Shown here: positions 1 through 64,000 of the stretch, piece by piece | How positions within the stretch are numbered: position 1 is the stretch's first letter | How the letters are laid out: each line of letters starts with the position of its first letter | Assembly: GCA_016186635.1 (NCBI GenBank) | Contig: JACPLI010000020.1 | Coordinates: 3,548-67,547 of the forward strand | Length of the DNA stretch: 64,000 nt | Reading direction: 5' to 3' | Source of the DNA: Candidatus Liptonbacteria bacterium | GTDB lineage: Bacteria; Patescibacteriota; Minisyncoccia; UBA6257; 2-01-FULL-56-20 | Made by a program: the position numbers and the translations under genes | Notes under the pieces: model-generated | Database searches by the model: none | Seen by the model: the letters and a program-made list of their open reading frames with translations, nothing else | Told to the model about the DNA's origin: nothing

Positions 1-1
1 G

Positions 2-899
<898 letters not shown>

Positions 900-907
<8 letters not shown>

Positions 908-2090
908 AAAAGTATTCATCGCCATGAGCGGAGGCGTGGATTCTTCCGTGGCCGCCCTATTGCTCAAAAGAGAAAGATATGACGTGACTGGCGTGTTTAT
1001 GCGCTGTTACAACATTGATGGATGTGCGGAGCGCGATGCCGAGGACGCGCGGCGCGTGGCGGGGCGGCTGAAGATTCCCTTTTATGTGTGGGATTTTGAG
1101 AAAGAGTATAAGCGGCGAGTGGTGGAGTATATGGTGCGGGGGTACCGGCAGGGAATTACGCCGAATCCGGATGTGATGTGCAATCGAGAGATTAAGTTCG
1201 GGTTGTTTCTAAAGCGCGCATTGTTGCTGGGAGCGGATTACGTGGCGACGGGGCACTATGTCCGGCTTCGCCGCACAGCGACAAGGAACAAGGAACAAGG
1301 AACAAGGAAATCCGCCATGTCCCATGTCCCATGTCCCATGTCACTGTTCGTTGCGCGCGACAAGAACAAGGACCAATCCTACTTCCTCTGGACGCTTACG
1401 CAGGAGCAGCTGCGGCACTGCCTTTTTCCCATCGGAGATTATGTGAAGCCCGAAGTGCGGAAGATTGCCGCGCGGGTGGGATTGTCCACTGCGGATAAAA
1501 AAGATTCGCAGGGAATTTGTTTTCTGGGGAAGTTCTCGCTCAAGGATTTTTTGAGGAAGCGCATCCGCTGTAAAAAGGGAAAGGTGGTGACGACGTCCGG
1601 CGTATTTGTGGGGGAGCATGACGGGGCGGCGTTCTACACTATTGGCCAACGTCGCATTGGCGTGGCCAATCGCGGATTGTCGCTGACCGAACGCGGAACA
1701 ACGCGGAAGGACTTTAAGCCGTTCTATGTGGCAGATAAAGATATCAAGACGAATACACTCATTGTTGCGGAGGGAGAGAAAAGCCCCGCGCTGTATAAAA
1801 GGGAAGTGCTACTCAAGGATGTGAATTTTATTGACTCTCACTTTAAGCTTAAAGCTCGAAGCTTAAAGCTCCCCGTGCTTGCCCGAGTGCGCTATCGGCA
1901 GCCGCTCGTGGAAGCCGCACTCGTAATTAGTAAATCGAAATTAGTAAATAAGAAACATCATTCCTCAATTACTAATTGCCAATTACGATTTTCGAGTCCA
2001 ATAAAATTCATCGCCGGGGGCCAGTCCGCGGTGTTTTACTCTCGGAAGGGAGAACTTCTCGGGGGAGGGGTGATTACGCGCGGGGATTGA
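900..2090 (+). CDS. mnmA: tRNA-specific 2-thiouridylase MnmA
   Basis: N-terminal PP-loop MGKKVFIAMSGGVDSSVAA, NKDQSYFLW, GICFLG and C-terminal GQSAVFY are all present. The start was reset to M13 of the track ORF. It carries in-frame tandem-repeat insertions. Confidence 0.9.
1281..1342 (+). repeat. In-frame microsatellite-like tandem repeats inside mnmA: (aacaagg)x4 then (tcccatg)x3
   Basis: Read directly from the sequence. It encodes TATRNKEQGTRKSAMSHVPCPMS, which is extra relative to canonical MnmA between GHYVR and LxxxDxNKDQSYF. Confidence 0.8.
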
Positions 2091-2126
2091 CCCCCATCGC
2101 ATTTTCAGGTACACTTTACTCTCAAC

Positions 2127-2903
2127 ATGGCTGACGAAACGAAATCGGCATACCCGCAGGCGCTCGGCGCCGAGCTGAATGATGCGGCGCGCGAGATGAT
2201 TGCCGCAGGCGTATTTTACGGGAAAAAGAAGAGCAAGACGCACCCGCGCATGAAGGCGTGGGTCTTGGCGAACCGCGGGGGCATTGAGATTATCAATTTG
2301 GCGAAAACGGAAGAAGAGCTTTCGCGCGCGGCGGAGTTTGTGAAGGGGAAGGCAAAAGCGGGAGAACTTTTTCTTTTTGTGGGTACCCAGCCGGCGGCGC
2401 AGGATGCGGTGCAATCGGTCGCCGCGGAGTTTAAGATGCCGTTCGTGGTGAACCGGTGGGTGGGAGGAACGCTCACCAATTTCAAAATGATTGCCCAGCG
2501 GGTGGAATACATGAAAAAGCTCCGGACGGGTCTTGCCACGGGGATGTTCGACAAGTACACGAAGAAAGAGCGCCTTGGAATTGAGCGGGAGCTTGGGCGC
2601 CTTATAGAACTTATGGCGGGGCTTGAAGCGCTCGCGCGCGTTCCAGACGCGCTTGTCGTCATTGACCCTGTCGTGCATGAAACGGCGGTGCGCGAAGCCC
2701 TCCAGCTGGGGATTCCGGTCATTGCGCTTGCCGATACCGATGCGGACCCCGACGCAGTGACGCGCATGGTCCCGGGAAATGCGAAATCGAAGAAAAGCAT
2801 CGAATGGTTTTTGGGGAGAGTGAAGGCGGCTGTTGCGGAGGGGAAGAGTGCGGTACAATCTACCGAAGGAGTAATCGCCAATAACGCGAATGGAGGCAAA
2901 TAA
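2127..2903 (+). CDS. rpsB: 30S ribosomal protein S2
   Basis: S2 signature VVNRWVGGTLTNFKMI. The last 12 codons (VIANNANGGK*) are encoded by a family-A palindromic repeat. Confidence 0.9.
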   Translation: MADETKSAYPQALGAELNDAAREMIAAGVFYGKKKSKTHPRMKAWVLANRGGIEIINLAKTEEELSRAAEFVKGKAKAGELFLFVGTQPAAQDAVQSVAAEFKMPFVVNRWVGGTLTNFKMIAQRVEYMKKLRTGLATGMFDKYTKKERLGIERELGRLIELMAGLEALARVPDALVVIDPVVHETAVREALQLGIPVIALADTDADPDAVTRMVPGNAKSKKSIEWFLGRVKAAVAEGKSAVQSTEGVIANNANGGK

Positions 2904-2912
2904 CGCGAATAA
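2867..2912. repeat. Family-A palindromic repeat (GGAGTAATCGCSAATAACGCGAATG core), copy 1
   Basis: ggagtaatcgccaataacgcgaatggaggcaaataacgcgaat. It overlaps the rpsB stop and the tsf start. Confidence 0.8.
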
Positions 2913-3348
2913 GGATGCAGTTCAAAAATTGAGGGAGGCGACGGGCGCGGGGGTGATGGAGTGCCACCGGGCGCTCAAGGACGCCGGCGGCGATTTTGCC
3001 AAGGCGGCGGCGCTTATCGGCGAGCAGGGACTTTCCAAGGTGGAAAAGCGCGCGGGGCGGGAAACCAGCGCGGGGTTGGTGCACGCGTACGTGCACGGCG
3101 AGCGTATCGGTGTCTTGCTCCACGTTTCCGCGGAGACCGATTTTGTGGTGCGTTCGGAGCCTTTCAAGGCGCTCGCGCACGAGCTTGCAATGCACATTGC
3201 CGCGGCGGCGCCGAAGGACATCGCGGAACTTCTCGGTCAGCCCTACATCCGCGACGAGAAGAAAACGGTGAACGACCTCATCGGCGAGGTGATTGCGAAG
3301 GTGGGGGAGAATATACAGGTGAAGGAGTTTTATAGGATAGAACTTTAA
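2890..3348 (+). CDS. tsf: Elongation factor Ts, short form
   Basis: UBA-like N-terminus LREATGAGVMECHRALKDAGGDFAKAAALI. The gene sits directly downstream of rpsB. The first 6 codons lie in the family-A repeat, so the true start is uncertain. Confidence 0.8.
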   Translation: MEANNANKDAVQKLREATGAGVMECHRALKDAGGDFAKAAALIGEQGLSKVEKRAGRETSAGLVHAYVHGERIGVLLHVSAETDFVVRSEPFKALAHELAMHIAAAAPKDIAELLGQPYIRDEKKTVNDLIGEVIAKVGENIQVKEFYRIEL

Positions 3349-3438
3349 AGGAGTAATCGCTAATAACGCGAATGAAGGCAAATAACGCAAATAGGATTCG
3401 CATTATTGAATCCAAATTCGCATTATTCGCGAATACTC
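3349..3438. repeat. Family-A palindromic repeat, full two-arm copy 2
   Basis: Left arm ggagtaatcgctaataacgcgaatgaaggcaaataacgc. Right arm, inverted, ggattcgcattattgaatccaaattcgcattattcgcgaatactcc. Confidence 0.85.
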
Positions 3439-3439
3439 C

Positions 3440-3802
3440 ATGTTAGAATTTGTCCTTGCAAACATCGCAATGCTCTCCGCGGGAGTGGCGCTTTTTCTCG
3501 TTGCGCACTCACTGCCGCGCGTGGGGGAAAGTGAAACGGAGCCGAAATGGTTTCTGGAGCGGTGGGTTACGCTGGAATTTCCCGAGAAACTCGACGGGGC
3601 ATTTAACAGCTTCGCGGGAAAGTTTTTGAGGAAGCTCCGCGTGGTTATACTGAAATTCGACAACGCGGTATCCGGGACACTGAAGCGCTTCAAGAGCGAG
3701 AATGGCAACGGGAAATCGCTTGACTTTAAAGAGATGATGGGGGATAAAGGGGGGGGCGAAGCGAAGGATGAGGATGAGGGCAAGCGAAAAAAATCCAAAT
3801 AA
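3440..3802 (+). CDS. Hypothetical small membrane protein with Lys/Glu/Gly-rich tail
   Basis: 120-aa ORF with an N-terminal hydrophobic helix. It is flanked by repeat elements. No recognisable domain. Confidence 0.35.
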   Translation: MLEFVLANIAMLSAGVALFLVAHSLPRVGESETEPKWFLERWVTLEFPEKLDGAFNSFAGKFLRKLRVVILKFDNAVSGTLKRFKSENGNGKSLDFKEMMGDKGGGEAKDEDEGKRKKSK

Positions 3803-3882
3803 TATGCATACGCTCGTCTATACAATCCCGCTCCGCCAGCCGGCGGACAGCGGGACCTCATAGAAGCAGTTCTTTGGGAAGA

Positions 3883-3992
3883 GGAGTAATCGCTCGTACC
3901 GCGAATGAAGGCAAATCTGCCTGTCGGTAGGCAAATAACGCAAGTAGGATTCGCATTATTGAATCCAAATTCGCATTATTCGCGAATACTCC
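3883..3992. repeat. Family-A palindromic repeat copy 3 with nested family-D motif
   Basis: gaggagtaatcgctcgtaccgcgaatgaaggcaaa + tctgcctgtcggtaggca + aataacgcaagtaggattcgcattattgaatccaaattcgcattattcgcgaatactcc. Confidence 0.8.
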
Positions 3993-3998
3993 CTATAT

Positions 3999-4083
3999 GC
4001 GCAGGTGGTAGAGCGGCCAATTACACGACGCTGTAAACGTCGCGCCCTTTCGGGCTACGGGGGTTCGAATCCCTCCCTGCGCA
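3999..4083 (+). tRNA. tRNA-Tyr (anticodon GTA) with long variable arm, no encoded CCA
   Basis: Hand-folded. Acceptor gcgcagg/cctgcgc, D-stem gtag/ttac, anticodon stem cgacg/cgtcg with loop ctGTAaa, variable arm gccc-ttt-c-gggc, T-arm ggggg-ttcgaat-ccctc, discriminator A. Confidence 0.8.
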
Positions 4084-4193
4084 CACTAAACCCCCGACCC
4101 CCGTCTGGGACACCTTCTGGTTTCCCACCCGCCCCGCTTCACCGCGGGGCTCCTTCCAACACGGGGGTTTAGTTCGCTTTGCTCCGCAAAGCG

Positions 4194-4214
4194 GCGCAGG
4201 GAGGGATTCGAACC
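4194..4214 (-). repeat. Inverted 21-nt copy of the tRNA-Tyr 3' end (T-arm plus acceptor)
   Basis: gcgcagggagggattcgaacc is the exact reverse complement of tRNA positions 4062-4082. No 5' half follows. It sits inside a nest of long hairpins, for example ctaaacccccg...cgggggtttag. Confidence 0.7.
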
Positions 4215-4307
4215 GAAGGAGGGGTTTGGAGGAGGGCATGAAATGTCATAATTGGGACGATCGCCCCAATTATGACATTACAAGAGCAGAAACTACCCGT
4301 TAGAGAT

Positions 4308-4390
4308 GTCATTCCCATGAAAATGGGAATCCAGGGTATTGCAACAAAGCCATATTCTGGATCCCCGCGTGCGCGAGGATGACAGGACGT
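4308..4390. repeat. Family-E MITE-like element (TIR gtcattccc ... gggaatgac), copy 1
   Basis: gtcattcccatgaaaatgggaatccagggtattgcaacaaagccatattctggatccccgcgtgcgcgaggatgacagg. The same architecture appears at 17278 and 38513. Confidence 0.65.
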
Positions 4391-4500
4391 CATGAGAAAA
4401 CCCAGCCTTCTGTGCTCACTGCATAGTCATCTTTTGTTATCTACGAGCGCGGCGAGCATTAATGGGAAATTTGCCATGCCATGCTCAAGCTGATAGCATC

Positions 4501-7272
4501 ATGAATATGCCTAAAATCACAAAACTTTTCGCTCTCGCCGCAATTTTTGCCGCTCTGTTTTTTCTGCCCGGCATTACCGGCCTTATTACCGACTGGTGGT
4601 GGTTTACGGAAGTGAGCCATTCCCAGATTTTTGTAAAAATGCTGGTCACGAAACTAACGCTGTTTGGAACTGTCGGCTTGTTCGCCGCCGTTTTCTTGCT
4701 TGCCAGTTTCCGTCTGGCGCTTCGCTCAAAAACTTCCTGGACGGCAGTGCTGCCGGCGGGCATAACCGGCCAGGAGGTGAATATAGCCGACCGTATCGTG
4801 AAAAAAGTCGTTGTGGCGGTGAGCGTGGTCATCGCGCTCTTTTTCGGGCTTGCCGCCGCCGGCAATTGGCAGGAAACGCTGAAATTTATTTCTGGCGTGC
4901 CGTTTGGCGCAGTGGACCCCATCTTCGGTAAAGATGTCGGCTTTTACCTGTTCACCCTTCCCGTTGTTCAGATGGGGTTGGGGATGCTGCAATTTCTCAT
5001 TCTCACATCGCTCGCCGGCGCCGCAGTCCTTTACTTTTTTCAAGGACGACTTCGCTTTTTAAGCCGGCGCGCCGACCCGCACACCTCGCCGGCGAGTGGA
5101 GACGAAACTGGCGCCCAATCGTTTGAGCGGTTGCAAGTGGACCGCGCGGCAAGAATGCATCTCGGCGTTTTGCTCGCGATGCTTCTCGCGGGCATTGCCG
5201 TCGGCGCCTATCTTTCTCGTTTTGCGCTGCTTACGGGCCCGGGCGGCCTAGTATTCGGCGCGACGTACACAGACGTCGCCGTGAGAATGCCGATGCTGTG
5301 GATTTCGGCGGCCATCGCACTTGTTGCGGCGGTTTTCGCCGCCCTTTGGGCGTGGAAAGGGAAATTATCGCCACTCATTGCGGCGATAACTTTATATGTT
5401 GTTATAGAGTTCGCCGGAGCAGTGGTTCCGTCTCTTGTCCAAAAAGTGGCGGTTGCCCCCAACGAGCTGGTAAAAGAAACGCCGTTCATTCAGCATAATA
5501 TTGCCGCTACCCGCCGGGGATTCGCGCTTGATGCGATTGAGGAGCGCAACATCTCGGGAGATGCGCCCATCACCAGCGCCGACATCGCGGCCAACAATCT
5601 TACGGTTAAAAACGTGCGGCTTTGGGACAGGAGCCCTCTTTTGTCGACTTTTTCGCAGGTGCAGGAAATCAGAACGTATTACGAGTTTGCCGAAGTTGAT
5701 AATGACCGGTACATCATAGACGGAGAGATCCGCCAGATTATGCTTTCCCCCCGGGAGCTGTCTTCGGCGAGTTTGCCGAACAGGAATTGGATCAATGAAC
5801 GTTTGACCTTTACGCACGGGTACGGCGTGGCGGCTGGACCGGTGAATCAAGTTACTCCGGAAGGACTTCCGGTTTTGTTTGTGAAAGATTTGCCGCCCAA
5901 ATCGGACGCGGAAGAGCTTGCAATTTCTCGCCCCGAAATCTACTTCGGCGAACTTTCGAACGATTATGTCGTTGTCAAAACAAAATCCCGCGAGTTCGAT
6001 TATCCCAAAGGCGAGGAAAATATTTATGCAACATACGAGGGCGCGGGAGGAGTAGAGATTAACTCTTTTTTGAGGCGCGCGTTGTACGCGATAAAGTTTC
6101 AATCGCTGAAACTGTTTTTATCGAACGACATAACCAGCGAGAGCAGGATTCTCTACCACCGCACCATCGCCGAGAGAGTCGCCAAAATTGCGCCGTTTCT
6201 GGCGTTTGATAGGGATCCCTATATCGCCATTGCCGACGGCAAAGTGTATTGGATCGCCGATGCCTATACCACCAGTAACCGCTACCCGTATTCGGAACTC
6301 GTGCGATTGAATGGCGATACCGTAAACTATATCAGGAACTCGGTAAAAATAGTGGTTGATGCGTATGACGGCAGCGTCGTTTTCTACCAGGCGGATATCG
6401 AGGACCCCATCATACGCACCTATAGCGCGATTTTTCCCGGAACATTCCGGCCGATGTCGGAGATTCCCGAAAGCCTGGTTCCTCATTTGCGCTACCCTGA
6501 AGACATCTTCACCCTGCAGACCGCCGCGTACTCCGTCTATCATATGGACGATGCGCAGATTTTTTACAACAAAGAAGACCAGTGGGAAATTCCGGCTATT
6601 GCGGCAGAAGGAGAAGGGGTGTCTGCGGGCGGAGTTCCGCAAATGTCGCCCCGGCACATCATTATGAAGCTGCCGGACGAGAAAAAAGAGGAATATGTCT
6701 TGATGCTGCCCTTTACCCCCCGGGCAAAAGACAATCTATCCGCGTGGATGGTTGCCCGCAACGATGGAGAGCGCTACGGCAAGTTGCTGGTGTACCGCTT
6801 TCCTAAAGACAAACTTGTGTTCGGACCAAAACAAGTTATCGGCAGAATCAATCAGGACACCGAGATCAGCCAGCAGATTACGCTATGGAGCCAAGGCGGG
6901 TCGCAGGTAATCCAAGGCACGCTGTTGGTTATTCCGATTGAAGAATCGCTCTTGTATGTGCGTCCACTCTATCTTAAGGCCGAATCCGGAAAAATTCCCG
7001 AGTTAAAGCGGGTGGTGGTGGCGTACGAAAATAAAATAGCCATGGCGGAAACGTTAGAGGAAGGATTGATGAGAATCTTTGGCGGCGCGGCAGGAGCACG
7101 GCCGCAGGGCATTACGACGGCAAGGCCGCAAGCGGCGCCTTCTCAAAGCTTTCAGGGGCGCATACAAAGAGCCGCCGCTGCGTACGAAGAGGCGCTCCGT
7201 GCGCAAAGGGATGGCGACTGGGCGCGCTATGGCGAAGCGATAAAACGGCTGGGAAATATCTTGAAGCAATAG
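4501..7272 (+). CDS. UPF0182 family membrane protein
   Basis: ~920 aa with an N-terminal block of TM helices and a large extracytoplasmic domain. Motifs are typical of the UPF0182 (YybT-unrelated) family found in Actinobacteria and CPR. Start at M14 of the ORF. Confidence 0.8.
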   Translation: MNMPKITKLFALAAIFAALFFLPGITGLITDWWWFTEVSHSQIFVKMLVTKLTLFGTVGLFAAVFLLASFRLALRSKTSWTAVLPAGITGQEVNIADRIVKKVVVAVSVVIALFFGLAAAGNWQETLKFISGVPFGAVDPIFGKDVGFYLFTLPVVQMGLGMLQFLILTSLAGAAVLYFFQGRLRFLSRRADPHTSPASGDETGAQSFERLQVDRAARMHLGVLLAMLLAGIAVGAYLSRFALLTGPGGLVFGATYTDVAVRMPMLWISAAIALVAAVFAALWAWKGKLSPLIAAITLYVVIEFAGAVVPSLVQKVAVAPNELVKETPFIQHNIAATRRGFALDAIEERNISGDAPITSADIAANNLTVKNVRLWDRSPLLSTFSQVQEIRTYYEFAEVDNDRYIIDGEIRQIMLSPRELSSASLPNRNWINERLTFTHGYGVAAGPVNQVTPEGLPVLFVKDLPPKSDAEELAISRPEIYFGELSNDYVVVKTKSREFDYPKGEENIYATYEGAGGVEINSFLRRALYAIKFQSLKLFLSNDITSESRILYHRTIAERVAKIAPFLAFDRDPYIAIADGKVYWIADAYTTSNRYPYSELVRLNGDTVNYIRNSVKIVVDAYDGSVVFYQADIEDPIIRTYSAIFPGTFRPMSEIPESLVPHLRYPEDIFTLQTAAYSVYHMDDAQIFYNKEDQWEIPAIAAEGEGVSAGGVPQMSPRHIIMKLPDEKKEEYVLMLPFTPRAKDNLSAWMVARNDGERYGKLLVYRFPKDKLVFGPKQVIGRINQDTEISQQITLWSQGGSQVIQGTLLVIPIEESLLYVRPLYLKAESGKIPELKRVVVAYENKIAMAETLEEGLMRIFGGAAGARPQGITTARPQAAPSQSFQGRIQRAAAAYEEALRAQRDGDWARYGEAIKRLGNILKQ

Positions 7273-7307
7273 ATAATGGAAGAATATGGGGAAAAACGGC
7301 GGGACGC

Positions 7308-7538
7308 CTACTTTTTCACCGCGCAGAACCTTCTTACAATTTCGTTTTCGTAAGAATCGCCCGTGCAGTACTTCGCGCGGAGTTCCTTTTCCAGGGCTTC
7401 TGCGTGGGCTTGCTTCAGCGCGGCGGCTTGCTCGATGGGGACAATCACCACGTAATACCACAACGCGAACACCCCGAGCGTCAGCACTACCATTATGGCT
7501 GCCACTCCAAGCAATCTCCTCACCGAGATAGGTTCCAT
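7308..7538 (-). CDS. Hypothetical small membrane protein (76 aa)
   Basis: MEPISVRRLLGVAAIMVVLTLGVFALWYYVVIV... has one TM helix and an RBS (aggaaagga) upstream. The rest of the 197-aa minus ORF is an N-terminal read-through. Confidence 0.4.
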   Translation of the reverse strand: MEPISVRRLLGVAAIMVVLTLGVFALWYYVVIVPIEQAAALKQAHAEALEKELRAKYCTGDSYENEIVRRFCAVKK

Positions 7539-7590
7539 TTCCTTTCCTGTAACTATAGCAAACTTGCCCGGCGGGAGGTACAATGGCGGT

Positions 7591-8082
7591 ATGCAGGAAT
7601 ATGCGGGCGAGGCGGTTGTCTTGCGGCGGGAGCCGCACGGCGAGCAGGACAGCCGCGTATCGCTCTTTACGAAGCGGTATGGCAAACTGACCGCGAAGGC
7701 GAAGAGCGCCCGGAAAATCACCTCCAAACTCTCGCCGCATCTTGAGCCGGGGCTCGTGACAGACATCCGGCTCGTGGAGAAGAACGATATGCTTGTGACG
7801 GACGCCTTGAAGCGGGAGAAGCTCGCGCTCCCGCCTTCCACGCTTTTCTCTCTTGACCGAGTGCTCGCGGAAGCGGTTCCCGAAGAAGAACTGTGGAGCA
7901 TGATTCGAAACGGGGATTTTTCATGGCGTGCAGCGCTTGGCGAATTAGGGTGGGACCCGCGGGAAGCCGCGTGCGCGGTATGCGCCGCTTCGCCCGAGGC
8001 GTTTCACGCGGGACGGCAGGAATTTTTTTGTTCTTCGTGTGCGATGAAGATGAAAGTAGGAGACCTCATCGTGTTAGGATAA
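7591..8082 (+). CDS. recO: DNA repair protein RecO (short form)
   Basis: OB-fold N-terminus AVVLRREPHGEQDSRVSLFTKRYGKL and a C-terminal Zn finger CAVCAAS...FFCSSCA. Confidence 0.75.
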   Translation: MQEYAGEAVVLRREPHGEQDSRVSLFTKRYGKLTAKAKSARKITSKLSPHLEPGLVTDIRLVEKNDMLVTDALKREKLALPPSTLFSLDRVLAEAVPEEELWSMIRNGDFSWRAALGELGWDPREAACAVCAASPEAFHAGRQEFFCSSCAMKMKVGDLIVLG

Positions 8083-8115
8083 TTAGGTCAATTAGAGCAA
8101 TTAGAGATTTCTTCA

Positions 8116-9903
8116 ATGTCTACTTCTCCTTGGTCTGCGGATGAGGGGCTCGAGGCGCGTTCACCCCAGCCGCCGCGCTCGTACCTTTGGAGGGCGCTCC
8201 TCGGCGCGCTCGTGGCGCTTGGCATCGGGGCAGGCGTCTACGGGTATGTGCTTTTCAACCAGCCGCCGGACGCGAAAGTGTCGGTGGTGTTCGAAACGCC
8301 TCCCCAGCCGCTCCTCGGGGAACCGTTCTTGCTTTTTCTTTCGGTCGCCAACCAGTCGGACAATGTACTCCACGATGCGAAGCTTTCCATTTTCCTCCCG
8401 CAAGACGTCGCGTTCGTTGGGGAGTGGAGCGGGGAGCGGGTGCACGATGAATTGCTGGGAACGCTCGGGCCTGGGAGCGTGATGCAGCGGACCATGAATG
8501 TGGTGGCAAGCGGCCAGGCGAAGACAGTGCGGGAAATCCGGGCGAAGTTTGTCTACACGATTACCCCCGAGGGGCGCGTGCAGTTTGAGCGGAATACGAA
8601 CGCGACCGTGCAGATAGGCGAGCCCGCAATCACGCTCTCGCTCGAGACTCCCCAGCAGGCGGTGAATGGAGAGCCGTTCACCGTGAATGTGAAGTACAAA
8701 AACGTGAGCACGCAGGACTTTCGGAACGTGCGGCTCGGCGTTACGCGCCCGGGCATCTTCCAATTCCGGAAAGCGAGTCTTGAACCCGCCTCGCGCGCGA
8801 ACGATTCTTGGAATCTTGGTGCGCTCAAGGCGGGTGCCGAGGGGCAGATTGCAATCGAGGGCGTTGTCGTGGGACCGGAGGGGTCGTTTTTCACGGTCGC
8901 GGCAAGCGTCAGCGCGGATTTCCTCGGCGAGTCGAAGGAGCTTGCGAATCAAAGCGCGTCGCTTACGATTGCCACGTCGCCGCTCTCACTTTCCGTCTCG
9001 GCAAACGGCAGCCAGGAGTACGTCGCAGGAATCGGCGATTCGCTCCAGTACGTCATTACATACCGGAACAATTCCGCGGCGGTATTCCGCGGCATCGCGG
9101 TGCGCGCGCGCCTTATCGGGGGGCTTTTCGATTATTCCACGCTAAGCTCGCAGGGGTCCTTTAATTCGCTCTCAAACACGCTCACGTGGATTGCCGCGAA
9201 CGCGCCCGAATTGGAAAGCCTGGGACCAGGGGAAGAGCGGACGCTCAATTTCAGTATCCGGTTGAAACCCGCGTTTCCCATCAGCCGCGCGAGCGACAAG
9301 AACTATACGCTCAAAGTTGAGGCACGGGTGGAGTCACCCACGGTCCCGAGCGGAATTGCCGCAGAGCGCACCGTGTCGGTCGCTTCGCTTGAGACGAAAG
9401 TGCGAGGCGCGGTTGCGCTTCACACGAAAGCGTTGTGGCGGGACGCGGCGTGGGGATTCCTGAACGAGGGTCCTTACCCTCCGAGGATGAATCAGCCGAC
9501 GCAGTACACCATCCATTGGAGCATCACGAACTATGCGACGGATATTGGTTCGGTGCACATGGAGACGTTTCTGCAGTCGGGCGCGAAATTTTTAGGCAAA
9601 GCGAAGAGTACGGTGGCTACGCTTCCCCAGTACGACGCCGCGACAGGGCGCGTGACGTGGGACATTCCCACCATTGCGGCGACGCGGGGAGTGGTGGGCG
9701 CGCCGGTTGAGGGCGTGTTCCAGATAGAGGTTACGCCCGCGGTAACGCATGTGGGGAACAACGTGGTGCTTACGAACAGCACGCGACTGCAGGCGAGCGA
9801 CTTGTTCACCGGCGTGGCGCTTGAGAGTGTCGCGCCGGCGCTCACCACCGCGCTTCCGGAAGACCCCACCATTCAAGTTCCAGACAGGAGGGTGCAGCCG
9901 TAA
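8116..9903 (+). CDS. Membrane-anchored surface protein with repeated DUF11-like beta-sandwich domains
   Basis: N-terminal TM (LLGALVALGIGAGVYGYVLF) followed by several ~100-aa repeats with alternating hydrophobic patterns and no Cys. Confidence 0.65.
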   Translation: MSTSPWSADEGLEARSPQPPRSYLWRALLGALVALGIGAGVYGYVLFNQPPDAKVSVVFETPPQPLLGEPFLLFLSVANQSDNVLHDAKLSIFLPQDVAFVGEWSGERVHDELLGTLGPGSVMQRTMNVVASGQAKTVREIRAKFVYTITPEGRVQFERNTNATVQIGEPAITLSLETPQQAVNGEPFTVNVKYKNVSTQDFRNVRLGVTRPGIFQFRKASLEPASRANDSWNLGALKAGAEGQIAIEGVVVGPEGSFFTVAASVSADFLGESKELANQSASLTIATSPLSLSVSANGSQEYVAGIGDSLQYVITYRNNSAAVFRGIAVRARLIGGLFDYSTLSSQGSFNSLSNTLTWIAANAPELESLGPGEERTLNFSIRLKPAFPISRASDKNYTLKVEARVESPTVPSGIAAERTVSVASLETKVRGAVALHTKALWRDAAWGFLNEGPYPPRMNQPTQYTIHWSITNYATDIGSVHMETFLQSGAKFLGKAKSTVATLPQYDAATGRVTWDIPTIAATRGVVGAPVEGVFQIEVTPAVTHVGNNVVLTNSTRLQASDLFTGVALESVAPALTTALPEDPTIQVPDRRVQP

Positions 9904-10008
9904 CTGCGGCCCATTAATAGGAGAATTTATGGTTCCTATACCCGCATTTACCCATTCGTGCGAATGTGTCCATTGATGGTGACAGGGATATTGTGTAGAA
10001 TCAAGAAA

Positions 10009-11850
10009 ATGAATTCTCAGGCTCGGCAGTGTCAGAATTGCAAATCAAGGTTTTTAATCGAGCAGGATGACCTTGCATTTTATGAGAAATTGTCCGCCAA
10101 AGGCGGATCCGCCTCCGGCGGAAAAGTCCCGCTTCCGACCTTCTGCTGGCTCTGCCGTGCCCAGCGGCGGATGGCGTTTCGGAACGAGCGTGTTCTCTAT
10201 AAACGGAAGAGTGATTTTTCCGGGAAGGATATCTTCAGCATGTATGCCCCTGACTCAGGGTACAAAGTGTATGAAAAAGATATATGGGTGAGCGACCAAT
10301 GGGACCCGCTCACGTACGGCAGGGATTATGATTTCAACCGCCCGTTCTTCGAGCAGTTTAATGAGCTTTTGCACGCGGTGCCGCTTAAAAATCTGAACGT
10401 GGTGAACGGCGTACGGAGCGATTACAGCAACAATTTCACCGACCCGAAGAATTGCTATCTCTGCTTCAACGGCAATAATTCCGAGGATTGCATGTACAGC
10501 CACGGGCTTACACAATGCCGGGATTGCGTGGATGTGTCGCATCTTGCAAAGAGCGAGTCGTGCTATGACTGTTTCTGGGTGACTTCCGGGAACCGGAATG
10601 TGGGTTGTGTGAATTGCGAGAACTCTTTCAATATGTGGTTTTCGAAGAATTGCGTTGGCTGCTCAGACTGCGTGGGATGCGCGGGACTCCGGAAAAAGCA
10701 GTATTGCATTTGGAACGAGCAGTACTCAAAAGAGGAATATTTGGCAAAGCTCAAGGAATTAAATTTGGGCTCGCATACGCAGTATGAAAAAGCGAAAGCC
10801 AAAGCGAAAGAGTTTTGGCTGAAGTTCCCGAACAAATTTCTCGAGGGGCTTCATAATGCGCGCGTGAGCGGGAACTATATTGACCAATCGAAGAACGTGC
10901 GTAACTCGTTCCTCGTGCGCGAAGGAGAAAACCTGAAGTTTTGCCAGTATCTTCAGGAAACGCCGGGCTCGAAAGATTGCTACGACTGGTCCATCTGGGG
11001 CGACAACGGCCAGCTTATGTATGAATGCCACGCGTGCGGCATCGGGACGCAGAATGTGAAATTCTGCCTTTTCACGCAGGAGGATTCGCACGACATTGAA
11101 TACTCGATGGTCTGCAGCGGCGCGAGCTACCTTTTCGGATGCGTGGGCGTGCGGAAGAAGCAATACTGCATTTTGAATAAGCAGTATACGAAGGACGAAT
11201 ATGAGAAACGTGCGGCAAAGATCCGGGCGCACATGGACGAGGTGCCCTATAAAGATAAGGCAGGGAGAGTATACAAGTACGGCGAGTTTTTCCCGATAGA
11301 GTTGAGTCCCGTGGGGTACAACGAATCCATGGCGCAGGAGTATTTCCCTCTGGGGAAGGAAGAAATAGTTGCGCAGGGATATGCATGGCGCGACACTGCC
11401 GCGCGGGACTATAAGCCCACGAAGCGCCCGGGTGAACTGCCGGACGGCATTGCCGAAGCGCCGGACTCGATTGTGAACGAGGTGATTGCGTGTGCCCATT
11501 CGACAAGCTCATGGCAAGGCGCCAACGGGGGAATGTGCAACCAGCTGTGCACCACCGCGTTCCGCATTCTTCCCGATGAGCTTACGTTTTACCGCAAACT
11601 TGGCGTGCCTCTCCCGCGGCTTTGCCACAACTGCCGGACGTTCGAGCGGTTGAGACACCGCACAGGACTGCAGTTGTATGCGCGGCAGTGCGAATGTAAC
11701 GGGGCACAATCGAAGAACGGCGCGTATGAGAATACCGTCGCGCACTTTCACGCCGTTGCGGCTTGCCCCAACCGGTTTGAAACGGCATACGGACCAGACA
11801 GGAAAGAAATCATCTACTGCGAGCAATGTTATCAGGCGGAAGTCGTGTAG
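10009..11850 (+). CDS. Cysteine-rich protein A of a tandem paralogous pair; Zn-ribbon-like ends and internal CxxCxxCxxC repeats; unknown function
   Basis: N-terminal CQNC...FYEKL...CWLCR and C-terminal CHNCR...CEQCYQAEVV. Two internal repeats end in C-x2-C-x-GC-x-GLRKKQYCI-N-QY-K-EY. It is ~45% identical to the next gene. Confidence 0.7.
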   Translation: MNSQARQCQNCKSRFLIEQDDLAFYEKLSAKGGSASGGKVPLPTFCWLCRAQRRMAFRNERVLYKRKSDFSGKDIFSMYAPDSGYKVYEKDIWVSDQWDPLTYGRDYDFNRPFFEQFNELLHAVPLKNLNVVNGVRSDYSNNFTDPKNCYLCFNGNNSEDCMYSHGLTQCRDCVDVSHLAKSESCYDCFWVTSGNRNVGCVNCENSFNMWFSKNCVGCSDCVGCAGLRKKQYCIWNEQYSKEEYLAKLKELNLGSHTQYEKAKAKAKEFWLKFPNKFLEGLHNARVSGNYIDQSKNVRNSFLVREGENLKFCQYLQETPGSKDCYDWSIWGDNGQLMYECHACGIGTQNVKFCLFTQEDSHDIEYSMVCSGASYLFGCVGVRKKQYCILNKQYTKDEYEKRAAKIRAHMDEVPYKDKAGRVYKYGEFFPIELSPVGYNESMAQEYFPLGKEEIVAQGYAWRDTAARDYKPTKRPGELPDGIAEAPDSIVNEVIACAHSTSSWQGANGGMCNQLCTTAFRILPDELTFYRKLGVPLPRLCHNCRTFERLRHRTGLQLYARQCECNGAQSKNGAYENTVAHFHAVAACPNRFETAYGPDRKEIIYCEQCYQAEVV

Positions 11851-11890
11851 AAGTCCCAATATTTGGAGCGTGTGAGGTATTATAGCAGTT

Positions 11891-13672
11891 ATGAGCGTTG
11901 CGGAGAGGAGGTCTTGCCAGAGTTGCAGGAGCCAGTTCATGATTGAGCCGGAAGACTTTGATTTCTACAAGAAAATCCAGGTCCCGCCGCCCACATGGTG
12001 CCCGGAGTGCCGCTACCGGAGGAGGTTAAGCTGGAGAAACACGTGGCATCTCTTCAAGAAGAAAGACGCCCGCACTGGCGAGGAAATATTCTCGCTGTTT
12101 CCCGAGGAGAGTCCGGTGAAAATTTACGAAAAGGAGTATTGGAACGGGGACGCATGGGACCCGATGGAGTACGGGCGGGAGTATGATTTCACCCAGACGT
12201 TTTTCAGCCAGTTTCGGGAGTTGATGCGCACGGTGCCGTTCCCCGCGCATTCCGTGACAAACCTTTCGAACTGCCAGTACTGCACGAACGCGAACGGCTT
12301 GAAAAACTGCTATCTTGTCCGCGCCTCGACGCTCACGGAGGATTCCCTGTATCTCATTTGGGACCACATGTCGAAACGCTGCCTTGACAGTCACATGACG
12401 AACCGGTGCGAATTGAGTTGCGGGAACATCAATACTCTCCGGTGCTATAAAACCTTCTTCTCGGCGGATTGCGAGGACTGCCAGAACGTCACGCTTTCGA
12501 AGGACTGCGTGGGGTGCAATAACTGTTTCGGCTGCATCGGGCTCCGCAATAAGTCGTACTACATTTGGAACAAGCCGTACACAAAGGAAACCTACGCGGG
12601 GGAGTTGAAGAAGCTCGACATCGGCTCGGCGAAAACCCTCGAAGAATTGCGGCAGAGAGCATATGCGCATTGGAAGAAGTTTCCGCACAAATTTATGCAC
12701 GGGCGGCAGAACGCAGGAGTAAGCGGGGATTATATTTCGGCATCCAAGAATGCGACACACTGCTTTCGTGTCCGCGGCACGGAAGACTCGAAGTTTTGCC
12801 AAAACTTTCTCGATGGGCCCGCGAAGCAGTGCTATGACTATTCGAATTGGGGCGAGAATGCGGAACTCGTGTATGAGTGCCTTATCGCGGGGATGGGCGT
12901 CTACAACCTCCGTTTTTGCTGGAACAACTTTCCGAATGTTAAAAATCTGGAGTATTGCATCTTCTGCCCCAGTTCATCCGATTGCTTCGGCTGTGTGGGG
13001 TTAAAGAAGAAGCAATATTGCATTTTCAATATGCAGTATGCGAAAGATGAGTATGAGAAGTTGAGGAAGAAGATAATCGCGCATATGAACGAGGCGCCTT
13101 ACACCGACAGCGCGGGGAGAGCATACCGTTACGGCGAATTTTTCCCGCCGGAACTCTCGCCGTTTCCCTACGAGGCCACCGAGGCGTACGAGTTTTTTCC
13201 GAGAACAGAGGGGGAAGCCCGCCGGGAGGGATTTGTGTGGTATCCCGTGAAGAAGCAGTCGTACGCCGTTACACTCCAGAGTCCGGCAATTCCCGACTCC
13301 ATCAAGGAGGTCAAGGACATTCTGGACGAAGTAATCGAATGCGCCCATAAGGGGGAATGCAAGGAGGAATGTACGGGCGCGTTTCGCATCGTCCGCGACG
13401 AAATTGAGTTTTATCGGCAGATGAATATCGCGCTCCCGCGGCTTTGCCCGAACTGCCGTCACTATAGCCGCCTCGCGCTCCGCAACCCGCCGAAGTTTTT
13501 CACTCGGCAGTGCCAGTGCGGGGGAGCGGCATCGGAAGATGGAGTGTACGCAAATGCCGTGGAGCATTTCCACGGGGACGGGCATTGTCAAAACGAGTTT
13601 GAAACCTCATATTCCCCGGAAAGGTCGGAAATAGTGTACTGCGAGCAGTGCTATCAAGCCGAGGTTGCATGA
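11891..13672 (+). CDS. Cysteine-rich protein B, paralog of the preceding gene
   Basis: Same architecture. CQSCRSQFMIEPEDFDFYKKIQVPPPTWCPECR at the N-terminus, CPNCRHYSRL...CEQCYQAEVA at the C-terminus. Repeats GCIGLRNKSYYIWNKPYTKETY and GCVGLKKKQYCIFNMQYAKDEY. Confidence 0.7.
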   Translation: MSVAERRSCQSCRSQFMIEPEDFDFYKKIQVPPPTWCPECRYRRRLSWRNTWHLFKKKDARTGEEIFSLFPEESPVKIYEKEYWNGDAWDPMEYGREYDFTQTFFSQFRELMRTVPFPAHSVTNLSNCQYCTNANGLKNCYLVRASTLTEDSLYLIWDHMSKRCLDSHMTNRCELSCGNINTLRCYKTFFSADCEDCQNVTLSKDCVGCNNCFGCIGLRNKSYYIWNKPYTKETYAGELKKLDIGSAKTLEELRQRAYAHWKKFPHKFMHGRQNAGVSGDYISASKNATHCFRVRGTEDSKFCQNFLDGPAKQCYDYSNWGENAELVYECLIAGMGVYNLRFCWNNFPNVKNLEYCIFCPSSSDCFGCVGLKKKQYCIFNMQYAKDEYEKLRKKIIAHMNEAPYTDSAGRAYRYGEFFPPELSPFPYEATEAYEFFPRTEGEARREGFVWYPVKKQSYAVTLQSPAIPDSIKEVKDILDEVIECAHKGECKEECTGAFRIVRDEIEFYRQMNIALPRLCPNCRHYSRLALRNPPKFFTRQCQCGGAASEDGVYANAVEHFHGDGHCQNEFETSYSPERSEIVYCEQCYQAEVA

Positions 13673-13836
13673 CTCCAAATGCCGGAACGCAAGTTCCTCA
13701 AGTGGTGGAATTGGAAGGATTGACAGGGAAGGAATAGCGGGGTATCCTTTTACAAATGTTTCTGACATTCATACAAACAGTAATTGTTCGCCGGAGCCGC
13801 CGTATCTAGAACGGGCGGTCTTTTAAAGTACATCAG

Positions 13837-13863
13837 CAAAAACCGCCCGCAAGGCGGTTTTTG
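13837..13863 (+). terminator. Rho-independent terminator after the Cys-rich pair
   Basis: aaaaaccgcccgcaaggcggtttttgc has a stem ccgcc/ggcgg followed by a T-run. Confidence 0.6.
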
Positions 13864-13986
13864 CTTGGAAAAGGCGATACTCTCCGAAAGCTTCTGGCAC
13901 ACTCTCATATCTTCTCTTCCAGCCCGAAAACGCTCATTCACAAATTCTCCGCGGGCTGGCGGAGAAGACAAACGAAAGGATTAGTG

Positions 13987-14673
13987 ATGACTAAGATTAG
14001 AATTGATACTGCAACGACGTTCACGCCCCACGACCTGCTTGAAAGACTTCTTGTGGTTGAAGAAAAGGCATGGAGCGCTCAGGGGAATGCAATCGCGGCT
14101 TCGGCGGAAAAAATAAGAAGGCGAGTTATGACTTTCCCCGAGGGAGTAGTTATTGCCTGCGACGAAGGCAAACCGGAACTGCCGGTGGCGGGGTCGCAAT
14201 ACTTCTTCCGCTTTGACTGGGACAAGGATTTGAGTCGGCTCACGAGCTGGGAAGAAGCGACGCACAATGGCAATACGTGGGAAGTACACAGGGACGACGG
14301 CACTACGGGTTTCCTCGTGGGCGTCGGAGTTGTGCCGGAATACCGGGGAATGCGCGTAAGCCATAACTTGCGTTTTGGTGAGCATAAAATCTCGGAGTTG
14401 CTTATCGCTTTTGTGCTCGACTCCTTGTTCAATGCGGGAGTGGAACGGGTTATCGCCAATGCCCGGATTCCCTTCTATCACAAAGTCGGGAGTGAAATGA
14501 GGGTTGAAGCGTACTGCGCATTCAGGCAGGAGGGAAAACTTTTCGACCCGGTGCTCCGCTTCCACGAGCGGATGGGCGCGAAAATCCTGAAGCCGGTTTC
14601 GTACAGCATGGACGACCCGGAATCTCGAAATGGAGGCTGCTGGGTTGTTTACGAGAGGAGGTTCGAGAGTTAA
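13987..14673 (+). CDS. GNAT-family N-acetyltransferase-like protein
   Basis: VGVVPEYRGMRVSHNL resembles the acetyl-CoA-binding Q/RxxGxG/A motif. Start reset to M43 of the track ORF. Confidence 0.55.
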   Translation: MTKIRIDTATTFTPHDLLERLLVVEEKAWSAQGNAIAASAEKIRRRVMTFPEGVVIACDEGKPELPVAGSQYFFRFDWDKDLSRLTSWEEATHNGNTWEVHRDDGTTGFLVGVGVVPEYRGMRVSHNLRFGEHKISELLIAFVLDSLFNAGVERVIANARIPFYHKVGSEMRVEAYCAFRQEGKLFDPVLRFHERMGAKILKPVSYSMDDPESRNGGCWVVYERRFES

Positions 14674-14716
14674 TCTTCGTGTGGGGAGTCGTTGTGCGCT
14701 CCCCGCACAACCATTT

Positions 14717-15433
14717 ATGAAGTTCAAAATTCAAAAAGTATCAAAAGAAATCTATAAGGTAACAGAGCCTTATTTTTTGGAATACGCGAATATTTTCGTG
14801 TTTTGCGGTAAATCGTTTGACTTGGTTGTTGACGGTGGAATCGGTCTTGAAGATATAAAGTCTTTTCTCGTTTCCAAAGGCTTTAATCCAAGGCTTTTTT
14901 TGACGCATGGGCATTTTGACCATTGCGGGGGACTTCGATATTTTGAGGCGAATGATGTTCTAATGATGCCGAAAATAAGGGAAAATTTGGGCAACCGAGA
15001 ACTGCTGGGACTGGATTATCTGGATGCCAAATATTTCGTGCAGGATGCGGGAAAAGTTTTGAAGGCCGACATCCCGTCACTTGTCTCCGGCTTCCGAGTT
15101 TTTTTGCCGGAGAACGTGCAGGCATACAAAGGAAAGACAATTTCAAACGGGAGTTTTTCATTTGAGACTATTCACATGCCGGGGCATACGGATGATTCGT
15201 ACGTTCTCTTTGAGAAAACAAAAAGAATACTCGTAACGGGAGATGCGTTATATGATGGCGAAATATATACTTCTTTCTCTAATTCAAATACGCAAGATTT
15301 TCTTGCGTCGCTCAAAAAAATGAGGAAGCTGGATTTTGATGTTGTGTTACCCGGGCATAATGAGATAATGGATAGAAAGCATGCATTGGGAGTTGTTGGC
15401 CGGTGGATTAGGATTCTTTCTCAAATGAAATGA
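14717..15433 (+). CDS. MBL-fold metallo-hydrolase
   Basis: HxHxDH motif LTHGHFDHCGG, then MPGHTDDS and a later LPGH. Confidence 0.8.
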   Translation: MKFKIQKVSKEIYKVTEPYFLEYANIFVFCGKSFDLVVDGGIGLEDIKSFLVSKGFNPRLFLTHGHFDHCGGLRYFEANDVLMMPKIRENLGNRELLGLDYLDAKYFVQDAGKVLKADIPSLVSGFRVFLPENVQAYKGKTISNGSFSFETIHMPGHTDDSYVLFEKTKRILVTGDALYDGEIYTSFSNSNTQDFLASLKKMRKLDFDVVLPGHNEIMDRKHALGVVGRWIRILSQMK

Positions 15434-15945
15434 AAATTATCCTCTACATGGCAATCACGGCGAACGGGTACATTGCCCGCGAGAACGGCGACACGCCGTG
15501 GTCGGAGGAAGAATTTAAGGCGTATTATGGATTTGTGAAGGAGAGGGGGAATGTCATGGTTGGCTGGAATACGTACGAGCTTATGAAAAGCGGAGGAGAG
15601 TTTGAGAAATGCGGCAATCCCTTTGTGGTAATAGTTTCAAGAGACAATAAGAATAAGAATGAGAATGAAGCGAACGCATGTTGTGCTTCCTCGCCGCGGG
15701 AAGCGGTTGAGGTTCTCGCAGGAAAAGGATTCAAGGAAGTCGTCGTGGGCGGCGGAGGGACCTTGAACGCCGGATTCTTGAAGGGAGGGTTGATTGACGA
15801 ACTCATTCTTGACGTCGAGCCGCTCATTTTCGGGAAGGGGATTAAGCTTTTCAAAGATACGGATATGGAGGCACGGCTAGAATTACTTGAAACTCGGGCG
15901 CTCTCAAAAAACACGGTTCGGCTTCGGTATAAAGTTGTAAAATAA
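15430..15945 (+). CDS. RibD C-terminal domain / dihydrofolate reductase-like protein
   Basis: MKIILYMAITANGYIA...GGGGTLNAGFLKGGLIDELIL matches the YwjB/RibD_C family. Confidence 0.7.
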   Translation: MKIILYMAITANGYIARENGDTPWSEEEFKAYYGFVKERGNVMVGWNTYELMKSGGEFEKCGNPFVVIVSRDNKNKNENEANACCASSPREAVEVLAGKGFKEVVVGGGGTLNAGFLKGGLIDELILDVEPLIFGKGIKLFKDTDMEARLELLETRALSKNTVRLRYKVVK

Positions 15946-15954
15946 TACATACAC

Positions 15955-15992
15955 TCAAGGTCGAACCTTGGGGATTCTAAAGGTTCGACCTT
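15955..15992. repeat. Family-C double palindrome (AAGGTYGAACCTT x2), copy 1
   Basis: caaggtcgaaccttggggattctaaaggttcgacctt. Confidence 0.8.
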
Positions 15993-15997
15993 ATACA

Positions 15998-16264
15998 ATG
16001 GCAACAATCAAAAAGAAAATCTGGCCGGAGTATTTTGATGCGGTCGCCTCCGGCAAGAAGAAATTTGAGCTGCGGCTGAATGACCTCGAGGTGCATGAGG
16101 GCGACACCCTTCTACTCGAGGAGTGGGACCCGAAAACAAAAGTGTATACGGGGAGAACGGTTGAGAAAAAGGTGGGTTATGTTTTTAAGTTCAAGATGAG
16201 TGCGCTGTTTTGGCCCGAAGAAGAGGTAAAAGCAAAGGGATTGCAGATTATGTCAATCGAGTGA
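15998..16264 (+). CDS. ASCH/DUF3850-like small protein
   Basis: KKIWPEYFDAVASGKKKFELRLND...EGDTLLLEEW. Confidence 0.5.
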   Translation: MATIKKKIWPEYFDAVASGKKKFELRLNDLEVHEGDTLLLEEWDPKTKVYTGRTVEKKVGYVFKFKMSALFWPEEEVKAKGLQIMSIE

Positions 16265-16355
16265 TACTTAAAATGCCCTTTCACAACATACCAACATACT
16301 GGAGTATGTTGGTATGTCGTCGCCTTGAGTAATTGATGTGGAGGAGACGGAAACA

Positions 16356-16820
16356 ATGAAAAAAATTCTCACGCTTTGCCTCGTGCATCAGCCGTCGCGG
16401 TTGCTTCTCGGCATGAAAAAGCGGGGGTTCGGTGCGGGGCGGTGGAATGGGTTCGGCGGGAAGGTAAAAGAAGGAGAAACAATCGAGGAGGCGATGCAAC
16501 GGGAAGTGCGCGAGGAAGCGGGGATTGAAGTGCGAGACGCCGTGAAGGCGGGCATTATCAAGTTCGAGTTCCAGGGCAATCCGGAAATTCTTGAGGTGCA
16601 TATTTTTCGCGCGACGGAGTTTACCGGAGCGCCGAGTGAAAGCGACGAGATGAAGCCGCGATGGTATGGGGTAAAAGAGATTCCGTACGACGAGATGTGG
16701 CCCGATGATAAATACTGGTTGCCGCTTTTTCTCGAGGGGAAAAAATGTAAAGGGAGGTTTCTATTCGGCGAAGGGGACTCGATTCTCGAACACTCGCTTG
16801 AAACGGTCGAGATGCTATGA
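16356..16820 (+). CDS. Nudix hydrolase
   Basis: Nudix box GGKVKEGETIEEAMQREVREEAGIEV. Confidence 0.8.
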   Translation: MKKILTLCLVHQPSRLLLGMKKRGFGAGRWNGFGGKVKEGETIEEAMQREVREEAGIEVRDAVKAGIIKFEFQGNPEILEVHIFRATEFTGAPSESDEMKPRWYGVKEIPYDEMWPDDKYWLPLFLEGKKCKGRFLFGEGDSILEHSLETVEML

Positions 16821-17311
16821 CTACATTTGTTCCAAAGCCGGGGCAAGTTGATTACACGCACGCTGCGCGCGCGCCAGTCATCAATTGTGTGGTAGAGCAT
16901 GATGGAAAAATTCTGCTTGTAAAGCGGAGCAGGAAACTCAATTTGCATCCGGGAGTATGGAATGGCGTGAGCGGGTTCCTTGACGACGGGAAAAGTCCGA
17001 TGGAGAAGGCGAAGGAGGAACTTCTCGAGGAAGCGGGCATTTCACCGGAGCAGATTATCTCCATGGAGGAGGGAAAGGTTTTTGAGGTGAGAGATGGGGC
17101 ATACGGCAAGACGTGGGTGACGCACCCCGTGCATGTGAAAGTGGCTACCGATGCGGTGAAGCTTGATTGGGAAGCGGAGGAGTATCGGTGGGTTGCGCCT
17201 GCGGAGATAAAAGGATTGGCGCTTACCCCGGGGTTTCTGAACGTATTGGACCAATTCTTCGGCAAAACAGCACACCTGTCATCCCCGCGCACGCGGGGAT
17301 CCATGCCCTAG
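16817..17311 (+). CDS. Nudix hydrolase (second, adjacent)
   Basis: GFLDDGKSPMEKAKEELLEEAGI. The last ~12 codons (HLSSPRTRGSMP*) are encoded by a family-E element. Confidence 0.75.
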   Translation: MTTFVPKPGQVDYTHAARAPVINCVVEHDGKILLVKRSRKLNLHPGVWNGVSGFLDDGKSPMEKAKEELLEEAGISPEQIISMEEGKVFEVRDGAYGKTWVTHPVHVKVATDAVKLDWEAEEYRWVAPAEIKGLALTPGFLNVLDQFFGKTAHLSSPRTRGSMP

Positions 17312-17357
17312 ATTCCCGCTGGAGCCTGCCCTCGACTACGATCGGGGGCGGAAATGA
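17278..17357. repeat. Family-E MITE-like element copy 2 (overlaps the Nudix 3' end)
   Basis: gtcatccccgcgcacgcggggatccatgccctagattcccgc...gggggcggaaatgacaa. Confidence 0.65.
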
Positions 17358-17442
17358 CAAGCATGCATCATGGTGTGAAGGGATAGCTGTGGATAACTCC
17401 GCTTGACGCCCTTTTGTGTGGTGCTACTATTCAAATATTCGT

Positions 17443-17766
17443 ATGAATATTGTAATAGATAAAGCAGCGCGTGGTGCAGCAATGTCAGCGCCCGCGCTCC
17501 TCAAAAAGTCCCGTCTTCTCGCACTCGCGGGGGACCCAACGCGGGTCAAAATCTTTTGCTTTATGTTTGAGCGCAAGGAGGGATGCGTGTCGGATGTCGC
17601 CGCGGCGCTCCGGATGAGCATCTCAAGCGTGTCGCACCATCTTCGGCTTATGCGCGATAACGGTCTCCTTACCGCGCACCGGATGGGTAACAACATCTGT
17701 TATCACCTTGTGCGCAATTCGTTTACCAAAGCGCTTGAGGAGTTGATTTGCAAAGTAAAGGTCTAA
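17443..17766 (+). CDS. ArsR/SmtB-family transcriptional regulator
   Basis: wHTH block LLALAGDPTRVKIFCFMF...VSDVAAALRMSISSVSHHLRLMRDNGLL. Confidence 0.7.
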   Translation: MNIVIDKAARGAAMSAPALLKKSRLLALAGDPTRVKIFCFMFERKEGCVSDVAAALRMSISSVSHHLRLMRDNGLLTAHRMGNNICYHLVRNSFTKALEELICKVKV

Positions 17767-17785
17767 TACACAAAGAAATAAAACC

Positions 17786-18022
17786 ATGTCACACATTACC
17801 ATTTACACCACCCCCGGATGTGTTTATTGCAAGATGACTAAGGCATTCTTAAAGGAGCATAACATCAGCTATGACGAGAAAGACGTTTCGGCGGATGCGG
17901 CGGCGCGCGATGAGATGGTGGCAAAGTCCCAGCAAATGGGCGTGCCCGTCGTTGACATTGACGGCGCAATCGTTGTCGGTTTCGACAAGACGCGGCTTTC
18001 AGAACTACTCCACTTGCAATAA
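17786..18022 (+). CDS. Glutaredoxin-like protein (NrdH/Grx fold)
   Basis: ITIYTTPGCVYCKMTKAFL carries a CxxC active site. Thioredoxin fold of 78 aa. Confidence 0.75.
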   Translation: MSHITIYTTPGCVYCKMTKAFLKEHNISYDEKDVSADAAARDEMVAKSQQMGVPVVDIDGAIVVGFDKTRLSELLHLQ

Positions 18023-18025
18023 CTC

Positions 18026-18556
18026 ATGAGTACGAAAGCCATAGTCGGAGGAATTGCGCTTCTTGCAGTTGCCTTGCTTGTGGCAGGTGGCTTGAACAGC
18101 ACTTCGGTGCCCGCCAGTCCCTCTCTTCAAAGCGCCTCTCTTCAAAGCGTTGTGCGGAATGGCAACGTTCCCGATTTCAGTTTAGAGAAGTTAGACGGGG
18201 GCACTATCACGCTCTCCGAGTTCAGCGGCAAAAAGCCGGTGGTGGTGGATTTCTGGGCTTCATGGTGCCCGAACTGCCGCCGCGATATGCCCCGCCTCAA
18301 TGGTTTCTACGAGAAATACAAGGACAAGGTTGCAGTCGTCGGCGTGAATTTGCAGGAGAGCGCATCGACCGTACGGGATTTTATTGCATCCCGCGGCATT
18401 TCTTTCCCTATAGCGCTCGACCCGTATGGACAAGCATCGAATGCGTTCGGCGTTCGTTCCACCAACACGCATGTGCTCATACACAAAGACGGCACTGTGG
18501 CGCGCACCATTCCCGGCGACATACAGGAGTCGGATATCCTCTCTCTCATTGAGTAG
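18026..18556 (+). CDS. TlpA/ResA-family thiol-disulfide oxidoreductase (membrane-anchored)
   Basis: N-terminal TM, then VVVDFWASWCPNCRRDMP. The neighbouring repeat caaagcgcctctcttcaaagcg x2 is a tandem duplication. Confidence 0.8.
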   Translation: MSTKAIVGGIALLAVALLVAGGLNSTSVPASPSLQSASLQSVVRNGNVPDFSLEKLDGGTITLSEFSGKKPVVVDFWASWCPNCRRDMPRLNGFYEKYKDKVAVVGVNLQESASTVRDFIASRGISFPIALDPYGQASNAFGVRSTNTHVLIHKDGTVARTIPGDIQESDILSLIE

Positions 18557-18561
18557 CTTTC

Positions 18562-19599
18562 ATGCAATCATCCAAAACAGTCATTACGTTCGGCATTTTT
18601 GCACTCGCCATACTCGCGGCGTTTGCGCTACTGCGCGGGACGTCAAAGAACGATGTTGCCCCACCTCGGGGTGCGGAAATTACAGAAAGAACGAATACGG
18701 TGAGCGGCGCGTCACGTTCTTTATCGGAGCGAGAAATTACGGTGACAAACGGTGTGAAACGCAGCATTTCCCTCGATGAAATCATCGGTGGCGGACCGCC
18801 GCAGGACGGGATTCCTCCGATTGACCATCCGAAGTTTGTTCCGGCGGCACAATCCTTGTTCCTCACGGATACCGACCCCGGCATCGCGCTTTCGATTGAC
18901 GGGGCGGAGCGGTTCTACCCGTTTCAGATTCTGGTCTGGCATGAGATTGTGAACGACACCGTGAATGGCCAGCGTGTACTCGTCACCTATTGTCCATTGT
19001 GTCTCTCTGGAATCGTGTTTGACCCCGTTGTCAAAGGCGAGCAGGTCGAGTTCGGCACTTCCGGCAAGTTGTGGAATTCAAATTTAGTGATGTATGACCG
19101 CAAAACCGATTCGTTGTGGTCGCAGATCTTGGGAGAAGCAATCGTGGGAGAAATGACCGGCACGCGACTTGAAGTTTTGCCGTCAGACCAGATTCGATTC
19201 GGCGACTGGCGGAAATCTCATCCGAGCGGCGAGGTTCTGTCGCGCGATACGGGAGCCACAAGATTTTATGGGCGAGACCCCTACGGCGACTACTACACGA
19301 AACCCGGCACATATTTCCCGGTCAGCAAGAAAGACAGCCGCTTGGGCGAAAAAGAGTTTATTTTGGGAATAGTAGTGAACGGCAAGGCCAAAGCGTACTG
19401 GCCGCCAGCCGTCAAAAAATCGGGAAGGGTTGAGGATGTGCTTCAAGGAAAAACTATTGTTGCGGAGTACGAAAAAGATATTGACGCGGTGCGTCTTTTT
19501 GAGAAGAAAAGCGACGGGGAGCTTATTCGCATCAATCCGTTCGGCTCGTTCTGGTTTTCGTGGGTGGCGGCGCATCAGGAAACTGAATTATTCAAATAG
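18562..19599 (+). CDS. DUF3179 domain protein (membrane-anchored)
   Basis: N-terminal TM and the hallmark QDGIPPIDHPKFV. Confidence 0.7.
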   Translation: MQSSKTVITFGIFALAILAAFALLRGTSKNDVAPPRGAEITERTNTVSGASRSLSEREITVTNGVKRSISLDEIIGGGPPQDGIPPIDHPKFVPAAQSLFLTDTDPGIALSIDGAERFYPFQILVWHEIVNDTVNGQRVLVTYCPLCLSGIVFDPVVKGEQVEFGTSGKLWNSNLVMYDRKTDSLWSQILGEAIVGEMTGTRLEVLPSDQIRFGDWRKSHPSGEVLSRDTGATRFYGRDPYGDYYTKPGTYFPVSKKDSRLGEKEFILGIVVNGKAKAYWPPAVKKSGRVEDVLQGKTIVAEYEKDIDAVRLFEKKSDGELIRINPFGSFWFSWVAAHQETELFK

Positions 19600-19609
19600 T
19601 AAAAATAAC

Positions 19610-19831
19610 ATGAATAGTGATGAGCAAAATATGAATGAATCTAGCGAAAATCAGCCCTATAAAGTGGGAAGTATAGTACCAGAAGACGGATGGTATGCTT
19701 GTGTTCCCTGCGGTAACAGAAAATATCTCAAAGCAGGGACACGTTTCGGAAGTTGCTTAATGTGTTTTGGTAAAGAGAAGAAAGAATTTCGCAAAGGATT
19801 TGAACTTTGGGAAAAGTTGGAATCAAAATAG
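19610..19831 (+). CDS. Small Zn-ribbon protein (73 aa)
   Basis: MNSDEQ...CVPCGNRKYL...CLMCFG has two CxxC pairs. The start was chosen inside the longer track ORF. Confidence 0.35.
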   Translation: MNSDEQNMNESSENQPYKVGSIVPEDGWYACVPCGNRKYLKAGTRFGSCLMCFGKEKKEFRKGFELWEKLESK

Positions 19832-19840
19832 GCAATCAAT

Positions 19841-20971
19841 ATGAAAATTATGAAAGACACATTTGGTCCGGAATATATTGTCAGGGTATATAATCCCAAG
19901 GTTGGCATGGAGGGATTTTTGGTCATTGATACTACCACACTTGGACCCGGTAAGGGCGGCATTCGGATGACTCCAAATGTAACGGAAGAAGAAGTGCGGA
20001 GACTGGCTCGGGCGATGACCTGGAAAAATGCTCTGGCGGGCATTCCTTTTGGCGGAGCAAAAGCTGGAATTATCTGGCCGGGTGGATCAGATGAGCTAAA
20101 AAGGAAATATGTTCAGAGCTTTGCCCGCGCAATCAAGTTATTTACGCCGCGAAAGTATATTGGCGGGCCAGATGTGAATACGGGCGAAAAAGAAATGCAG
20201 TGGTTTGTGGAGGAAACAGGCAATTGGCGCTCCGTTACCGGCAAGCCTGCCACTCTCTGTATGAAATTATTTGGAAGGACGGGCGAGAAATGCGGTATTC
20301 CTCACGAATTCGGGAGTACCGGTTTTGGCGTAGCTCAAGCCGTTTTAGAAACGGCACAAGCTCTTGCTATTGGTATTCGTGGGGCTCGTGTGGCGATTCA
20401 CGGTTTTGGAAATGTCGGCACGTTCACCTATACTTATCTGCATCGCGCAGGAGCCAAAATTGTTGCTATTGCGGACAGTAGCGGCGCGATTTTTAGCGAT
20501 GCTGGGTTAGATGATGCTGAGGTGCAGGAAGTTATAAAAAAGAAACAACACATCTCTGAATGTAAAGGGTGCCGCAAGATTTCGAGTGAAGATTTTTGGA
20601 AGGTACCTGTTGATTTTCTCATTCCCGCCTCAGTTACGGATGTCATCAACGAAACGAATAAAAATGGTATCCGCGCCAAAGCAATTATTGAAGCGGGAAA
20701 TATTCCTATGAGAGAAAACATAGAAGAAGAGTTGTCTAAAAAAGGCATTGTTATAGTTCCAGATTTTGTGGCAAATGCGGGCGGGGTTATCTCCTCGTAT
20801 GCGGAATATCGCGGCTATAATCCTAAAAGAATGTTTGCACTTGTGGAGAGAAAAATTAGAAATAGCACTCGCCTCGTTTTGGAACAAAGTATAAAATTGA
20901 AGAAAAATCCTCGTGAAATCGCTTTGGCAATCGCCAAAGAAAAGGTCGAGGCGGAGATGAGTAAAAAATAA
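19841..20971 (+). CDS. gdh: Glu/Leu/Phe/Val-type amino-acid dehydrogenase (likely glutamate dehydrogenase)
   Basis: Catalytic GGAKAGI and Rossmann HGFGNVG. Confidence 0.85.
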   Translation: MKIMKDTFGPEYIVRVYNPKVGMEGFLVIDTTTLGPGKGGIRMTPNVTEEEVRRLARAMTWKNALAGIPFGGAKAGIIWPGGSDELKRKYVQSFARAIKLFTPRKYIGGPDVNTGEKEMQWFVEETGNWRSVTGKPATLCMKLFGRTGEKCGIPHEFGSTGFGVAQAVLETAQALAIGIRGARVAIHGFGNVGTFTYTYLHRAGAKIVAIADSSGAIFSDAGLDDAEVQEVIKKKQHISECKGCRKISSEDFWKVPVDFLIPASVTDVINETNKNGIRAKAIIEAGNIPMRENIEEELSKKGIVIVPDFVANAGGVISSYAEYRGYNPKRMFALVERKIRNSTRLVLEQSIKLKKNPREIALAIAKEKVEAEMSKK

Positions 20972-20979
20972 ACTAAAGT

Positions 20980-21363
20980 ATGTTCGAACAACTAACACAA
21001 TACAACGACATCGGGCTCCTGATTCTGCGGCTGGCCGTTGCGGTAATCTTTATCTATCACGCTCTGCCCAAATTAAGGAACGCTTCCGGCATGAGCCAGA
21101 TGATGGGTATGCCAGCCGGTATGATCTTTATGCTTGGTTTAGTTGAAGCCGTCTCATCTTTGGGCATGATATTTGGTATCTACACGCAACTTGCCGCATT
21201 GCTTCTAGGGATTGTCATGATTGGCGCGATTGGCACGAAAATGATGAAATGGCGAGTACCGTTTGCTGCGATGGATAAAACTGGATGGGAGTTTGATTTG
21301 ATATTGCTCGCCGCAAATATCGCCATTGTGCTTGGTGGGGGCGGCGCGATAGGCATTCAGTAA
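20980..21363 (+). CDS. DoxX-family membrane protein
   Basis: Four TM segments with the DoxX-like pattern LILRLAVAVIFIYHALPKL. Confidence 0.65.
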   Translation: MFEQLTQYNDIGLLILRLAVAVIFIYHALPKLRNASGMSQMMGMPAGMIFMLGLVEAVSSLGMIFGIYTQLAALLLGIVMIGAIGTKMMKWRVPFAAMDKTGWEFDLILLAANIAIVLGGGGAIGIQ

Positions 21364-21372
21364 AACAGCAAT

Positions 21373-22344
21373 ATGGACACTATGTACGACCTCATCATTA
21401 TTGGCTCGGGCGCGGCCGGTCTTGGAGCTGCCATCTACAGCGGACGGTACCGTATGAAGGTTTTGGTCATTGGCAAAGAATTTGGCGGGGAAACCGCAAA
21501 AGCCGGCGCCATCGAAAATTATCCCGGTTTCCAGTCAATTGACGGTTTCGAATTAATGGACGCGATGAAAAAACAAGCGAAGGGCCTTGAAGTCAAAACA
21601 CTAGACGGCGAAGTTGCGGGTGTTAACCAGCAAGAGCATTGTTTTGAGGTTACTGTCGGAGATACGACGCATCACGCGAACTCCATTATTTTTGCTGTGG
21701 GAGCAGAGCGGCGCCGTTTGGAATTACCGAATGAAAAAGAGCTTACTGGCCGCGGAGTTCATTATTGCGTTACCTGCGACGGACCCGTATATGGCGGAAA
21801 GGTTATTGCGATGGTGGGTGGCGGCGACGCGTCAGTCAAAGGCGCGGTGCTGGCCGCGGAATATGTTTCAAAACTTTTTCTTATTGTACGGGGCAAAGAA
21901 GTTACCGCGGAGCCCATCAATCTTGAACGCATGAAGAAGCTCGGTGATAAAATTGAAGTGCTCTCTGAAACCGAAGTTAAAGAAATCGTTGGCAAGGGAA
22001 AGCTGGAAAAACTGATTTTGTCGCGTCCGTACAAAAATTCAAACGAGCTTGTTGTCGAAGGCCTTTTCGTCGAAGTCGGAGCGATTCCCAATGTGGAGCT
22101 CGCACAATCGCTTGGCGTAGAGCTTGACGGGCGAGGATACATCAAGGTCGACAATATGATGAAGACAAACATTGACGGCGTGTTCGCCGCGGGGGATGCA
22201 GTCAATCATTTTGGGTCGTTCAAGCAGGATATTACCGCGGCCGCCATGGGCGCGGTGGCCGCGACGAGTGCGTACGAAGACCATAAAGTTCACGGTGACC
22301 TCTGTTCTCTGCATAGTCGCCCAGCCATGCCGAAAGAAATATAA
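21373..22344 (+). CDS. trxB: Thioredoxin-disulfide reductase
   Basis: FAD site IIIGSGAAGLGAAIY, redox CVTCDG, NADPH site GGGDA, and GVFAAGD. Confidence 0.9.
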   Translation: MDTMYDLIIIGSGAAGLGAAIYSGRYRMKVLVIGKEFGGETAKAGAIENYPGFQSIDGFELMDAMKKQAKGLEVKTLDGEVAGVNQQEHCFEVTVGDTTHHANSIIFAVGAERRRLELPNEKELTGRGVHYCVTCDGPVYGGKVIAMVGGGDASVKGAVLAAEYVSKLFLIVRGKEVTAEPINLERMKKLGDKIEVLSETEVKEIVGKGKLEKLILSRPYKNSNELVVEGLFVEVGAIPNVELAQSLGVELDGRGYIKVDNMMKTNIDGVFAAGDAVNHFGSFKQDITAAAMGAVAATSAYEDHKVHGDLCSLHSRPAMPKEI

Positions 22345-22465
22345 ATTAACAATTAATCAAATCAAGCTCTTCATGATGCCGATTCGTTTGGCAAAACTGA
22401 TGAAGGAAAACAAATAGTAATAGTAAAGGTCGAAAGCAGTAATCAGCAACTAATCAACAAAAAAT

Positions 22466-22636
22466 ATGAACAATCAAAACGATCAACAAAAGTTTGTCTG
22501 CAAGAGTTGCGGCTCGGAGTCGCAAGAAAAAGCGGGTACCTGTTGTGGCGCAGAGAGAAAAGAGAAAAAAGATGACGGCACCTGCATGGCGTGCAGCTGT
22601 CCTTGCGAGATGCACAAAGAGCACACCCACAAGTAA
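22466..22636 (+). CDS. Tiny Cys/His-rich putative metal-binding protein (56 aa; below the ORF-track cutoff)
   Basis: MNNQNDQQKFVCKSCGSESQEKAGTCCGAERKEKKDDGTCMACSCPCEMHKEHTHK read by hand in another frame than ORF 22494. It has 9 Cys and a His-rich tail. Confidence 0.35.
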   Translation: MNNQNDQQKFVCKSCGSESQEKAGTCCGAERKEKKDDGTCMACSCPCEMHKEHTHK

Positions 22637-22682
22637 AGTGGGTGTGCTCGCTACGATTGCGGTTGTAAACAATATCTCCATT

Positions 22683-23078
22683 ATGAAGGACTTTCGTAAA
22701 AAAGTGCTCACAAGATTCACACCCATCCTAGGCGCGGGAGCGGTTGGAGTTTGTCCGCTTTGTTGGATCGGCTCAGCATCGCTTCTTACCTATTTGGGCT
22801 TGGGAGCACTTATACCGGTATGGCGCTGGATTGCTTTTGGATTAATTGCGCTGGGCGCAGTAGGATTCATCCTTGATTACCGGTCTCATAAAAATCTCTC
22901 TCCGCTTATACTTCTTTCTCTTGGCGCAATTCTTCTTTATGTCGGCCGGTACATATTCTTAAGCACTTGGGGAGCATGGCAGATTTGGGGACCAGGCGCG
23001 TTACTCATCATTGGAGCAGTAATCTACAATAAACACCTCTTCAGAAAACCGCTCGCCTCGCCGAAGCCTGCGGCGTAG
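22683..23078 (+). CDS. Membrane protein with CxxC (MerT-like / DsbB-like topology)
   Basis: MKDFRKKVLTRFTPILGAGAVGVCPLCWIGSASLL plus 3-4 TM helices. The N-terminal 63 residues of the track ORF are treated as read-through. Confidence 0.5.
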   Translation: MKDFRKKVLTRFTPILGAGAVGVCPLCWIGSASLLTYLGLGALIPVWRWIAFGLIALGAVGFILDYRSHKNLSPLILLSLGAILLYVGRYIFLSTWGAWQIWGPGALLIIGAVIYNKHLFRKPLASPKPAA

Positions 23079-23130
23079 CGCGGGTCGGCTCTGCCACAAC
23101 TGCAAACATAGCAATGTATTCTATTCAAAT

Positions 23131-23673
23131 ATGAAAACGCCCATAATTATTATTAGTGTTGTGGTTCTCGTTGTTGCAGGATGGTTGCTTATTTCCAATA
23201 CGGGACAGCATCAGAATATGAATTCAAACGGCAACATCCCCGGAGAATCCGTTCGATTTGAGAGAGCGCCGGATTTTGCCTTGCAAGATTATAACGGCAA
23301 AACTGTACGGCTGGCTGATTTTTCCGGAAAACCGATGGTAATTAACTCTTGGGCGGCATGGTGTCCTTTTTGCCGGAAAGAACTGGTGGATTTTGCGACG
23401 GTGCAAAAGGAGTTAGGCGATAGAGTCGCAATCATTGCTGTTGATAGAGCGGAATCGCGAGAGACGGCAAAGAAATATACGGACGAATTAGGCGTGACGA
23501 ACGACTTGATATTTCTGCTTGACCCTTCGGATTCGTTTTACCAATCTATCGGTGGATTTTCTATGCCGGAAACAATATTTGTGGACAAAAATGGAAACAT
23601 TGTTGAGCGCAAGCGAGGGCCGATGGATGTTCAGGAAATCAGAGAAAAAGTCCGAAAACTTCTATCAACGTAA
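23131..23673 (+). CDS. TlpA-like thioredoxin-fold protein (second)
   Basis: N-terminal TM and VINSWAAWCPFCRKEL. Confidence 0.8.
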   Translation: MKTPIIIISVVVLVVAGWLLISNTGQHQNMNSNGNIPGESVRFERAPDFALQDYNGKTVRLADFSGKPMVINSWAAWCPFCRKELVDFATVQKELGDRVAIIAVDRAESRETAKKYTDELGVTNDLIFLLDPSDSFYQSIGGFSMPETIFVDKNGNIVERKRGPMDVQEIREKVRKLLST

Positions 23674-23689
23674 GTAGAGACACAAAGTT

Positions 23690-23863
23690 ATGGTAAATAT
23701 TATACCGCAAGAAAATAAGACTCTGTATCAGTGCGAAGAGTGTGGTTTGAAGTATGCCGAAAAAGAAATCGCTGAGAAGTGCCAGGCGTGGTGCAAAGAA
23801 CACAAAAGCTGCAATCTTGACATTATCAAACATGCCGTAAAAGATTTATCTCACCAGTCATGA
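23690..23863 (+). CDS. Tiny Zn-ribbon protein (57 aa; below the ORF-track cutoff)
   Basis: MVNIIPQENKTLYQCEECGLKYAEKEIAEKCQAWCKEHKSC read by hand. Confidence 0.35.
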   Translation: MVNIIPQENKTLYQCEECGLKYAEKEIAEKCQAWCKEHKSCNLDIIKHAVKDLSHQS

Positions 23864-24050
23864 GTAAGAATCCGTCTCAAAAGTATCTTCGGCCGCGATA
23901 CAGGCCAATTTTGACTGACACAAGGAGCGACGACGGAGGTGTATCCTGTGATACTCCGAGGAGGAGTGACGATGCGATCAGGCGAAATTGGCCGTATCCC
24001 GAAGGGTTTTCGCTATTTTCCCGCTCTGCGGCGTGAAGTATACTTTTAAG

Positions 24051-24509
24051 ATGGGTTCTCGCACTCACCCTCGCATGCCGATATTTGAATACGATTACAT
24101 TGCTGACGGTATTTTTATCGGCACGAATCAGTGCTGCACGACGCACTTCGCTGAAGCGCTTCTTAAAGAGGGTATCACTGCGGATATCTCGCTCGAGGAG
24201 GACCGGCTTGACCAGCCGTTCGGCGTAGAAGCGTATGTGTGGCTTCCGGTGAAGGACCACGAGCCGCCCACACGCGCACAACTGGAAATTGGCGTTTCTG
24301 CGCTCGAGAAGTTCGCGGCGCTCGGGAAGAAGGTCTACGTCCACTGCAAAAACGGGCACGGGCGCGCGCCGACGCTTGTCGCGGCGTATATGATGCGGAA
24401 GGGAAAATCAGTGAAGGAAGCGGTTGCGCTCATCCGGGCGCAACGGCCTTCTGTGCATCTTCAGGATTCGCAAGTTGCTGCATTACAACAATGGAATTCT
24501 TCGCGCTAA
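24051..24509 (+). CDS. Dual-specificity / Cys-based protein phosphatase
   Basis: CX5R P-loop VHCKNGHGRAPT. Start at M22 of the track ORF. Confidence 0.7.
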   Translation: MGSRTHPRMPIFEYDYIADGIFIGTNQCCTTHFAEALLKEGITADISLEEDRLDQPFGVEAYVWLPVKDHEPPTRAQLEIGVSALEKFAALGKKVYVHCKNGHGRAPTLVAAYMMRKGKSVKEAVALIRAQRPSVHLQDSQVAALQQWNSSR

Positions 24510-25261
24510 TCATTCCGGCATTTATTGCGGGAGTCCTCATGTTCCTTGCGCCGTGCACATTCCCGCTCATCCCGGCGTATGTGAGTTTTATCGGTGGTAC
24601 CACGGCGCATGATCTTCGGGATCCCGCGAAGGTGCGCGGCGCACGCCGAAGGGTTTTTATAAACGGCCTTTCGTATGTCATTGGTTTTAGCTTTGCGTTT
24701 ATTGCACTGGGGACGCTCTTCAGCGCAGGCGGCATCGCGCTTGCGCCCTATCGCCTCTGGCTTGGGCGCATCGGCGGGCTTTTCATTATATTTTTCGGAC
24801 TTTATCTTTTGGGGCTGTTCCGGCTGCCGTTTCTCTCACGGGCGATGGATGCGGAACACCACCTTCGAATTGGAAAGTCGCTCACGCCTGGGAAACCGAT
24901 GTCATCATTTGTATTTGGCGTAACGTTTGCGCTTGGATGGACGCCATGCGTGGGGCCGGTGCTCGCTTCGATTCTCGTGCTTGCTTCAACTGCGACGACG
25001 GTCTGGCAGGGAATGTTCCTCCTCACCGTCTTTTCCGCGGGGCTCGCGGTGCCGTTCCTGCTCGTGGCATGGGGAATCGGGTCCGCGCCGAAATACGTCG
25101 CGCGTGTTGCAAAGTACCTTCCCGCCGTCACGGTAATTGGCGGACTGCTGCTCGTGGTGCTTGGCGTGTTGCTGGTAACCGATCGTTTTTCCTTATGGGT
25201 AGGAGGTTTCTACCGATACTTCAACTTTATTCCCTACGAGCGGCTTCTCGACTATCTTTAG
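24491..25261 (+). CDS. ccdA: Cytochrome c-type biogenesis protein CcdA (DsbD transmembrane domain)
   Basis: MEFFALIIPAFIAGVLMFLAPCTFPLIPAY...GWTPCVGPVL carries the two conserved Cys in TM1 and TM4. Confidence 0.85.
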   Translation: MEFFALIIPAFIAGVLMFLAPCTFPLIPAYVSFIGGTTAHDLRDPAKVRGARRRVFINGLSYVIGFSFAFIALGTLFSAGGIALAPYRLWLGRIGGLFIIFFGLYLLGLFRLPFLSRAMDAEHHLRIGKSLTPGKPMSSFVFGVTFALGWTPCVGPVLASILVLASTATTVWQGMFLLTVFSAGLAVPFLLVAWGIGSAPKYVARVAKYLPAVTVIGGLLLVVLGVLLVTDRFSLWVGGFYRYFNFIPYERLLDYL

Positions 25262-25339
25262 ACGGCTCATTCATGGTTCCTTCATTTTCTGTGCGTAACT
25301 CTTATTAAAAAGTCGGTTTTTTTTGGTACAATTCACCGC

Positions 25340-26014
25340 ATGAGCACAATTATGAAGCGGTTTGCGGTGGGAGGTGCGGTGGCGGTGTATCTCGCGCTCG
25401 CGGTCGCGGCGGGGGCGCAAACGCGGGCAACAGCGACGCCGCAGAAGGAAGTGAGGCGCGCGGCGGTGGAGGAAATGCGTGCAAAGTTCGAGGCGGCGAA
25501 GAAAGAGGCGCAAACGAAGATGCAGGCGGCGAGGACCGATTTTCAGGCGAAACTCAAGCAGATAAAGGACGGGAAGAAACAGCAAGCCGCGGATAACTTA
25601 TATGAGCGTTTGGGGATGCTCAACGCCAAGTGGGCGGAGCATTTCGGAAATGTGCTTGAGAAGTATGATGCGACGCTCAAAAAAGTGGAGAGTCGAAGGG
25701 ATAAAGCGCAAACTGCAGGAAGAGATGTGGCCGTAGTGAACGCCGCATTCCAAGCGGCAACCGCGATGATTGAGAGCGCCCGCGCCGCAGTAGAGGCGCA
25801 AACGAAGAAAACATATTCCGTAGCCGTTACCACAGAAGCGAAGCTCCGCGAGGCGTTCCAGGCCGCGCACAAGGCCTTGAAGACCGACCTCATGGCGCTT
25901 CGTGACGGGGCAATGAGGAGCGCGCGCGAGGCGGTGCAAAAAGCGATTCAGTCCCTTCGCGCCATACCGAATGTGGACAGTGCAAGAACTACTGCAACAT
26001 CCTCGCAACAATAA
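25340..26014 (+). CDS. Secreted Ala/Lys/Glu-rich coiled-coil protein
   Basis: Signal peptide MSTIMKRFAVGGAVAVYLALAVAAGAQT followed by a heptad-rich sequence. Confidence 0.5.
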   Translation: MSTIMKRFAVGGAVAVYLALAVAAGAQTRATATPQKEVRRAAVEEMRAKFEAAKKEAQTKMQAARTDFQAKLKQIKDGKKQQAADNLYERLGMLNAKWAEHFGNVLEKYDATLKKVESRRDKAQTAGRDVAVVNAAFQAATAMIESARAAVEAQTKKTYSVAVTTEAKLREAFQAAHKALKTDLMALRDGAMRSAREAVQKAIQSLRAIPNVDSARTTATSSQQ

Positions 26015-26025
26015 TTTTTACCATC

Positions 26026-26313
26026 ATGGAAAACAACAACAAGACAGGATGGGTAATCGCAGTCGTGGTGATTATCGCGGTGGCGCTCGTTGCGTGGTGG
26101 TATGTGGGCGAGAGCACGCCGCAGACCGCAAATGAGGCAGTATCATCGCCCCAACCGGCGGCGGAGAATCCTAGCGTACAGGAGCAGGTGGCGGTACCGG
26201 CGCCCGACAGTACGAGCGAGATTCAAAAGGACTTGGATGCGGCGGGCGGAGGGAATGAGGACCTTCAAGGAGAGCTTGATGCGCTTGATGCAGATATTCA
26301 GAAGGGATTTTGA
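26026..26313 (+). CDS. Small membrane-anchored protein
   Basis: TM helix GWVIAVVVIIAVALVAWWYV followed by an acidic tail. Confidence 0.45.
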   Translation: MENNNKTGWVIAVVVIIAVALVAWWYVGESTPQTANEAVSSPQPAAENPSVQEQVAVPAPDSTSEIQKDLDAAGGGNEDLQGELDALDADIQKGF

Positions 26314-26774
26314 GGTTTCGACGTGCGTCAATTCTAGGAAATCGGACCTCTTATAACGGCATGCGTATTATGAACCGTGAAGGGTATATGCATATTGTAG
26401 TTTTCATTGTTGCAGTCATCATCGGCATCGCAATGCTTCTCTTCCTTCGCGAGAAGGGCATCTCGCACGTCGATGGGGGAAGCCCACGGCTTTCTCCAGC
26501 GCTCATCAGCGGCCCCCAATCACGGTAAGGGAATCCATTACTGCATGCGCGTTTCTTATAGCGGACGGGGTGTGCATAACTTTTCTGTACATGTGAGCGT
26601 GTGGTTCTAGAATTTGAGATAAGGAGAAAGGTCGGCGTTTGCATAACGGAAGGGATGAGCATTTCGATGGCGAAAAAAAGAAGGAAGTCGAAGAAGAATG
26701 CGCGGAGGGGGAAGCGGCGGACTGCGAAGCGAGGAGGAAAGCGGCGAAGGAGATAAATTGTATCTCCGTGTGTT

Positions 26775-26817
26775 CCCGTCCCTCCCTTTCTGCAGAAAGG
26801 GAGGGACGGGTTTTGTG
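26775..26817 (+). terminator. Rho-independent terminator
   Basis: cccgtccctcccttt-ctgcag-aaagggagggacggg followed by ttttgtg. Confidence 0.8.
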
Positions 26818-26841
26818 TTGTCGTGTATAATAGGGAGACAT

Positions 26842-27255
26842 ATGACGGAGGAGGACTGGAAGCAAAAACTTACCCCCGAACAGTACCGCGTACTCCGCGA
26901 GCAGGGGACGGAAGCCGCCTTTACGGGGAAATATTGGAACGAGCACGGGAAGGGCATGTATCGGTGTGCCGCATGCGGCGCCGAGCTTTTTTCGTCTGAT
27001 ACAAAGTTTGATTCCGGCACTGGCTGGCCGAGCTTTACTGAGCCCGCAAATGTGGCACATGTGGAACTCCGTGAGGACAGGAGCCGCGGGCTCGCGCGCA
27101 CCGAGGTGCGCTGCAAAAAATGCGGCTCTCACTTGGGGCATGCGTTTGACGACGGACCGGTTGACAGGAGCCTGCCTGCCGGTAGGCAGGGGAAGCGCTA
27201 CTGCATCAATTCGGTATGCCTGGAGCTCGAAAGGTCGGGGGATGAGAATCAGTAA
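26842..27255 (+). CDS. msrB: Peptide-methionine (R)-S-oxide reductase MsrB
   Basis: CAACGAELF...GWPSF...RCKKCGSHLGHAFDDGP...RYCINS. An extended -10 tgtataat lies at 26824-26831. It carries an in-frame family-D insertion (SLPAGRQGK). Confidence 0.85.
   Translation: MTEEDWKQKLTPEQYRVLREQGTEAAFTGKYWNEHGKGMYRCAACGAELFSSDTKFDSGTGWPSFTEPANVAHVELREDRSRGLARTEVRCKKCGSHLGHAFDDGPVDRSLPAGRQGKRYCINSVCLELERSGDENQ
27172..27190. repeat. Family-D palindrome CTGCCTGCCGGYAGGCAGG inside msrB
   Basis: cctgcctgccggtaggcagg encodes LPAGRQG, which is absent from canonical MsrB between DGP and RYCINS. Confidence 0.8.
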
Positions 27256-27260
27256 TCAAC

Positions 27261-27557
27261 ATGGGTACAAGAGTGCTCATACGGGTAAGCGGAATTATCT
27301 TCGGGCTTTTTGCCCTTGCGCATGCGGTGCGGGCGATATTCCGGTGGGAGATTACCTTCGCGGGGCGCGCGATGCCGATATGGGCAAGCGTCCTCGTCGC
27401 GGTTATTGCGGCGTACCTCGCCTATGAGAGTTTTCGCACGCGGGAGGTGCGCTATATCTGCACGGGAGAATGCGGCGGCATGTCCCCGAAGCCGGGAATG
27501 TGCCAGGCGGAGAAGTGCGCGAAGAAGGGCATGCCGCTCGAAGAGGTGAGCGCATAG
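27261..27557 (+). CDS. Hypothetical membrane protein with C-terminal Cys cluster
   Basis: Two TM helices, then CTGECGGMSPKPGMCQAEKCAKKG. Confidence 0.4.
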   Translation: MGTRVLIRVSGIIFGLFALAHAVRAIFRWEITFAGRAMPIWASVLVAVIAAYLAYESFRTREVRYICTGECGGMSPKPGMCQAEKCAKKGMPLEEVSA

Positions 27558-27560
27558 CGT

Positions 27561-28382
27561 ATGGCGTATTGCAAAGAGCGAGTCGCACGATTTCGCCGCA
27601 TTGTGTGGAATTATTACCGCGCGCATGGGCGCGATTTGCCCTGGCGGCGCACACGGAATCCCTACCGCGTTACGGTTTCGGAAATCATGCTTCAGCAAAC
27701 GCAGGTGGAGAGGGTCCGCGGCAAGTACGAGGAGTTCTTGAAGAAGTTTCCTGATTTCGCTTCGCTTGCGGGGGCCTCGTCCGCAGAGGTGCTCCGCGTG
27801 TGGCAGGGGTTGGGATATAACCGGCGCGCGCTTGCACTTCGATGTCTCGCGAAGGAAGTGGTGGGAAAGTACGGCGGAAATCTTCCGCGGGAGGTCGAGG
27901 CGCTCGACGCGCTTCCCGGAATCGGCGCGGCCACGGCGGGTTCCGTTGCGGCATTTGCATTCAATGTACCGGTGGTGTTTGTGGAAACGAACATCCGGCG
28001 CGCCGTTATCCATCATTTCTTCCCGCGCCGCCGCAAGGTAAGCGAGGAAAAAGTGCGGGAAGCTGTCGCCACTGCGCTCGACCGGAAGAATCCCCGCGAG
28101 TGGTATTGGGCGCTCATGGATTATGGCGCGATGCTTGGGAAATCAGTCTCGAATCCCAATCGCCGGAGTGAGCGATACCGGAAGCAATCCTCATTTCGCG
28201 GCTCGGATAGGGAACTCCGCGGGAAGATTGTGCGTTTGCTTCTCGAGCAGTCCCGCATAGCGGCTTCTTCTGTCCTGGAAATTACGCAAAAATCCGCGGA
28301 ACGAGTGAACGAGATTCTCGAATCGCTTGAGCGGGAGGGCTTTTTGCGGCAGGAGAAAGGGATTGTTATGATTGCGAAATAG
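27561..28382 (+). CDS. HhH-GPD base-excision DNA glycosylase (MutY/Nth family) with C-terminal extension
   Basis: MLQQTQV, LPGIGAATAGSVAAFAF (HhH-GPD), and VDTNIRR-like VETNIRRAV. Confidence 0.75.
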   Translation: MAYCKERVARFRRIVWNYYRAHGRDLPWRRTRNPYRVTVSEIMLQQTQVERVRGKYEEFLKKFPDFASLAGASSAEVLRVWQGLGYNRRALALRCLAKEVVGKYGGNLPREVEALDALPGIGAATAGSVAAFAFNVPVVFVETNIRRAVIHHFFPRRRKVSEEKVREAVATALDRKNPREWYWALMDYGAMLGKSVSNPNRRSERYRKQSSFRGSDRELRGKIVRLLLEQSRIAASSVLEITQKSAERVNEILESLEREGFLRQEKGIVMIAK

Positions 28383-28391
28383 TTACCTTTT

Positions 28392-28447
28392 CAACGCGTC
28401 GAAGTCAGACTTCCTGAAGGAAGTCTGACTTCGGCAGATTGATGCAG
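28392..28447. repeat. Family-B palindrome (GAAGTCRGACTTC), copy 1
   Basis: ttcaacgcgtcgaagtcagacttcctgaaggaagtctgacttcggcagattgatg. Confidence 0.8.
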
Positions 28448-28457
28448 AACCAAACCA

Positions 28458-28874
28458 ATGCGGCAGATTCTTAAAGATGGCGCAGTATATATCCTCCGTT
28501 TCGATAAGGGCGAGGAAGTGCTCACGGGGCTGATTGCATTCGCGCGGCAGATGGATATTCACGCGGGAACATTTTCCGGCATCGGGGCGGCCTCGAGAGT
28601 GGCGCTTTCTTATTATGACTTTGAAAAGAAAGAATATTTGAGCACAGAACTTCGGGAAGTGGAAATCGCCTCGCTTACCGGCAATATCGGGATTTTGAAA
28701 GGGGAAATAGCCATACACGCGCACGGAGTGTTCTCTGGAAGGGATATGGCGGCAAAGGCGGGACATGTGAAGGAAATCGTGGTATCAGGAACATGTGAAA
28801 TGCGTTTCGAGGCGCTCGCAGGGAAACTTGAACGCGCGCATGACGCGACAACGGGACTGAATTTGATACAGTAA
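28458..28874 (+). CDS. PPC-domain (DUF296) protein
   Basis: GEEVLTGLIAFARQMDIHAGTFSGIGAASRVALSYYD...GNIGILKGEIAIHAHGVFSG. Family-B palindromes bracket it on both sides. Confidence 0.6.
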   Translation: MRQILKDGAVYILRFDKGEEVLTGLIAFARQMDIHAGTFSGIGAASRVALSYYDFEKKEYLSTELREVEIASLTGNIGILKGEIAIHAHGVFSGRDMAAKAGHVKEIVVSGTCEMRFEALAGKLERAHDATTGLNLIQ

Positions 28875-28876
28875 GA

Positions 28877-28966
28877 ATTCAACGTGTTGAAGTCGGACTT
28901 CCTGCCTGCGCTACGCCGAAGGCTCCGGCAAGGCGAGCAGGAAGTCCGACTTCGGCAGATTGATGT
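28877..28966. repeat. Family-B palindrome copy 2 with internal D-like insert
   Basis: ttcaacgtgttgaagtcggacttcctgcctgcgctacgccgaaggctccggcaaggcgagcaggaagtccgacttcggcagattgatg. Confidence 0.8.
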
Positions 28967-28993
28967 GGGAGAGTTCGCTATAATGTGTAAGTT

Positions 28994-29248
28994 ATGAAGA
29001 GAAGTTTCAAAGAACGGGTATATGCAGTTGTCGCAAAAATTCCCCGTGGGAAAGTATTGACGTACAAGGAAGTCGCACGCCGAGCGGGGAGTCCGGATGC
29101 CTCCCGTGCGGTCGGAAATATTCTGGCGAAGAATTTCAACCCAAAGATTCCCTGCCACCGCGTGATTCGCTCGGATGGGAAACTCGGCGGCTATAACCGC
29201 GGCGGAGACCTCAAGCGTGAGATTTTGGAAAGAGAGAAGGTGCTATAA
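28994..29248 (+). CDS. Methylated-DNA-protein-cysteine methyltransferase DNA-binding domain protein (Ogt/ATL-like)
   Basis: IPRGKVLTYKEVARRAG...IPCHRVIRSDGKLGGY carries the PCHRV active-site motif. It is 84 aa with no N-terminal domain. Confidence 0.7.
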   Translation: MKRSFKERVYAVVAKIPRGKVLTYKEVARRAGSPDASRAVGNILAKNFNPKIPCHRVIRSDGKLGGYNRGGDLKREILEREKVL

Positions 29249-29283
29249 AGGATTCTGGCTGGAACTTATGCAGTCCCAGCCGG

Positions 29284-29916
29284 TCAGCTGTGGAACGACA
29301 GCTTGCAGCTCTTTGAGGCATTGCGCACTCGCGCATGCCAGGAGCTAACAGTAGTATAGCAAATAAACCTGAAATTGTAGAGCTTTTTCGCCCATGCGCC
29401 TGCATAATCCACGCCGATGCGCTTTCCCGCGAGGATATCTTTCTTGTTAATGCATACTCCGCGGTTTTCAAACCACAGTCCAGTTTTCCTTGCAGCGATT
29501 TTCCCGTTGAAAGATTTCCCGACGTGGAGATATTTCGTGAGCCGCGCCGGCCCACGGATGAGTTTAGAGATGAGTTTAGAAGTGATAAGTGGTGAGTGAT
29601 AAGTAACACCGCTTCGAATGAGAACTGCGGCGGGGTATCCCTTGGGACCAGTCACGATGTTCAGCATCCAGTGCATGCCGTAGGTGAAATAGACGTAAAA
29701 ACGCCCTGCCTCGCCGAACATGACCTTCGTCCGGGGCGTGAGTCCGCGGCTCGCGTGCGATGCCTTGTCATGCGGTCCGTCGTACGCCTCTGTCTCGGTA
29801 ATCATCACCGCGATGGTTTTCGTGCCAATCTTGCGCACGAGGAATTTTCCCAGAAGTTCCTGTGCCACCGTGAGCGTCGGGCGATTGAAAAATATTTTCC
29901 CGAGGACTTTTCTCAT
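29284..29916 (-). CDS. mpg: DNA-3-methyladenine glycosylase (Mpg/AAG family)
   Basis: MITETEAYDGPHDKASHASRGLTPRTKVMFGEAGRFYVYFTYGMHWMLNIV. It contains an in-frame tandem insertion (TSKLISKLI). Confidence 0.75.
   Translation of the reverse strand: MRKVLGKIFFNRPTLTVAQELLGKFLVRKIGTKTIAVMITETEAYDGPHDKASHASRGLTPRTKVMFGEAGRFYVYFTYGMHWMLNIVTGPKGYPAAVLIRSGVTYHSPLITSKLISKLIRGPARLTKYLHVGKSFNGKIAARKTGLWFENRGVCINKKDILAGKRIGVDYAGAWAKKLYNFRFICYTTVSSWHARVRNASKSCKLSFHS
29558..29604. repeat. Two consecutive 12-bp tandem duplications inside mpg
   Basis: gatgagtttaga x2 then agtgataagtgg/tgagtgataagt. In frame on the minus strand. Confidence 0.7.
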
Positions 29917-29949
29917 TTATCCCATTTTACCCATTACTGCACTCGCTGT

Positions 29950-29988
29950 TAAGGTTTGACCTTGAGAACGCCTAAGGTCGAACCTTAG
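29950..29988. repeat. Family-C double palindrome copy 2
   Basis: taaggtttgaccttgagaacgcctaaggtcgaacctta. Confidence 0.8.
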
Positions 29989-30018
29989 AAAATAAAAAGC
30001 CCCGCGTCGCGCGGGGGG
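29989..30018 (-). terminator. Rho-independent terminator for the minus-strand 3D-domain gene
   Basis: Minus-strand read ccccccgcgcgacgcggggc followed by tttttatttt. Confidence 0.65.
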
Positions 30019-30052
30019 GTGTCATCGTCATTGTTATGGTCATCGTGTGACC

Positions 30053-30496
30053 CTAGTTCAGCACCGCAATCTCCGCCCGATGCGCGCCGAACCGGAGCGC
30101 ATCCGCCTTCGTCGGCATCCACACGTCCACATTATTAGTCTTGCGGCGGTGCATGCGGTCTTCCACGACGAAAATCTTGTCCCCGAAAAGCGAAGGAATC
30201 TGAACTTTGGTTCCGAAGGGGAGGAAGTTCGCGGCAATGATGCCGTCACGCACGAACGTGCCTTTTGCGGTGATAAACGGCGTGTCGTCCGTTTCCTCCG
30301 GGGTGCTTGAATAGGCAGTCACCCAGACGGTAACTGTAGGCGCCTTCCTTGCGGCGACGCGCGGCGTGCTCTGGAGAAGCGTCGCTTCGAGAGAGGTGCC
30401 CAGTACAATTGGCTCGTCAGCCATCGTGATGCCTGCCGAAGAGGGGTATACCGCAAGCGCGCCCGTTATAAAGATTAAAACCAGGTTTTTTGCCAT
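30053..30496 (-). CDS. Secreted 3D-domain protein (MltA/YabE-type cell-wall-binding domain)
   Basis: Signal/TM MAKNLVLIFITGALAVYPSSA. 3D block VTAYSSTPEETDDTPFITAKGTFVRDGIIAANFLPFGTKVQI...VVEDRMHRR...DVWM. Confidence 0.65.
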   Translation of the reverse strand: MAKNLVLIFITGALAVYPSSAGITMADEPIVLGTSLEATLLQSTPRVAARKAPTVTVWVTAYSSTPEETDDTPFITAKGTFVRDGIIAANFLPFGTKVQIPSLFGDKIFVVEDRMHRRKTNNVDVWMPTKADALRFGAHRAEIAVLN

Positions 30497-30640
30497 GGTT
30501 CCTAATAAAAAGCCCCCTTTCTGGGGGTATTGAATTGTTAGGGGATATGCTAGCAAACTTGACGAATATTGTCAAGTATTGTGGAATTGCATGTGGAAGA
30601 TTTTCTATCGGCTAATTCGTACGAATGGTAGAATAAAAGC

Positions 30641-30901
30641 ATGCGGGAGTTTGAAAAAACTCTTAAGGCGGTCGCGAATCGGCGGCGATTGGCAATCCTT
30701 AAGTATTTGAAGAGTAATGACGCGGCATCAGTGGGAGAGATTGCGCGGGAAATTGGATTATCACTTCGCTCGACATCGAGGCACCTTGCGGTGTTAAGCG
30801 CGTGCGACATTGTGGAACGTGACCAGCGGGGATTACAAGTTTTCTACTGTCTCGCATGCAAATTACACACTACAGTTCGCCAGGTTATCTCTCTTCTTTG
30901 A
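30641..30901 (+). CDS. ArsR-family transcriptional regulator
   Basis: ANRRRLAILKYLKSNDAASVGEIAREIGLSLRSTSRHLAVL. Confidence 0.7.
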   Translation: MREFEKTLKAVANRRRLAILKYLKSNDAASVGEIAREIGLSLRSTSRHLAVLSACDIVERDQRGLQVFYCLACKLHTTVRQVISLL

Positions 30902-30989
30902 CCCTTGTCTTGTTGTTATGGGCTTATTCGTGCGAATTAGCCCATAACATAGCAGGAATTTGGGAGTCAGGAGTCGGGATGGGGTATAG

Positions 30990-31652
30990 ATGAGGTATAA
31001 TAGGAATATGATAAGTGGCAAAGAGCTTTCCGGGATGAGAAAGCGGGCATCGAAAATCATTAGTGTTCTCGGAAAGCTTTTTCCGAACCCAAAAATTGCC
31101 CTGAAGTACGGCAATAACTGGGAATTGCTCGTGGCGGTGCAATTAAGTGCCCAATGCACGGACAAAAAAGTGAATGAGGTAACCCCCGCGCTTTTCAAGA
31201 AATATCGGCGGCTTGAGGATTATGTAAGCGCCAATCCCCGGGAGTTTGAAAAGGATATCCACCAGTGCGGGTTTTTTCGGGCGAAAACGAGGAATATTTT
31301 AGCCGCGGCAAAGGTGGTGCAGGAAAAATTTGGCGGGAAACTGCCGCGCACAATGGAGGAGATGCTCGTGATTCCCGGCATCGGCAGAAAAAGCGCGAAT
31401 GTCATCCTCGGGAACGCCTACGGCGTAGTGGAAGGAATTGCGGTAGACACGCACGTAAAGCGCCTCTCGCGGGTGCTGGGATTAAGTAACGAAAAAACGC
31501 CGGAGAAAGTCGAGAAAGACTTGATGGCGATTATTCCGAAGAAGGATTGGTTCAGGGCGACGTACCTTTTGATTGATTATGGAAGGAAATATTGTTTTGC
31601 AAGGCCGCATCAACACCACCTTTGCCCGTTATCGAAAATTTTGGAGCGGTAA
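30990..31652 (+). CDS. nth: Endonuclease III
   Basis: LLVAVQLSAQCTDKKVN, IPGIGRKSANVILGNAYG, VDTHVKRLSRVLGL. The C-terminal Fe-S Cys motif is incomplete (CFARPHQHHLCPL). The start could also be M at 31008 or 31035. Confidence 0.8.
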   Translation: MRYNRNMISGKELSGMRKRASKIISVLGKLFPNPKIALKYGNNWELLVAVQLSAQCTDKKVNEVTPALFKKYRRLEDYVSANPREFEKDIHQCGFFRAKTRNILAAAKVVQEKFGGKLPRTMEEMLVIPGIGRKSANVILGNAYGVVEGIAVDTHVKRLSRVLGLSNEKTPEKVEKDLMAIIPKKDWFRATYLLIDYGRKYCFARPHQHHLCPLSKILER

Positions 31653-31690
31653 AGGTTTGACCTTGGTTCTGCAAAAAGGTCGAACCTTGG
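31651..31690. repeat. Family-C double palindrome copy 3, immediately at the nth stop
   Basis: aaaggtttgaccttggttctgcaaaaaggtcgaaccttgg. The spacer tctgcaaaaagg is shared with copy 6 at the uvrA stop. Confidence 0.8.
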
Positions 31691-31732
31691 CGGTGTTGAT
31701 AATGCGTCCCATAGTCCCGCGAGCGTCGGGGC

Positions 31733-31800
31733 TTTGCAGGGCTTCGCAAGGCCGTATGAGCATGATATTTGCCCGTTGTCGAAGATTGGGGTCGGGTAGC
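31733..31800 (+). repeat. Degenerate direct duplication (~70% over ~50 nt) of the nth 3' end
   Basis: gcaaggccgTatGAGCaTGaTATttgcccgttGtcgaaGattGGgg versus the gene-end gcaaggccgCatCAACaCCaCCTttgcccgttAtcgaaAattTTgg. Confidence 0.55.
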
Positions 31801-31804
31801 TTCT

Positions 31805-31838
31805 CTATTTTCTTATTCGCGCGAATAAGAAAATAGGA
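31805..31838. repeat. Perfect 34-bp palindrome upstream of the islet operon
   Basis: ctattttcttattcgcg|cgcgaataagaaaatag. It lies 50 bp upstream of the protease ATG. Candidate operator or bidirectional hairpin. Confidence 0.7.
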
Positions 31839-31888
31839 TATATGCAGTTTGAAAATTGTGAATATTGGAGTAGTATTGTCATATTGAG

Positions 31889-32914
31889 ATGGATAAGAAA
31901 CAGCTCATACAGCAGATACAAGGACTACGGAATTCGCGGGTAATTACCTATGTCACAAGCGACCGGACGGGGCCGGTAAACGCCCGAATTGCGATGGATG
32001 TGATTCCTGTGGTGAGCAAACAACTCCGCGCAATCGGAAAAACCCAGAATATCGACCTGTTTCTCTACAGCGCCGGAGGCGACACAATGGTGCCGTGGAG
32101 AATTGTGTCCATGATTCGGGAGTATTGTGAGAAGTTTTCGGTGCTTGTGCCGTACAAGGCGCACAGCGCGGCGACGATGATTGCGCTCGGCGCGGATGAG
32201 ATTGCGATGAGCGACCTCTCGGAAATCTCACCGATTGACCCCTCAACGGCGAATGTTTTCAACCCGCAAGACCCCCAGAATCCGCAGAATAAAATCCCGA
32301 TTTCCGTGGAGGACGTGATGGCATATTTCGATTTGGCAAAAAATAAGTTCGGTATTAAGAATGACGCGGAACTTTCCAGTATCTTCTCAAAGTTTGTGGA
32401 GTCGAATCCGCAGATTCATCCTTTGGCGCTCGGGAACGTGAATCGTATCCACAACCTCATCCGTATTCTCGCGAAGCGGTTGCTGAAGAGCCATAAAACG
32501 CCAATGAAGGATGATGAGGTGGAAAAGATTGTTGACTACTTCACCGAAAAACTTTACTCGCACCAGTATTTCATCGGGCGGAAGGAAGCGAAAGAGGATT
32601 TGGGTTTGAAGTCGGTTGCGTATGCGGATAACTCCCTCGCGAAAGCGATGACGGAGTTGTTTGAGGAATACAGGAAAGATATGGACCTTGAGACGCTCTG
32701 GAACCCGGAAAACGAGCTGGGTGTGAATGCGATGCAGAATAGGAAGCAGTATAAGATTGCGTTTATTGAAAGCGCGCAAGAATCAAGGCATTTTGAACTC
32801 TCGATTGAGTATCGCAAACAGCAAGTGAATATGGTTCAGCAAACCCCGCAGGGACCGATTCAAGTCCCGCAAGAACAGGTCGGATGGAGAATTATGGAGC
32901 AGGGGTGGAGATAA
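31889..32914 (+). CDS. SDH-family / S49 (SppA-ClpP fold) serine protease
   Basis: LFLYSAGGDTMVPWRIVSMI...VPYKAHSAATMIALGADEIAMSDLSEISPIDP matches the Clp-fold Ser protease pattern. Confidence 0.65.
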   Translation: MDKKQLIQQIQGLRNSRVITYVTSDRTGPVNARIAMDVIPVVSKQLRAIGKTQNIDLFLYSAGGDTMVPWRIVSMIREYCEKFSVLVPYKAHSAATMIALGADEIAMSDLSEISPIDPSTANVFNPQDPQNPQNKIPISVEDVMAYFDLAKNKFGIKNDAELSSIFSKFVESNPQIHPLALGNVNRIHNLIRILAKRLLKSHKTPMKDDEVEKIVDYFTEKLYSHQYFIGRKEAKEDLGLKSVAYADNSLAKAMTELFEEYRKDMDLETLWNPENELGVNAMQNRKQYKIAFIESAQESRHFELSIEYRKQQVNMVQQTPQGPIQVPQEQVGWRIMEQGWR

Positions 32915-32941
32915 ATCTTTGTTTCTGTTATCATACCTTCT

Positions 32942-33550
32942 ATGAAGATTGAAGCAGTGAAAAACGTAAATATTACGGCACTTTTTGCGTCTCCTCTTAA
33001 CCACCTCCTTATTAGTCAGAGTGGTCTTTTGGATTTGCTAAAAACCGGCGACGAAATAAAAGATAAGAGAACCTTTGTTGAGGCCCCTGGTTTGAAGGTC
33101 TTGATATTTCCGAATAGGAAAAAAGATTTTGTGTTTGAGGGAACAAGAATCCTCGTTAGCGACAAGAGCGAAGTTTTACCAAAAGAATCTGATGTGGTAG
33201 ATGATTTTGAAAAGATAGTTAACAGCGACATGGTTGAAAAAAACAAGATTGCGGCTTACGGATTTAATTATGATGCTGTAGTAAATCCCGAGAACGGTTT
33301 TAAAATCGGTGACATTGTTGGCAGTAAGATCGCTGGCATCCAAGATATAAAGAGTGCAGGAGTCAGCATTTTATTTGAAAAGGGTGGAACAACTTATACA
33401 TTAGAGATTAAACCGATAGGAGTGGAACAGAAATTTGTTGCACACTTTAATGCTCATTTTAGTACTAACAGTTTACCAAGTGATGAGGAGTTAAAGGGAA
33501 AAATCGATAAGGAGTTTTTAGAATTTAGAAATATTGTTGGAAAAATATGA
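32942..33550 (+). CDS. Hypothetical protein (202 aa), islet gene 2
   Basis: AT-rich codon usage unlike the flanking genes and no recognisable motif. It sits 27 bp after the protease gene. Confidence 0.5.
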   Translation: MKIEAVKNVNITALFASPLNHLLISQSGLLDLLKTGDEIKDKRTFVEAPGLKVLIFPNRKKDFVFEGTRILVSDKSEVLPKESDVVDDFEKIVNSDMVEKNKIAAYGFNYDAVVNPENGFKIGDIVGSKIAGIQDIKSAGVSILFEKGGTTYTLEIKPIGVEQKFVAHFNAHFSTNSLPSDEELKGKIDKEFLEFRNIVGKI

Positions 33551-33810
33551 ATGAAGTGTTGACGCTCGACAATCTTACTGGAGTGTTTCAGCCAGGCGCA
33601 ATTTCACTCTCTCCGCAGCCTTTAGTGGAAGAGAAAATAATTGAGGATAAGTTTTTGTTATTGAAAAAGGATATAGGGGAGGATTTATTTAATAAACTCA
33701 CCTACGGCCAACAGGCTTTTATTGTGAACGTGTCTAATACGATTGACCTAGGCGAGACTGTTGATATTGATGCAATATATAGCGGAATTGAGAAATTAGA
33801 GTATGAGTGA
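33547..33810 (+). CDS. Hypothetical small acidic protein (87 aa), islet gene 3 (antitoxin-like position)
   Basis: Overlaps the upstream gene by 4 nt (ATGA) and the PIN gene by 8 nt. Confidence 0.45.
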   Translation: MNEVLTLDNLTGVFQPGAISLSPQPLVEEKIIEDKFLLLKKDIGEDLFNKLTYGQQAFIVNVSNTIDLGETVDIDAIYSGIEKLEYE

Positions 33811-34336
33811 GGTGAGGGTACGAGAGGGCAGAGCGAAGGCATTTCTAGATACGGCTTTTTTAGCCTCTTTTTCCATACCAAATCACAAGGACAATAAAAA
33901 GGCGAGAATATTATTGGCAGAACTTACACTAAAGTATGACTTATACACAGCACCCCTTTGTTTTTATGAGTTGTGGCAAGTAGTAAAAGAGTACAAAGAT
34001 TTTTATAAAGGAAATTACCAATTTATAAGGAAGCTAAATAAGGTACTAAAGCTTATTCATTGTAAAATATTATTTAACGAGATCAATCTTTCTTATAAGG
34101 CGGTAATTAATGATTTAAAGTCTTTCACGAAGCAAATTCTTGGATCGATGTTTATTACTGTTATTCCCTCAGATAGGCAGAGTATTAACTCAGCATTGGA
34201 TGCGATAGACGAGTTTCTGGCGAAACCAGGCGACGCTTTTCACTTTTCCTCAATGGATAGTGCTGGGATTGAAACGGTGGTTACTGGGAATAGAAAAGAT
34301 TTTGAAAGGATGGGATTACATGTAATTTGGTTTTAG
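33803..34336 (+). CDS. PIN-domain nuclease (VapC-like), islet gene 4
   Basis: Acidic quartet in PIN spacing: D16 (AFLDTAFL), E56 (FYELW), D in GDAFHFS, and D in TGNRKDF. Confidence 0.6.
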   Translation: MSEVRVREGRAKAFLDTAFLASFSIPNHKDNKKARILLAELTLKYDLYTAPLCFYELWQVVKEYKDFYKGNYQFIRKLNKVLKLIHCKILFNEINLSYKAVINDLKSFTKQILGSMFITVIPSDRQSINSALDAIDEFLAKPGDAFHFSSMDSAGIETVVTGNRKDFERMGLHVIWF

Positions 34337-34447
34337 ATAAGCTTGATGTATTTCCTCATTCGCCCATTTGCACGAATGGGCGAATGAGGGTGTGACGAGA
34401 GAAGTATATTTGTATTACTTGAGTGATATGTTTACATTTGACATGCA

Positions 34448-36559
34448 ATGCAAAAATTTGAACTCGCAAAAGAGTTGAAGCCAGCAGGTGATCAACCAAG
34501 CGCTATCGAGAAGCTTGTGGCGGGATTGAAGAGGGGATACCAGCATCAGACGCTTTTGGGAGTTACGGGGAGCGGAAAGACGTTTACTGTCGCGAACGTG
34601 ATTGCAAAGATACAGAAGCCGACGCTGGTGATCGCGCACAACAAGACGCTCGCGGCCCAGCTTACGAATGAATTCAGGGAGCTTTTCCCGAAGAACTCGG
34701 TAAATTATTTCGTGTCGTACTACGACTACTACCAGCCGGAGGCGTATATTCCATCGTCCGACACCTACATAGACAAAGAAGCGCTTATCAACGACGAGAT
34801 TGATAAACTGCGCCATGCGGCGACGACGGCGCTCCTCACGCGGCGGGACGTAATTGTGGTTGCATCCGTCTCATGTATCTACGGCTTGGGCGCGCCGGAG
34901 ACGTACGCGGAGAACATTTTCCGGTTCAAGGTTGGAGACAGGGTTGAGCGGAAGAATTTTGCGCGAAAGCTTGTTGAATTGCAATTCACGCGCACGAACA
35001 TAAATTTGAAGCGCGGTACGTTCCGCCTTCGTGGAGAGAATTGGGAAATAATGCCGCCGGACAGGGAAGTGATTTACATGCTCGAAGTGCGAAGTTCAAC
35101 TATCGCGGCGATATATGCAACAGACCCTGTAGTTGGGTTTCAGCCCGGCAAGACACCGCCAGTCGAGGAAGTCATCATTCCTCCGGCAAAACATTTCATT
35201 ACCGAAGCGGACGCGCGCGAGCGGGCAATCGGCTTGATTCAGGAGGAGCTCAGGGTGCAACTCAAGTATTTTGAGGAAAATAAGAAATTTCTCGAAGCCG
35301 AACGGCTCGAGCGCCGTACAAAGTTCGACATTGCGATGATACGGGAGATCGGCTACTGCCACGGCATCGAGAACTATTCGCGGCACCTTTCGGGCCGCGC
35401 GGCAGGTACTCCTCCTGAAACTCTTCTCGACTATTTTATGCAGGGTTCGAAATCGCATTCGGATGCAAAGGTTCGACCTTTAGGGGGTTCTCAAGGTCGA
35501 ACCTTGGAAGAACCCGATTTCCTGACCATAATTGACGAATCCCACATCACCGTGCCGCAGATTCAGGGGATGTATCATGGCGACGCGTCGCGGAAGAAAA
35601 CGCTCGTCGAATACGGGTTCCGTCTTCCCTCCGCCGCGGACAACCGGCCATTGAAATTTGCGGAGTTTGAAAAGCGCATAGGGCAGACGATATATACATC
35701 CGCCACGCCGGGACCGTATGAGTTGAAGAAGAGCGGGGTAAAAGCTCGACCTTTAAGGGATTCTCAAGGTCGAGCCTTGGGAGAAACCGGAGGTCAAGTT
35801 GTGGAGCAAATTATCCGCCCTACTGGCCTCGTAGACCCCAAAATCACCATCCGGCCCGCGCGCGGGCAGGTGGACGACCTGATTCCTCGGATCGAGGAGC
35901 GCGTTGCCGCAAAGGAGCGGGTGCTCGTGACGACGCTCACCAAGAAAATGGCGGAGGATTTATCCGCATATCTCGAAGGAAAGAAAATGAAAGTGGCGTA
36001 TCTCCACAGCGACGTGAAAACGCTTGACCGTATCCGCATTCTTACGAACTTGCGGAAGGGTTCGGAGGCGAAGGGCGGATTCGACGTGCTCGTGGGAGTG
36101 AATCTCCTGCGCGAAGGGCTCGACTTGCCCGAAGTGTCGCTCGTCGCGATTCTTGATGCGGACAAGGAGGGCTTTCTCCGGAGCGAGACCTCGCTCATCC
36201 AGACCATCGGGCGCGCGGCGCGAAACGTGCGCGGAGAGGTTTTGATGTATGCCGACCACATCACGGGTTCGATTAAGCGCGCGGCGGGGGAGACCGAGCG
36301 GCGCCGAAAACTTCAACTTGCCTACAATAAAGAACATGGCATTACGCCGAAGACGGTGATGAAGAAAATCACGAGTATCTTGCCGGAAGAGGTGTTGAAG
36401 CTCGAAATGAAGCCGATTCCGAAATCCAAATCCGCAATAGAGAAGCTTATCCGCGAGAAGGAGCGGGAGATGCGCGAAGCGGCGAAAGAGCTGAACTTTG
36501 AATTAGCGGCGATTTTACGAGATGAGATAAAGGTTCTTAAGAGGAGTAATCGCGAATAG
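34448..36559 (+). CDS. uvrB: Excinuclease ABC subunit B
   Basis: GVTGSGKTF, DESHVT-like IDESHITVPQ, QTIYTSATPG, VVEQIIRPTGLVDP, and a C-terminal UVR motif. Two in-frame family-C insertions. The stop codon lies inside a family-A repeat (KRSNRE*). Confidence 0.95.
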   Translation: MQKFELAKELKPAGDQPSAIEKLVAGLKRGYQHQTLLGVTGSGKTFTVANVIAKIQKPTLVIAHNKTLAAQLTNEFRELFPKNSVNYFVSYYDYYQPEAYIPSSDTYIDKEALINDEIDKLRHAATTALLTRRDVIVVASVSCIYGLGAPETYAENIFRFKVGDRVERKNFARKLVELQFTRTNINLKRGTFRLRGENWEIMPPDREVIYMLEVRSSTIAAIYATDPVVGFQPGKTPPVEEVIIPPAKHFITEADARERAIGLIQEELRVQLKYFEENKKFLEAERLERRTKFDIAMIREIGYCHGIENYSRHLSGRAAGTPPETLLDYFMQGSKSHSDAKVRPLGGSQGRTLEEPDFLTIIDESHITVPQIQGMYHGDASRKKTLVEYGFRLPSAADNRPLKFAEFEKRIGQTIYTSATPGPYELKKSGVKARPLRDSQGRALGETGGQVVEQIIRPTGLVDPKITIRPARGQVDDLIPRIEERVAAKERVLVTTLTKKMAEDLSAYLEGKKMKVAYLHSDVKTLDRIRILTNLRKGSEAKGGFDVLVGVNLLREGLDLPEVSLVAILDADKEGFLRSETSLIQTIGRAARNVRGEVLMYADHITGSIKRAAGETERRRKLQLAYNKEHGITPKTVMKKITSILPEEVLKLEMKPIPKSKSAIEKLIREKEREMREAAKELNFELAAILRDEIKVLKRSNRE
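35467..35507. repeat. Family-C double palindrome copy 4, in-frame inside uvrB
   Basis: aaaggttcgacctttagggggttctcaaggtcgaaccttgg encodes KVRPLGGSQGRTLE, which is extra relative to canonical UvrB between LxDY and IDESH. Confidence 0.85.
35740..35779. repeat. Family-C double palindrome copy 5, in-frame inside uvrB
   Basis: aaagctcgacctttaagggattctcaaggtcgagccttgg encodes KARPLRDSQGRALG, inserted between YELKKSG and GQVVEQIIRPTGL. Confidence 0.85.
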
Positions 36560-36590
36560 CGCGAATTTGGATTTAATAACGCGAATAAAT
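36541..36590. repeat. Family-A repeat (half-element) copy 4 at the uvrB stop
   Basis: gaggagtaatcgcgaatagcgcgaatttggatttaataacgcgaataaa. Confidence 0.75.
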
Positions 36591-36995
36591 CTCTTGCCCA
36601 TTTTATCCACAGGAAAGGGTTAGTTGTCCACCGATTCTCCACATTTTTTACTTGACTTTTTGAAACGAGGCGGGAAAATTATTACGGTTCCTAGGATCGC
36701 GCACAACTTCCGTTCAAAGTAATTTTTCACCACAAGAACCCGAAGCATGACGCGCCTGTGGGTACGTCATTGAGGGTCAAAACTTGTGAAACCGGCGGAG
36801 GAGTTTGAGCGCGAGACGAAGAACCAAGATAGAGTTTCCTGCACAGCCGCAGGAAACTCTCCGTATAACCAAACTTTTATCTACCACCGCCCCCGCAGGC
36901 GGTTTTAATTTTTTCCGGTGTTCTGCTACACTTTCTCTTGCTACCCCCTATGCATCACATGAAGGGGGCGATTTGCATGTTGCGGAATCAATTTC

Positions 36996-37011
36996 GGGAA
37001 GTCGGACTTCC
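36996..37011. repeat. Family-B palindrome copy 3 upstream of uvrA
   Basis: gggaagtcggacttcc. Confidence 0.7.
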
Positions 37012-37037
37012 AAACATTGGGAGCTAATCCAAAAACT

Positions 37038-39725
37038 ATGCATAACAAGATAATCATTCGCGGCGCCCGCGAGCATAATTTGAAGAACATCACGCTCGAG
37101 ATTCCGCGCGATAAAATGACTGTGTTCACCGGGCTTTCCGGCTCGGGGAAGTCGAGCATGGCGTTCGACACGATTTTCGCCGAGGGACAGCGCCGCTACA
37201 TCGAGTCGCTCTCCGCGTATGCGCGGCAGTTTTTGGGGCGGCTCGATAAACCGGACGTGGATGATATTGAGGGGCTCTCGCCCGCAATCTCGATTGATCA
37301 GAAAAGCCATTCCCACAATCCGCGTTCGACGGTGGCAACCGTGACCGAGATTTATGACTATCTTCGCGTGCTCTTCGCCCGCGCGGGGAAGCCCCACTGC
37401 CCAAAGTGCGGCAGGGAAATCCAGAAGCTTACGAACGAGGAGATTGTGGATGTCGCCGTCCAAATCTCGAATGAGAATAAGTCAAAGAAAAACATCGTGA
37501 TTCTTGCGCCGGTCGTGCGTGGACGGAAAGGGGAATACTATCAGCTCCTCTACGACTTCTTGAACGCCGGGTTCTCCGAGGTGCGCGTGGACGGGGTTTA
37601 CAAAACGCTCCGCGAGCGAGTGGAATTGAGCAGATATAAAGCGCACTCGATTGATTTGGTAGTGGACCGCATTCCGGCGGGAATTGATTTTTCCGACAAA
37701 GATGCGCGGCTTCGACTTGCGGAGGCGGTTGAGATGGCCTTGAAATACGGGAATGACGTGGTGACGGTTGTGACCGACAAGGAAGTCTCGCTCTCCGCGA
37801 AGTTTACCTGTCCGAACGACGGGTTCTCGTTTCCCGAAATCGAGCCGCGGCTTTTCTCGTTCAACAGCCCGTACGGCGCGTGCCCCCAATGCCACGGGCT
37901 GGGCACGGAAGATGTGTGGTCCGAAAAGATTTGCCTGGTGTGCGCGGGGAAGCGTTTGAAAGAAGAAAGTTTGGGGGTATTGATTAACGGTAAAAGCATA
38001 GCTTCGATCGCGGCGCTATCGATTGGGGATGCGTATATGTTTTTTGAAAAATGGGAAGCATCAATAGCGGGGAAGTCGGACTTCCCGAGGAAGTCCGACT
38101 TCCAAAAATTGGCCTTGAAGGAGATCGCGGAAGCCCCGCTCCGCGAAATAAAAAACCGTCTGAAATTCATGATTGACGTGGGGCTCGAGTATCTCACGCT
38201 CGAACGCCGGGCGGGGACGCTCTCCGGCGGGGAAGCGCAACGAATCCGGCTTGCCTCGCAAGTGGGTTCTCGGCTCGTGGGCACGCTCTACATTTTGGAC
38301 GAGCCGACCATCGGGCTTCACCAAAAAGATAATGCGAAGCTCATCAAGACGCTTCACGACCTGCGTGATTTGGGGAACACGATTGTGGTCGTCGAGCACG
38401 ACGAGGAGACAATTCGGGAGAGCGATTATCTCGTAGACTTTGGTCCCGGCGCGGGTATTCATGGGGGGAAAGTGGTGGCGCAGGGGGCGATTCCAGAGCT
38501 GTTGGGACCAGTGTCATTCCCGCGCACGCGGGAATCCAAGGTATCACAGGGAACTCTGGATTCCCGTTTTCACGGGAATGACAGAAAAGTTCTTACTCGG
38601 CAAAGTCAGGTTTTGAAAGATTCTCTCACTCTTCAGTATTTGCATGGCAAGAAGTTTATTGAAATCCCGAAAGAGCGCCGCGGCGTCGGCAAGGGGACGA
38701 AGCTTATTTCCATCAAAGGCGCGAAAGAAAATAATCTCAAGAACATCGACGTGGCGATTCCCGTGGGGCGGCTTACGGCGGTGACCGGCGTTTCGGGTTC
38801 GGGGAAGTCGAGTTTGGTCTACGACGTGCTCTATAAGACGCTCGCGAATAAGTGGCACGGGGCGAGTTACAAGGAGGGCGCGCATAGCGGAATTTTTGGA
38901 TTAGAGCACATAAATCGAGTGATCAACATTGACCAGTCGCCGATTGGGCGCACGCCGCGCTCGAATCCCGCGACGTATGTGGGTGCGTGGACGTTTGTTA
39001 GAGACCTCTTCGCGGCGACCCCCGACGCAAAAGTGCGCGGCTATAAGCCGGGGCGGTTCAGCTTCAATGTGCCGGGCGGCCGGTGCGAGAACTGCGAAGG
39101 GCACGGCACGCTCGCCATCGAGATGCATTTCCTCCCCACGGTCTACGTGCAGTGCGACATCTGCAAAGGCAAGCGCTTCGACCGAGAGACGCTTGCGGTG
39201 GAGTACCGATCCTCCGCTAAAGCTATGGACGGCAGGCAAAGCAAAAATATATACGAGGTTTTGAAACTCACGATTGAAGAGGCGGTGAAGTTTTTTGATG
39301 AAATCCCGTGGCTCGCGGACCGATTGAAGATTCTGGACGAAGTGGGGCTCGGATACCTCGAACTCGGGCAGTCCGCGACGACCCTCTCCGGCGGAGAAGC
39401 CCAGCGCGTGAAGCTTGCCTCGGAGCTGGGGAAGCGCGACACCCGCCGGACGCTCTACTTGCTCGACGAACCCACGACGGGGCTTCACTTTGCGGACGTG
39501 GACAAATTGCTCCAAGTTTTACAGCGCCTTGTGGGCAGAGGGAATACGGTCGTCGTCATCGAGCATAACTTGGATGTCATCAAAACCGCGGACTGGGTGA
39601 TTGACCTTGGCCCCGAAGGAGGAGAGAAGGGCGGCGAAATTGTCGCCGCGGGCACGCCCGAAGAAATCGCGCGAAAGAAAGGGAGCTTTACGGGGGAGTA
39701 TCTGCGGAGGGTTCTCCAAGGTTAA
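37038..39725 (+). CDS. uvrA: Excinuclease ABC subunit A
   Basis: [18 protein letters not shown], two ABC ATPase modules (GLSGSGKSS / [17 protein letters not shown] x2), and Zn-finger Cys motifs. In-frame family-B and family-E insertions. The stop lies inside a family-C repeat. Confidence 0.95.
38070..38108. repeat. Family-B palindrome copy 4, in-frame inside uvrA
   Basis: gggaagtcggacttcccgaggaagtccgacttcc encodes [12 protein letters not shown]. Confidence 0.85.
38513..38583. repeat. Family-E MITE-like element copy 3, in-frame inside uvrA
   Basis: gtcattcccgcgcacgcgggaatccaaggtatcacagggaactctggattcccgttttcacgggaatgac encodes [24 protein letters not shown]. Confidence 0.85.
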
Positions 39726-39754
39726 ACCTTGAATCTGCAAAAAGGTTTAACCTT
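39715..39754. repeat. Family-C double palindrome copy 6 at the uvrA stop
   Basis: ccaaggttaaaccttgaatctgcaaaaaggtttaacctt encodes the final LQG*. Confidence 0.8.
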
Positions 39755-39778
39755 ACATTGAAATAGGGGCGATTCGCG

Positions 39779-40447
39779 TTACTTCAACCCCAAGATATTT
39801 TTAGCAATGGCCGGCACCTCGCGGCGGAAATATGCCTTTATTTCTCCCCACGTCGCCTTAAAGAAAAGGGTTGGCATAGGGTCGTCTTCCGCCTCCGTAA
39901 AATAAGTTAAGCTTTTGATGAAGTGCGGGAAGTTCAGATTTTTTGTTGGATAGTGTTCTTGCACGCGAGAGAGAATGTCGCAAAGCGGCTCCCGATTTTT
40001 GACATACCAGTACAGGTCAACAAAATCGCGCTTGCGGCAACGCTGACTGATTGCAATAATCTTCATCACCGCAATATCTTCCGGAGGAAGGATTTTAACG
40101 GTGCCGAAACGCGTGAATGTTCCTGAAGCGACGAAAAAGGGATAGGCGATAAAACTCGCTTTTGCTCCCGCATACTCTCCGTATAATGTGCCGGCGGTTG
40201 CCGATGTTGTGTTCCAATCGCCAGTTTTGAGAAGTACCCCTTCGAGCGCAAGCCGGTCAAACTCGGCTTCCGGCGTGAAAAAATCCAAATCAACGGACTG
40301 GCGATGTCCGACTTGCAGCGCGAGCGCCGTGCCCCCCGCGAGATACCAGCCGCCTCCGCGAAAAAGCGGCATCTTTGAGAATGTTTCAAGCGCGTGCTTG
40401 GTGTCCGCAGGCAATGCCTCAAAATGGAATCCATCAACTTGTTGCAT
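39779..40447 (-). CDS. AbiEii/AbiGii-family nucleotidyltransferase toxin (type IV TA)
   Basis: LFRGGGWYLAGGTALALQVGHRQSVDLDFF matches the DUF1814 signature. Start taken at internal M42 of the track ORF (±3 nt). Confidence 0.65.
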   Translation of the reverse strand: MQQVDGFHFEALPADTKHALETFSKMPLFRGGGWYLAGGTALALQVGHRQSVDLDFFTPEAEFDRLALEGVLLKTGDWNTTSATAGTLYGEYAGAKASFIAYPFFVASGTFTRFGTVKILPPEDIAVMKIIAISQRCRKRDFVDLYWYVKNREPLCDILSRVQEHYPTKNLNFPHFIKSLTYFTEAEDDPMPTLFFKATWGEIKAYFRREVPAIAKNILGLK

Positions 40448-40464
40448 GGTGTGCGGTACCGTTA

Positions 40465-40740
40465 TCAAGCAAACACAAGTTTCCACAATGCTCGCGATTG
40501 CGGCTGCAGCACGCGAGAGGTGAGCACTACCTTCTTGATGAGCGACTTGGGATAATACGCCGCCATCCATCGCAACTCGTCGTCTCTTCCGAAATCCAGA
40601 ATCCGCTCAATCACATAGACCGCGTGTTTCTTCGGGTCAATCGTCTTCGGGTCAACGTCCCAAAAAAGCGATTGCCGAAATCGCATTGCGGGCGTGGCGC
40701 TTTTTTTCGCGACCTTCATGTGTCGCCTATATTTTAGCAT
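40465..40740 (-). CDS. Putative cognate antitoxin / partner of the AbiEii-like toxin (91 aa)
   Basis: Lies immediately upstream on the same strand. Basic N-terminus. No motif could be named. Confidence 0.35.
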   Translation of the reverse strand: MLKYRRHMKVAKKSATPAMRFRQSLFWDVDPKTIDPKKHAVYVIERILDFGRDDELRWMAAYYPKSLIKKVVLTSRVLQPQSRALWKLVFA

Positions 40741-40794
40741 TTTTTACTCATTCTTTCTAATTTATTTCTCTCGGTTTTTTTGTTGCTCCGGATT

Positions 40795-40826
40795 CCGAAG
40801 TTGGACTTCCGGGAGGAAGGATTGTG
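40795..40826. repeat. Family-B palindrome copy 5
   Basis: ccgaagttggacttccgggaggaagg. Confidence 0.6.
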
Positions 40827-40868
40827 ATTGTACTTTCTTCCCTCTGATTGAGAAGCCGGAAGCGGGAT

Positions 40869-41300
40869 TTATTTTTCTTTTCCGACGAATGCGCGCACCT
40901 GCCGCGTATATTCCCCAAAATCGCCGTAGTTTTTCTTCGTATTTCGCACAAAGAGAGCCCTATCCAGTTTTTCGTATTGGTGCACAATCATGTTTCGCAC
41001 GCCGACAATCGGAGCTATTGTGAACGCAAAGTTTTTCTCTATCACATTCATCTCGCCAAGCAAGCGGAAGGTGCCCTCCAAATCGTCCGGCGCGCCAAGG
41101 TGTTTTTCCTTGATGATGTGCCGGTTGATATCTATCATGGCGTCAACTGCGAGCTGAAAAACCCGCTCAAGCGCGTGATATTTAACACTATCTTTCAAAA
41201 TATCGTCGTCCGAGAACTCGGCAACAAAGGGCTTTATTTCTCCCACATAACCTGCCAGCAGATGCAGCTTTTTCTCCACAAGCGCAAAATCGAGCGTCAT
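40869..41300 (-). CDS. hepT: HepT-like HEPN toxin (DUF86)
   Basis: Rx4-6H HEPN motif RNMIVHQY near the C-terminus. Overlaps the upstream MNT gene by 4 nt. Confidence 0.75.
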   Translation of the reverse strand: MTLDFALVEKKLHLLAGYVGEIKPFVAEFSDDDILKDSVKYHALERVFQLAVDAMIDINRHIIKEKHLGAPDDLEGTFRLLGEMNVIEKNFAFTIAPIVGVRNMIVHQYEKLDRALFVRNTKKNYGDFGEYTRQVRAFVGKEK

Positions 41301-41698
41301 AGTTTTGAAAGCGTGTAATCAAGGAAATCCCTTCGCAGTTCAAACAATATTTCTGCATCATCGTAGTTCCGGAGCGCATATAAATATGCCTCGTTAAAAA
41401 GCGATTGACTTCGCTCATACAGCACCACCGCATTCGTCACGATCTGCTTCGCGAGAAGCGGGGGCGCAGTTTTCAGATTCACGAGCGACACCTTGTCGTT
41501 CCGAAAAACCTCCGTCAGGTCGAAATTCAAAAGCACCTCATCGTCAAACGAGAGTTTTTTGTCCGCGAGATATGCCACGTCCACATCGCTTTCCTTGTGC
41601 GTCTGCCCTGTTGCCTGCGAGCCGAAAAGCACGACCAACGAAAGGCCGTATTTCTCGGCAAGCGCGGCGATATGGGGTTGTGTTGATGCAATATTCAT
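41297..41698 (-). CDS. mntA: MntA-like minimal nucleotidyltransferase antitoxin
   Basis: GSQATGQTHKESDVDVAY matches the NTase fold GS...D.D motif. Confidence 0.8.
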   Translation of the reverse strand: MNIASTQPHIAALAEKYGLSLVVLFGSQATGQTHKESDVDVAYLADKKLSFDDEVLLNFDLTEVFRNDKVSLVNLKTAPPLLAKQIVTNAVVLYERSQSLFNEAYLYALRNYDDAEILFELRRDFLDYTLSKL

Positions 41699-42330
41699 GT
41701 GATTTCATCGTACCATGTTTCTCTAAATGCTCCAATAACCCTTATTTTATAATGGTTTCCGACTTGTCCTGAGCTTGCCGAAGGAGAGACGATTGACAAG
41801 ATAGCATAAAGTATGCTATATTTACACCGTTATTTTGCAGTTCTTTCACACAGCAAAATCGTTTGAACCCCGTTGTTGTACGAGAATAGCACCATGCTAG
41901 TCACTAAGTCCTAATGGCTAAGTTCTAGTGGCTGTCATTGAGCTATTCTCGTGTGAGCGTAGCCAGTATCTTCGCCTCCTGTCTCTTTTGAGAGAATGGA
42001 CGAACGGTATCGCGCTACCGCAACAGCGCATCTCCATTTCCGATGACCTCAGTGGACCGCTGGGTTCGAAACTCGGGCAATGCCCGAGTAATGGTGCAGT
42101 GGGATGATCAAACTGGAAGGGTTCCAGCACTCATCCTTTCCACCCATTACCATGGGGATGGTGGCGGGCAGGATGCCCGCTTCGTGCGGATTCAGATTGG
42201 AAAACCCCTCTATTTTTCGCCCGCAATGTAAAAATGTGCGGGCACGCCGAAAGGCAATGGAGACGACTGAATCCTGTAGATTCGGTCAGGTGGAGCCCTG
42301 AGCTACGTCGAAGGGCTCCACCAATCTCTA

Positions 42331-42439
42331 CTGTTCTCGGTTCCAACGAGGGAGTTACATTTCTTCCTAAAAATAAAAAATTGAAAACATTGATGGGGCG
42401 AAAGAGTCAAAAACTCAATCGCCCCGCTCAATTGAGTCC
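42331..42439 (+). repeat. Cassette-array direct repeat R1 (~110 nt, ends in a conserved stem-loop plus CTCAATTGAG palindrome)
   Basis: ctgttctcggttccaacgagggag...ttcctaaaaa...ggggcga-loop-tcgccccgctcaattgagtcc. Confidence 0.75.
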
Positions 42440-42667
42440 ATAAGCGAAAGTTTGTGGATTCATAGAGCAAGCAGTTCTTTCAAATCAATAAAATTGGAAT
42501 CTGGAAGAATTCGTTGCTGCACTTGTAGGAAGCGCAAAGATTATCAAAATAGTTTTTGCGCTTCCTATGAGGAACGCAGGCGATATCGGCGGGCCGCAAA
42601 CATGCCGATAAACTTCACGCCCACTGGAAAGGCGCTATGCCAAGTCCTACGGGCACGAGGAGATAGT

Positions 42668-43429
42668 ATGGAAAATAACCAGCAGAATCAGTCGTATCGG
42701 GTATTCACCATCAATTCCGGGAGCATCACCGAAGGCGCGCCGGTTCAGATGGTGAAAATCGCGCAAGGGACAGTTGAGATTTTCGCGGTCACGGTCGGGG
42801 AGAGTGGCCGTGGGCGCCAACTCGGTATGGTCCCGGTGGACCGGCCGCCGCACACGGCTTGCTCGAACCGGAATCGAGAAATGTCCGGCGAAAAGTGCGA
42901 CAAATGCGGTGTCGCGCTTGAGAATGGCAAGCACCCGGACAAAGGAGAGGTGCCGGGGCGGCTCATGTTCGCGGAGTTGGGGCAGACAAAGTCCGGGAAA
43001 CCCAAACTTTTCTCGAAACCGTCGGCGACTTCGGATGAAAAGGTCATCGCTGTTTTCAGTACGATGATTGGTTTCCGGGGCGGCAATTCGCATACCGGAG
43101 ACCGCGCGGGGTGGACTTGTTCGTGCGGTGAGTCTGCTGACACCGCCAGGCCGGAAAAGTGCCCCAAGTGCGGTGGGACTGAAGGTCTGAAGAATAAATT
43201 CGCGCAGTTTCCTGGTGAGATTATCTGCCAGGGTACCATCGCCGAAGGAGACGCGGGGCGGATGGGGAGCGGCGAGCAGCTCGTCGCGTTCATGCCGAAG
43301 GATGTGGTTTTCCGAACATCCTACTCGGGGCGGCTCTATGGGAAGCCGGGTGCCCACTATTACAAGTGGACTGGCGAGAAATTCCTCGCCGCCACGTGGG
43401 AAGATCGGTCGGCGGCGGATCTGTTCTAG
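42668..43429 (+). CDS. Hypothetical Cys-rich protein with two Zn-ribbon-like CxxC pairs (253 aa)
   Basis: CDKCG...CSCGESADTARPEKCPKCGG. RBS aggagatagtATG. Start reset to M73 of the track ORF. Confidence 0.5.
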   Translation: MENNQQNQSYRVFTINSGSITEGAPVQMVKIAQGTVEIFAVTVGESGRGRQLGMVPVDRPPHTACSNRNREMSGEKCDKCGVALENGKHPDKGEVPGRLMFAELGQTKSGKPKLFSKPSATSDEKVIAVFSTMIGFRGGNSHTGDRAGWTCSCGESADTARPEKCPKCGGTEGLKNKFAQFPGEIICQGTIAEGDAGRMGSGEQLVAFMPKDVVFRTSYSGRLYGKPGAHYYKWTGEKFLAATWEDRSAADLF

Positions 43430-43523
43430 GTTCCAATCGGGAGAAGGAAAACTTCCTAAAAACAAACCAAAAAACATTTAGCGGGCGATTGGGAAAACCT
43501 GATCGCCCCGCTCAATTGAGTCC
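43421..43523 (+). repeat. Cassette-array direct repeat R2
   Basis: ctgttctaggttccaatcgggag...ttcctaaaaa...gggcgat-loop-atcgccccgctcaattgagtcc. Confidence 0.75.
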
Positions 43524-43583
43524 GTCGCGCCGTGAGTACGGAATGCGGTGGCCTCAACAGAGTGGTTGCTACTTTACAACTTT

Positions 43584-43916
43584 ATGAAAAGAATAATCGT
43601 CCAAAAGGCGACGGATTTCTGGCCAACCTACGACCCTAAGAAATGGGTTGCCTTCGAGGAGGGGAAAAACCCATCGGAGGGGAGTACGGGCAGTACTTTT
43701 GGGTTGGCGGCCATGGCGCTCGCTGCGAACGTGGCCGATGAGAGCGAAATACCGCCGATGCAGGTACGCATCACGGTAACGCTCAATCGGCCAAGGGATG
43801 CGGTACTCATGGTTTGGAAGTTTTTCCTCGCTTTTCTGAAGCTGCTATTTGGGGAAAAGCAGATTCGGATAAGTATGGATCCCTTGTCGATGTTTGTCGA
43901 CAAGGTACAGCGTTGA
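43584..43916 (+). CDS. Hypothetical protein (110 aa)
   Basis: ORF immediately downstream of R2. No recognisable domain. Confidence 0.4.
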   Translation: MKRIIVQKATDFWPTYDPKKWVAFEEGKNPSEGSTGSTFGLAAMALAANVADESEIPPMQVRITVTLNRPRDAVLMVWKFFLAFLKLLFGEKQIRISMDPLSMFVDKVQR

Positions 43917-43925
43917 AATTTTTGC

Positions 43926-43967
43926 GGGCGAGTGGTTCTATTCCATTCGCCCCGCTCAATTGAGTCC
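43926..43967 (+). repeat. Cassette-array direct repeat R3 (3' module only)
   Basis: gggcgagtggttctattccattcgccccgctcaattgagtcc. Confidence 0.7.
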
Positions 43968-44038
43968 GAGAGTGAAAGATTCTCGCGAGCTGAACAGAGC
44001 GATTTAAAAATAAAAACGTGAAAGGAGGTGAAAAGCAA

Positions 44039-44302
44039 ATGCTGAAAATCCCGAAAAACGGGGCGGAAATCCAAACGGTCAAAGGGATACAATATCTCGT
44101 TGCCCGGCTGGATGCGCAGAAAACCTGCGCGGACTACCTGAACGCGCTTCGGAGAGGAGAGACCGTGGTTGTGCCGCTTTCAAAAAGGACACATCTCACG
44201 GGGCTTCTTAAGAGGGAATCCATTTTTACTCGGCAAAAGACACTTGTTGCCGGGAAATGGATCTCTTTCACTCCGTGTGAAGAAAGGGAGTTCAAGCCTT
44301 AA
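44039..44302 (+). CDS. Hypothetical protein (87 aa)
   Basis: Strong RBS aaggaggtg 8 nt upstream of the ATG. A terminator follows. Confidence 0.45.
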   Translation: MLKIPKNGAEIQTVKGIQYLVARLDAQKTCADYLNALRRGETVVVPLSKRTHLTGLLKRESIFTRQKTLVAGKWISFTPCEEREFKP

Positions 44303-44362
44303 CTGCGGCTTTGGCACGCGGGGCAGAGCGACTGCCTGGCAACGGAATTGTCGCAAAAATTT

Positions 44363-44395
44363 GGAGGTGCAAAAACGCACCTCCTTTTGCTTTTT
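44363..44395 (+). terminator. Rho-independent terminator
   Basis: ggaggtgc-aaaaac-gcacctcc followed by ttttgcttttta. Confidence 0.8.
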
Positions 44396-44420
44396 ATACG
44401 ACGGGGTATACTCCAAGCGC

Positions 44421-45761
44421 ATGACTGATTTTGACCTGCCTGCTGGCAGGCAGGGAAAATTAAAAGACAAAGTGATACATGATTTTCCGGAGACGCCGGG
44501 GGTGTATACGATGCGGGGTGCAACAAAAAAGGTGCTTTACATCGGCAAAGCGGGAAATTTGCGGCGGCGGGTATCAAGCTATTTTCTACGCGCACACGAC
44601 GCGCGAATCGAGCGACTGATGCAGGAAGTGCGGGAGATTAGCTACGAGGAAACGGATACCGCGCTTGAGGCGCTCATTCTCGAGTCAAAACTCATTAAGG
44701 AAAAGCATCCGGTTTATAACATCCGCGAGCAGGATGACAAAAGTTTTCTCTATGTGGCGATTACGCGCGAGGCGTTCCCGCGGGTGCTCCTCGTGAGAGG
44801 AAAAGATTTCAATGCGGGAAGGATTAGCCTTCTGAAGGAGGCTAAGCCTTCCAAAGCATTCGGGCCATTTACCTCCGGCACGAGTATCCGCGAGGCGCTA
44901 CGGATTTTGAGAAGGATATTTCCGTGGAATACGCATAGGTTAGAAGGTGGAAAGGTGGAAAGGTTAGAAGCGGAGAAGCGGCCATGCTTCGATTACGAAG
45001 TGGGCTTGTGCCCGGGGACGTGTATCGGGGAGATAGATAAAAAAGAGTATCGCAAAAATATACACCGCCTCATAGACGTTTTTGAGGGAAAGAAGAAACG
45101 AGTGTTACTCGGGCTGGAGCGCGAAATGAAGAAAGCGAGTAAAGCGTTGGAATTTGAGAACGCCGCAAAACTGCGGAAACAGATTTTCGCGCTGAAGCAC
45201 ATACAGGATGTGGCGTTACTGAATCAAGATGCCCCAAGGTTTAACCTTGAGGATTCGAAGGTTAAACCTTCGATACGGATTGAAGGATATGACATCTCGA
45301 ACATTTCCGGGACTTCGGCGGTGGGTGCGATGGTAGTTTTTCTAAACGGGGAGCCGGCGAAAAGCGAGTATCGGAAATTTAAGATTTGCACGGTTGCGCA
45401 ATCCGATGATATCGGGATGCTCGAAGAGGTACTGCGAAGGAGGTTTAGGAGACATGGGGCGGAGGATGTTAAGGTTCAACCTTTCGGCACATCAAGGTTG
45501 AACCTTTGGGCGATGCCGAATCTTATTTTGGTTGACGGCGGGAGGGGACAAGTGAACGCGGCGCGGGAGGTGCTTGCAGAGGCGGAGCTCCGAATCCCGC
45601 TCGTGGGCATTGCGAAGGGACCGGAACGGAAAAGGAATGATGTCATCGGCAGAGTTCCAGTGGGGGTCTCGCTCGCCACGCTCATCAGAGTCCGCGACGA
45701 GGCACACCGGTTTGCGATTCGGTATCACAGAAAACTCCGAAGAACCAGGGCGTTTGAGTGA
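44421..45761 (+). CDS. uvrC: Excinuclease ABC subunit C, short form lacking the C-terminal HhH domain
   Basis: GIY-YIG N-terminus PGVYTM...VLYIGKAGNLRRRVSSYF, UVR motif, RNase H-like endonuclease domain, and EAHRFAIRYHR near the end. Three in-frame repeat insertions. Confidence 0.9.
   Translation: MTDFDLPAGRQGKLKDKVIHDFPETPGVYTMRGATKKVLYIGKAGNLRRRVSSYFLRAHDARIERLMQEVREISYEETDTALEALILESKLIKEKHPVYNIREQDDKSFLYVAITREAFPRVLLVRGKDFNAGRISLLKEAKPSKAFGPFTSGTSIREALRILRRIFPWNTHRLEGGKVERLEAEKRPCFDYEVGLCPGTCIGEIDKKEYRKNIHRLIDVFEGKKKRVLLGLEREMKKASKALEFENAAKLRKQIFALKHIQDVALLNQDAPRFNLEDSKVKPSIRIEGYDISNISGTSAVGAMVVFLNGEPAKSEYRKFKICTVAQSDDIGMLEEVLRRRFRRHGAEDVKVQPFGTSRLNLWAMPNLILVDGGRGQVNAAREVLAEAELRIPLVGIAKGPERKRNDVIGRVPVGVSLATLIRVRDEAHRFAIRYHRKLRRTRAFE
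44435..44453. repeat. Family-D palindrome in the uvrC N-terminus
   Basis: cctgcctgctggcaggcagg encodes LPAGRQG. Confidence 0.8.
45236..45272. repeat. Family-C double palindrome copy 7, in-frame inside uvrC
   Basis: caaggtttaaccttgaggattcgaaggttaaacctt encodes PRFNLEDSKVKPS. Confidence 0.85.
45471..45509. repeat. Family-C double palindrome copy 8, in-frame inside uvrC
   Basis: aaggttcaacctttcggcacatcaaggttgaacctttgg encodes VKVQPFGTSRLNLW. Confidence 0.85.
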
Positions 45762-45849
45762 TGCCCGGAACGAGCGCTTTTCATACTTACCCATTCGCAC
45801 GAATGGGTAAGTGTGAATTGGAGATTTTGACTCGTGGTATGCTGAAGGA

Positions 45850-46425
45850 ATGGCAGTTCTCGCAAATTCGTTGAGCGATGCGGGGGTTGTGCGGGTTCTT
45901 AGAGTTGGCGGCGTGGCGGTGATTCCGACGGACACAATTTACGGCATCGTGGGATCGGCGCTCCGCGAGAAAACAGTCGTGCGCATTTACAAACTGCGGA
46001 AGCGGAACCCAAAGAAGCCGCTCATCGTGCTTATCGGGTCGCTCCGTGAGCTTTCGCGCGTTGGGGTGCGTCTTGGGGCGCTTCGCCGTCCTCTGTTCCG
46101 ATTCCTACGGGGTGTGTGGCCCGGGAGGGTGAGCGTGGCATTGCCTGTCAAAAGCAAGAAATTCGGATACCTCCACCGAGGGACGGGATATATTGCCTTC
46201 CGCGTGCCAGCAAAGAAAGCGTTGCGGGAACTGCTTATGAAAACCGGGCCGCTCGTGGCGCCAAGTGCGAACGTCGAGGGAAAATCTCCCGCGACGACTC
46301 TTCGCGAAGCGCAGAGGTACTTTGGAGATAGGGCGGATTGCTATGTGGATGGAGGAAAAGTAATGCGCAAGCCCTCGACGCTTGTGAAGATATTGGAGGG
46401 GAAGCCGGTGGTGATACGAAAATAA
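45850..46425 (+). CDS. tsaC: L-threonylcarbamoyladenylate synthase (TsaC/YrdC/Sua5 family)
   Basis: VIPTDTIYGIVGSA and VAPSANVEGKSPATT. Confidence 0.85.
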   Translation: MAVLANSLSDAGVVRVLRVGGVAVIPTDTIYGIVGSALREKTVVRIYKLRKRNPKKPLIVLIGSLRELSRVGVRLGALRRPLFRFLRGVWPGRVSVALPVKSKKFGYLHRGTGYIAFRVPAKKALRELLMKTGPLVAPSANVEGKSPATTLREAQRYFGDRADCYVDGGKVMRKPSTLVKILEGKPVVIRK

Positions 46426-46427
46426 TA

Positions 46428-46519
46428 AGGAGTATTCGCGCCGTGCCTGCCGGCAGGCAGGAATAATGCTAATATAGATTCAATAATGCGAATCCATTCG
46501 CGTTATTGGCGATTACTCC
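46428..46519. repeat. Family-A repeat copy 5 with nested family-D palindrome
   Basis: aggagtattcgcgccgtgcctgccggcaggcaggaataatgctaatatagattcaataatgcgaatccattcgcgttattggcgattactcc. The right arm supplies MAITP at the FAD-oxidase start. Confidence 0.8.
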
Positions 46520-48170
46520 TCTTATGCTCGCTGACGAACTCCGGAAAATAATCAAGGGCGACGCGGAAGCGGACGACACGACGCTTGAGAAATACAGCCG
46601 CGACTTTTCGATTTTCAAGGTGGTGCCGGAGGTGGTGGTGTTCCCGAGGGACACCGAAGACGTGAAAGCGCTGGTGAAGTTTGCGAGCGCGGCGCGGAAA
46701 AGAGGAAGGAAAATCTCATTGACGGGGCGCGCGGCGGGCACGGATATGACGGGCGGGCCGCTTACGGAATCCGTGGTGGTGGACTTCACGCGGCACATGA
46801 ATCGGATTAAGGAAATCGGCAAGGATTATGTGGTGGTGGAGCCGGGAGTGTACTATCGGGACCTCGAACCGGAGCTTGCGCGCCGGGGGCTCATGTATCC
46901 GGCGTACCCCGCATCGAAGGATTACTGCGCCATCGGCGGCATGGTGATGAACAATGCGGGAGGCGAGAAGACGCTTCTCTACGGCAAGACCGAGCAGTAT
47001 GTGGCGCAAATAAAAATGGTGCTCGCGGATGGGGAGGAGCATGTGATAAAGCCCATGTCGCGCGGCGCGCTTGAGGAATGCGCGGGAAAGCGAGATTTCG
47101 AGTGTGCGGCATGGAGAAAGCTCCGGCGGATGCTCGAGCGGCGCGCGAACGCGATTGCGGCGGCGCGCCCGGACACGTCAAAGAATTCCTCCGGTTATTC
47201 GCTCTGGAACGTGTGGGACGGGAATACCTTTGACCCGGTGAAACTTTTCGTGGGCTCGCAAGGGACGCTTGGGCTCATGACAGAGGTAAAATTGCGGCTC
47301 GTGCCGAAGCCGGCGCACACCCAGCTTGTAGTGCTTTTCCTGCGCGATATCGAGCGCATCGGCGACCTCGTGAACGAGATTCTCAAAGTGAAACCGGAGA
47401 GCATTGAGTCCTACGACGACAAGACGCTCGGCGTGGTGCTCCGTTATCTTCCCAGTTTCATTTGGTCCATGAAAGGGGATTTCCTGAAGCTTGCATGGAG
47501 TTTCCTTCCAGAGGTGGGGATGATGCTTCGCGGCGGGGTTCCGAAGATGATTCTCTTGGTGTCGCTCACTGCCGATACAGAACAGGAACTTCATGCGCGC
47601 ACCATCAAGCTGGTGCACATGGTGCGGCGGGAGTTCCGGCTCCCTGTCCGCGCGGTGCGCGATAAGGCGGAAGAGGAAAAGTATTGGACGATTCGGCGCC
47701 AGAGCTTTGCGCTCCTTCATGGGCACATCAAGGACCGCGACACCGCGCCCTTCATTGATGACATCGCGGTACAGCCGCGGCACCTCCCTGAATTTTTGCC
47801 GAAGCTCAATGCGATTCTTGAGCGCTATAAAGACAAGCTTATCTATACGATTGCCGGGCACCCGGGGGACGGAAACTTCCATATTATCCCGCTCATGGAT
47901 TTGAAGAATCCAAAAGTGCGCGCGCTCATTCCCGCCATTTCCGATGAGGTATATGCGCTTGTGCTGCGCTATCGCGGCTCTATCACTGCCGAGCACAACG
48001 ACGGCATCATCCGCACGCCCTACGTAAAGGAGATGTATGGCAGGGAGGTGTACGCGCTCTTTGAGGAGGTGAAGCACACTTTCGACCCGCAGGGCGTTTT
48101 CAACCCTGGAAAGAAAGTGAGAGGGACGCTCAAATATGCGCTCGAGCATATCAGGAGTAATCGCGAATAA
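46506..48170 (+). CDS. FAD-linked oxidase (GlcD / D-lactate dehydrogenase-like)
   Basis: FAD-binding PCMH pattern with RGLMYPAYPASKDYCAIGGMVMNNAGGEK. The C-terminus RSNRE* is encoded by a family-A repeat. Confidence 0.85.
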   Translation: MAITPLMLADELRKIIKGDAEADDTTLEKYSRDFSIFKVVPEVVVFPRDTEDVKALVKFASAARKRGRKISLTGRAAGTDMTGGPLTESVVVDFTRHMNRIKEIGKDYVVVEPGVYYRDLEPELARRGLMYPAYPASKDYCAIGGMVMNNAGGEKTLLYGKTEQYVAQIKMVLADGEEHVIKPMSRGALEECAGKRDFECAAWRKLRRMLERRANAIAAARPDTSKNSSGYSLWNVWDGNTFDPVKLFVGSQGTLGLMTEVKLRLVPKPAHTQLVVLFLRDIERIGDLVNEILKVKPESIESYDDKTLGVVLRYLPSFIWSMKGDFLKLAWSFLPEVGMMLRGGVPKMILLVSLTADTEQELHARTIKLVHMVRREFRLPVRAVRDKAEEEKYWTIRRQSFALLHGHIKDRDTAPFIDDIAVQPRHLPEFLPKLNAILERYKDKLIYTIAGHPGDGNFHIIPLMDLKNPKVRALIPAISDEVYALVLRYRGSITAEHNDGIIRTPYVKEMYGREVYALFEEVKHTFDPQGVFNPGKKVRGTLKYALEHIRSNRE

Positions 48171-48262
48171 TGCGAATGGGGGCAAATAATGCGAATGAAG
48201 AAGCATAAGAAGAAATAATTTGCATTATTGAAATTACAATTTGCATTATTCGCGATTACTCC
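48153..48262. repeat. Family-A repeat copy 6 (full two-arm)
   Basis: aggagtaatcgcgaataatgcgaatgggggcaaataatgcgaatg...tttgcattattgaaattacaatttgcattattcgcgattactccc. Confidence 0.85.
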
Positions 48263-48263
48263 C

Positions 48264-48548
48264 ATGGAGGCGCCGAGCGCGTTCAAGATAAGGATTTTAG
48301 GGCGTGTGCAGGGCGTGGGATTCCGCTATGCGGCATATAAGGAAGCGGTGCGCCGCGGCATTCGGGGTTTTGTGAGGAACGAGCGCGACGGGAGCGTGTA
48401 CATGGAAGTAGAGGGAAGTCGTGAAATACTTGACGCGTTCACCGAGTGGTGCAGGAAGGGATTTCTTGGCGCGCATGTTGAGAAGGTGATTACGGAGGAA
48501 GCGCCAGTTCGTGGTTTTCAAAAATTCGAGATACAATCACTCATATGA
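48264..48548 (+). CDS. acyP: Acylphosphatase
   Basis: VQGVGFRYAAYKEAVRRGIRGFVRNERDGSVYMEVEG. Confidence 0.8.
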   Translation: MEAPSAFKIRILGRVQGVGFRYAAYKEAVRRGIRGFVRNERDGSVYMEVEGSREILDAFTEWCRKGFLGAHVEKVITEEAPVRGFQKFEIQSLI

Positions 48549-49516
48549 TGTATGACACTATTAGGGACTTTCATCGGCAATTTTCGTTTCGCCCGGAAAT
48601 TGAGAATAGGGGGCGGCTTGCGAGGAGAAAGAAAATCCTGGCGGCGGGGATGGGGGGTTCCCAGCTTGCGGCGACGCTCCTTCCGCTGTTCAGTCCGAAA
48701 CTCGACATTATCCATCATCGCGACTATGGGCTCCCGGCGGCGAACATCCGCGATCGGCTTGTGATTGCAAGCTCGTACTCGGGGAATACCGAGGAGACGT
48801 TGAGCGCGTTTCACGAAGCGCGGAGGCGGAAGGTATCGCTTCTTGCGATTGCTTCGGGCGGGAAACTCCTCGCGCGTGCGCGGCGTTTTAAAGTTCCCTG
48901 TATTGAGCTCCCCAACCTTCATATTGACCCTCGTTCGGCGCTGGGGGTAAGCACCATGGCGTTTCTTGCGGCAATCGGCGTGCGCAAAGAACTCCGCGAA
49001 GCATCGGGACTCGCGCGGACGCTTATGCCGCGTGCGCTTGAGCCGAGGGGGCAAGCGCTCGCGCGGCAGCTCAAGGGTAGCGTGCCTGTCGTGTACAGCT
49101 CGGCGCGAAATGCGCCGCTCGCGTATATTTGGAAAATTAAATTAAACGAGACAGGAAAGATTCCGGCATTCATGAACGTGCTCCCGGAGTTGAATCACAA
49201 CGAGATGAACGGCTTTGATGTGACGCCGCATACAAAAGAGCTTTGTTGCCCATTTCATTTCGTTTTTCTTGAGGATCCAGCCGACACCCCGAGAATCCAA
49301 AAAAGGATGAAGGTGCTTGCATCTCTCTACCGCAGGCGCGGATTGCCGGTGACTCCGGTTGCACTTCACGGAGAAGGGATGTTCAAGAAGGCGTTTTCTT
49401 CGGTTGTGCTCTCTGATTGGACTGCATATCACGCCGCGCTCATGTACCACAGGAATCCCGACGGCATCCCAATGGTGGAAGAATTCAAGCGGCTCATAAG
49501 GAGTAATCGGGAATAA
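48545..49516 (+). CDS. Bifunctional phosphoglucose/phosphomannose isomerase (SIS-domain, archaeal-type PGI/PMI)
   Basis: GMGGSQLAA and SYSGNTEETL are SIS motifs. The C-terminus RSNRE* comes from a family-A repeat. Confidence 0.8.
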   Translation: MMYDTIRDFHRQFSFRPEIENRGRLARRKKILAAGMGGSQLAATLLPLFSPKLDIIHHRDYGLPAANIRDRLVIASSYSGNTEETLSAFHEARRRKVSLLAIASGGKLLARARRFKVPCIELPNLHIDPRSALGVSTMAFLAAIGVRKELREASGLARTLMPRALEPRGQALARQLKGSVPVVYSSARNAPLAYIWKIKLNETGKIPAFMNVLPELNHNEMNGFDVTPHTKELCCPFHFVFLEDPADTPRIQKRMKVLASLYRRRGLPVTPVALHGEGMFKKAFSSVVLSDWTAYHAALMYHRNPDGIPMVEEFKRLIRSNRE

Positions 49517-49548
49517 TTGGTATCATTAGTACCCATTCGCGTATTGGC
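49498..49548. repeat. Family-A repeat copy 7 (degenerate)
   Basis: aggagtaatcgggaataattggtatcattagtacccattcgcgtattgg. Confidence 0.6.
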
Positions 49549-49558
49549 ATCGTTTATT

Positions 49559-50245
49559 ATGCAAAAACTCTCTCGCTCAAAAGTCGAACTGTTCTTGGAA
49601 TGCCCTCGGTGCTTTTGGCTGGACGTGGCGAAAGGGATAAAGCGCCCGCCTCCGGCGCCCTACACCATCAACAGCGCCATCGATTATCTCTTGAAGCAGG
49701 AATTTGACGTCTACCGAAAAAAAGGGGAGCCGCATCCAATCATGGTGAAGCACGGCGTGGAGGCAATTCCCTTCGCGCATAAGGATATCGACACGTGGCG
49801 GCATAACTTTACAGGAGTGTCGCATGTGCATAAGCCTACGGGCATACACGTGTTTGGCGCAGTGGACGATGTATGGATAAATCCCAACGGAGAGCTCCAC
49901 GTGGTGGACTACAAGGCAACCGGCGCGAATCAGCACAATGTGTACGATTCGTATCAGCGGCAGATGGAAGTGTACCAGTGGCTCCTGCGCCGGAACGGGC
50001 ACGAAGTTTCGCCCACGGGCTATTTTGTCTTCGCGCGGGTGGATAAGGGGGGAGGGTTTTCAGGAAACGGCAAAGGCGGCGGCACGGCACTTTTACCATT
50101 CAATATCTTCGTGGAGTCTTATACGGGCGATGATTCGTGGGTGGAGGAGGCAATCATGCGCGCGAACGAGACACTCAAAGGCGCAGCGATTCCGAGTGCG
50201 GCGGAGGAATGCGAGTATTGCAAATACCGCGAGGCAGGAACCTAG
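49559..50245 (+). CDS. PD-(D/E)xK nuclease, Cas4/RecB-like with Fe-S Cys (N-terminal C..C, C-terminal CEYC)
   Basis: CPRCFWLD, VDYKATG, QRQMEVYQWLL, and CEYCKYREAG. Confidence 0.7.
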   Translation: MQKLSRSKVELFLECPRCFWLDVAKGIKRPPPAPYTINSAIDYLLKQEFDVYRKKGEPHPIMVKHGVEAIPFAHKDIDTWRHNFTGVSHVHKPTGIHVFGAVDDVWINPNGELHVVDYKATGANQHNVYDSYQRQMEVYQWLLRRNGHEVSPTGYFVFARVDKGGGFSGNGKGGGTALLPFNIFVESYTGDDSWVEEAIMRANETLKGAAIPSAAEECEYCKYREAGT

Positions 50246-50263
50246 ATAACGATGTGAGAAGAA

Positions 50264-50303
50264 TGCACCATTTTATATCCCACGTGGGATATAAAATGGT
50301 GCA
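50264..50303. repeat. Perfect 40-bp palindrome
   Basis: tgcaccattttatatcccac|gtgggatataaaatggtgca lies 19 bp after the Cas4-like stop. Confidence 0.85.
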
Positions 50304-50707
50304 CAAAGAACTGCGAGCGTGCGCTAAGTTGCTAATCCTTCGTTGGCGGAATGCCGCGGGACATAACGATGGAGTTTTTATGCTGGGAGACGATGAACGA
50401 CAAGCGGTAACAACGGTAGTTTTCTCTTCTGATGATGCGCAGTACAGACTCATAAAAGTTTTACTTGTTGGGCTTAGGTTGCAACCGAACCAGCTCCAGC
50501 AAGTCGAAAATCTTTTGAGCTCGGTTGCGCCCCACGCGGTGAAAAAGGCAAAGGAGGAGATACAACAAGGACACAAACTGACTCCGCCGGCTTTGTTGGA
50601 TGAGGACGACGCGGCGCTGGAAACGGATGATTAGTTCGGACTTTCGTGCCCTGCGTTGCAATTTTGCGCGCAGGGCACAGTCATTTTTATCGGCGTATAA
50701 TGAAATT

Positions 50708-51154
50708 ATGTTTGAGTTCCGAAAGCCGAAAGTGTTTCACTGGACGAACCACGCCCGAGGGAAGATGCGGTATTATAAACTCTCCGAACAGCGGGTGCGG
50801 CGGGTGCTTCACTCGCCGAAGCGCGTGGAGGAGGGAATTGCGCCGAAGACGGTGGCTTTCATGCAACCATCATCAGTAAGTAGCAAGTGGCAAGTAGTAA
50901 GTGGTAAGGAACAACCGAAGAAGCAAGAAACATGGAGGCAGGAAATTTGGGTGATGATTCAGGATACGAGGAGTACGCGAAAGATTATCAGCGCATGGCG
51001 GTACCCGGGCATGACGAAGCCGGGGGCATCGCTCCCTGATGCAATTTTGCGGGAAGTGCGCGAGGGAGCGGTGGCATTGAGCGAGGAGAATCTTGCCGCC
51101 CGCGAAAAAATGTCCGGAATGCTTAAAAAATGGCGCCGGACACTGCGAGGGTAG
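50708..51154 (+). CDS. DUF4258-like small protein with in-frame tandem-repeat insertion
   Basis: HWTNHARGKMRYYKLSEQRVRRVL. The segment SSVSSKWQVVSGK is encoded by agtaagt-like 7-mer repeats at 50874-50908. Confidence 0.45.
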   Translation: MFEFRKPKVFHWTNHARGKMRYYKLSEQRVRRVLHSPKRVEEGIAPKTVAFMQPSSVSSKWQVVSGKEQPKKQETWRQEIWVMIQDTRSTRKIISAWRYPGMTKPGASLPDAILREVREGAVALSEENLAAREKMSGMLKKWRRTLRG

Positions 51155-51208
51155 TATTTTGCCGTTTAAAGCATAATTCATTATTCTTAATTCATAATTC
51201 TTTCTCGC

Positions 51209-51652
51209 ATGATTCTTACTACCCCTGCATTCAAAAACGGAGAGCCTATTCCAAAAAAATTTACCTGTGAAGGAGGGGATATAAATCCTGGGCTTCGGAT
51301 AGAAAACATGCCGCAGGGTGTGAAGAGTCTGGCATTGATTATGGAAGACCCCGATGCCCCCGGGGCGACGTTCGTGCATTGGATTGTATGGAATATTGAC
51401 CCTGCCGCGGCGTTCGTGAAGGAAGAAAGCAAACCGTCGCGGAGTATTGAGGGAACGAATTCCGCCGCAAAAATCGGTTACACGGGACCATGCCCCCCGC
51501 CCGGAAAGCCCCACCATTATTTTTTCAAAGTGTATGCGCTTGATGCGGATATGGACCTTATGCCCGGTGCAACGCGGCAGGAATTTGAGGAGGCGCTCGC
51601 GGGGCACGTGCTTGCGGAGGCGGAGTTGATGGGGACATACGCCCGCGAATAG
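51209..51652 (+). CDS. YbhB/YbcL-family PEBP (Raf kinase inhibitor-like) protein
   Basis: MEDPDAPGATFVHWIVWNI and GPCPPPGKPHHYFFKVYALD. Confidence 0.85.
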   Translation: MILTTPAFKNGEPIPKKFTCEGGDINPGLRIENMPQGVKSLALIMEDPDAPGATFVHWIVWNIDPAAAFVKEESKPSRSIEGTNSAAKIGYTGPCPPPGKPHHYFFKVYALDADMDLMPGATRQEFEEALAGHVLAEAELMGTYARE

Positions 51653-52093
51653 CGAGGAGCAAAGGGCAAATAGCTGATTGGAAAGGGGGTTGCTTGACGG
51701 GTATCCGATTGGGCTTTACACTGGATGCGTATTGAAAATCATAATGTCCGTCGGGGTCCCTTGCAGGAATGTGAGGGGTTGGGCCTCGGCAGTTCCGGGC
51801 AACTGGAGCGCGGATGATTCTTGCGAGAGTGAGAATCCGGCATCCCCCGTAATCATGGGATAACCAATGTCGTCCTGAGTTTGCCGAAGGACGGAGTTGG
51901 TGAGAAGCCCGAAGAAGCATAGGTGGAGCCCGCCTTCGCTAAAGCTTCGGCGGGCGAAGTAAGGTGGCACCGTGGGAATGAATCCCGCCCTTATTGTCTG
52001 ACGCAGTTGTCAGACCATGAGGACGGTTTTTTTGTTATACAAAATTCCCGAATGGATTTCATTGGCCCTTAACAAATCTTAAAAAAGATATTC

Positions 52094-52309
52094 ATGAAAG
52101 CAACTCACAGAACCTTCTTCTGCCCGGAATGCCGCTATTTCAGTACGCTGGCACTTCCGAAAGCCACTCGGAGTTGCCTCCGATGCGGGCATTCTCTCAT
52201 TCCTCCCTATACGGAAGAGGATTTTGGGGATACGAGCGATGTTCCCAACTGGCTTCGCATTCATACAACACGCTACTTTAGCCTGCCGCCCAAGGCGAAA
52301 CCGAAATAG
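52094..52309 (+). CDS. Small Zn-ribbon protein (71 aa)
   Basis: CPECRY...CLRCGH. A terminator follows. Confidence 0.4.
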   Translation: MKATHRTFFCPECRYFSTLALPKATRSCLRCGHSLIPPYTEEDFGDTSDVPNWLRIHTTRYFSLPPKAKPK

Positions 52310-52324
52310 CGGCAATCTAAGCAA

Positions 52325-52357
52325 GGCGCTCTCCGCAAGGGAGCGCCCCTTTTATTT
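52325..52357 (+). terminator. Rho-independent terminator
   Basis: ggcgctctccgcaagggagcgcc followed by ccttttatttc. Confidence 0.8.
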
Positions 52358-52593
52358 CAGGAGTTTACGAGGCTGTGGATAACCGGCTTGACACGGATGA
52401 GGAAGGGGAATATTCTCTACCGGTAGCCATGTCAAAGATTTCAGCCGTGCAAAATAATCACAAGCTTTATACGCCCTCGTTCGGCGCGTGGGATTTTTGC
52501 TTTAGTTTCAGCTTTATCTTTAGCAAGCCTCGCGAGGGGGTAACTGGAAATGTATGACTGTGGAATAGATATTGTTCCAAAGTAACCAGTGAA

Positions 52594-52628
52594 AACCTCC
52601 TCGCACCGCGAGGAGGTTTTGTTTTTTG
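52594..52628 (+). terminator. Rho-independent terminator-like hairpin
   Basis: aacctcctcgcaccgcgaggaggtt followed by ttgtttttt. Confidence 0.65.
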
Positions 52629-52823
52629 GGAGTCCCTCATCTTATCCGCTGTTTTATGAAAACGGCAGGAAAACAGCAGATAAGATGAGTGTCTCCGATG
52701 GATACCGGAACCATCTGCGGCATTCAGCTAGGTAGTAAGTAAGTGAAAAGTGTTAAGTGATAAGTTAGCAAAAGGTTATTGTATTAAAACGTCGCGATTG
52801 CGCATAGCAATTAAGAAAATCGC

Positions 52824-53513
52824 ATGAAAATAGGAGTTTTGGGAGGTACCAGTCCACTGGTAAGTATTCAGTTGCAGAGGCTGATTGCGGAGTCTACTCC
52901 TGCGAGAAAGGACGAAGACCATTTGGAGGTGGTGTGCTACACCAATCCAAAGGTTCCCGATTGCGCCGACGGGCCCGAGAGCGACCGGGACGCGACGGAG
53001 CATCATGAAGCACTCGTGACTTCCGCGCAGCTTTTGGTGCGGGCGGGCGTTTCCATGATTGCGATACCGTGCAACCGGGCGCATATGCGTATTACGGACA
53101 TTCAAGGGCGTGTTCCGGTGCCGGTCATGAATATGGTGGAGCTTGCGGTGCGCCGGGTTGTTGAGGAGCATGGCAAAGCCCACGTAGGTCTTATTGCCGC
53201 GGGACCGGTGGTTACCGGCAAGATATATGAACGTACGCTGCCCGATTCAGGAGTGCATTGGATATTGCCCGACGCGCGGGGGCAGGAAGCGGTGGCGAAA
53301 GCCGTGCAGGCGGTCAAGGCGAATGCGGACGTGGACGGCAGCGCGGTGGTGAAGGTCGCAAAACAACTCATCGAGAACGGCGCGAAAGTGCTCGTCGTGG
53401 GTTGCACGAAGCTTTCCATGCTTACGGAAGATATCGAGAAACTGGGGAAGCCGGTAATTGACCCCATGCGCGTGCTTGCGGAGCACCTTGTGGACCAGGC
53501 GAGAGTAGTGTGA
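52824..53513 (+). CDS. Asp/Glu/hydantoin racemase family protein
   Basis: MKIGVLGGTSPLVSIQLQRLI. The conserved Cys lie in IPCNRAH and VVGCTKLS. Confidence 0.8.
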   Translation: MKIGVLGGTSPLVSIQLQRLIAESTPARKDEDHLEVVCYTNPKVPDCADGPESDRDATEHHEALVTSAQLLVRAGVSMIAIPCNRAHMRITDIQGRVPVPVMNMVELAVRRVVEEHGKAHVGLIAAGPVVTGKIYERTLPDSGVHWILPDARGQEAVAKAVQAVKANADVDGSAVVKVAKQLIENGAKVLVVGCTKLSMLTEDIEKLGKPVIDPMRVLAEHLVDQARVV

Positions 53514-53556
53514 AGTAAAAGCGGCGAGGAATCTCGGTTCCTCGCCACTTTCCGTC

Positions 53557-53692
53557 TCGGGTATTGATTTCAGGCGAGGCGCCCCGCATGAAATCAGTAT
53601 CGGAGGAAACCATGTTGTGTGGACGTGGCCGATGCTGAAGCTCTTTGACTTCTTAAAAAACGTGCGAAGTGAAAGAGTTGATTAATGCAGCA
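53557..53692 (+). promoter_or_regulatory. Duplicated leader element L1: hairpin, RBS, 8-codon uORF MLCGRGRC (53612-53638), second hairpin, then gene start MQQRWE
   Basis: Near-identical (~95%) to 57674-57821. Hairpin tgatttcaggcgag..ctcgcatgaaatca, then ggaggaaaccATG, then ctctttgacttc..gaagtgaaagag. Confidence 0.7.
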
Positions 53693-54380
53693 ACGTTGGG
53701 AGATACATATGCTAAAAAGTTTTTTGGAGTTTGACCCTATGAAATGGACGGCGGAGACGAAGAAAGATGTTGTGAAGTCTCCGATGGTGAAGAAGGTAGT
53801 GTCGTTTGCGCTTGGGCCGAACGGCACTAATATTGCCCAGGCGGCGGGGCGCTGGCACGAAGAAATGGGAATTTCCGCTAAGGCGGAAATCAAGCTTTGT
53901 GATTTGCCGGAATCGGCGGTGCGGGAAAATTTGGCATTGCACGAAGATGGAGCTTTGGGGGTGTTCTGGACGTGCGCCGTGTTCAAGCGCCTGAATGAGG
54001 TGTTTTTTGATAACCCTGGGACATTCCCGTTTTTTTTCCAGTACGATATGCTTTTGGATGAGATGCAGCTTGCTGCTATCTCACGGGAGTGTTCGAAAAT
54101 TGATAATCCGGCGTCCATGACGATTGCTACACATGTGTCGCCAGCTCCTTTGGTGGTAGAGCTTGTGGCCGCTCACGCTCGGGTTGTGGATGCAAGCAGT
54201 AACGCCGAAGCCGCCCGTAAGTGCGAGGCGGGGGAAGTGACGGCGTGCATAACGACCGAGACTGCAAGACTTATGCAGCATCTTGTCACACTACACCGTT
54301 TCGGCTCCCCTCTCATGGTTTTCTTTGGTGGAATCACAGAGAGTGGACTTGCCTTGCTGACTTTGGCTGACGGACGCTAG
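53685..54380 (+). CDS. Prephenate dehydratase-like protein without ACT domain; resembles BacA/AerD/SalX non-aromatizing prephenate decarboxylases
   Basis: VSFALGPNGTNIAQAAG parallels the BacA LGPEGTSSEYAA. SNAEAARKCEAGEVTACITTETARL parallels STSQAARKVKEGLYDIALTNELARQ. No ENS or TRF motifs, and no regulatory domain. 231 aa. Confidence 0.6.
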   Translation: MQQRWEIHMLKSFLEFDPMKWTAETKKDVVKSPMVKKVVSFALGPNGTNIAQAAGRWHEEMGISAKAEIKLCDLPESAVRENLALHEDGALGVFWTCAVFKRLNEVFFDNPGTFPFFFQYDMLLDEMQLAAISRECSKIDNPASMTIATHVSPAPLVVELVAAHARVVDASSNAEAARKCEAGEVTACITTETARLMQHLVTLHRFGSPLMVFFGGITESGLALLTLADGR

Positions 54381-54511
54381 GACGTCACTCCGGCACTCAA
54401 CTCTTAAGTGGATGCATCAGCATTCCACAAGCAATTTCAATCCCCGTTGCGGCAACGCAGCGGGGGCCTTCTTTTTTTGGTTTCTTGAGTTATGCTTGAA
54501 AATAGAATGGC

Positions 54512-56047
54512 ATGAAGAAAGCGCAATCAAAATTTACGCAGGCAGTTATCGGCGCCAAGGGGAATATGGGCCGCTTTTTGGCGCAACACTTGGTTGCGCT
54601 CGCGCCGGTTATAGAAATAGATGCGGACAGCAGCGCTGCCGCGTGGAGAAAAGCCTGGAAAGCGGATGTGATATGGCTTTCTATTCCGCGGGAAGCAATT
54701 GATTCGACGTTTCGGGGGAAGAAACTCAACAAAAACCAGCTTGTTGTCGATATTTGCTCTGTTAAAAGCGATGTGGGGAGAATTATCGGGGAGAGCGGCG
54801 CCACTCACCTTTCCCTGCATCCGTTGCATGGTCCGAAGGTTCCTTTAATAGGACAGCGTTGGGCGGTAATACAAACCTCTTCGCATGGCGAGCAGCATCC
54901 TCTGGGGCGCGTAACGCTCGATTTTTTCAGAAAGCAAGGAGTGGCCTTTTTGCCGCCGGTCCCGCATGACCAGCACGATTTTATGATGGGAGTTACTTTG
55001 AGTATTCCGGAAGTTCTCACTGTCGTTTTAGACAGAGTTATCGGTAGTTATGCAAAACGTTCGGGGAAGCCTGTTCCTTCTCAAGAAGAACTGATGCGGT
55101 GGGCAGTGCCTGCTTCGAACGCCATTTTCGGCGCGTACGTGCATATCGTGAACAGCACGCCGGAGTGGCTGCGGTATGAGATTGTGAAGCAGGCTCCGCA
55201 TGATGTCTTGGGCGCCATTCGTGATGCTTGTCGGGGGATTGAAGAACTTTCTTTAGGCGATGTGGAAAAGGAGGTTGCGGAGCAGGCACAAAGCGTGCAT
55301 CAGATTTCTCCCGCAGAGCAGGACCGTATCCGCCGGTGGATTAACCAGTGGTTTGTGGACTCGACCAAGACATTCTTTAAAACCGCGAAAGAGAGCCGTG
55401 TGAAACCGGCATTAAACATCCAATGGATGGAGAAGAAGGAAGCAATCTTTCCGCGTTCCAAGAAATCCCTTACCGTGGGGATTCACGGAATAGACGGTTG
55501 TTTCACGCACGAGGCGTTGCTGCGCTTTCTTGAAGAAAACGGAATTTCCGAACACCGCGTGGCGCCGAAGTTCCTTGTGACCGCAGAGAATGTGCTTGAA
55601 GCGGTTACTTCCGGTAAAACGGACTTGGGGATATTTGCAATCGCGAATTCCGGTTCGGGCGCTTACGTTTCGAGCATGGCGCCGATCGCAAAACATACGT
55701 TCAAAGTGCAGGCAGTGATGGGTATGGAAATTATGCAGTGTCTTTTGGCGCACAAGTCGGTGAAAAGCGTGGATGGCATCAAGGAAGTGTTTGGTCATCC
55801 GCAGGCGGTGAGCCAGTGCAAGCGGACGCTTGAAGAAAGTTATCCGCGGCTCAAAGTTGTTGCCGGAAAAGACAGCGACGACACGGCGCTTTGCGCGAAG
55901 TGGATTGCCGAAGGGATTCTGCCGAGAACCACCGCGACCCTCGCCTCGCAGATAGCCGCGAGGCGCTACGGGCTGAATATCATTTCCTACAACATGCACC
56001 ACGACCCGTTCAATACGACGACGTTTCTTCTCGTATCAAGGAAGTAG
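54512..56047 (+). CDS. Fusion protein: prephenate/arogenate dehydrogenase (TyrA) N-domain plus atypical PDT-like C-domain
   Basis: N-terminal NAD site AVIGAKGNMGRFLAQHL. C-terminal PDT fold with ANSGSGAY (not ENS) and NTTTFLLV (TTF, not TRF). No ACT domain. Confidence 0.7.
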   Translation: MKKAQSKFTQAVIGAKGNMGRFLAQHLVALAPVIEIDADSSAAAWRKAWKADVIWLSIPREAIDSTFRGKKLNKNQLVVDICSVKSDVGRIIGESGATHLSLHPLHGPKVPLIGQRWAVIQTSSHGEQHPLGRVTLDFFRKQGVAFLPPVPHDQHDFMMGVTLSIPEVLTVVLDRVIGSYAKRSGKPVPSQEELMRWAVPASNAIFGAYVHIVNSTPEWLRYEIVKQAPHDVLGAIRDACRGIEELSLGDVEKEVAEQAQSVHQISPAEQDRIRRWINQWFVDSTKTFFKTAKESRVKPALNIQWMEKKEAIFPRSKKSLTVGIHGIDGCFTHEALLRFLEENGISEHRVAPKFLVTAENVLEAVTSGKTDLGIFAIANSGSGAYVSSMAPIAKHTFKVQAVMGMEIMQCLLAHKSVKSVDGIKEVFGHPQAVSQCKRTLEESYPRLKVVAGKDSDDTALCAKWIAEGILPRTTATLASQIAARRYGLNIISYNMHHDPFNTTTFLLVSRK

Positions 56048-56177
56048 TTGATTCCCATTGGCGGGTGCGGTAGGGTGGTAGGGCTTGTCTAGAAAGACGG
56101 GCTTTCCTTAACAATTTTAATGACGATGTTCGAAGCGCATGGCAGCGTCGGCGAGCGTCGTTCCACAACCAAAATGA

Positions 56178-57380
56178 GTGAAGGTACTTATGAGAAAATC
56201 ACGATTGTCAGTCGGTGCGGATTTATTTGTCAGAATAAAGTCTGCAATTGCGGCGGCGGAAGCGTCGGGCAGGAAGTTGATTCCGCTTGCCGTCGGGCAA
56301 CCGACAGGAGCGGCATTCCTTGAAGCGAGACGAGCCGCCGCCGTGGCAGTTATGAGCGAGGCGGAAGCGATGCATCAGTATCAAGACGTATGGAGTCCCG
56401 GGGTGCCGAACTTTGCCGAGCGGTTCGTGCAGACGCATGTGAAGACGAAACTTGCGAGGCAAAGCGTGGACTTTCTGCCGATACCGGGAATTAAGTCGAT
56501 CTTGAAAACGGTCATCATCGCGTCGCGCTGTTCCAGTGAGCGACTCAAGGTCCGGACGATGACGGCTCCGGGCTACGGCGTTCCTGCCACGTGGTGCAAG
56601 GGGCACTTCCGCGATTTCATCACCCATACGGAAGTGTCGCTTAACCCGAGGAATCGCTTCTTATTTGATCCAAGCTTCGACCTTGAGAATCTAACGCACG
56701 GCTTGCTCATGCTGAATTACCCACACGCGCCATCCGGACAGATTGCGAGTCAGGAGTGGCTCTGGCGTGTGTGCAGATTTTGCGAGGCGCAGAACATTCG
56801 CATCTTCAACGATGCGGCATACACGGCGCTTGTGCACGCCCCCAAAAATCATTCAACGCTCACCGACGTTGCAGTTGAGTTTCCTAATCTGTCTTGGGCG
56901 GAAGCATTTTCCGCGTCAAAGGCACTGGGAAACACCACGGGGTGGCGTATCGGCGCGGTTGCGGGGTCACCCGATTTTGTGGACGATGTGCGGACTGTCA
57001 AATCAAGCGATGATGCCGGGTTCGTAGCGTTTGCTGCGGCGGGAGTCATTGAAGGGTTTGAGAAGTATGCGCATCTGATTGAGGCGAACCGCAAAGTCTA
57101 TGCTCGACGACTGCGACTACTCATTAAGTGTCTTCGGTCGAAAGGCATGCGGCTTGCAGTTCAACCGAAAGCAGGCTTCTTCACGCTTTGGCTCACGCCA
57201 AAGCGGGCATTCGGTCGGGACATCGCATCGGCAGAGGACTTCAACTTCCTCATGCTTCAACGCACACGCATCTTTGGGGTGCATTTCCCTCCCTATCTCC
57301 GCTATGCGGTGGTAGGGGACGTGGAAGCGGCGCTCCCCGAGATTGGCGCCGCATTCGAAGCGGCGAAAGTCGCTTATTAA
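56178..57380 (+). CDS. Class I/II pyridoxal-phosphate-dependent aminotransferase
   Basis: LMLNYPHAPSGQIAS, IFNDAAYTALV, and a Lys-containing SASKALGNTGWRIG-like segment. ~400 aa. Confidence 0.8.
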   Translation: MKVLMRKSRLSVGADLFVRIKSAIAAAEASGRKLIPLAVGQPTGAAFLEARRAAAVAVMSEAEAMHQYQDVWSPGVPNFAERFVQTHVKTKLARQSVDFLPIPGIKSILKTVIIASRCSSERLKVRTMTAPGYGVPATWCKGHFRDFITHTEVSLNPRNRFLFDPSFDLENLTHGLLMLNYPHAPSGQIASQEWLWRVCRFCEAQNIRIFNDAAYTALVHAPKNHSTLTDVAVEFPNLSWAEAFSASKALGNTTGWRIGAVAGSPDFVDDVRTVKSSDDAGFVAFAAAGVIEGFEKYAHLIEANRKVYARRLRLLIKCLRSKGMRLAVQPKAGFFTLWLTPKRAFGRDIASAEDFNFLMLQRTRIFGVHFPPYLRYAVVGDVEAALPEIGAAFEAAKVAY

Positions 57381-57393
57381 TCAGCTTTATCAT

Positions 57394-57433
57394 GCAGGCG
57401 GACGGGTTTCCTCGTCCGCCTGCTTGTATTTTT
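57394..57433 (+). terminator. Rho-independent terminator after the aminotransferase gene
   Basis: caggcggacgggtttcctcgtccgcctg followed by cttgtattttt. Confidence 0.8.
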
Positions 57434-57449
57434 GGGATCCTATCTCTAC

Positions 57450-57478
57450 TTGACAAGGTTTTTAAAGGAGAATAATCT
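57450..57478 (+). promoter_or_regulatory. Sigma70-like promoter (TTGACA-17-TAATCT)
   Basis: -35 ttgaca at 57450-57455, a 17-nt spacer, and -10 taatct at 57473-57478. It drives a ~200-nt unit ending at the terminator at 57645. Confidence 0.55.
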
Positions 57479-57644
57479 GAATGTAATATGATGTGCAGAG
57501 TGCAAAATTTAGCGTGCATCGTCCCATTCTCCCCATCGTTCGCGGCGGCTTTTTGGTTTACATTTTATGGATTTACCACCAAGGAGGCGGGAGAAAAAGC
57601 CACACTGTAAGGAATCAGACTGAAACACAAATAGAAATTTCTCC

Positions 57645-57675
57645 AAGCCTCCTCCAAAAGGAGGCTTTTCGTTTC
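57645..57675 (+). terminator. Rho-independent terminator immediately before leader L2
   Basis: aagcctcctccaaaaggaggctt followed by ttcgtttc. Confidence 0.7.
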
Positions 57676-57821
57676 GGGTATTGATTTCAGGCGAGCCGCC
57701 TCGCATGAAATCAGTATCGGAGGAAACCATGTTGTGTGGACATGGCCGATGCTGAAGCTCTTTAACTTCTTAAAAAACGTGCGAAGTGAAAGAGTTGAAA
57801 GAAATGCAGCAACGTTGGGAG
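57674..57821 (+). promoter_or_regulatory. Duplicated leader element L2 with uORF MLCGHGRC (57729-57755)
   Basis: Second copy of the 53557 element. It includes a copy of the first 6 codons (MQQRWE) of gene 53685, but here they run into a short dead-end frame. The real downstream gene starts at 57886 in another frame. Confidence 0.7.
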
Positions 57822-57885
57822 CATAGTTTGTTATGTTATGTTTTTTTCTTCTGGCGGTGGAAATCCGCTTGGGAAGGAGATTGCG

Positions 57886-59265
57886 ATGAATACGCAACTC
57901 CAGGAGATGTTCGATGTGATGATGGGAAGAGGTGACAAAAGGTTGCGGGTGTATGGAGGCAAGGGTGGCAACCTTGAAAGGGGTATCGTGCTTGACTCGG
58001 GGAACGCCTTCGGTAGGTCATTGAGTGACTTGCTTGAAAGGCATGAGTACCAGGCGCGGAGGTTTCAGGTGGAACCTGCTGCGGTCATGCAAGTCTTCAC
58101 AGGCTCCATTTCAGGGGTTTCAACAGGAAGGACGCTGGATGGTTTGTTCGATCTTCCGTTGTTCTGTATGGATGTTGCGGAAAACCCAGCATCTTTGGAA
58201 CACACAACCATCACCATGGGTTTCGGAGGTTCGACATCACCAACTCCTCTCCGTTTCCCTGCATATGTCGTGCCAGCGATGAGAATGCTTTGCGGGCTTG
58301 AGGCGCTTGGATTGCCTTTGCCTGCAGTGCGGCTCATTTCAGCACAGATGAGCGCGGTTACCGTAAACGGCATGAATGCGGCGGAACTTTGGCCTGCAAC
58401 ACTTACCAACTTCGCGGCGGCGAAACTCTTCGTGGAAGAGTTTTTTCCGAAGGTTGCCCATCGGCTTCTGGTCGATTTTGATCAGCCGCTTGAGGGGGAA
58501 TACTTGGAAGCTGCGACGGCACTTGGAGAGTATGTCACAAGAGAGGGTAAGAAAGAGCGAATTCTTGATGAGGCCTTTGCAGCGATGGAACGACAGGGGC
58601 GGCAGCATGGCGGGGCAGAGAGAGCAATGTTGTACGTGGCGTTGCACGTTCTCCTTTCGCCTGATTGCACCGCTGGGAAATTCGGTTCTCCATGGGTTTC
58701 CGCATGTCACCAAAATGGCATCGTGGATCAGATTATGATTACCGCAGGGTGCGAGACCGAAGGCTACTTCAACGCCCTTCGGCGATTCCTAGCCGAGAAT
58801 GCTCGGAAGGTTCTCGGTGGAGCAGTGAGGTTTCCTCGCCGATCTTTGCAGGTAATCTTCGGGGCGCATGTTCCTCCGTACTATCCAAGGGTTGGAGAAT
58901 TGGACTTTCAGTCAAGGAGAATCGAGAGCTTGCTTTATGACTTCAAGGGGAAGCCCCGGGGAGATTCCGAATGGCGACGGGCGAGAGCGGATCATGAGCT
59001 GGCCTGGGATTATGACGTGCTTGAAGCCGCCGCAGGGGGCTGGAGGCCGTTTCTCGAGTGGGTGTGGGACACAGCAGCTCTCTTTGAGCTTGCTGATGGA
59101 TTAGGGAACAACGCGCGAGAGCGGTTTGCGGGATTGGTCTTGCGGGATGATAAGCAACGCGACCCTTTCGCCATTTTGTTGGAAGCGTATGCTGAAAAAT
59201 TGAAGGGCAAATCATTTGCTGCTCTATGTGCGCTTCAGCGGCAAAGGTTTCTGAATGGGACATAG
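57886..59265 (+). CDS. Hypothetical protein (459 aa), cluster member
   Basis: Long ORF with ordinary codon usage and no recognisable motif. Start at M17 of the track ORF. Confidence 0.5.
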   Translation: MNTQLQEMFDVMMGRGDKRLRVYGGKGGNLERGIVLDSGNAFGRSLSDLLERHEYQARRFQVEPAAVMQVFTGSISGVSTGRTLDGLFDLPLFCMDVAENPASLEHTTITMGFGGSTSPTPLRFPAYVVPAMRMLCGLEALGLPLPAVRLISAQMSAVTVNGMNAAELWPATLTNFAAAKLFVEEFFPKVAHRLLVDFDQPLEGEYLEAATALGEYVTREGKKERILDEAFAAMERQGRQHGGAERAMLYVALHVLLSPDCTAGKFGSPWVSACHQNGIVDQIMITAGCETEGYFNALRRFLAENARKVLGGAVRFPRRSLQVIFGAHVPPYYPRVGELDFQSRRIESLLYDFKGKPRGDSEWRRARADHELAWDYDVLEAAAGGWRPFLEWVWDTAALFELADGLGNNARERFAGLVLRDDKQRDPFAILLEAYAEKLKGKSFAALCALQRQRFLNGT

Positions 59266-59396
59266 TCCGAGGGTGGACTCGCACGAGTGTTGGTAAACAA
59301 ATTTGAGGGAGACATATGACTTGTGTCTCCCTCAAACCCGTTTCACAGAAGTTGAACCGCATCTCTTAATACGATATTGTGATACGTATATGCACT

Positions 59397-60851
59397 ATGA
59401 AAGAAGTTTTAATTGAACAAAAAAAGCAAATCGCGGAAAAGGTGGACGCGGTGCTCAAGAAAATTCTCGATGGGAGACCGGCGCTCCAGGCGATTGCGGA
59501 GGCGCGCACTCTTGGGGAATACTTGGAGCCTCCGCTCCGATGGAATCCGGAAAAGGGAGCGTTTCCGCTGCGCCCGCTTCTTGAGGACTTAATATTGAAG
59601 GAAGCCGAACGCTTATACGGAATCCCAACGCGCGAGGCGTTGCGGGAAGAGTTTTCCAAAAACTGGGCGGTGGAGACAGGGGCGCATATTTATTTGCCGC
59701 GGCGGTATGACCGACTCGAGAAGAAAGGGGCGGGGCAAATCAATCCCGTGGTGTTTCAGGGGCAGGTGCTGTGGGCGGCGCTGCGGCGCGCGCTTTTGGG
59801 GAGCCGCATTAACTTCAGCATGAATACCGGCCGCATACCGCTCTGCAATGCAAATAGCGGCGCATATTTGGATTTTTCTTTTTCCACGGAGCCGCTCCGC
59901 CTCGTGAGCAACCGCTATATGAATACGCCGCAGCTCTTTATTCCCGCGCTGGACGATGAAAAACTCAAAGAGAAAACCGAACAGCTTCAGGCGCTTGCGA
60001 GTCAGGAAAAAATTACCGATGCCGAATATGCGTACGCGAAGGAAGTACTTGCTGTGTTTGTGGAGCATCGCGACGGGCGCTTCAATCACCAGGTGGCGGT
60101 GGGGCAGGCGCATATTATGAATAAAGTATTGCCGCAGGGAATGAGGCAAGTCACGATTGACCTCGAGAATATCGGCACCGCATTCATAGTGCGGCTTTTG
60201 CGGGACCCGTCGAGTACGCTTTACCGGATATTCAGCGATGAAAAGCTTCGCGCCCGTTTCTATGGCGCATTAAAGGGCATCCGCACCGCATGGGAGGAAG
60301 GGGACAGTATGTTTTACGAAGTGGACCGTTCGGGGAAGGAGCTTAAGCTGCGCGAGTACAGGGGAGACTTAATGCCCGAGGTACTTGCGGACCTGCTTGA
60401 ATCCGAGCGTATTCTCCACAAAGGACTCCTTGGTTTTTATATATTCATCATTGAAGGCGGGTTGTGCCCTATCGGCGGTATGTTCCAGTCGCAATATTGC
60501 ATCGAGCTCCGTGACCGTATGATTCCCATACTTGAGGCGATTGGCGAAGAAGCTCGTGCCGCGCATCTTCAAGAGATGCCCACTGCGGTTGCGGCGACGT
60601 CCCCCTGCTGGGGGCTTGTGCGGAGGGGCGCGGGAGTGGAGCTCTTGATTGCCATGGATTGCATGGCGGTGCCTTTATCCGAAGCCGATTTCGCTAAAAT
60701 TCCCGCCCTCTCCGGAAGGGATTCATTGCGCCTTGCCGCGCCGTCGCTTGCCCAACTCATGCTCCACGAGGAAGCCGGAGTTACTTACGAGGAATTGCGG
60801 GAACTCTTGGGGGAGCATATTGTTACTCGCGGGATGAGTACTGCAACATAA
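59397..60851 (+). CDS. Hypothetical protein (484 aa), cluster member
   Basis: Long ORF with no recognisable motif. Its stop overlaps the next gene's start (ATGA). Confidence 0.5.
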   Translation: MKEVLIEQKKQIAEKVDAVLKKILDGRPALQAIAEARTLGEYLEPPLRWNPEKGAFPLRPLLEDLILKEAERLYGIPTREALREEFSKNWAVETGAHIYLPRRYDRLEKKGAGQINPVVFQGQVLWAALRRALLGSRINFSMNTGRIPLCNANSGAYLDFSFSTEPLRLVSNRYMNTPQLFIPALDDEKLKEKTEQLQALASQEKITDAEYAYAKEVLAVFVEHRDGRFNHQVAVGQAHIMNKVLPQGMRQVTIDLENIGTAFIVRLLRDPSSTLYRIFSDEKLRARFYGALKGIRTAWEEGDSMFYEVDRSGKELKLREYRGDLMPEVLADLLESERILHKGLLGFYIFIIEGGLCPIGGMFQSQYCIELRDRMIPILEAIGEEARAAHLQEMPTAVAATSPCWGLVRRGAGVELLIAMDCMAVPLSEADFAKIPALSGRDSLRLAAPSLAQLMLHEEAGVTYEELRELLGEHIVTRGMSTAT

Positions 60852-61984
60852 TGAACATGTTCACCATTACCGGCGGTTCCATTTCGAAAATAACGATTCC
60901 GCTCGTGAAGCCGTTCGTCACAAGTTTCGGCAGTATTGCAGAGCGGGAAATCGTGCTTGTCTCGCTCGAGACGAAGGAAGGGGCGATTGGCTGGGGAGAA
61001 GCCCCCGTGCTTTCCCTGCCCGTGTACGGCGCGGAGATTCCCGAAAGCGCAATTGCGGTGATTGCCCGAGTCATTTTCCCGCGTGTGCGGGGTGTCTCGT
61101 TCGCGCACCCAGAGGAACTCGATACCGCGCTCGGCTTTATTCGCGGCAACGAATTTGCGAAGAGCGCGGTGATTATGGCGGCGTACGACCTCTACGGGCA
61201 ACTTGGGAAAAAGCGGCTGGTGGACCTTATCGGCGGCACGAGGAATGAAGTGCAAAACTCCGCGACTATCTCGATTCACGAACGCCCAGAGGACGCGATT
61301 GAGGAAGCGCGTGGGTACTATGACGCGGGAATTCGCTTTTTGAAACTCAAGATAAAGCCGGGGTTTGACTATGAGCATGCGCGGGCAATCCGCGAATCGT
61401 TCCCGGAAGCGAAACTGATGCTTGATGCGAATGCGAGCTATGCATTTTCGCCCGATGCAATTGCAATTTTGAAGAAGTGCGATGCGCTGGGGCTCTATTG
61501 CCTTGAACAGCCGTTCCGCGCCCGGGAACTTCTCGCGCATGCGAAGCTTCAGCGGGAAATCAAGGCGCCTCTCGCGCTTGATGAAAGCGTGGAATCATAC
61601 GCCGACGCAGAGCAGGTGATTGAGCTCGGAAGTGCTAAGTTGGTGAACGTCAAAATTGCGCGCGTGGGGGGACTTGTTCAGGCGCTCGCAATCAACAAAC
61701 TATGCGCCGCGCACGGCGTCCCCGCATGGGTGGGCGGTATGCTTGAGTCGCCGGTGGGGCTTTACGCGAACCTCGCGCTTGCGAGCGTGCCGAACTTTGA
61801 CTACCCGATTGATTTTCTTGACACGTTCACGTATCTCCGCGAGTATGCGTCGTTTTTCACCCGCGTGCCGTTCGAAATTCGCGGAGGGACTGTCGCCATC
61901 TCGCTTTCTGGATATGGCTTAGGACTGGAACTCGACTGGGAGCGCTGTAGAAGCCACATTTCGGAGCGCATTCCGTTGGCGTGA
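60851..61984 (+). CDS. Enolase-superfamily MLE-subgroup enzyme (dipeptide epimerase / N-succinyl-amino-acid racemase / OSBS-like)
   Basis: KxK in FLKLKIKPG, metal ligands in LMLDANASY, ...LEQP..., and LALDES. Confidence 0.8.
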   Translation: MNMFTITGGSISKITIPLVKPFVTSFGSIAEREIVLVSLETKEGAIGWGEAPVLSLPVYGAEIPESAIAVIARVIFPRVRGVSFAHPEELDTALGFIRGNEFAKSAVIMAAYDLYGQLGKKRLVDLIGGTRNEVQNSATISIHERPEDAIEEARGYYDAGIRFLKLKIKPGFDYEHARAIRESFPEAKLMLDANASYAFSPDAIAILKKCDALGLYCLEQPFRARELLAHAKLQREIKAPLALDESVESYADAEQVIELGSAKLVNVKIARVGGLVQALAINKLCAAHGVPAWVGGMLESPVGLYANLALASVPNFDYPIDFLDTFTYLREYASFFTRVPFEIRGGTVAISLSGYGLGLELDWERCRSHISERIPLA

Positions 61985-62018
61985 GCGATAACTAATTATT
62001 TTCACCTTTACAATTACA

Positions 62019-63146
62019 ATGAAGAATCAGGAAATCCAGAAGATATTGTTTGACCTCATACGTTTTAAGACAGAAACAAAAAAGCAGAGCGAAGTGAAGC
62101 GGGCAATCGGGTATATCGGGAAGTTTTTTGCGGGGACTTCGTATGCGGTGAAGCGCTTCGCGAAGCACGGTGTGCATTCGCTGCTGGTGTATCCAAAAGG
62201 TACAAGCTGGAGAAATCCGGAAGTTCTCCTGAACGGCCATGTGGATGTGGTTCCCGCAAGCGAGGCGGGGCAGTATGCGCCATTCAGGCGCGGGCATAAA
62301 GTGTTCGGGCGCGGGTCGTCCGATATGAAAGGAGGACTTTCCGCGATAATCGGCGCGCTTCTTGAACTTGATGCGAAGCGTGTGCGGCATGGTGCGGCGT
62401 TTCTCGTGAACGGCGACGAGGAGGTGGGGGGAGCGCATGGCGCGGGGTATGTGGTGAACGACATAGGCATCCGGCCGAAGTTCGTGGTGGTCGCCGATAA
62501 CCCGCGGCATGAGGGATTTGTGGTTACTACGAAAGAGAAAGGAGGAATATGGCTCGAGCTCACCGCTCGCGGGAGGGCGGCGCATGCGGCGTACCCGTGG
62601 CTCGGCGAAAATGCGCTTGAGAAGCTCATTCATGCGGTGGGGAAGATTCAGCGCCTCGTGGGGAAGGTGCGGCCCGACGCATGGAAGACCACCGTAAACC
62701 TCTCGGGGATTCATACGGACGGCGCGACGCATAACATGGTTCCCGCAGGGGCGCGCGCCATGCTTGATTTGCGCTTCACGGAGGAGTTTGCGAAGAGCGC
62801 GGATGAGGCGTACCGGAAAGTACGGCGCGCGGTGCCGGGGGTGGAAGTGCGTGCGCTTGTGAAAGTGGCGCCGCTCCGAAATAACCATCGGCACGCGCAC
62901 ATTCGGAATTTTCGGTCGCTCTTTTCCCGGACTCTCGGCAGGAAAATTCCCTTCGGGTACGGGCACGGCGCGAGCGATGCGCGTTACTTCGGCGCGCGCG
63001 GTATTCCGAGCATCCTTGTGGGCACCGTCGGCGCGCACTGGCATTCCCGGGGCGAATGGGTTGATTTCCGCACGGTGCTTGCGCTCAAAGACGTGGTAAA
63101 GGCATACATTGTGAAGCACCATGTTCATCGCGAGGTTAACTCTTGA
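62019..63146 (+). CDS. M20-family metallopeptidase/deacylase (ArgE/DapE/desuccinylase-like)
   Basis: GHVDVVPA, GRGSSDMKGG, and VNGDEEVGG. Confidence 0.85.
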   Translation: MKNQEIQKILFDLIRFKTETKKQSEVKRAIGYIGKFFAGTSYAVKRFAKHGVHSLLVYPKGTSWRNPEVLLNGHVDVVPASEAGQYAPFRRGHKVFGRGSSDMKGGLSAIIGALLELDAKRVRHGAAFLVNGDEEVGGAHGAGYVVNDIGIRPKFVVVADNPRHEGFVVTTKEKGGIWLELTARGRAAHAAYPWLGENALEKLIHAVGKIQRLVGKVRPDAWKTTVNLSGIHTDGATHNMVPAGARAMLDLRFTEEFAKSADEAYRKVRRAVPGVEVRALVKVAPLRNNHRHAHIRNFRSLFSRTLGRKIPFGYGHGASDARYFGARGIPSILVGTVGAHWHSRGEWVDFRTVLALKDVVKAYIVKHHVHREVNS

Positions 63147-63301
63147 CGGCTCCTGCTTTCGCGCTATAGTGAATCCAACAATGAATTGCTTCCGCACAAT
63201 CTCGCTTCTTAGCCTCCTTCTTAGCCCGACTAAGGGTGGAGGTTTTGCTTGTGTCCGGATTGCAAAGAGCGAATAGCAAATCGCAAAGAGCAAATAGAAA
63301 C

Positions 63302-63337
63302 AAGCCAGCCCTCCACGGACTGGCTTGTTTCTTTTTT
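63302..63337 (+). terminator. Rho-independent terminator
   Basis: aagccagccctccacggactggctt followed by gtttctttttt. Confidence 0.75.
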
Positions 63338-63646
63338 GGGAACAAGAGTGTGTTTTTTGTTTGTCTAATAATTCAATTTTCCAATGAGAAACATTCAGCA
63401 AAATCTTTTACTTGGATTGCTTCTTCAACTTCTTCTTACAGAGGGAGGGTTTTGTTGGAAATTGGTTTATAGATAGTAACTATAAAACGGATTCCATAAG
63501 CCCCTCCCTGCGCGGAGGGTTTTTTTGAGGTTTCGTTTCGGGGACTACGGACGAAAAAAACATCCCTAGTCCCCGGGTCAAAATCCTTAACAAAGCAACA
63601 CAGGTCCGGCTGCGTTGCAACAAAATGATTGATAGAAAGGAACCGT

Positions 63647-64000
63647 ATGAGTGAAAGAACTAAGCGGGTTCGGAAAAAGCCGTTTCAACTCATCCCAAGA
63701 GTTGATCGGGCGAAGGAATGGAAAGATGCGTTCGAAGATGGACATTGTAGACACTCGATGGCAGAGGTTATTGGTTTGACGGGGGCGTTCAACTTTGATG
63801 TGTGTATGGAAATGCCGTATGGCCACCTCTGCCACATTCTTGACTTGCATGTCAAAACGATGGCGCTTGTAGCGGAATCGGGAAGCGCCGGCGCGGGGGA
63901 TCTCCTTTTCAATGTAATGAAAGGAGGAATCAGAAGCTACGAAAGCCAAAAAAAATTCCTACGCGAGCTTGAGGCGATAACGGTGTACGGTTGTCCGTAC
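63647..64000 (+). CDS. Hypothetical protein, 5' part (runs off the window end; not in the ORF track)
   Basis: Hand-read MSERTKRVRKKPFQLIPRVDRAKEWKDAFEDGHCRHSMAEV... is open to the window edge. The RBS is weak. It is antisense to track ORF 63587..63949. Confidence 0.3.
   Translation, partial: MSERTKRVRKKPFQLIPRVDRAKEWKDAFEDGHCRHSMAEVIGLTGAFNFDVCMEMPYGHLCHILDLHVKTMALVAESGSAGAGDLLFNVMKGGIRSYESQKKFLRELEAITVYGCPY

Follow-up and report, generated by a model that had tools for sequence, protein, structure and literature searches.

Several genes in the window, by which we mean the whole 64-kb stretch of DNA analyzed here, end or begin within copies of one palindromic repeat, referred to here as family A. 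A preliminary description of the window had proposed that this element acts as a portable module for the 3' and 5' ends of genes and that its hairpin probably also serves in termination or RNA stability. What kind of element supplies the ends of housekeeping genes, and how does it persist at their junctions?

Family-A copies at gene boundaries in the window

Pattern and HMM searches found family A at exactly seven loci in the window, comprising 11 arms, with none expected by chance. Ten of the 11 arm ends overlapped a gene boundary or lay no more than 6 nt from one. The proposal of seven two-armed copies at gene boundaries therefore held for the number of loci and their location, but only four are full hairpin elements; the other three (c1, c4, and c7) are half or chimeric copies. 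Each arm carries GGAGTAATCGC at its terminus and then two 12-bp boxes (AATAAYGCGAAT) at a spacing of 19 to 21 bp, and the ends of an element read GGAGTAATCGC/GCGATTACTCC.

The first locus, c1 (positions 2868 to 2912, + strand), is a single left arm with two AATAACGCGAAT boxes. It contains the last 11 codons and the stop codon of rpsB (2127 to 2903, +), which ends in the repeat-encoded tail GVIANNANGGK (STEGVIANNANGGK followed by the stop), as had been noted. It also contains the start codon at 2890 and the first eight codons of tsf, which encodes a short EF-Ts (2890 to 3348, +). The tsf start was thus correctly placed inside the repeat but not in an opposite arm, as c1 has a single arm only. 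The tsf TAA ends 1 nt upstream of c2, a full element of 90 bp (3350 to 3439, +) with a predicted RNA fold of -31.7 kcal/mol (z -6.4), and the ATG of ORF120 (3440) directly adjoins the right end of c2. Next, c3 (3883 to 3992, +; 110 bp) corresponds to c2 plus a nested GC-rich palindrome of about 20 bp (about 3917 to 3936), and its right end lies 6 nt upstream of a tRNA-Tyr gene.

The remaining loci lie further downstream. uvrB (34448 to 36559, +) runs into c4, a single left arm (36543 to 36590, +), and ends there as RSNRE with a TAG at 36557 to 36559. The gene for an FAD-linked oxidase (46524 to 48170, +) has an element on either side. Upstream, c5 (46429 to 46519, - strand; 91 bp) is a full element whose polarity is inverted; a GC palindrome (46441 to 46461) is nested in it, and the element lies between the Sua5/YrdC stop (46425) and the oxidase ATG (46524). 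Downstream, c6 (48154 to 48262, +; 109 bp) is a near-perfect hairpin (-47.9 kcal/mol, z -12.1); the oxidase ends in its left arm as RSNRE with a TAA at 48168 to 48170, and the acylphosphatase gene (48264 to 48548, +) begins 1 nt beyond its right arm. Finally, c7 (49500 to 49558, +) is a chimera in which a family-A left end (GGAGTAATCGGGAATAA) is joined to the right-hand portion (TTGGTATCATTAGTACC..CATTCGCGTATTGGCATCG) of a different repeat family. The gene for a PGI/PMI-type bifunctional SIS protein (48545 to 49516, +) ends in c7 as RSNRE (TAA 49514 to 49516), the ATG of a PDDEXK_1 gene (49559) adjoins the right end, and the c7 tail is similar to elements in genomes L041 and L077. The nested sequences in c3 and c5 are GC-rich family D palindromes, whose nesting had been suspected, and an element in L076 also contains a nested insertion.

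Repeat-encoded protein ends and adjoining starts

The shared RSNRE end of UvrB, the FAD oxidase, and the PGI/PMI-type protein had been attributed to the repeat, and all three indeed read AGG AGT AAT CGC/CGG GAA TAG/TAA within an arm. Judging from Pfam domain ends, the native proteins are essentially complete ahead of their repeat-encoded tails. Orthologs of the FAD oxidase have their own C termini (...HISSARE(GKK), ...HISSARQ, and ...HVRSARP), indicating that the repeat took the place of the last five to eight codons. Read inward, the element ends present a stop in each frame, as TA-G or GGAG-TAA, as AGG AGT AAT CGC GAA TAA (RSNRE and stop), or as GVIANNAN... and stop, so that a clipped upstream gene is closed within 0 to 15 codons. 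The opposite end lies 0 to 2 nt from the ATG of the next gene. A Shine-Dalgarno sequence is missing from most host genes, which carry TAnnnT 6 to 9 nt upstream of the ATG.

Two further starts that had been placed within an arm lie just outside one. The FAD-oxidase ATG is 4 nt from the end of c5; orthologs and independent gene calls begin with MLADEL, and the MAITP start reported earlier is only a mechanical TTG start. Likewise, the acylphosphatase ATG is separated from c6 by 1 nt.

Spread and boundary association across Patescibacteria

Exact matches to the 24-nt arm core were found in 34 species-level genomes, where they lie in 75 stretches. Every one of these genomes belongs to the Patescibacteria, and the hosts are ultra-small bacteria (Parcubacteria/CPR). 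The matching loci (about 600 kb) contain 48 full elements and 64 single arms. Gene-less miniature elements span 66 to 176 bp, mostly 90 to 110 bp, with arms of about 45 nt.

Boundary statistics were taken from 152 arms in the 34 genomes plus the window. In 48 of the 152 arms, the end was separated by no more than 1 nt from a CAT, the start codon on the outward strand, compared with about 5 expected, and most arms without an adjoining ATG overlap or supply a stop codon. TA is completed to TAG by the first G of the arm (G1) in 26 cases, and open reading frames that enter an arm terminate at set in-arm positions (-2, +4, +14, and +24 onward). An ATG also adjoins single arms (12/44) and lies 0 to 2 nt from the arm end beside all of the nuclease units described below. 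These findings extend the proposed gene-boundary module far beyond the window, and the tabulated copies were associated with gene termini, with no true stop codons observed upstream of the repeat. In these tightly packed genomes, family-A elements persist only at gene junctions, and their ends are suited to such sites.

We rejected the idea that the similarity is due to chance or that the tails are frameshift, sequencing, assembly, or annotation errors with the true stops upstream, an explanation that we consider extremely improbable. A 25-mer of the repeat was matched in 0 of 100 shuffles of the sequence, three sequencing runs gave the identical region in independent assemblies, reading frames continue open into the arms, and other genomes contain the same tails.

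Constraint on primary sequence rather than pairing

Full elements fold strongly as RNA (-32 to -48 kcal/mol, z -4.7 to -12.1), whereas single arms and half copies, including c1, c4, and c7, do not fold (z about 0) and yet show the same boundary behavior. A terminator consensus scan found no U-tract terminator at the elements, with the ATG following the right arm directly without a U-tract, and a consensus scan for sigma-70 promoters detected none in or at the elements. In an alignment of 18 elements, RNAalifold gave 0 of 27 compensatory pairs and a covariation term of +0.18, and mismatches between the two arms were conserved. The only hit in a gathering-threshold Rfam scan of the window was tRNA-Tyr. 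The constraint is therefore on the primary sequence and not on pairing, and the location of the conservation in the 12-bp boxes points to protein binding. These results give no support to the hairpin as a terminator or RNA-stability element.

The same data bear on whether the host keeps the element as a useful intergenic "punctuation," with the nuclease gene being incidental. Its hairpin might couple translation of the downstream gene to that of the upstream gene, or it might bring the Shine-Dalgarno-like GGAG at the left end to the ATG next to the right end; alternatively, the cassette might be an RNA processing or stability site or an outward promoter yielding near-leaderless mRNAs. The strong folding of full copies, the excess of adjoining ATGs, and the weak -35-like and -10-like hexamers (TTCGCA and CATTAT) read in each box are all consistent with such roles, as is a polarity bias: of 32 informative elements, 24 have the GC-rich spacer in the arm facing the stop and the AT-rich spacer in the arm facing the start. 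However, c5 is reversed in polarity although its junction is otherwise equivalent, and the absence of called promoters, terminators, and compensatory pairs, the conserved arm mismatches, and the similar boundary behavior of hairpin-incapable copies argue against such a cassette. Together with the turnover reported below, these findings lead us to regard a host cassette as unlikely.

Conservation and turnover at orthologous junctions

Comparison of orthologous junctions revealed both conservation and turnover. Of five genomes compared, four retain the c1 arm at the rpsB-tsf junction with its frame unchanged; it is 100% identical in L041, a relative with about 75% nucleotide identity, and L006 and L035 also carry it in this frame. 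Conservation of the 24-nt c1 core is above that of the flanking proteins, and across genomes the arm sequences are likewise more conserved than the surrounding proteins. This in-frame conservation and high arm conservation could reflect a host function instead of selfish persistence, in favor of the cassette explanation.

Other sites were polymorphic for the presence of family A. The c2 site is occupied by a different repeat family in L041 and is an empty TAATG stop/start overlap in L059, and the c3 site carries another repeat family in L041. The c5 junction contains a family-A element in L076, another family in L077, and none in L081. c6 is absent in FAD-oxidase orthologs, with gene order changing at the c6 point. 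The c2 sequence is 97% identical to a copy at secY-adk in the relative with about 75% identity. In relatives, the same junctions function when they hold an unrelated repeat family, only a plain TATAAT-N6-7-ATG, or a TAATG overlap, which counts against a host cassette.

Family-A arms bracket a GxxExxY nuclease gene

In addition to the miniature elements, inverted family-A arms bracket a gene encoding a PD-(D/E)XK nuclease of about 125 to 140 amino acids from the GxxExxY family, forming full units of 433 to 517 bp with the same ends. Given these shared arms, family A is probably a new REPIN/MITE-like repeat system rather than a simple terminator. We observed such arm-gene-arm units in L013, L028, L043, L051, L053, L074, L087, L092, L106, L108, and L113. 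GxxExxY genes with other arm families (TACGAA, TAGTATCGATGC, and AATATACAAAT types) are likewise bracketed, and arms flanked 16 of the 16 GxxExxY genes examined in these bacteria; in L108, two cognate gene/repeat families occur together. Between arm pairs 260 to 2,500 bp apart in the approximately 600 kb of loci, we found only host genes or GxxExxY genes and no conventional or IS-type transposase. The window itself contains no GxxExxY gene.

The bracketed gene matches TIGR04256 (109 to 115 bits; cutoff, 35) and PF13366 (106 to 111 bits; cutoff, 22). Residues D73, E83, and K85, the predicted catalytic D..E-x-K, are invariant, and an AF2 model (pLDDT 91.5) has a PD-(D/E)XK fold with a Cas4/lambda-exonuclease-like core. 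Protein identity is 48 to 71% within family A, 52 to 63% within the T family, and 30 to 49% between groups; the GxxExxY protein clades track the arm families.

Nuclease units occupy conserved syntenic positions (aspS-CTP-transferase and prfB-ftsE) across genomes with 50 to 80% protein identity, indicating that they are mostly vertically inherited and not visibly jumping. We found no evidence of recent transposition of a gene-bearing unit, as two exact GxxExxY proteins present on many contigs each occurred in one context. Neither of these junctions is in the window. A 116-bp gene-less element lies directly 5' of ftsE in L069, which is the position of the nuclease unit at prfB-ftsE in L051, L053, L087, and L106. 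Decayed nuclease copies were also found: the L028 gene is interrupted by in-frame stops, and the ELK motif is missing from the L051 gene.

These units could also have arisen if the nuclease gene were a secondary, homing-endonuclease-like invader of palindrome centers, with the arms not mobilized by the nuclease and the palindromes spreading by other means, such as recombination, slippage during replication, or a transposase that has gone unseen. In every case the gene is positioned precisely between two complete two-box arms, as though it had cut a miniature element in half, and elements host other nested insertions (the GC palindromes in c3, c5, and L076). Outside CPR, the flanks of GxxExxY genes can be direct repeats (Prevotella and Fusobacteria) or a merely adjacent palindrome (Gemmatirosa), which also fits an invader. 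On the other hand, the tracking of arm families by protein clades implies specific recognition either way, and no transposase lay between arms in the approximately 600 kb of loci. Furthermore, the nuclease start and first residues are built from box sequence (MNNAN.., MRI.., and MQI..) in a large share of homologs, with the box-encoded NNAN present at the N terminus in 38 of the 120 top homologs; this indicates long coevolution and not a recent invasion. We consider secondary invasion improbable, even more so than a host cassette.

Relationship to known repeat systems

We found no literature on CPR palindromic repeats, REPINs, MITEs, leaderless mRNAs, GxxExxY, or PF13366 that matched this system. 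A 2012 survey of PD-(D/E)XK proteins, the sole functional classification found, lists the GxxExxY family as "unknown," and other literature mentioning GxxExxY gives no function.

Among known systems, family A resembles the REPIN-RAYT system of Proteobacteria in its two inverted arms, its hairpin-capable unit of about 70 to 110 nt in many dispersed copies, its low-copy, vertically inherited gene bracketed by the same arms, its long-term persistence, and the coexistence of several cognate gene/repeat families in one genome, as in L108. In contrast to that system, the bracketed gene encodes a PD-(D/E)XK GxxExxY nuclease (PF13366/TIGR04256) and not a Y1 HuH transposase, and no RAYT gene (PF01797) was found in the loci examined. 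Family-A arms are made of direct 12-bp boxes and are not themselves palindromes with a GTAG-type head, as REPs are, and family-A copies overlap coding ends and starts, whereas REPINs are strictly extragenic.

Family A is also like MITEs (Neisseria Correia, ERIC/IRU, and RUP elements) in being short, noncoding, and multicopy with terminal inverted repeats, nested or tandem copies, proximity to gene ends, cotranscription with neighboring genes, and insertion polymorphism between relatives. Unlike MITEs, it is flush with stop and start codons, its arm sequence is conserved over order-level divergence, and it has no known IS-type parent; its ends are shared with the nuclease units, whose GxxExxY protein is not a known transposase. 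It also lacks a consistent TA or other target duplication; at the flanks of the 48 full elements there was no consistent direct repeat, and TA/TA occurred in about 4. The IS5 terminal repeat (GGAAGGTGCGAATAAG) may resemble the family-A arm, and no IS5-type gene was seen.

Two other systems share fewer features. Rickettsia palindromic elements (RPEs) are likewise palindromic repeats of reduced genomes that are translated as part of host proteins, but they lie in frame inside genes, whereas family A contributes only a short C-terminal tail or an N-terminal start. Integron attC sites are imperfect palindromes of 60 to 140 bp exactly between co-oriented genes, with conserved half-to-half mismatches. 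In contrast, family A lacks the GTTRRRY/RYYYAAC core, and its neighbors are housekeeping genes (rpsB, tsf, uvrB, and tRNA) scattered over the chromosome; no integrase was annotated among the neighbors inspected. As a separate observation, another palindrome in the window, at 1919 to 1997 within mnmA, shows RPE-like behavior.

A probable gene-less miniature tolerated at gene junctions

The clade-wide family, its turnover at orthologous sites, and its arms flanking a GxxExxY nuclease gene go beyond the preliminary description. Considering these together, we favor, with a probability of about 0.6, the reading that family A is a REPIN/MITE-like, gene-less miniature of a small Parcubacteria unit with a cognate nuclease and is tolerated at gene junctions. 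In this model, the boxes would be putative binding sites of the cognate GxxExxY nuclease, which may maintain the arms and now and then spread them. Elements would be tolerated only at junctions because their ends carry three-frame stops and because host genes need no Shine-Dalgarno leader, most of them lacking this sequence and having only a very short leader or no leader at all. The repeat-encoded tails and starts would then be a side effect, tolerated by the host, of elements inserting at stop/start junctions, and some copies, such as that at rpsB-tsf, may since have been fixed for a long time.

If correct, the model would provide a function and a testable substrate for the widespread GxxExxY protein family, would extend the REPIN/RAYT paradigm to a second type of enzyme, and would show how selfish or semidomesticated repeats last in extremely compact genomes via their own stop codons and Shine-Dalgarno-independent starts. 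In many CPR genomes, the repeats change annotated protein termini (RSNRE, GVIANNAN.., and MNNAN..). They also mark sites of rearrangement and can cause assemblies to break.

More tentatively, GxxExxY proteins, a large orphan family of small PD-(D/E)XK nucleases, may be dedicated partners of dispersed palindromic repeats, constituting either a second "REPIN-like" system that does without RAYTs or a novel type of mobile element; we hold this broader proposal to be somewhat less probable than its converse. Each GxxExxY clade would recognize its own iterated 8- to 12-bp box, and the Parcubacteria elements would have become gene junctions that supply stops and adjoining starts. Flanking repeats in Gemmatirosa, Bernardetia, and Treponema hint that the partner system reaches beyond CPR.

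Outside CPR, the repeats that flank a GxxExxY gene are sometimes direct and not inverted, as observed in Prevotella and Fusobacteria. The Bernardetia and Treponema copies have significant inverted repeats on both sides. The Gemmatirosa gene adjoins a complete palindrome whose arms each contain three or four CGCGGAT boxes, and this palindrome is dispersed in at least 17 places, with one copy being gene-less.

Family A at gene boundaries

The most fitting description of family A is that of a REPIN/MITE-like repeat family accompanied by a novel type of putative partner nuclease. The 25-mer arm had eight matches in the window at ≤3 mismatches compared to none in 100 shuffles, and an HMM trained on 131 arms from genomes other than that of the window recovered the same seven loci and no further ones. 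Full elements, in which two arms face each other in inverted orientation, occur at c2 (3350-3439; 90 bp), c3 (3883-3992; 110 bp), c5 (46429-46519; inverted polarity), and c6 (48154-48262; 109 bp). Single arms form c1 (2868-2912) and c4 (36543-36590), and c7 (49500-49558) is a fusion of a family-A left end with the tail of a different repeat family. An arm consists of GGAGTAATCGCnAATAAYGCGAAT followed by 8-9 variable bases and a second AATAAYGCGAAT box, and its outer end provides a stop in every frame (G GAG TAA; AGG AGT AAT CGC GAA TAA; and GGA GTA ATC GCG AAT AAY GCG AAT ... stop). In the window, 10 of 11 arm ends overlap a gene or tRNA boundary or sit ≤6 nt from one, confirming the preliminary description of the element at gene boundaries, for which the term portable end module is apt as a description.

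Translation bore out the repeat-encoded protein tails that had been proposed, with rpsB ending in GVIANNANGGK and uvrB, the FAD oxidase, and PGI/PMI each ending in RSNRE before the stop; by Pfam, the native domains are already complete immediately ahead of these tails. The tsf start also lies inside the repeat as claimed (ATG at 2890 within c1), and tsf stops at its own TAA 1 nt ahead of c2. The starts of the FAD oxidase and the acylphosphatase, which had likewise been placed inside an arm, are instead at ATGs 4 nt (46524) and 1 nt (48264) outside, as orthologs and independent gene calls concur.

A search for exact GGAGTAWTCGCNAATAAYGCGAAT matches gave 75 stretches, which belong to 34 species-level genomes, without exception Patescibacteria (Lipton-, Harrison-, Colwell-, and Wolfebacteria, Paceibacteria, and unnamed MAGs). 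Among 152 arms, the start codon of the outward gene (read as CAT) lies 0 or 1 nt beyond the arm in 48, against ~5 expected, and a TAG is made from TA and G1 of the arm in 26. Long ORFs that enter arms stop at position -2, +4, +11/+14, or +24 onward. The canonical order in 48 full elements is a stop that overlaps the left end or lies within it, the element, 0-2 nt, and an ATG; 12 of 44 partnerless single arms also abut an ATG.

Two features of the window loci involve other repeats. The nested GC-rich palindromes noted earlier in c3 and c5 are real (3917-3936 and 46441-46461). Such small palindromes, of the CTGCCTGCCGGCAGGCAGG type, lie at varying positions inside family-A arms and are present in other genomes as well (loci L076, L002, and L067); they resemble a tiny palindrome in its own right, one that is mobile or duplicative. 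The c7 tail (49517-49558; TTGGTATCATTAGTACC..CATTCGCGTATTGGCATCG) represents an additional repeat family, one that sits at the c3 junction in the relative L041, as the reverse complement, and at the c5 junction upstream of the FAD oxidase in the orthologous locus L077.

Constraint on box sequence and proposed tolerance at gene junctions

RNA folding energies of full copies ranged from -32 to -48 kcal/mol, and half copies gave no fold. Neither a U-tract terminator nor a sigma-70 promoter was called in or at the elements, leaving the suggested terminator role of the hairpin unsupported, and an Rfam scan returned no family for the elements. All 27 consensus pairs in 18 aligned elements were invariant or varied on one side only, and the variable pair positions were conserved mismatches, such as left-arm GCTAAT opposite right-arm GCGAAT. 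These patterns indicate that the constraint falls on box primary sequence, a sign of recognition by a DNA-binding protein rather than of an RNA helix. The elements also show a polarity bias, with 24 of 32 having the GC-rich-spacer arm toward the stop; this bias fits the orientation of gene-bearing units (arm-gene-arm), which are always co-directional with their neighbors.

A Shine-Dalgarno sequence is missing from most genes in the window, and many carry a -10-like TAnnnT box, frequently TACAAT, 6-9 nt ahead of the ATG, as at the starts at 2127, 8116, 11891, 25340, 28994, 48545, and 62019; relatives have TATAAT-N6-7-ATG ahead of genes. Leaderless or near-leaderless expression thus seems common, and these starts suggest that leaderless mRNAs are widespread in this lineage. 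In such a genome, a TAATG-like junction would tolerate an element only if a stop were restored on one side and the ATG remained usable on the other, and the arm ends meet both needs. That the arms additionally serve as a promoter, coupling device, or processing site appears unlikely.

A putative partner nuclease

At six loci, '+' and '-' arms 433-517 bp apart surround a gene of ~125-140 aa that encodes a GxxExxY protein (TIGR04256/PF13366 PDDEXK_3), and this architecture recurs in further contexts. Other GxxExxY genes in these loci sit between inverted arms of other families, with TACGAA, TAGTATCGATGC, AATATACAAAT, or AATATCGCNAAT boxes. All 16 GxxExxY genes examined are bracketed by arms, with the right arm 0-3 nt from the next ATG in each. 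GxxExxY proteins group by identity according to arm family, and a single contig (L108) carries two GxxExxY genes, each with a different arm family. NNAN, a translation of the box, occurs in the N-terminus of 38 of the 120 best homologs, and many more start with MRI, MQI, or MLI, corresponding to ATG-CGA/CAA/CTA-AT of the box. An AF2 model (pLDDT 91.5) has a PD-(D/E)XK core whose nearest counterparts are of the Cas4 and lambda-exonuclease types. The predicted catalytic D..E-x-K is invariant. The literature records the function of the family as unknown, and we found no paper tying it to repeats.

Gene-bearing units occupy conserved positions (aspS|CTP-transferase and prfB|ftsE), implying mostly vertical inheritance, a trait shared with RAYT genes. 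The prfB|ftsE position holds a gene-bearing unit in four loci (L051, L053, L087, and L106), and in a fifth (L069) a gene-less 116-bp element lies immediately upstream of ftsE, which is the relation expected of a miniature element and a gene-bearing unit. Two GxxExxY copies are decaying. Wolfebacteria populations (loci L109-L112, ~1860-2066) encode an identical GxxExxY protein but carry one, two, or three tandem copies of a 74-bp segment, composed of the last 34 nt of the gene and the right arm, ahead of an archease gene.

The GxxExxY-repeat link may be general, though not uniform, as judged from six plasmid-borne GxxExxY genes of other phyla. In Gemmatirosa, 36 nt separate the gene from a 73-bp palindrome, GGAGA(CGCGGATnn)x3, that is present in at least 17 places on two megaplasmids, including a gene-less copy, so the link may reach beyond the CPR. 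On the G. kalamazoonensis megaplasmids, each arm of the palindrome adjoining the GxxExxY gene (L102, 990-1062; L117, 901-973) contains three or four CGCGGAT boxes. Significant inverted repeats surround the genes of Bernardetia (12 nt) and Treponema (11 nt), the flanking repeats of Prevotella and Fusobacteria are direct, and none were found flanking the Persicobacter gene.

Turnover and conservation at orthologous junctions

In a relative that allows direct comparison (L041; ~75% nucleotide identity), c1 is 100% conserved, whereas the c2 and c3 sites are occupied by unrelated palindromic families. The c2 position is empty in another relative (L059), where a TAATG combines the tsf stop with the start of the following gene, and c2 is 97% identical to a secY|adk copy in the ~75%-identical relative. 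Among FAD-oxidase orthologs, the c5 junction holds family A (L076), another family (L077), or plain TATAAT-N6-7-ATG (L078 and L081). None has c6, and their C-termini read HISSARE (continuing), HISSARQ-stop, or HVRSARP-stop, indicating that c6 took over the last 5-8 FAD-oxidase codons, at a point where gene order breaks. In the window, L041, L006, and L035 (a Harrisonbacteria genome), the rpsB|tsf arm is present in a common frame, and it is reduced to a decayed remnant in L059. This mixture of site turnover and in-frame conservation means that some copies are recent and others ancient and protected.

Between ORF120 and c3, a ~80-nt noncoding block (3803-3882) containing TATACAAT is nearly 100% identical to L041, differing by one 13-nt indel and two substitutions. 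Rfam gave no family match in this block, which may be the promoter or leader of tRNA-Tyr or else a small RNA.

Other palindromes and neighboring features

A perfect inverted copy of the last 21 nt of tRNA-Tyr (4062-4082) lies 111 nt downstream (4194-4214) and could be a tRNA-fragment remnant of integration or rearrangement. After c4, the uvrB-uvrA spacer (36595-36650) contains a DnaA-box-like cluster (TTATCCACA, TTGTCCACC, and TCTCCACA), and TTATCCACAGGG directly abuts a family-A arm in another Liptonbacteria locus (L021, 330-340). A 79-nt palindrome of another family (1919-1997; ACTCGTAATTAGTAAATCGAAATTAGTAAAT...) lies in frame in the mnmA-like ORF (864/900-2090), which reads through it in the C-terminal beta-barrel domain, resembling the read-through of Rickettsia palindromic elements within ORFs. 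Still another palindrome family (TCAACGYGTYGAAGTCRGACTTCCTG...) flanks both boundaries of the PCC-domain gene at 28458-28874 (28391-28442 and 28879-28963). Finally, a 68-nt palindrome (52629-52696) represents one more family; it also starts with GGAGT and ends with CTCC, and is preceded by a terminator-like hairpin and T-run at ~52594-52627.

Follow-up and report, generated by a model that had tools for sequence, protein, structure and literature searches.

Treble-clef zinc fingers of the zf_Tbcl (PF13451) and zf_Tbcl_2 (PF23477, TIGR04272) types are known as stand-alone domains of small proteins or as single appendages. [quoted passage not shown] The two Candidatus Liptonbacteria genes described here encode proteins whose fingers have the same Cys spacing as these domains, including those of M. 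mazei, and share with them the motifs FY...P..C..CR and (F/Y)xPxRxxxVYCxxCY. In contrast to the known fingers, however, they form two double cassettes around a core of 420 aa that is without known relatives. In the window, i.e. the whole 64-kb stretch of DNA analysed, gene A occupies positions 10009..11850 and gene B positions 11891..13672 of the plus strand, separated by a gap of 40 nt. Gene A (613 aa, 36 Cys) starts with an ATG at 10009, within a mechanically called ORF at 9958-11850, and gene B (593 aa, 37 Cys) is identical to NCBI entry HYW65_02705 of Candidatus Liptonbacteria. A full-length BLASTP alignment of the two proteins gives 44% identity (60% positives), and Cys accounts for about 6% of their residues. 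As the highest 19-residue Kyte-Doolittle means are only 1.19 (A) and 1.05 (B), neither contains a transmembrane or signal-like segment. The first-pass annotation of this DNA, which had reported 40-50% identity, a common architecture, more than 35 Cys in each protein and the lack of membrane or signal sequences, was right on all these points. Both proteins belong to a new family of previously unannotated Cys-rich proteins, in which only the terminal fingers are assignable to known domains. A typical member is soluble, has a length of about 580 aa and contains 22-48 Cys.

Both ends of the family proteins are treble-clef zinc fingers, a zf_Tbcl finger followed by one of the CxxC-x17-CxxC type (PF23477), so that the "Zn-ribbon ends" recognised earlier can now be given a homology. 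The N-terminal zf_Tbcl-type finger spans residues 5-62 in A (10021..10194, plus strand; C8, C11, C46 and C49, 98-100% conserved, with a 10-residue insertion) and residues 4-58 in B (11900..12064, plus strand; C9, C12, C37 and C40, with a basic CRxxRR helix and a net charge of +4). The zf_Tbcl pattern of two CxxC motifs about 25 residues apart with a basic CxxCR helix is present as C8xxC11 and C46xxC49-R50 in A and as C9xxC12 and C37xxC40-R41 in B. Among 445 sequences, conservation of these Cys is 94-96%, and that of finger Cys overall 89-98%. The second N-terminal finger is degenerate. In B (residues 59-86; 12065..12148, plus strand) D, T, E and Y stand at the ligand positions of the CxxC-x17-CxxC motif, and all four Cys are lost in A as well as in B, while about 30% of the family has retained an intact copy. 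The C-terminal cassette combines a zf_Tbcl copy with a zf_Tbcl_2-like finger. It comprises residues 495-613 of A (11491..11847, plus strand; second finger C-x17-CxxC) and residues 484-593 of B (13340..13669, plus strand), where the zf_Tbcl copy contains C484, C494, C519 and C522 and the second finger C541 and C566-x17-C584xxC587. The C-terminal C-x17-CxxC is found in 94% of the members, but a complete first CxxC in only 20%. Recurrence of the N-terminal module at the C-terminus, another proposal made from the sequence, was borne out by alignment (z = 16-17; none of 500 shuffles reached the score). The terminus CEQCYQAEV(V/A) is common to A and B. Alignment of the two cassettes gave z = 24 in a paralogue whose two fingers are intact.

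Profile scans place the window proteins below the curated thresholds and some of their relatives above them. With a Pfam gathering cut-off of 24 bits, PF13451 gave no reportable match to A or B and 19.9 bits for the family consensus; two homologues passed (P0114, 26.1 bits; P0083, 24.5 bits). At permissive limits, PF13451 was detected in 21 of 63 members (E<=1) and in 15 of 62 (E<=0.01). PF23477 (cut-off 27 bits) matched B with 14.4 bits (E 0.031), was passed by the paralogue L034:8240-9982 (29.2 bits) and reached E values below 0.01 in 23 of 62 divergent members. With net charges of +4 and +6, the zf_Tbcl modules are basic, and the remainder of the protein is neutral or acidic, which suggests binding to a polyanion. 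Family-wide conservation falls on Cys, Gly, Pro, Asn and aromatic residues. As it includes no His or acidic constellation, the proteins may well be non-catalytic.

The central core is made up of two repeats of about 115 aa, which resemble tight Cys/Ser-ladder solenoids, with helices joining them. Repeat 1 comprises residues 134-244 of A (10408..10740, plus strand; ending in CVGCSDCVGCAGLRKKQYCIWN) and residues 129-242 of B (12275..12616, plus strand; ending in CVGCNNCFGCIGLRNKSYYIWN), and repeat 2 residues 285-398 of A (10861..11202, plus strand; ending in FGCVGVRKKQYCILNKQYTKDEY) and residues 280-395 of B (12728..13075, plus strand; ending in CFGCVGLKKKQYCIFNMQYAKDEY). Alignments of repeat 1 with repeat 2 were significant against shuffles in both proteins (z = 15-21; 20.8 in A and 15.0 in B). 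Their length had been put at about 90 aa, which is too short, and the C-x2-C-x2-C-x2-C run ascribed to both repeats is complete in repeat 1 only (CVGCSDCVGC in A, CVGCNNCFGC in B); repeat 2 retains just ...FGCVG(L/V)(K/R)KKQYCI. Repeat 1 is periodic in Cys and Ser, with an autocorrelation of 0.66 at lag 12 and subperiods of 3 and 9, and in B the 12-residue periodicity is visible as Cys/Ser columns. The solenoid reading relies on this periodicity together with regions of the AlphaFold2 models in which pLDDT is only about 70 (70-77 in repeat 1 of A) and regular strands are few. Over the whole proteins, the models have a pLDDT of 86.7 and a pTM of 0.90 (A) and of 84.4 and 0.85 (B).

Small residues also recur at regular intervals in beta-solenoids such as the left-handed beta-helix acyltransferases and gamma-carbonic anhydrases (LpxA, LpxD, GlmU). 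A fold comparison by AlphaFold and Foldseek, which the first-pass annotation had recommended, returned no significant match; for both independent models the best hits were beta-helix proteins of this kind (E 0.5-10, TM <=0.18, rmsd >9 A). Unlike beta-solenoids, the family lacks a hexapeptide motif, has little predicted regular strand and is cytoplasmic rather than secreted. A left-handed beta-helix of the hexapeptide-repeat type was rejected because the period is 12 and not 18, no Hexapep Pfam hit was obtained and the Foldseek matches were not significant. The Tenebrio antifreeze protein is a Cys-containing beta-helix with a period of 12 residues, as in repeat 1. The central 420 aa or so matched nothing in Pfam, NCBIfam, BFVD or the PDB, the latter searched by sequence and by fold. 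Likewise, there was no full-length Pfam, NCBIfam, PADLOC or PDB match, in line with the earlier impression of a lineage-specific protein assignable to no family.

Do the central Cys bind metal? Multiple Zn-knuckle or Fe-S-like units had been proposed for this region, and one could imagine a metal-binding or storage protein, or an Fe-S or redox protein, whose central CxxC/Cys ladder holds a chain of ions or clusters. The 22-48 Cys per protein, the C-x2-C-x2-C-x2-C run and about nine repeat-1 Cys that are 90-100% conserved inside the A-type and B-type subfamilies fit such a role, as do CutA1 and an ArsR/SmtB-like HTH protein as recurrent neighbours (8 loci each). Across 445 members, however, the central columns are mostly Cys/Ser mixtures (e.g. 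C55/S28, C44/S33, C66/S19 and C46/S42) and just four central Cys are conserved above 90%. This replaceability by Ser disfavours a general central array of Zn or Fe-S sites, and the proposal of multiple central units was not upheld. Scans of family members with Pfam and NCBIfam gave no Fer4 or other Fe-S match, and metallothionein models were not matched either. A ferredoxin-type CxxCxxCxxxC protein was dismissed given the lack of a domain match, the absence of the motif from repeat 2 and a fourth Cys that is often Ser (in 56% of B-type members); a metallothionein-like store was dismissed given a Cys content of only about 6% and the exchangeability of central Cys with Ser. Metal or redox chemistry of this kind is quite improbable. 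Judging by their conservation pattern, the repeat-1 Cys of the A and B subfamilies could nevertheless serve as subfamily-specific metal sites instead of forming a structural ladder.

The family is large and was found here in only one part of the bacterial tree. Database searches yielded more than 6,000 hits (4,649 representatives at 50% identity), and all informatively named ones are from Patescibacteria of Paceibacteria-type lineages, in support of the lineage specificity suggested earlier. Apart from automatic MAG labels, 79 species-representative loci bear names such as Lipton-, Nomura-, Staskawicz-, Jorgensen- and Giovannoni-bacteria, Paceibacterota and similar. A locus of about 20 kb contains 1-11 copies, tandem members are separated by a median of 16 nt, and arrays reach about 10 genes. 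The many paralogues are deep (28-60% identity). Origin of the pair by tandem duplication, as assumed at first, does not agree with these data. A-type and B-type proteins have separate orthologues across Paceibacteria (55-81% identity) and are not adjacent in the closest relatives examined. Together with the many deep paralogues, this shows that A and B are anciently diverged subfamilies of a multigene family and not a recent duplicate. No anti-phage defence family in PADLOC was matched by A or B.

Among the conserved genes around the family, the one met most often encodes a VirD4/TraD-like P-loop ATPase; 36 of 85 loci contain it, in 59 copies altogether. Thirty-six of the copies directly adjoin a family gene, invariably in the same orientation. 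The ATPases match TrwB_AAD_bind, DUF87 and TraG-D_C far below the curated cut-offs, TrwB is their closest relative of solved structure (E 0.024), and PADLOC reported weak mad8 and HerA-like P-loop matches only. A CxxC-x15-19-CxxC pattern occurs in 20 of the 59, and one tested neighbour ATPase exceeded the TIGR04272 cut-off. We infer that some of the ATPases share the CxxC-x17-CxxC finger of the family, that such ATPases are encoded beside the family in most Paceibacteria and that family loci often lie within a grpE-dnaK-dnaJ operon. Unlike VirD4, TrwB and TraD coupling proteins, most of the neighbour ATPases lack the N-terminal membrane anchor, a hydrophobic segment being present in 12 and missing in 47, and the Cys-rich proteins do not resemble a known relaxase, adaptor or effector. 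A survey of Patescibacteria listed 5,713 VirD4-like coupling proteins, only 148 of them near virB4, and its authors considered the possibility of exaptation (PMC12102498). Consistent with the missing link to virB4 and type IV secretion in that survey, no VirB4-like gene cluster recurred among the neighbours of our ATPase-carrying loci. A type IV secretion or coupling system was rejected because the window contains no VirD4-like gene, 47 of the 59 ATPases have no hydrophobic segment and virB4 is not recurrent. Adjacency to coupling-protein genes and the expanded arrays of organisms that presumably depend on a host might indicate a repertoire of effectors exported by these ATPases into a host cell. 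We consider this very unlikely, as few ATPases have a hydrophobic segment and virB4 is rarely nearby (PMC12102498), no signal peptide is present, the tightly folded and highly conserved Zn-binding proteins are unlike fast-evolving effectors, and no family member was found on plasmids, phages or IMG/VR contigs.

As a tentative reading that we prefer to the others, the family may consist of non-catalytic, polyanion-binding scaffold or adaptor proteins that cooperate with orphan VirD4-like ATPases. The ligand of the two basic zf_Tbcl modules would be a polyanion, most likely a nucleic acid, and each paralogue would owe its specificity to its variable solenoid surfaces. The partner would be the hexameric ATPase encoded next to it, mostly without a hydrophobic segment. 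More speculatively, and with some doubt, family and orphan ATPases, most of the latter anchorless, might be parts of a cytoplasmic machine that is peculiar to Paceibacteria and has not been described before. In it, zinc-finger-capped proteins of a new 12-residue Cys/Ser-ladder solenoid fold would select substrates, each paralogue its own, for a hexameric translocase or remodelling ATPase exapted from conjugation, and these substrates could be nucleic acid or protein. The ATPase neighbourhood could also mirror lineage history and not function. If its proximity is incidental, the proteins might be stand-alone nucleic-acid-binding housekeeping factors, for instance in the handling of RNA or ribosomes, with a separate RNA or DNA target for every ancient paralogue. 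Basic treble-clef fingers at both ends are compatible with this idea, as are arrays that frequently follow rpoA-rplQ-rplM-rpsI-grpE, and the window pair has no VirD4-like gene nearby in the 64 kb. Orthologues from different candidate phyla are 53-61% identical, comparable to the few neighbour genes that allow the comparison (33-58%), which is also in keeping with such a role. On the other hand, no known RNA- or DNA-binding domain was found besides the generic fingers, and the strong enrichment of adjacent, co-oriented VirD4-like genes speaks against it. Overall, we regard such factors as rather unlikely.

Family clusters are often embedded in grpE-dnaK-dnaJ (16 loci with DnaK, 13 with DnaJ); the remaining recurrent neighbours are ordinary housekeeping genes. 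This position and the Zn sites of Cys-rich proteins raise the question whether the family acts in proteostasis with the DnaK system, as Zn-dependent holdases or co-chaperones whose Cys might be redox-sensitive. The resemblance to the DnaJ CXXCXGXG zinc finger, likewise a Cys-rich Zn-binding segment encoded in a dnaK operon, is superficial at the level of CxxCxGC. PF00684 matched no family member scanned but readily detected the true DnaJ next door, and J-domain, DnaJ_C and Hsp33 were equally missing. Moreover, no CIRCE heat-shock operator was found near the family loci, and the window pair and many other arrays are distant from dnaK, making a chaperone function unlikely.

Few uncultivated bacteria are as abundant as Paceibacteria, whose genomes are very small. 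Genes of 1.7 kb in up to about 10 copies at one locus are therefore a large investment, and the conservation between candidate phyla agrees with this view. About 70% of the length of these unannotated proteins has no detectable structural relative. Patescibacteria have thousands of orphan VirD4-like ATPases, noted in the literature as unexplained, and the family is the first specific partner in the genome to be proposed for them. Its function, once solved, could bring to light a cellular process peculiar to the lineage, along with a new fold; otherwise, a well-delimited domain family is ready for database curation.

The A/B pair stands by itself in the window and is probably a single operon with a strong terminator at its end. 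A promoter-like site, TTGATG-17-TAGAAT (9973..10001, plus strand), is located 8 nt upstream of the gene A start codon as a consensus match only, and no terminator-like hairpin was found in the 40-nt gap. Downstream of gene B, the strong terminator noticed in the first-pass annotation turned out to comprise two terminator-like hairpins (13797..13870, plus strand; 13797-13826 and 13835-13865) in a region with an RNA fold z-score of -4.0. The second has a perfect 13-bp stem followed by a U-run and, with an A-tract on its other flank, could work bidirectionally.

The two neighbouring cysteine-rich genes on the forward strand, gene A (10009-11850, 613 aa) and gene B (11891-13672, 593 aa), encode proteins that are 44% identical from end to end by BLASTP, in agreement with the shared architecture and approximately 40-50% identity proposed for these tandem ORFs in a first-pass annotation. 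They contain 36 (A) and 37 (B) cysteines, corresponding to about 6% of the residues. The highest hydropathy over 19 residues is only 1.19 in A and 1.05 in B, indicating that both lack a transmembrane or signal-like segment, as had been anticipated. The 64-kb window contains no third family copy, and the pair is set among unremarkable genes (tRNA-Tyr, UPF0182, RecO, a DUF11 surface protein, an MBL hydrolase, RibD_C, NUDIX and UvrABC). B is a 100% match to NCBI protein HYW65_02705 from a Candidatus Liptonbacteria MAG, whereas the exact sequence of A is missing from the output of the protein database search, its top match being 81% identical. The ATG of A at 10009 lies inside a mechanical ORF (9958-11850), and in the source record the gene may have another start (GTG at 9958) or have been left uncalled.

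A promoter-like consensus match on the forward strand (9973-10001) places the end of its -10 hexamer 8 nt 5' of the ATG of A, and the stretch 9973-10008 shows no Shine-Dalgarno sequence. Thus, the A mRNA might be leaderless or near-leaderless. GGAG/GAGG is present upstream of gene B. The 40-nt gap between A and B is free of terminator-like hairpins. The terminator expected after the pair is borne out by two forward-strand hairpins with U-runs downstream of B (13797-13826 and 13835-13865; fold z = -4.0 for the region). The second, a perfect 13-bp stem between B and the next forward-strand ORF, has an A-tract on one side and a U-tract on the other and could therefore terminate transcription in both directions.

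A and B are members of a deep, expanded and ancient paralogue family. Each retrieves more than 6,000 proteins, all named "hypothetical"; an exhaustive profile search yielded 4,649 representatives of clusters formed at 50% identity, and a scan of GTDB species representatives at least 587 stretches encoding the family. The suspected lineage specificity is upheld by record names, read for the best hits only: every informative source name among the retrieved proteins is patescibacterial, and the best 79 loci bear names such as Lipton-, Nomura-, Staskawicz-, Jorgensen-, Giovannoni-, Sungii- and Niyogibacteria, Paceibacterota and Minisyncoccia. Many family-bearing TPA MAGs are titled 'uncultured Candidatus Saccharibacteria' and one 'Gammaproteobacteria', labels that we regard as unreliable and as probably given automatically, in error, to Paceibacteria-type genomes. 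Searches of IMG/VR contigs, phage records and plasmids found no relative.

The tandem duplication first assumed is not supported as the origin of the pair, which is not a recent duplicate. A-type (55-81% identity) and B-type (53-78%) orthologues form separate sets, both widespread and co-occurring in the same genomes, the two genes lie apart in the closest relatives examined, and other paralogues share merely 28-60% identity with A or B. In 85 loci of about 20 kb from related genomes, where genes were called by a crude longest-ORF method and then searched with a family HMM, we counted 245 family genes, 1-11 per locus, tandem members being separated by a median gap of 16 nt. The arrays include one of 10-11 family genes (L054), one of eight in 13.5 kb (L034) and one of seven (L029). 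DDE_3 transposase genes (L085:6442-7467 and L086:4207-5232) lie about 0.5 kb 5' of the A-type orthologue most similar to A (81% identity) and may be connected with the rearranged position of the A-type gene among close relatives.

At the family level, the end fingers are predicted to belong to the treble-clef types zf_Tbcl (PF13451) and zf_Tbcl_2 (PF23477, a CxxC-x17-CxxC finger). PF13451 matches the N-terminal module and passes the cut-off in some homologues. PF23477 matches the extreme C-terminus of B weakly (E = 0.031) but scores above its cut-off among divergent paralogues (29.2 bits), 23 of 62 divergent members giving E below 0.01; A and B score under the curated cut-offs of both models. 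The proposed repetition of the N-terminal module near the C-terminus was reproduced in a shuffling test (z = 16-17). An alignment of divergent paralogues revealed a second N-terminal CxxC-x17-CxxC finger, which keeps its ligands in 30% of 445 members; in A and B, D, T, E and Y stand in their place. In a two-finger paralogue, a colinear alignment (z = 24) joins the N-terminal 75 aa and the C-terminal 77 aa, indicating a double-finger cassette at each end as the ancestral plan. Zinc binding has been demonstrated for CxxC-x17-CxxC domains of small proteins from M. mazei (PMC12704099). Finger cysteines are 89-98% conserved in the family. The zf_Tbcl modules are basic (net charge +4 and +6), all other parts being neutral or acidic.

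The core (about residues 60-480) contains the two internal repeats recognized previously, whose relatedness is real (z = 15-21 against shuffles) and whose length is about 115 rather than 90 aa; the C-x2-C-x2-C-x2-C run ascribed to both is present in repeat 1 and incomplete in repeat 2. Pfam gave no match to the core, also when the family consensus was searched domain by domain, and neither did a profile search of PDB sequences. AF2 models of B (pLDDT 84, pTM 0.85) and A (pLDDT 87, pTM 0.90) are of good confidence as a whole, although both repeats reach only about 70 pLDDT with few regular strands. In the AlphaFold/Foldseek comparison recommended earlier, they had no significant match in PDB or BFVD. 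The best, non-significant PDB matches of both independent models were left-handed beta-helix proteins (gamma-carbonic anhydrase, LpxA, LpxD, GlmU and PerB). In repeat 1, alignment columns rich in Cys/Ser are spaced at a period of 12 residues (autocorrelation 0.66; subperiods 3 and 9), and repeat 2 is degenerate. A tight solenoid, with a Cys/Ser ladder on its inside, is our tentative reading of this pattern.

Among the central cysteines, only four (in B, C209, C212, C368 and C377) are more than 90% conserved across 445 members. As most others are Cys/Ser mixtures, the general array of Zn-knuckle or Fe-S units suggested for the centre is not supported, and we very much doubt that these are metal or Fe-S proteins. 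About nine repeat-1 cysteines are 90-100% conserved within the A-type and B-type sets, and metal sites specific to these subfamilies are possible. Residues invariant across the family are Cys, Gly, Pro, Asn and aromatics; the lack of a family-wide conserved His or acidic catalytic constellation suggests non-enzymatic proteins. The core failed every test run as an Fe-S protein, metallothionein, DnaJ finger, hexapeptide beta-helix or defence protein. Together with a literature search that found no publication on the family, this places it outside any known kind. What is new here is a family, and possibly also a fold and a gene partnership; the claim does not extend to a demonstrated function.

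Clustering of all neighbours in the 85 loci identified, as the top recurrent non-family cluster, a protein about 500-750 aa long that occurs 59 times, in 36 of the loci. It matches TrwB_AAD_bind, DUF87, TraG-D_C and T4SS-DNA_transf and, distantly, VirD4/TraD NCBIfam models, TrwB being the nearest solved relative (marginal E of 0.024). Of these VirD4-like ATPases, 36 of 59 directly adjoin a family gene, always on the same strand (36/36). In the Liptonbacteria-like loci L073 and L081, such an ATPase comes directly after either the B-type gene or a family gene next to it; what follows the B-type gene in L087 is an uncharacterized, truncated 411-aa ORF. A 2025 survey counted 5,713 VirD4-like type IV coupling proteins (T4CPs) in 2,918 Patescibacteria genomes, about two per genome, of which only 148 were near virB4 and which were considered possibly exapted (PMC12102498). 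In the family loci, VirD4-like ATPases make up 4.8% of ORFs, a roughly estimated enrichment of tenfold or more with an assumed gene count per genome. That the family proteins are exported cargo of these coupling-protein-like ATPases, 47 of 59 of which lack a hydrophobic segment, seems highly improbable. A CxxC-x15-19-CxxC pattern occurs in 20 of the 59; the ATPase at L004:5727-7973 has a CxxC-x17-CxxC finger in its centre (TIGR04272, scoring above the cut-off at 41 bits) and a proline-rich, low-complexity C-terminal tail of about 200 aa. The window itself encodes no VirD4-like ATPase, and with their basic ends the proteins could also be stand-alone nucleic-acid factors, which we consider unlikely beside the strict co-orientation elsewhere.

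A typical gene order is grpE, several family genes, an opposite-strand PaaX-like gene, dnaK, ATPase, family gene, ArsR-like HTH, family gene, ATPase and dnaJ. The grpE-dnaK-dnaJ operon of many Paceibacteria is interrupted by family genes and two VirD4-like ATPase genes, along with the ArsR-like HTH and the divergent PaaX_M-domain gene (L002, L004, L005, L007, L016, L025, L030, L042, L078, L082 and others). This setting would suit DnaK-linked holdases; however, neither a CIRCE operator in the interrupted loci nor a chaperone-domain match was found, and this role appears quite unlikely.

Taken together, the family proteins are soluble, with multiple zinc-finger caps and a repeat core without known relatives, and their genes are tightly linked to and co-oriented with VirD4-like ATPases mostly devoid of a hydrophobic segment, frequently at the dnaK operon. 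Tentatively, and at clearly less than even odds, we propose that they are non-catalytic scaffolds or adaptors whose basic end fingers would bind a polyanion, probably nucleic acid, whose solenoid surfaces would provide paralogue-specific recognition, and which would work together with the neighbouring hexameric ATPase.

Among further small neighbours, CutA1 and the HTH protein each recur in 8 loci and the PaaX_M protein in 10; the remaining neighbours are housekeeping genes (SecDF, FtsW, MurC, ComEC, TrmD, EF-P and tRNA synthetases). Three small unannotated proteins recur in or beside the family/ATPase arrays (clusters c23, c38 and c49; about 191, 99 and 172 aa; for example L069:9423-9995, L052:11797-12093 and L024:4070-4585). 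None has a Pfam match, and the 191-aa protein also lacks a PDB sequence match.

In the window, a 270-aa ORF directly 3' of B (13861-14673) shows a GNAT-like motif by eye and has no Pfam, NCBIfam or PADLOC match. Three other ORFs are without a Pfam match (57838-59265, 475 aa; 59379-60851, 490 aa; 61992-63401, reverse strand, 469 aa). The forward-strand genes for UvrB (34448-36559), UvrA (37017-39725) and UvrC (44169-45761) lie close together within 34448-45761. The forward strand carries most genes, and GC skew is positive in every 2-kb bin of the window except one.

What the first reader, a model, noticed from the sequence alone, without database searches (positions are those of the whole stretch)
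35467..45509. Rickettsia-RPE-like palindromic elements inserted in-frame into uvrA, uvrB, uvrC, msrB and a Nudix gene
Four distinct palindromic repeat families occur inside essential ORFs without breaking the frame.
- Family C (AAGGTYGAACCTT x2, ~40 bp): twice in uvrB (35467, 35740), twice in uvrC (45236, 45471).
- Family B (GAAGTCGGACTTC): in uvrA (38070).
- Family E (~70 bp, TIR gtcattccc/gggaatgac): in uvrA (38513) and at a Nudix C-terminus (17278).
- Family D (CTGCCTGCCGGCAGGCAGG, encoding LPAGRQG): in msrB (27172) and uvrC (44435).

Each insertion adds 7-25 residues at positions where canonical UvrA/B/C and MsrB have short loops (judged from memory of E. coli sequences). The same elements also occur intergenically at 15955, 29950, 31651, 39715, 28392, 28877 and 4308, so they are mobile or proliferating.

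In-frame peptide-coding palindromic elements are classically described in Rickettsia. Finding several independent families doing this in one 64-kb window of a different lineage is unusual.
Basis: partly seen in the sequence, partly recalled or inferred. Interest (0 to 1): 0.7.

Follow-up and report, generated by a model that had tools for sequence, protein, structure and literature searches.

The report
In-frame palindromic repeats in CPR genes
A candidate-phylum (Liptonbacteria) genome carries several families of tiny hairpin-forming repeats, many inserted in frame into DNA-repair genes; this is known from Rickettsia and other bacteria, but I found no report of it for this large group, where it appears widespread.

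Summary
All listed repeats exist at the stated coordinates and far exceed chance. Alignments to solved structures and to five syntenic relatives show they are lineage-specific, frame-preserving insertions of 6-33 residues in UvrA, UvrB, UvrC, MsrB and a Nudix C-terminus.

The window is a Candidatus Liptonbacteria (Patescibacteria/CPR) MAG.

- **Family E** meets every defining feature of the known CGTC-1 REP family (Neisseria dRS3, Rickettsia RPE-6).
- **Families B and C** are one untagged double-arm hairpin type (AAGGT-N3-ACCTT, inverted twice). A genome scan hit its 119-locus limit; about 76% of loci carry CPR names. The arm centres are complementary in 112 of 128 copies. Sixty-five percent lie inside long open frames, including tRNA synthetases, SecA and DNA ligase.
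- **Insertion signature:** no target-site duplication, no GTAG/CGTC tag, and no strand bias relative to the host gene.
- **Hot spots:** sister genomes carry different families at the same protein loops.

The best explanation is selfish REP-like hairpin elements, filtered by selection to in-frame, stop-free copies in tolerant linkers. In-frame REPs in uvrABC were already described in other phyla (Di Nocera 2013). I therefore rate this a new variant of a known kind, of moderate interest.

The parts
34448..36559 (+). uvrB host gene (703 aa)
   Evidence: E about 1e-229 to solved UvrB. 100% identical to an NCBI Candidatus Liptonbacteria UvrB, P0001.
35468..35505 (.). Family C element in uvrB site 1, between DYF and FLTIIDESH; total insert 35447-35518, 24 aa relative to L003
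   Evidence: Present in the window, L001 and L124; empty in L003. The 26 arm nucleotides are identical in all three carriers although third codon positions are only 56% identical.
35741..35778 (.). Family C element in uvrB site 2, between PYELKKS and VVEQIIRP; +13 to +19 aa
   Evidence: Only the window has it. L001, L124 and L125 carry a different palindrome there (PSTGSG). L003 and L126 are empty.
37038..39725 (+). uvrA host gene (895 aa); it lacks the roughly 113-aa insertion domain of solved UvrA
38070..38112 (.). Family B double hairpin (GGAAGTCGGACTTCC cga GGAAGTCCGACTTCC plus a shared tail CAAAAATTGG) in uvrA; +13 aa
   Evidence: Four relatives are empty. L126 has a family C element at the same site.
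38512..38583 (.). Family E (CGTC-1-type REP dimer) in the linker between the two UvrA halves; the insert here is 24-33 aa
   Evidence: L124 has a family C element at the same site. L001, L003 and L125 are empty.
39207..39236 (.). 30-nt insert in uvrA ([10 protein letters not shown]); not palindromic now, with a half-D-like CGGCAGGCA; a related insert is present in L126
39718..39754 (.). Family C element overlapping the end of uvrA; its TAA (39723-39725) is the uvrA stop codon
44422..45761 (+). uvrC host gene; the start at ATG 44422 is inferred from the orthologue
44435..44454 (.). Family D palindrome in the uvrC N-terminus (LPAGRQG, +7 aa relative to L003)
44817..44852 (.).
45236..45270 (.). 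Family C element in uvrC, just before the endonuclease domain
   Evidence: L003 has a segment of about the same length here (one residue shorter), so the insert is older or has been replaced.
45471..45506 (.). Family C element in the uvrC endonuclease domain; +13 aa relative to solved UvrC
   Evidence: L003 has an SRLNL-type remnant at the same site.
26842..27255 (+). msrB host gene
27171..27190 (.). Family D palindrome in msrB (LPAGRQG; +6 to +7 aa)
17278..17358 (.). Family E element forming the last roughly 11 codons and the stop of Nudix gene 16817-17311; the protein is about 13 aa longer than in L126
15957..15992 (.). Family C, intergenic
29951..29986 (.). Family C, intergenic
31652..31688 (.). 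Family C, abutting the stop codon of ORF 30990-31652
28391..28442 (.). Family B, long form, inserted between two genes that overlap in L001
28879..28963 (.). Family B, long form, with a second palindrome nested in its loop; lies between genes
36998..37010 (.). Single family B arm upstream of uvrA; shares the 3' tail CCAAAMATTGG with the copy inside uvrA
46442..46461 (.). Family D, intergenic
4308..4383 (.). Family E, intergenic
10093..10122 (.). Family G (TCCGCCnnnGGCGGA twice; SAKGGSASGGK) inside ORF 9958-11850; the same family is inserted in UvrA of L001 and L125

Best explanation
The window holds several families of short (20-80 bp), non-autonomous, hairpin-forming repeats of the REP/RPE kind that multiply within Patescibacteria genomes.

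How it most likely works:
- New copies land throughout the genome, without a target-site duplication and without a recognisable target motif.
- Copies inside genes survive only if the net length change is a multiple of three, the frame used has no stop codon, and the site is a tolerant loop or inter-domain linker.
- Surviving copies are read through and add 6-33 residues, or replace the C-terminus and the stop codon.
- Because few loops in conserved proteins tolerate this, the same loops are hit again and again by different families in sister lineages.

Shown here: the insertions, the empty sites, the repeat families, the hairpin covariation, the absence of duplications and tags, and the broad distribution in CPR genomes.

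Inferred only: the mobility mechanism. It may be recognition of the single-strand hairpin by a tyrosine/HUH-type or other enzyme, or copying during replication or repair. Translation of the inserts is also inferred.
For: 1. Repeats far exceed chance.

2. DNA-level empty sites exist in relatives at about 80% nucleotide identity for uvrB site 2, the three uvrA sites, msrB and two uvrC sites. Seven of nine window-specific insertions of at least 6 aa in shared orthologues are palindromic repeats.

3. Different families occupy the same site in different genomes:
- uvrA 38070: family B in the window, family C in L126.
- uvrA 38513: family E in the window, family C in L124.
- uvrB site 2: family C in the window, family H in L001, L124 and L125.
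- Among 120 UvrB homologues, the site 1 linker is 3-36 aa and site 2 is 7-34 aa, with many unrelated peptides.

4. A genome scan for the C architecture hit its 119-locus limit. About 90 loci carry CPR names. Only 4 hits occurred in 2.9 million viral contigs.

5. The arm centres are complementary in 112 of 128 copies, against 1 in 64 by chance, with many different triplets. Families B and C differ by two compensatory pairs.

6. All three phases are used (15/21/47). Both loop orientations occur on the host gene's coding strand (44 against 32, p=0.2), giving different peptides.

7. Intragenic copies have more stop-free frames than the others (3.75 against 2.96 of 6).

8. Hosts are unrelated housekeeping genes: class I tRNA synthetases, PheT, SecA, NAD-dependent DNA ligase, RNase H, UvrA, UvrC, SMC, TsaD and MiaA.

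9. Intergenic copies lie between co-directional or convergent genes, and some supply stop codons. This matches what is described for REPs (PMC3733652).

10. Family E matches CGTC-1 REPs, with 95% identity to N. gonorrhoeae copies over 72% of the query.
Against: - No mobilising enzyme was found. A tblastn search with recalled IS200 and IS608 TnpA sequences against 0.98 Mb of fetched DNA gave nothing. No transposase family appeared among the 25 of 61 window Pfam families that the tool lists. Both are weak negatives.
- No filled/empty polymorphism was seen between near-identical assemblies (L001 against L002, L003 against L004), so recent movement has not been observed directly.
- The uvrB site 1 element is far better conserved than neutral sites across three genomes. 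Pure junk DNA would not predict this unless copies are homogenised or were re-inserted.
- Net insert lengths do not equal element lengths, so the insertion events are not cleanly reconstructed.
- Translation of the inserts has not been shown.
Confidence: 0.7

Rival explanations
1. The hairpins are functional cis-elements kept by selection, and the coding insertions are a tolerated by-product. Possible roles are a binding site for a CPR nucleoid, segregation, uptake or methylation factor, or an mRNA structure that slows ribosomes at domain boundaries or controls mRNA decay.
For: - The 26 arm nucleotides of the uvrB site 1 element are identical in three genomes whose third codon positions are only 55-58% identical. 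The probability is about 1e-7 at a neutral rate and about 3e-3 at the mean gene rate.
- The AAGGT/ACCTT arms and a weak loop consensus are shared across many CPR classes.
- 128 of 154 copies found with a relaxed search have perfect arms.
- From my memory of the UvrA and UvrB structures (not tested here), several inserts lie at domain boundaries: both uvrB sites and the uvrA inter-half linker. only place them at gaps in the alignments to solved structures.
Against: - Presence and absence vary among close relatives, and different families replace each other at one site.
- Copies show no fixed position relative to gene starts or ends.
- Mismatches on the sense strand show no G-U excess over A-C (5 against 4), so there is no sign of RNA-level selection. 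The counts are small.
- No Rfam family matches.
- Conservation could also come from gene conversion among many copies, or from repeated insertion at a hot spot.
Confidence: 0.12
2. The palindromes are not mobile. They arise and are perfected in place by replication template switching at quasi-palindromes, or by hairpin-mediated repair, in lineages with reduced repair capacity.
For: - There is no target-site duplication and no target motif.
- The arms are nearly always perfectly complementary, with compensatory changes.
- Net insert lengths differ from element lengths.
Against: - The same sequence of about 38 bp, including loop features, recurs at unrelated loci in the window and in scores of genomes.
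- Family E is 95% identical to Neisseria copies.
- Local mutation cannot produce the same sequence at many sites. Template switching could still explain how the arms stay perfect after insertion.
Confidence: 0.08
3. The inserts are adaptive peptide modules, selected for what they add to the proteins. For example, they might change UvrABC activity and so mutation rate, as Di Nocera et al. speculated for REP-tagged repair genes.
For: - Repair genes are repeatedly decorated, both here and in other phyla (PMC3733652).
- The inserts persist in conserved proteins.
Against: - One DNA family is read in all three phases and both orientations, giving unrelated peptides: KVRPL, QGRTL, RSDL and RFNL.
- Hosts span unrelated functions.
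- Identical elements are also intergenic.
- The enrichment of repair genes in this window simply reflects a window that is a repair-gene cluster.
Confidence: 0.05
4. The repeats are assembly or binning artefacts.
For: None found. The window is a metagenome-assembled contig, so this had to be considered.
Against: - The same element sits at the same uvrB site in independent assemblies from NCBI, ENA and a re-assembly (window, L001, L002, L124).
- L001 and L002 are 99.995% identical over 22 kb, including the elements.
- The reading frames stay intact.
Confidence: 0.01

Closest known systems
CGTC-tagged REPs, family CGTC-1 (Neisseria dRS3; Rickettsia conorii RPE-6), Di Nocera et al. 2013, PMC3733652
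   Same: Family E has the TGTC tag variant, the 8-bp stem ATTCCCGC/GCGGGAAT starting with AT, the 4-nt loop and the CCA tail, arranged as an inverted dimer. Its termini are near-identical to N. gonorrhoeae and Sphingopyxis copies; the Sphingopyxis copy lies inside ileS. That paper describes in-frame copies in repair genes and stop-codon donation.
   Different: The host is a Patescibacteria genome. The paper lists five phyla for CGTC repeats, and CPR is not among them. There are only three copies in 64 kb. The tag is TGTC in all three window copies.
GTAG-tagged REPs, BIMEs and REPINs mobilised by RAYT tyrosine transposases
   Same: Families B, C and D are 20-40 bp palindromes, often as two inverted units able to form one long hairpin. 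They fall into sub-families with compensatory stem changes, lie between co-directional or convergent genes, and have no target-site duplication.
   Different: There is no GTAG or CGTC tag (6 and 3 of 128 copies, which is chance level). No RAYT was found. 65% of copies lie inside long open frames, whereas REPs are mainly extragenic. Each arm is itself a near-palindrome (AAGGT-N3-ACCTT).
Rickettsia palindromic elements, the long RPE-1-type families of about 100-150 bp (Ogata et al. 2000, as summarised in PMC10969869)
   Same: They are selfish palindromic repeats inserted in frame into unrelated conserved genes, at sites compatible with protein fold. There are several families per genome.
   Different: The elements here are 3-5 times shorter. 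They are read in any phase and orientation rather than encoding one conserved peptide. They are spread over many CPR classes rather than one genus.
Mitochondrial double-hairpin and repetitive hairpin-forming elements (Allomyces DHEs, yeast GC clusters, sponge RHEs; PMC2800124)
   Same: They have a similar size and double-hairpin design, several families and patchy distribution. The Allomyces elements lack flanking duplications.
   Different: They occur in organelle genomes. There is no sequence relationship. In sponges they lie mainly in intergenic regions.
MITEs mobilised by DDE transposases (Correia elements, QMITE1 and QMITE2 of Coxiella; PMC5896051, PMC10969869)
   Same: They are small non-autonomous repeats with inverted ends that can overlap or extend ORFs.
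   Different: MITEs are 100-400 bp and make direct-repeat target duplications. None are seen here.

Membership tests
CGTC-1 REP (dRS3 / RPE-6), applied to family E | Unpaired terminal tetranucleotide CGTC (variants TGTC and CCTC are accepted in the paper) | tested here: met
   TGTC precedes ATTCCC or ATCCCC at 38512, 4307 and 17277. GACA closes the other end. The definition is from PMC3733652.
CGTC-1 REP (dRS3 / RPE-6), applied to family E | 8-bp stem beginning with AT, 4-nt loop, short unpaired tail fitting CCA | tested here: met
   38516-38538 reads ATTCCCGC GCAC GCGGGAAT CCA. 4312-4334 reads ATTCCCAT GAAA ATGGGAAT CCA.
CGTC-1 REP (dRS3 / RPE-6), applied to family E | Units mostly paired in inverted orientation as dimers | tested here: met
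   All three window copies are inverted dimers of 70-81 bp.
CGTC-1 REP (dRS3 / RPE-6), applied to family E | Sequence similarity to described members | tested here: met
   95% identity over 72% of the query to N. gonorrhoeae, with 39 places in that record. There are also matches in Azospirillum, Cupriavidus and sphingomonads. No direct comparison with Rickettsia RPE-6 sequence was made.
GTAG REP / REPIN-RAYT system, applied to families B, C and D | Conserved GTAG at one end of the palindrome | tested here: not met
   GTAG lies within 8 nt of an end in 6 of 128 family C copies and CGTC in 3 of 128, which is chance level. Flank logos carry at most 0.3 bit.
GTAG REP / REPIN-RAYT system, applied to families B, C and D | A cognate RAYT (IS200/IS605-like Y1 transposase) gene flanked by the repeats | tested here: inconclusive
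   tblastn with recalled IS200 and IS608 TnpA found no hit in 0.98 Mb of window plus loci. No transposase appeared among the listed window Pfam families. The whole genome was not available.
GTAG REP / REPIN-RAYT system, applied to families B, C and D | Predominantly extragenic location | tested here: not met
   83 of 128 family C copies are spanned by an open frame of at least 150 codons, against 84% for random positions. In the window, 5 of 9 copies are inside CDS and 2 more touch stop codons.
Rickettsia palindromic elements (long families) | Length of about 100-150 bp encoding one conserved peptide per family | tested here: not met
   Elements are 20-81 bp. One family is read in three phases and two orientations.
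Rickettsia palindromic elements (long families) | In-frame insertion into unrelated conserved genes at structurally tolerant sites | tested here: met
   Gaps occur in all solved homologues exactly at the inserts. Hosts include tRNA synthetases, SecA and DNA ligase. Surface exposure itself was not verified because the AlphaFold model was too poor.
DDE-type MITE | Target-site duplication flanking terminal inverted repeats | tested here: not met
   Adjacent direct repeats occur at chance frequency: 33 of 135 copies have at least 1 nt and only 3 have at least 3 nt.

The most novel reading that the evidence does not exclude
A previously undescribed, untagged hairpin superfamily (two inverted AAGGT-N3-ACCTT or GAAGT-N3-ACTTC arms) is specific to Patescibacteria. 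It spreads by a duplication-free, hairpin-dependent mechanism without a RAYT and lands almost as often in coding as in non-coding DNA.

On this reading it is a main source of length variation in CPR housekeeping proteins (tRNA synthetases, SecA, ligase, UvrABC). There is recurrent same-site turnover at inter-domain linkers, and the arms are actively kept perfect by conversion or self-templating.
Probability: 0.35. Interest if true: 0.7.

Novelty: new variant of a known kind. Interest (0 to 1): 0.55.

Why it matters
- **Genome evolution.** If general, a sizeable share of the lineage-specific insertions in CPR housekeeping proteins would be selfish hairpin DNA rather than adaptation.
- **Practical consequences.** This affects how CPR proteins are aligned for phylogeny and modelled, and how their streamlined genomes are interpreted.
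- **Range of a known family.** The CGTC-1 (dRS3/RPE-6) repeat family would now reach a sixth, very divergent phylum.
- **Natural experiment.** The recurrent same-site insertions show which loops in UvrA, UvrB, UvrC and tRNA synthetases tolerate extra residues.
- **Open question.** The duplication-free, tag-free, enzyme-less spread is the same unresolved problem as for CGTC repeats. The small CPR genomes could make it tractable.

Tried and rejected
- **AlphaFold2 of UvrB** from 25 close homologues gave mean pLDDT 53. It was too poor to place the inserts on a surface and was not used.
- **Exact-protein look-up** of the window's own UvrB found no contig. The source genome could not be fetched whole, so no genome-wide census was possible.
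- **G-U against A-C mismatch asymmetry** on the sense strand, to separate RNA-level from DNA-level selection, gave 5 against 4. The counts are too small to decide.
- **Strain-level filled/empty polymorphism.** L001 against L002 and L003 against L004 are essentially identical, so there was nothing to compare.
- **Transposase search.** tblastn with IS200 and IS608 TnpA sequences recalled from memory found nothing. The Pfam overview of window ORFs lists only 25 of 61 families, none a transposase.
- **Viral contigs scan** gave 4 hits only, so the elements are not commonly carried on viral contigs.
- **Rfam at gathering thresholds** found only the tRNA.
- **Literature searches** for CPR, Patescibacteria or Parcubacteria together with palindromic, MITE, REP or in-frame terms found no report of this in the held library. 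The library is incomplete, so prior description elsewhere is not excluded.
- **DNA-uptake-sequence reading:** considered and rejected, because these are length-adding insertions rather than motifs created by point mutation.
- **Spliced-out mini-intron reading:** considered and rejected, because frames stay open and stop-free through the elements.

Full report
**1. Observation**

- The 13-mer AAGGTYGAACCTT (at most 1 mismatch) gives 22 strand-hits against 0.14 expected.
- GAAGTCGGACTTC gives 15 against 0.05 expected.
- The 19-mer CTGCCTGCCGGCAGGCAGG occurs at three loci against none expected.
- Family E has three copies, at 4308-4383, 17278-17358 and 38513-38582.

Reading the sequence shows a common design. 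Family C is two 13-nt arms in inverted orientation, separated by 9-12 nt. Family B has the same design with GAAGT...ACTTC arms. Family D is a single 20-bp palindrome. Family E is two small hairpins in inverted orientation. All fold as strong single-strand hairpins, with z-scores from -4.6 to -7.5, and about -2.4 to -3 for the short family D.

**2. Source and host genes**

The UvrB protein is 100% identical to an NCBI entry named Candidatus Liptonbacteria, and all close homologues are Patescibacteria. The window is largely a DNA-repair and redox neighbourhood. It encodes Nudix proteins, MsrB, HhH-GPD glycosylases, MGMT, methylpurine glycosylase and UvrA, UvrB and UvrC.

**3. The segments are insertions**

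Alignment to solved structures places gaps in the structures exactly at the elements.
- UvrB residues 332-356 and 429-447.
- UvrA residues about 343-357 and 490-527, plus a third 10-residue insert.
- UvrC ORF residues 434-446.
- Seven residues in MsrB.

Five syntenic relatives were fetched: L001, L003, L124, L125 and L126. They are 74-80% identical to the window in uvrA and uvrB at the nucleotide level. Codon alignments show empty sites at the DNA level for these positions:
- uvrB site 2;
- the uvrA family B, family E and third inserts;
- the msrB family D copy;
- the uvrC family D copy and a newly noticed C-like copy at 44817-44852.

In an unbiased screen of shared orthologues, seven of the nine window-specific insertions of at least 6 residues are palindromic repeats.

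The orthologue in L003 supports ATG 44422 as the uvrC start, so family D is in frame there. At two gene ends the elements replace the terminus. The C copy at 39718 supplies the uvrA stop codon. The E copy at 17278 supplies the last roughly 11 codons and the stop of a Nudix gene.

Independent assemblies carry the same elements, so these are not assembly artefacts.

**4. Turnover and hot spots**

Different families occupy the same protein loop in different genomes.
- uvrA position 38070: family B in the window, a family C element in L126, and nothing in the other four.
- uvrA position 38513: family E in the window, family C in L124, and nothing in three genomes.
- uvrB site 2: family C in the window, another palindrome (PSTGSG) in L001, L124 and L125, and nothing in two genomes.
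- uvrB site 1: family C in the window, L001 and L124, an unrelated remnant in L125, and nothing in L003.

Across 120 UvrB homologues the site 1 linker ranges from 3 to 36 residues and the site 2 linker from 7 to 34, with many unrelated peptide types.

**5. Distribution of the C architecture**

One genome-collection scan for AAGGT-N3-ACCTT, a gap of 8-13 nt, and AAGGT-N3-ACCTT hit its 119-locus limit. About 90 loci carry Patescibacteria names from many candidate classes, 9 are unclassified, and 20 carry other names. The same scan of 2.9 million viral contigs gave four hits.

Analysis of the 128 copies gave these results.
- The two free central triplets are perfectly complementary in 112 copies, against 1 in 64 by chance, and they use at least 18 different triplet pairs.
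- Families B and C differ by exactly two compensatory pairs.
- 83 copies (65%) are spanned by an open frame of at least 150 codons, against 84% for random positions in the same loci.
- Host proteins include class I tRNA synthetases, PheT, SecA, NAD-dependent DNA ligase, RNase H, UvrA, UvrC, SMC, TsaD and MiaA.
- All three phases are used (15/21/47).
- Both loop orientations occur on the host gene's coding strand (44 against 32, p=0.2). The resulting peptides are unrelated, for example KVRPL, QGRTL, RSDL and RFNL.
- Intragenic copies have more stop-free frames than the rest (3.75 against 2.96 of 6).

**6. Mechanistic clues**

There is no target-site duplication, no conserved flank and no GTAG or CGTC tag for family C. 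This argues against DDE-type MITEs and against membership of the two tagged REP super-families.

No Y1 transposase was seen in the 0.98 Mb at hand. That is a weak negative.

The 26 arm nucleotides of the uvrB site 1 element are identical in three genomes whose third codon positions are only about 56% identical. The hairpin is therefore kept intact by selection, by conversion among the many copies, or by re-insertion at a hot spot.

A test for G-U excess on the sense strand, which would point to RNA-level selection, had too few mismatches to decide.

**7. Explanation**

I conclude that these are selfish REP-like hairpin elements. Selection removes all intragenic copies except those that are in frame, stop-free and in tolerant linkers. 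That filter explains both the clean frames and the repeated use of the same loops. The enzyme or process that copies them remains unknown. Translation of the inserts is inferred from the open frames, not shown.

**8. Comparison with what is known**

Family E meets every defining feature of the CGTC-1 family of Di Nocera et al. 2013:
- a TGTC tag variant;
- an 8-bp stem beginning with AT;
- a 4-nt loop;
- a CCA tail;
- an inverted dimer.

It is 95% identical over 72% of its length to N. gonorrhoeae copies.

The same paper already reports short REPs in frame in uvrA, uvrB, recBCD, polA and dnaE2 of several phyla, dimers encoding 20-30 residues, and REPs donating stop codons. The general phenomenon is therefore known.

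What I did not find in the held literature:
- any report for Patescibacteria;
- the untagged AAGGT-N3-ACCTT and GAAGT-N3-ACTTC superfamily;
- its near-random spread across coding and non-coding DNA;
- the same-site turnover among sister genomes.

**9. Verdict**

The finding is a new variant of a known kind. Interest is moderate (0.55). A specialist in bacterial repeats would not be surprised by the principle, but would be interested in its scale in CPR genomes and in the enzyme-less, tag-less family.

Noticed in passing
window 3999-4084 and 4194-4214: The 21 nt at 4194-4214 are an exact inverted copy of the 3' end of tRNA-Tyr (4062-4082). A 38-bp perfect palindrome (4242-4279) and a family E copy follow. 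This may be an integration scar.
   Followed up: no
window 16820-25340: About 8.5 kb is absent from the syntenic regions of L001 and L003, which go directly from the first Nudix gene to the orthologue of ORF 25340-26014. Among other ORFs, the segment holds a second Nudix gene (16817-17311).
   Followed up: no
window 31889-32914: This ORF (orthologue of the L001 gene annotated PF01972, SDH_protease) is 96.8% identical in protein to L001, while neighbouring genes are about 70-85% identical. This suggests recent transfer or unusually strong constraint.
   Followed up: no
window 2880-2910, 3362-3427, 3949-3980, 36575-36586, 46462-46507, 48166-48250: The 12-mer AATAAYGCGAAT occurs 15 times against 0.6 expected, mostly as pairs about 19-20 bp apart at gene boundaries. 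ATTCGYRCGAAT palindromes occur 5 times against 0.04 expected. They look like promoter or operator motifs rather than the insertion elements.
   Followed up: partly
window 37038-39725 and 44422-45761: UvrA lacks about 113 residues corresponding to 2R6F residues 304-416 (the insertion domain). UvrC ends right after the RNase H-like endonuclease domain, with no C-terminal helix-hairpin-helix pair. The relatives share the short forms.
   Followed up: partly
L026:2225-5746(-), L074:1990-5037(-), L031:233-2635(-): CPR tRNA synthetases carry whole extra domains inside them. There is a His_Phos_1 domain in an Ile/Val-type synthetase (aa 516-680), a NUDIX domain in LeuRS (aa 407-537) and an NlpC/P60 domain in PheT (aa 360-429).
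   Followed up: no
window 10093-10122; L001 about 13200-13240; L125 uvrA: Family G (TCCGCCnnnGGCGGA, peptide GSASGG) sits in frame in window ORF 9958-11850. It occurs once in UvrA of L001 and twice in tandem in UvrA of L125, at the same loop.
   Followed up: partly
window 28391-28442 and 28879-28963: Two long family B copies lie at junctions where the orthologous genes of L001 overlap by 4 nt, pushing the genes of the cluster apart. The second copy has another palindrome nested in its loop.
   Followed up: partly
L132 301-377 (Sphingopyxis indica pMC4): A CGTC-1 dimer very like window family E lies inside the annotated ileS gene of a proteobacterial plasmid. This is another in-frame case outside CPR.
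   Followed up: no
L009, L055, L064, L104, L116, L123 (Bacteroidota): Bacteroides and Phocaeicola genomes hold AAGGTGGCACCTT...AAGGTGCCACCTT hairpins with a distinct loop (TGCCTACCA). They probably form a separate repeat family that shares the arm ends.
   Followed up: no
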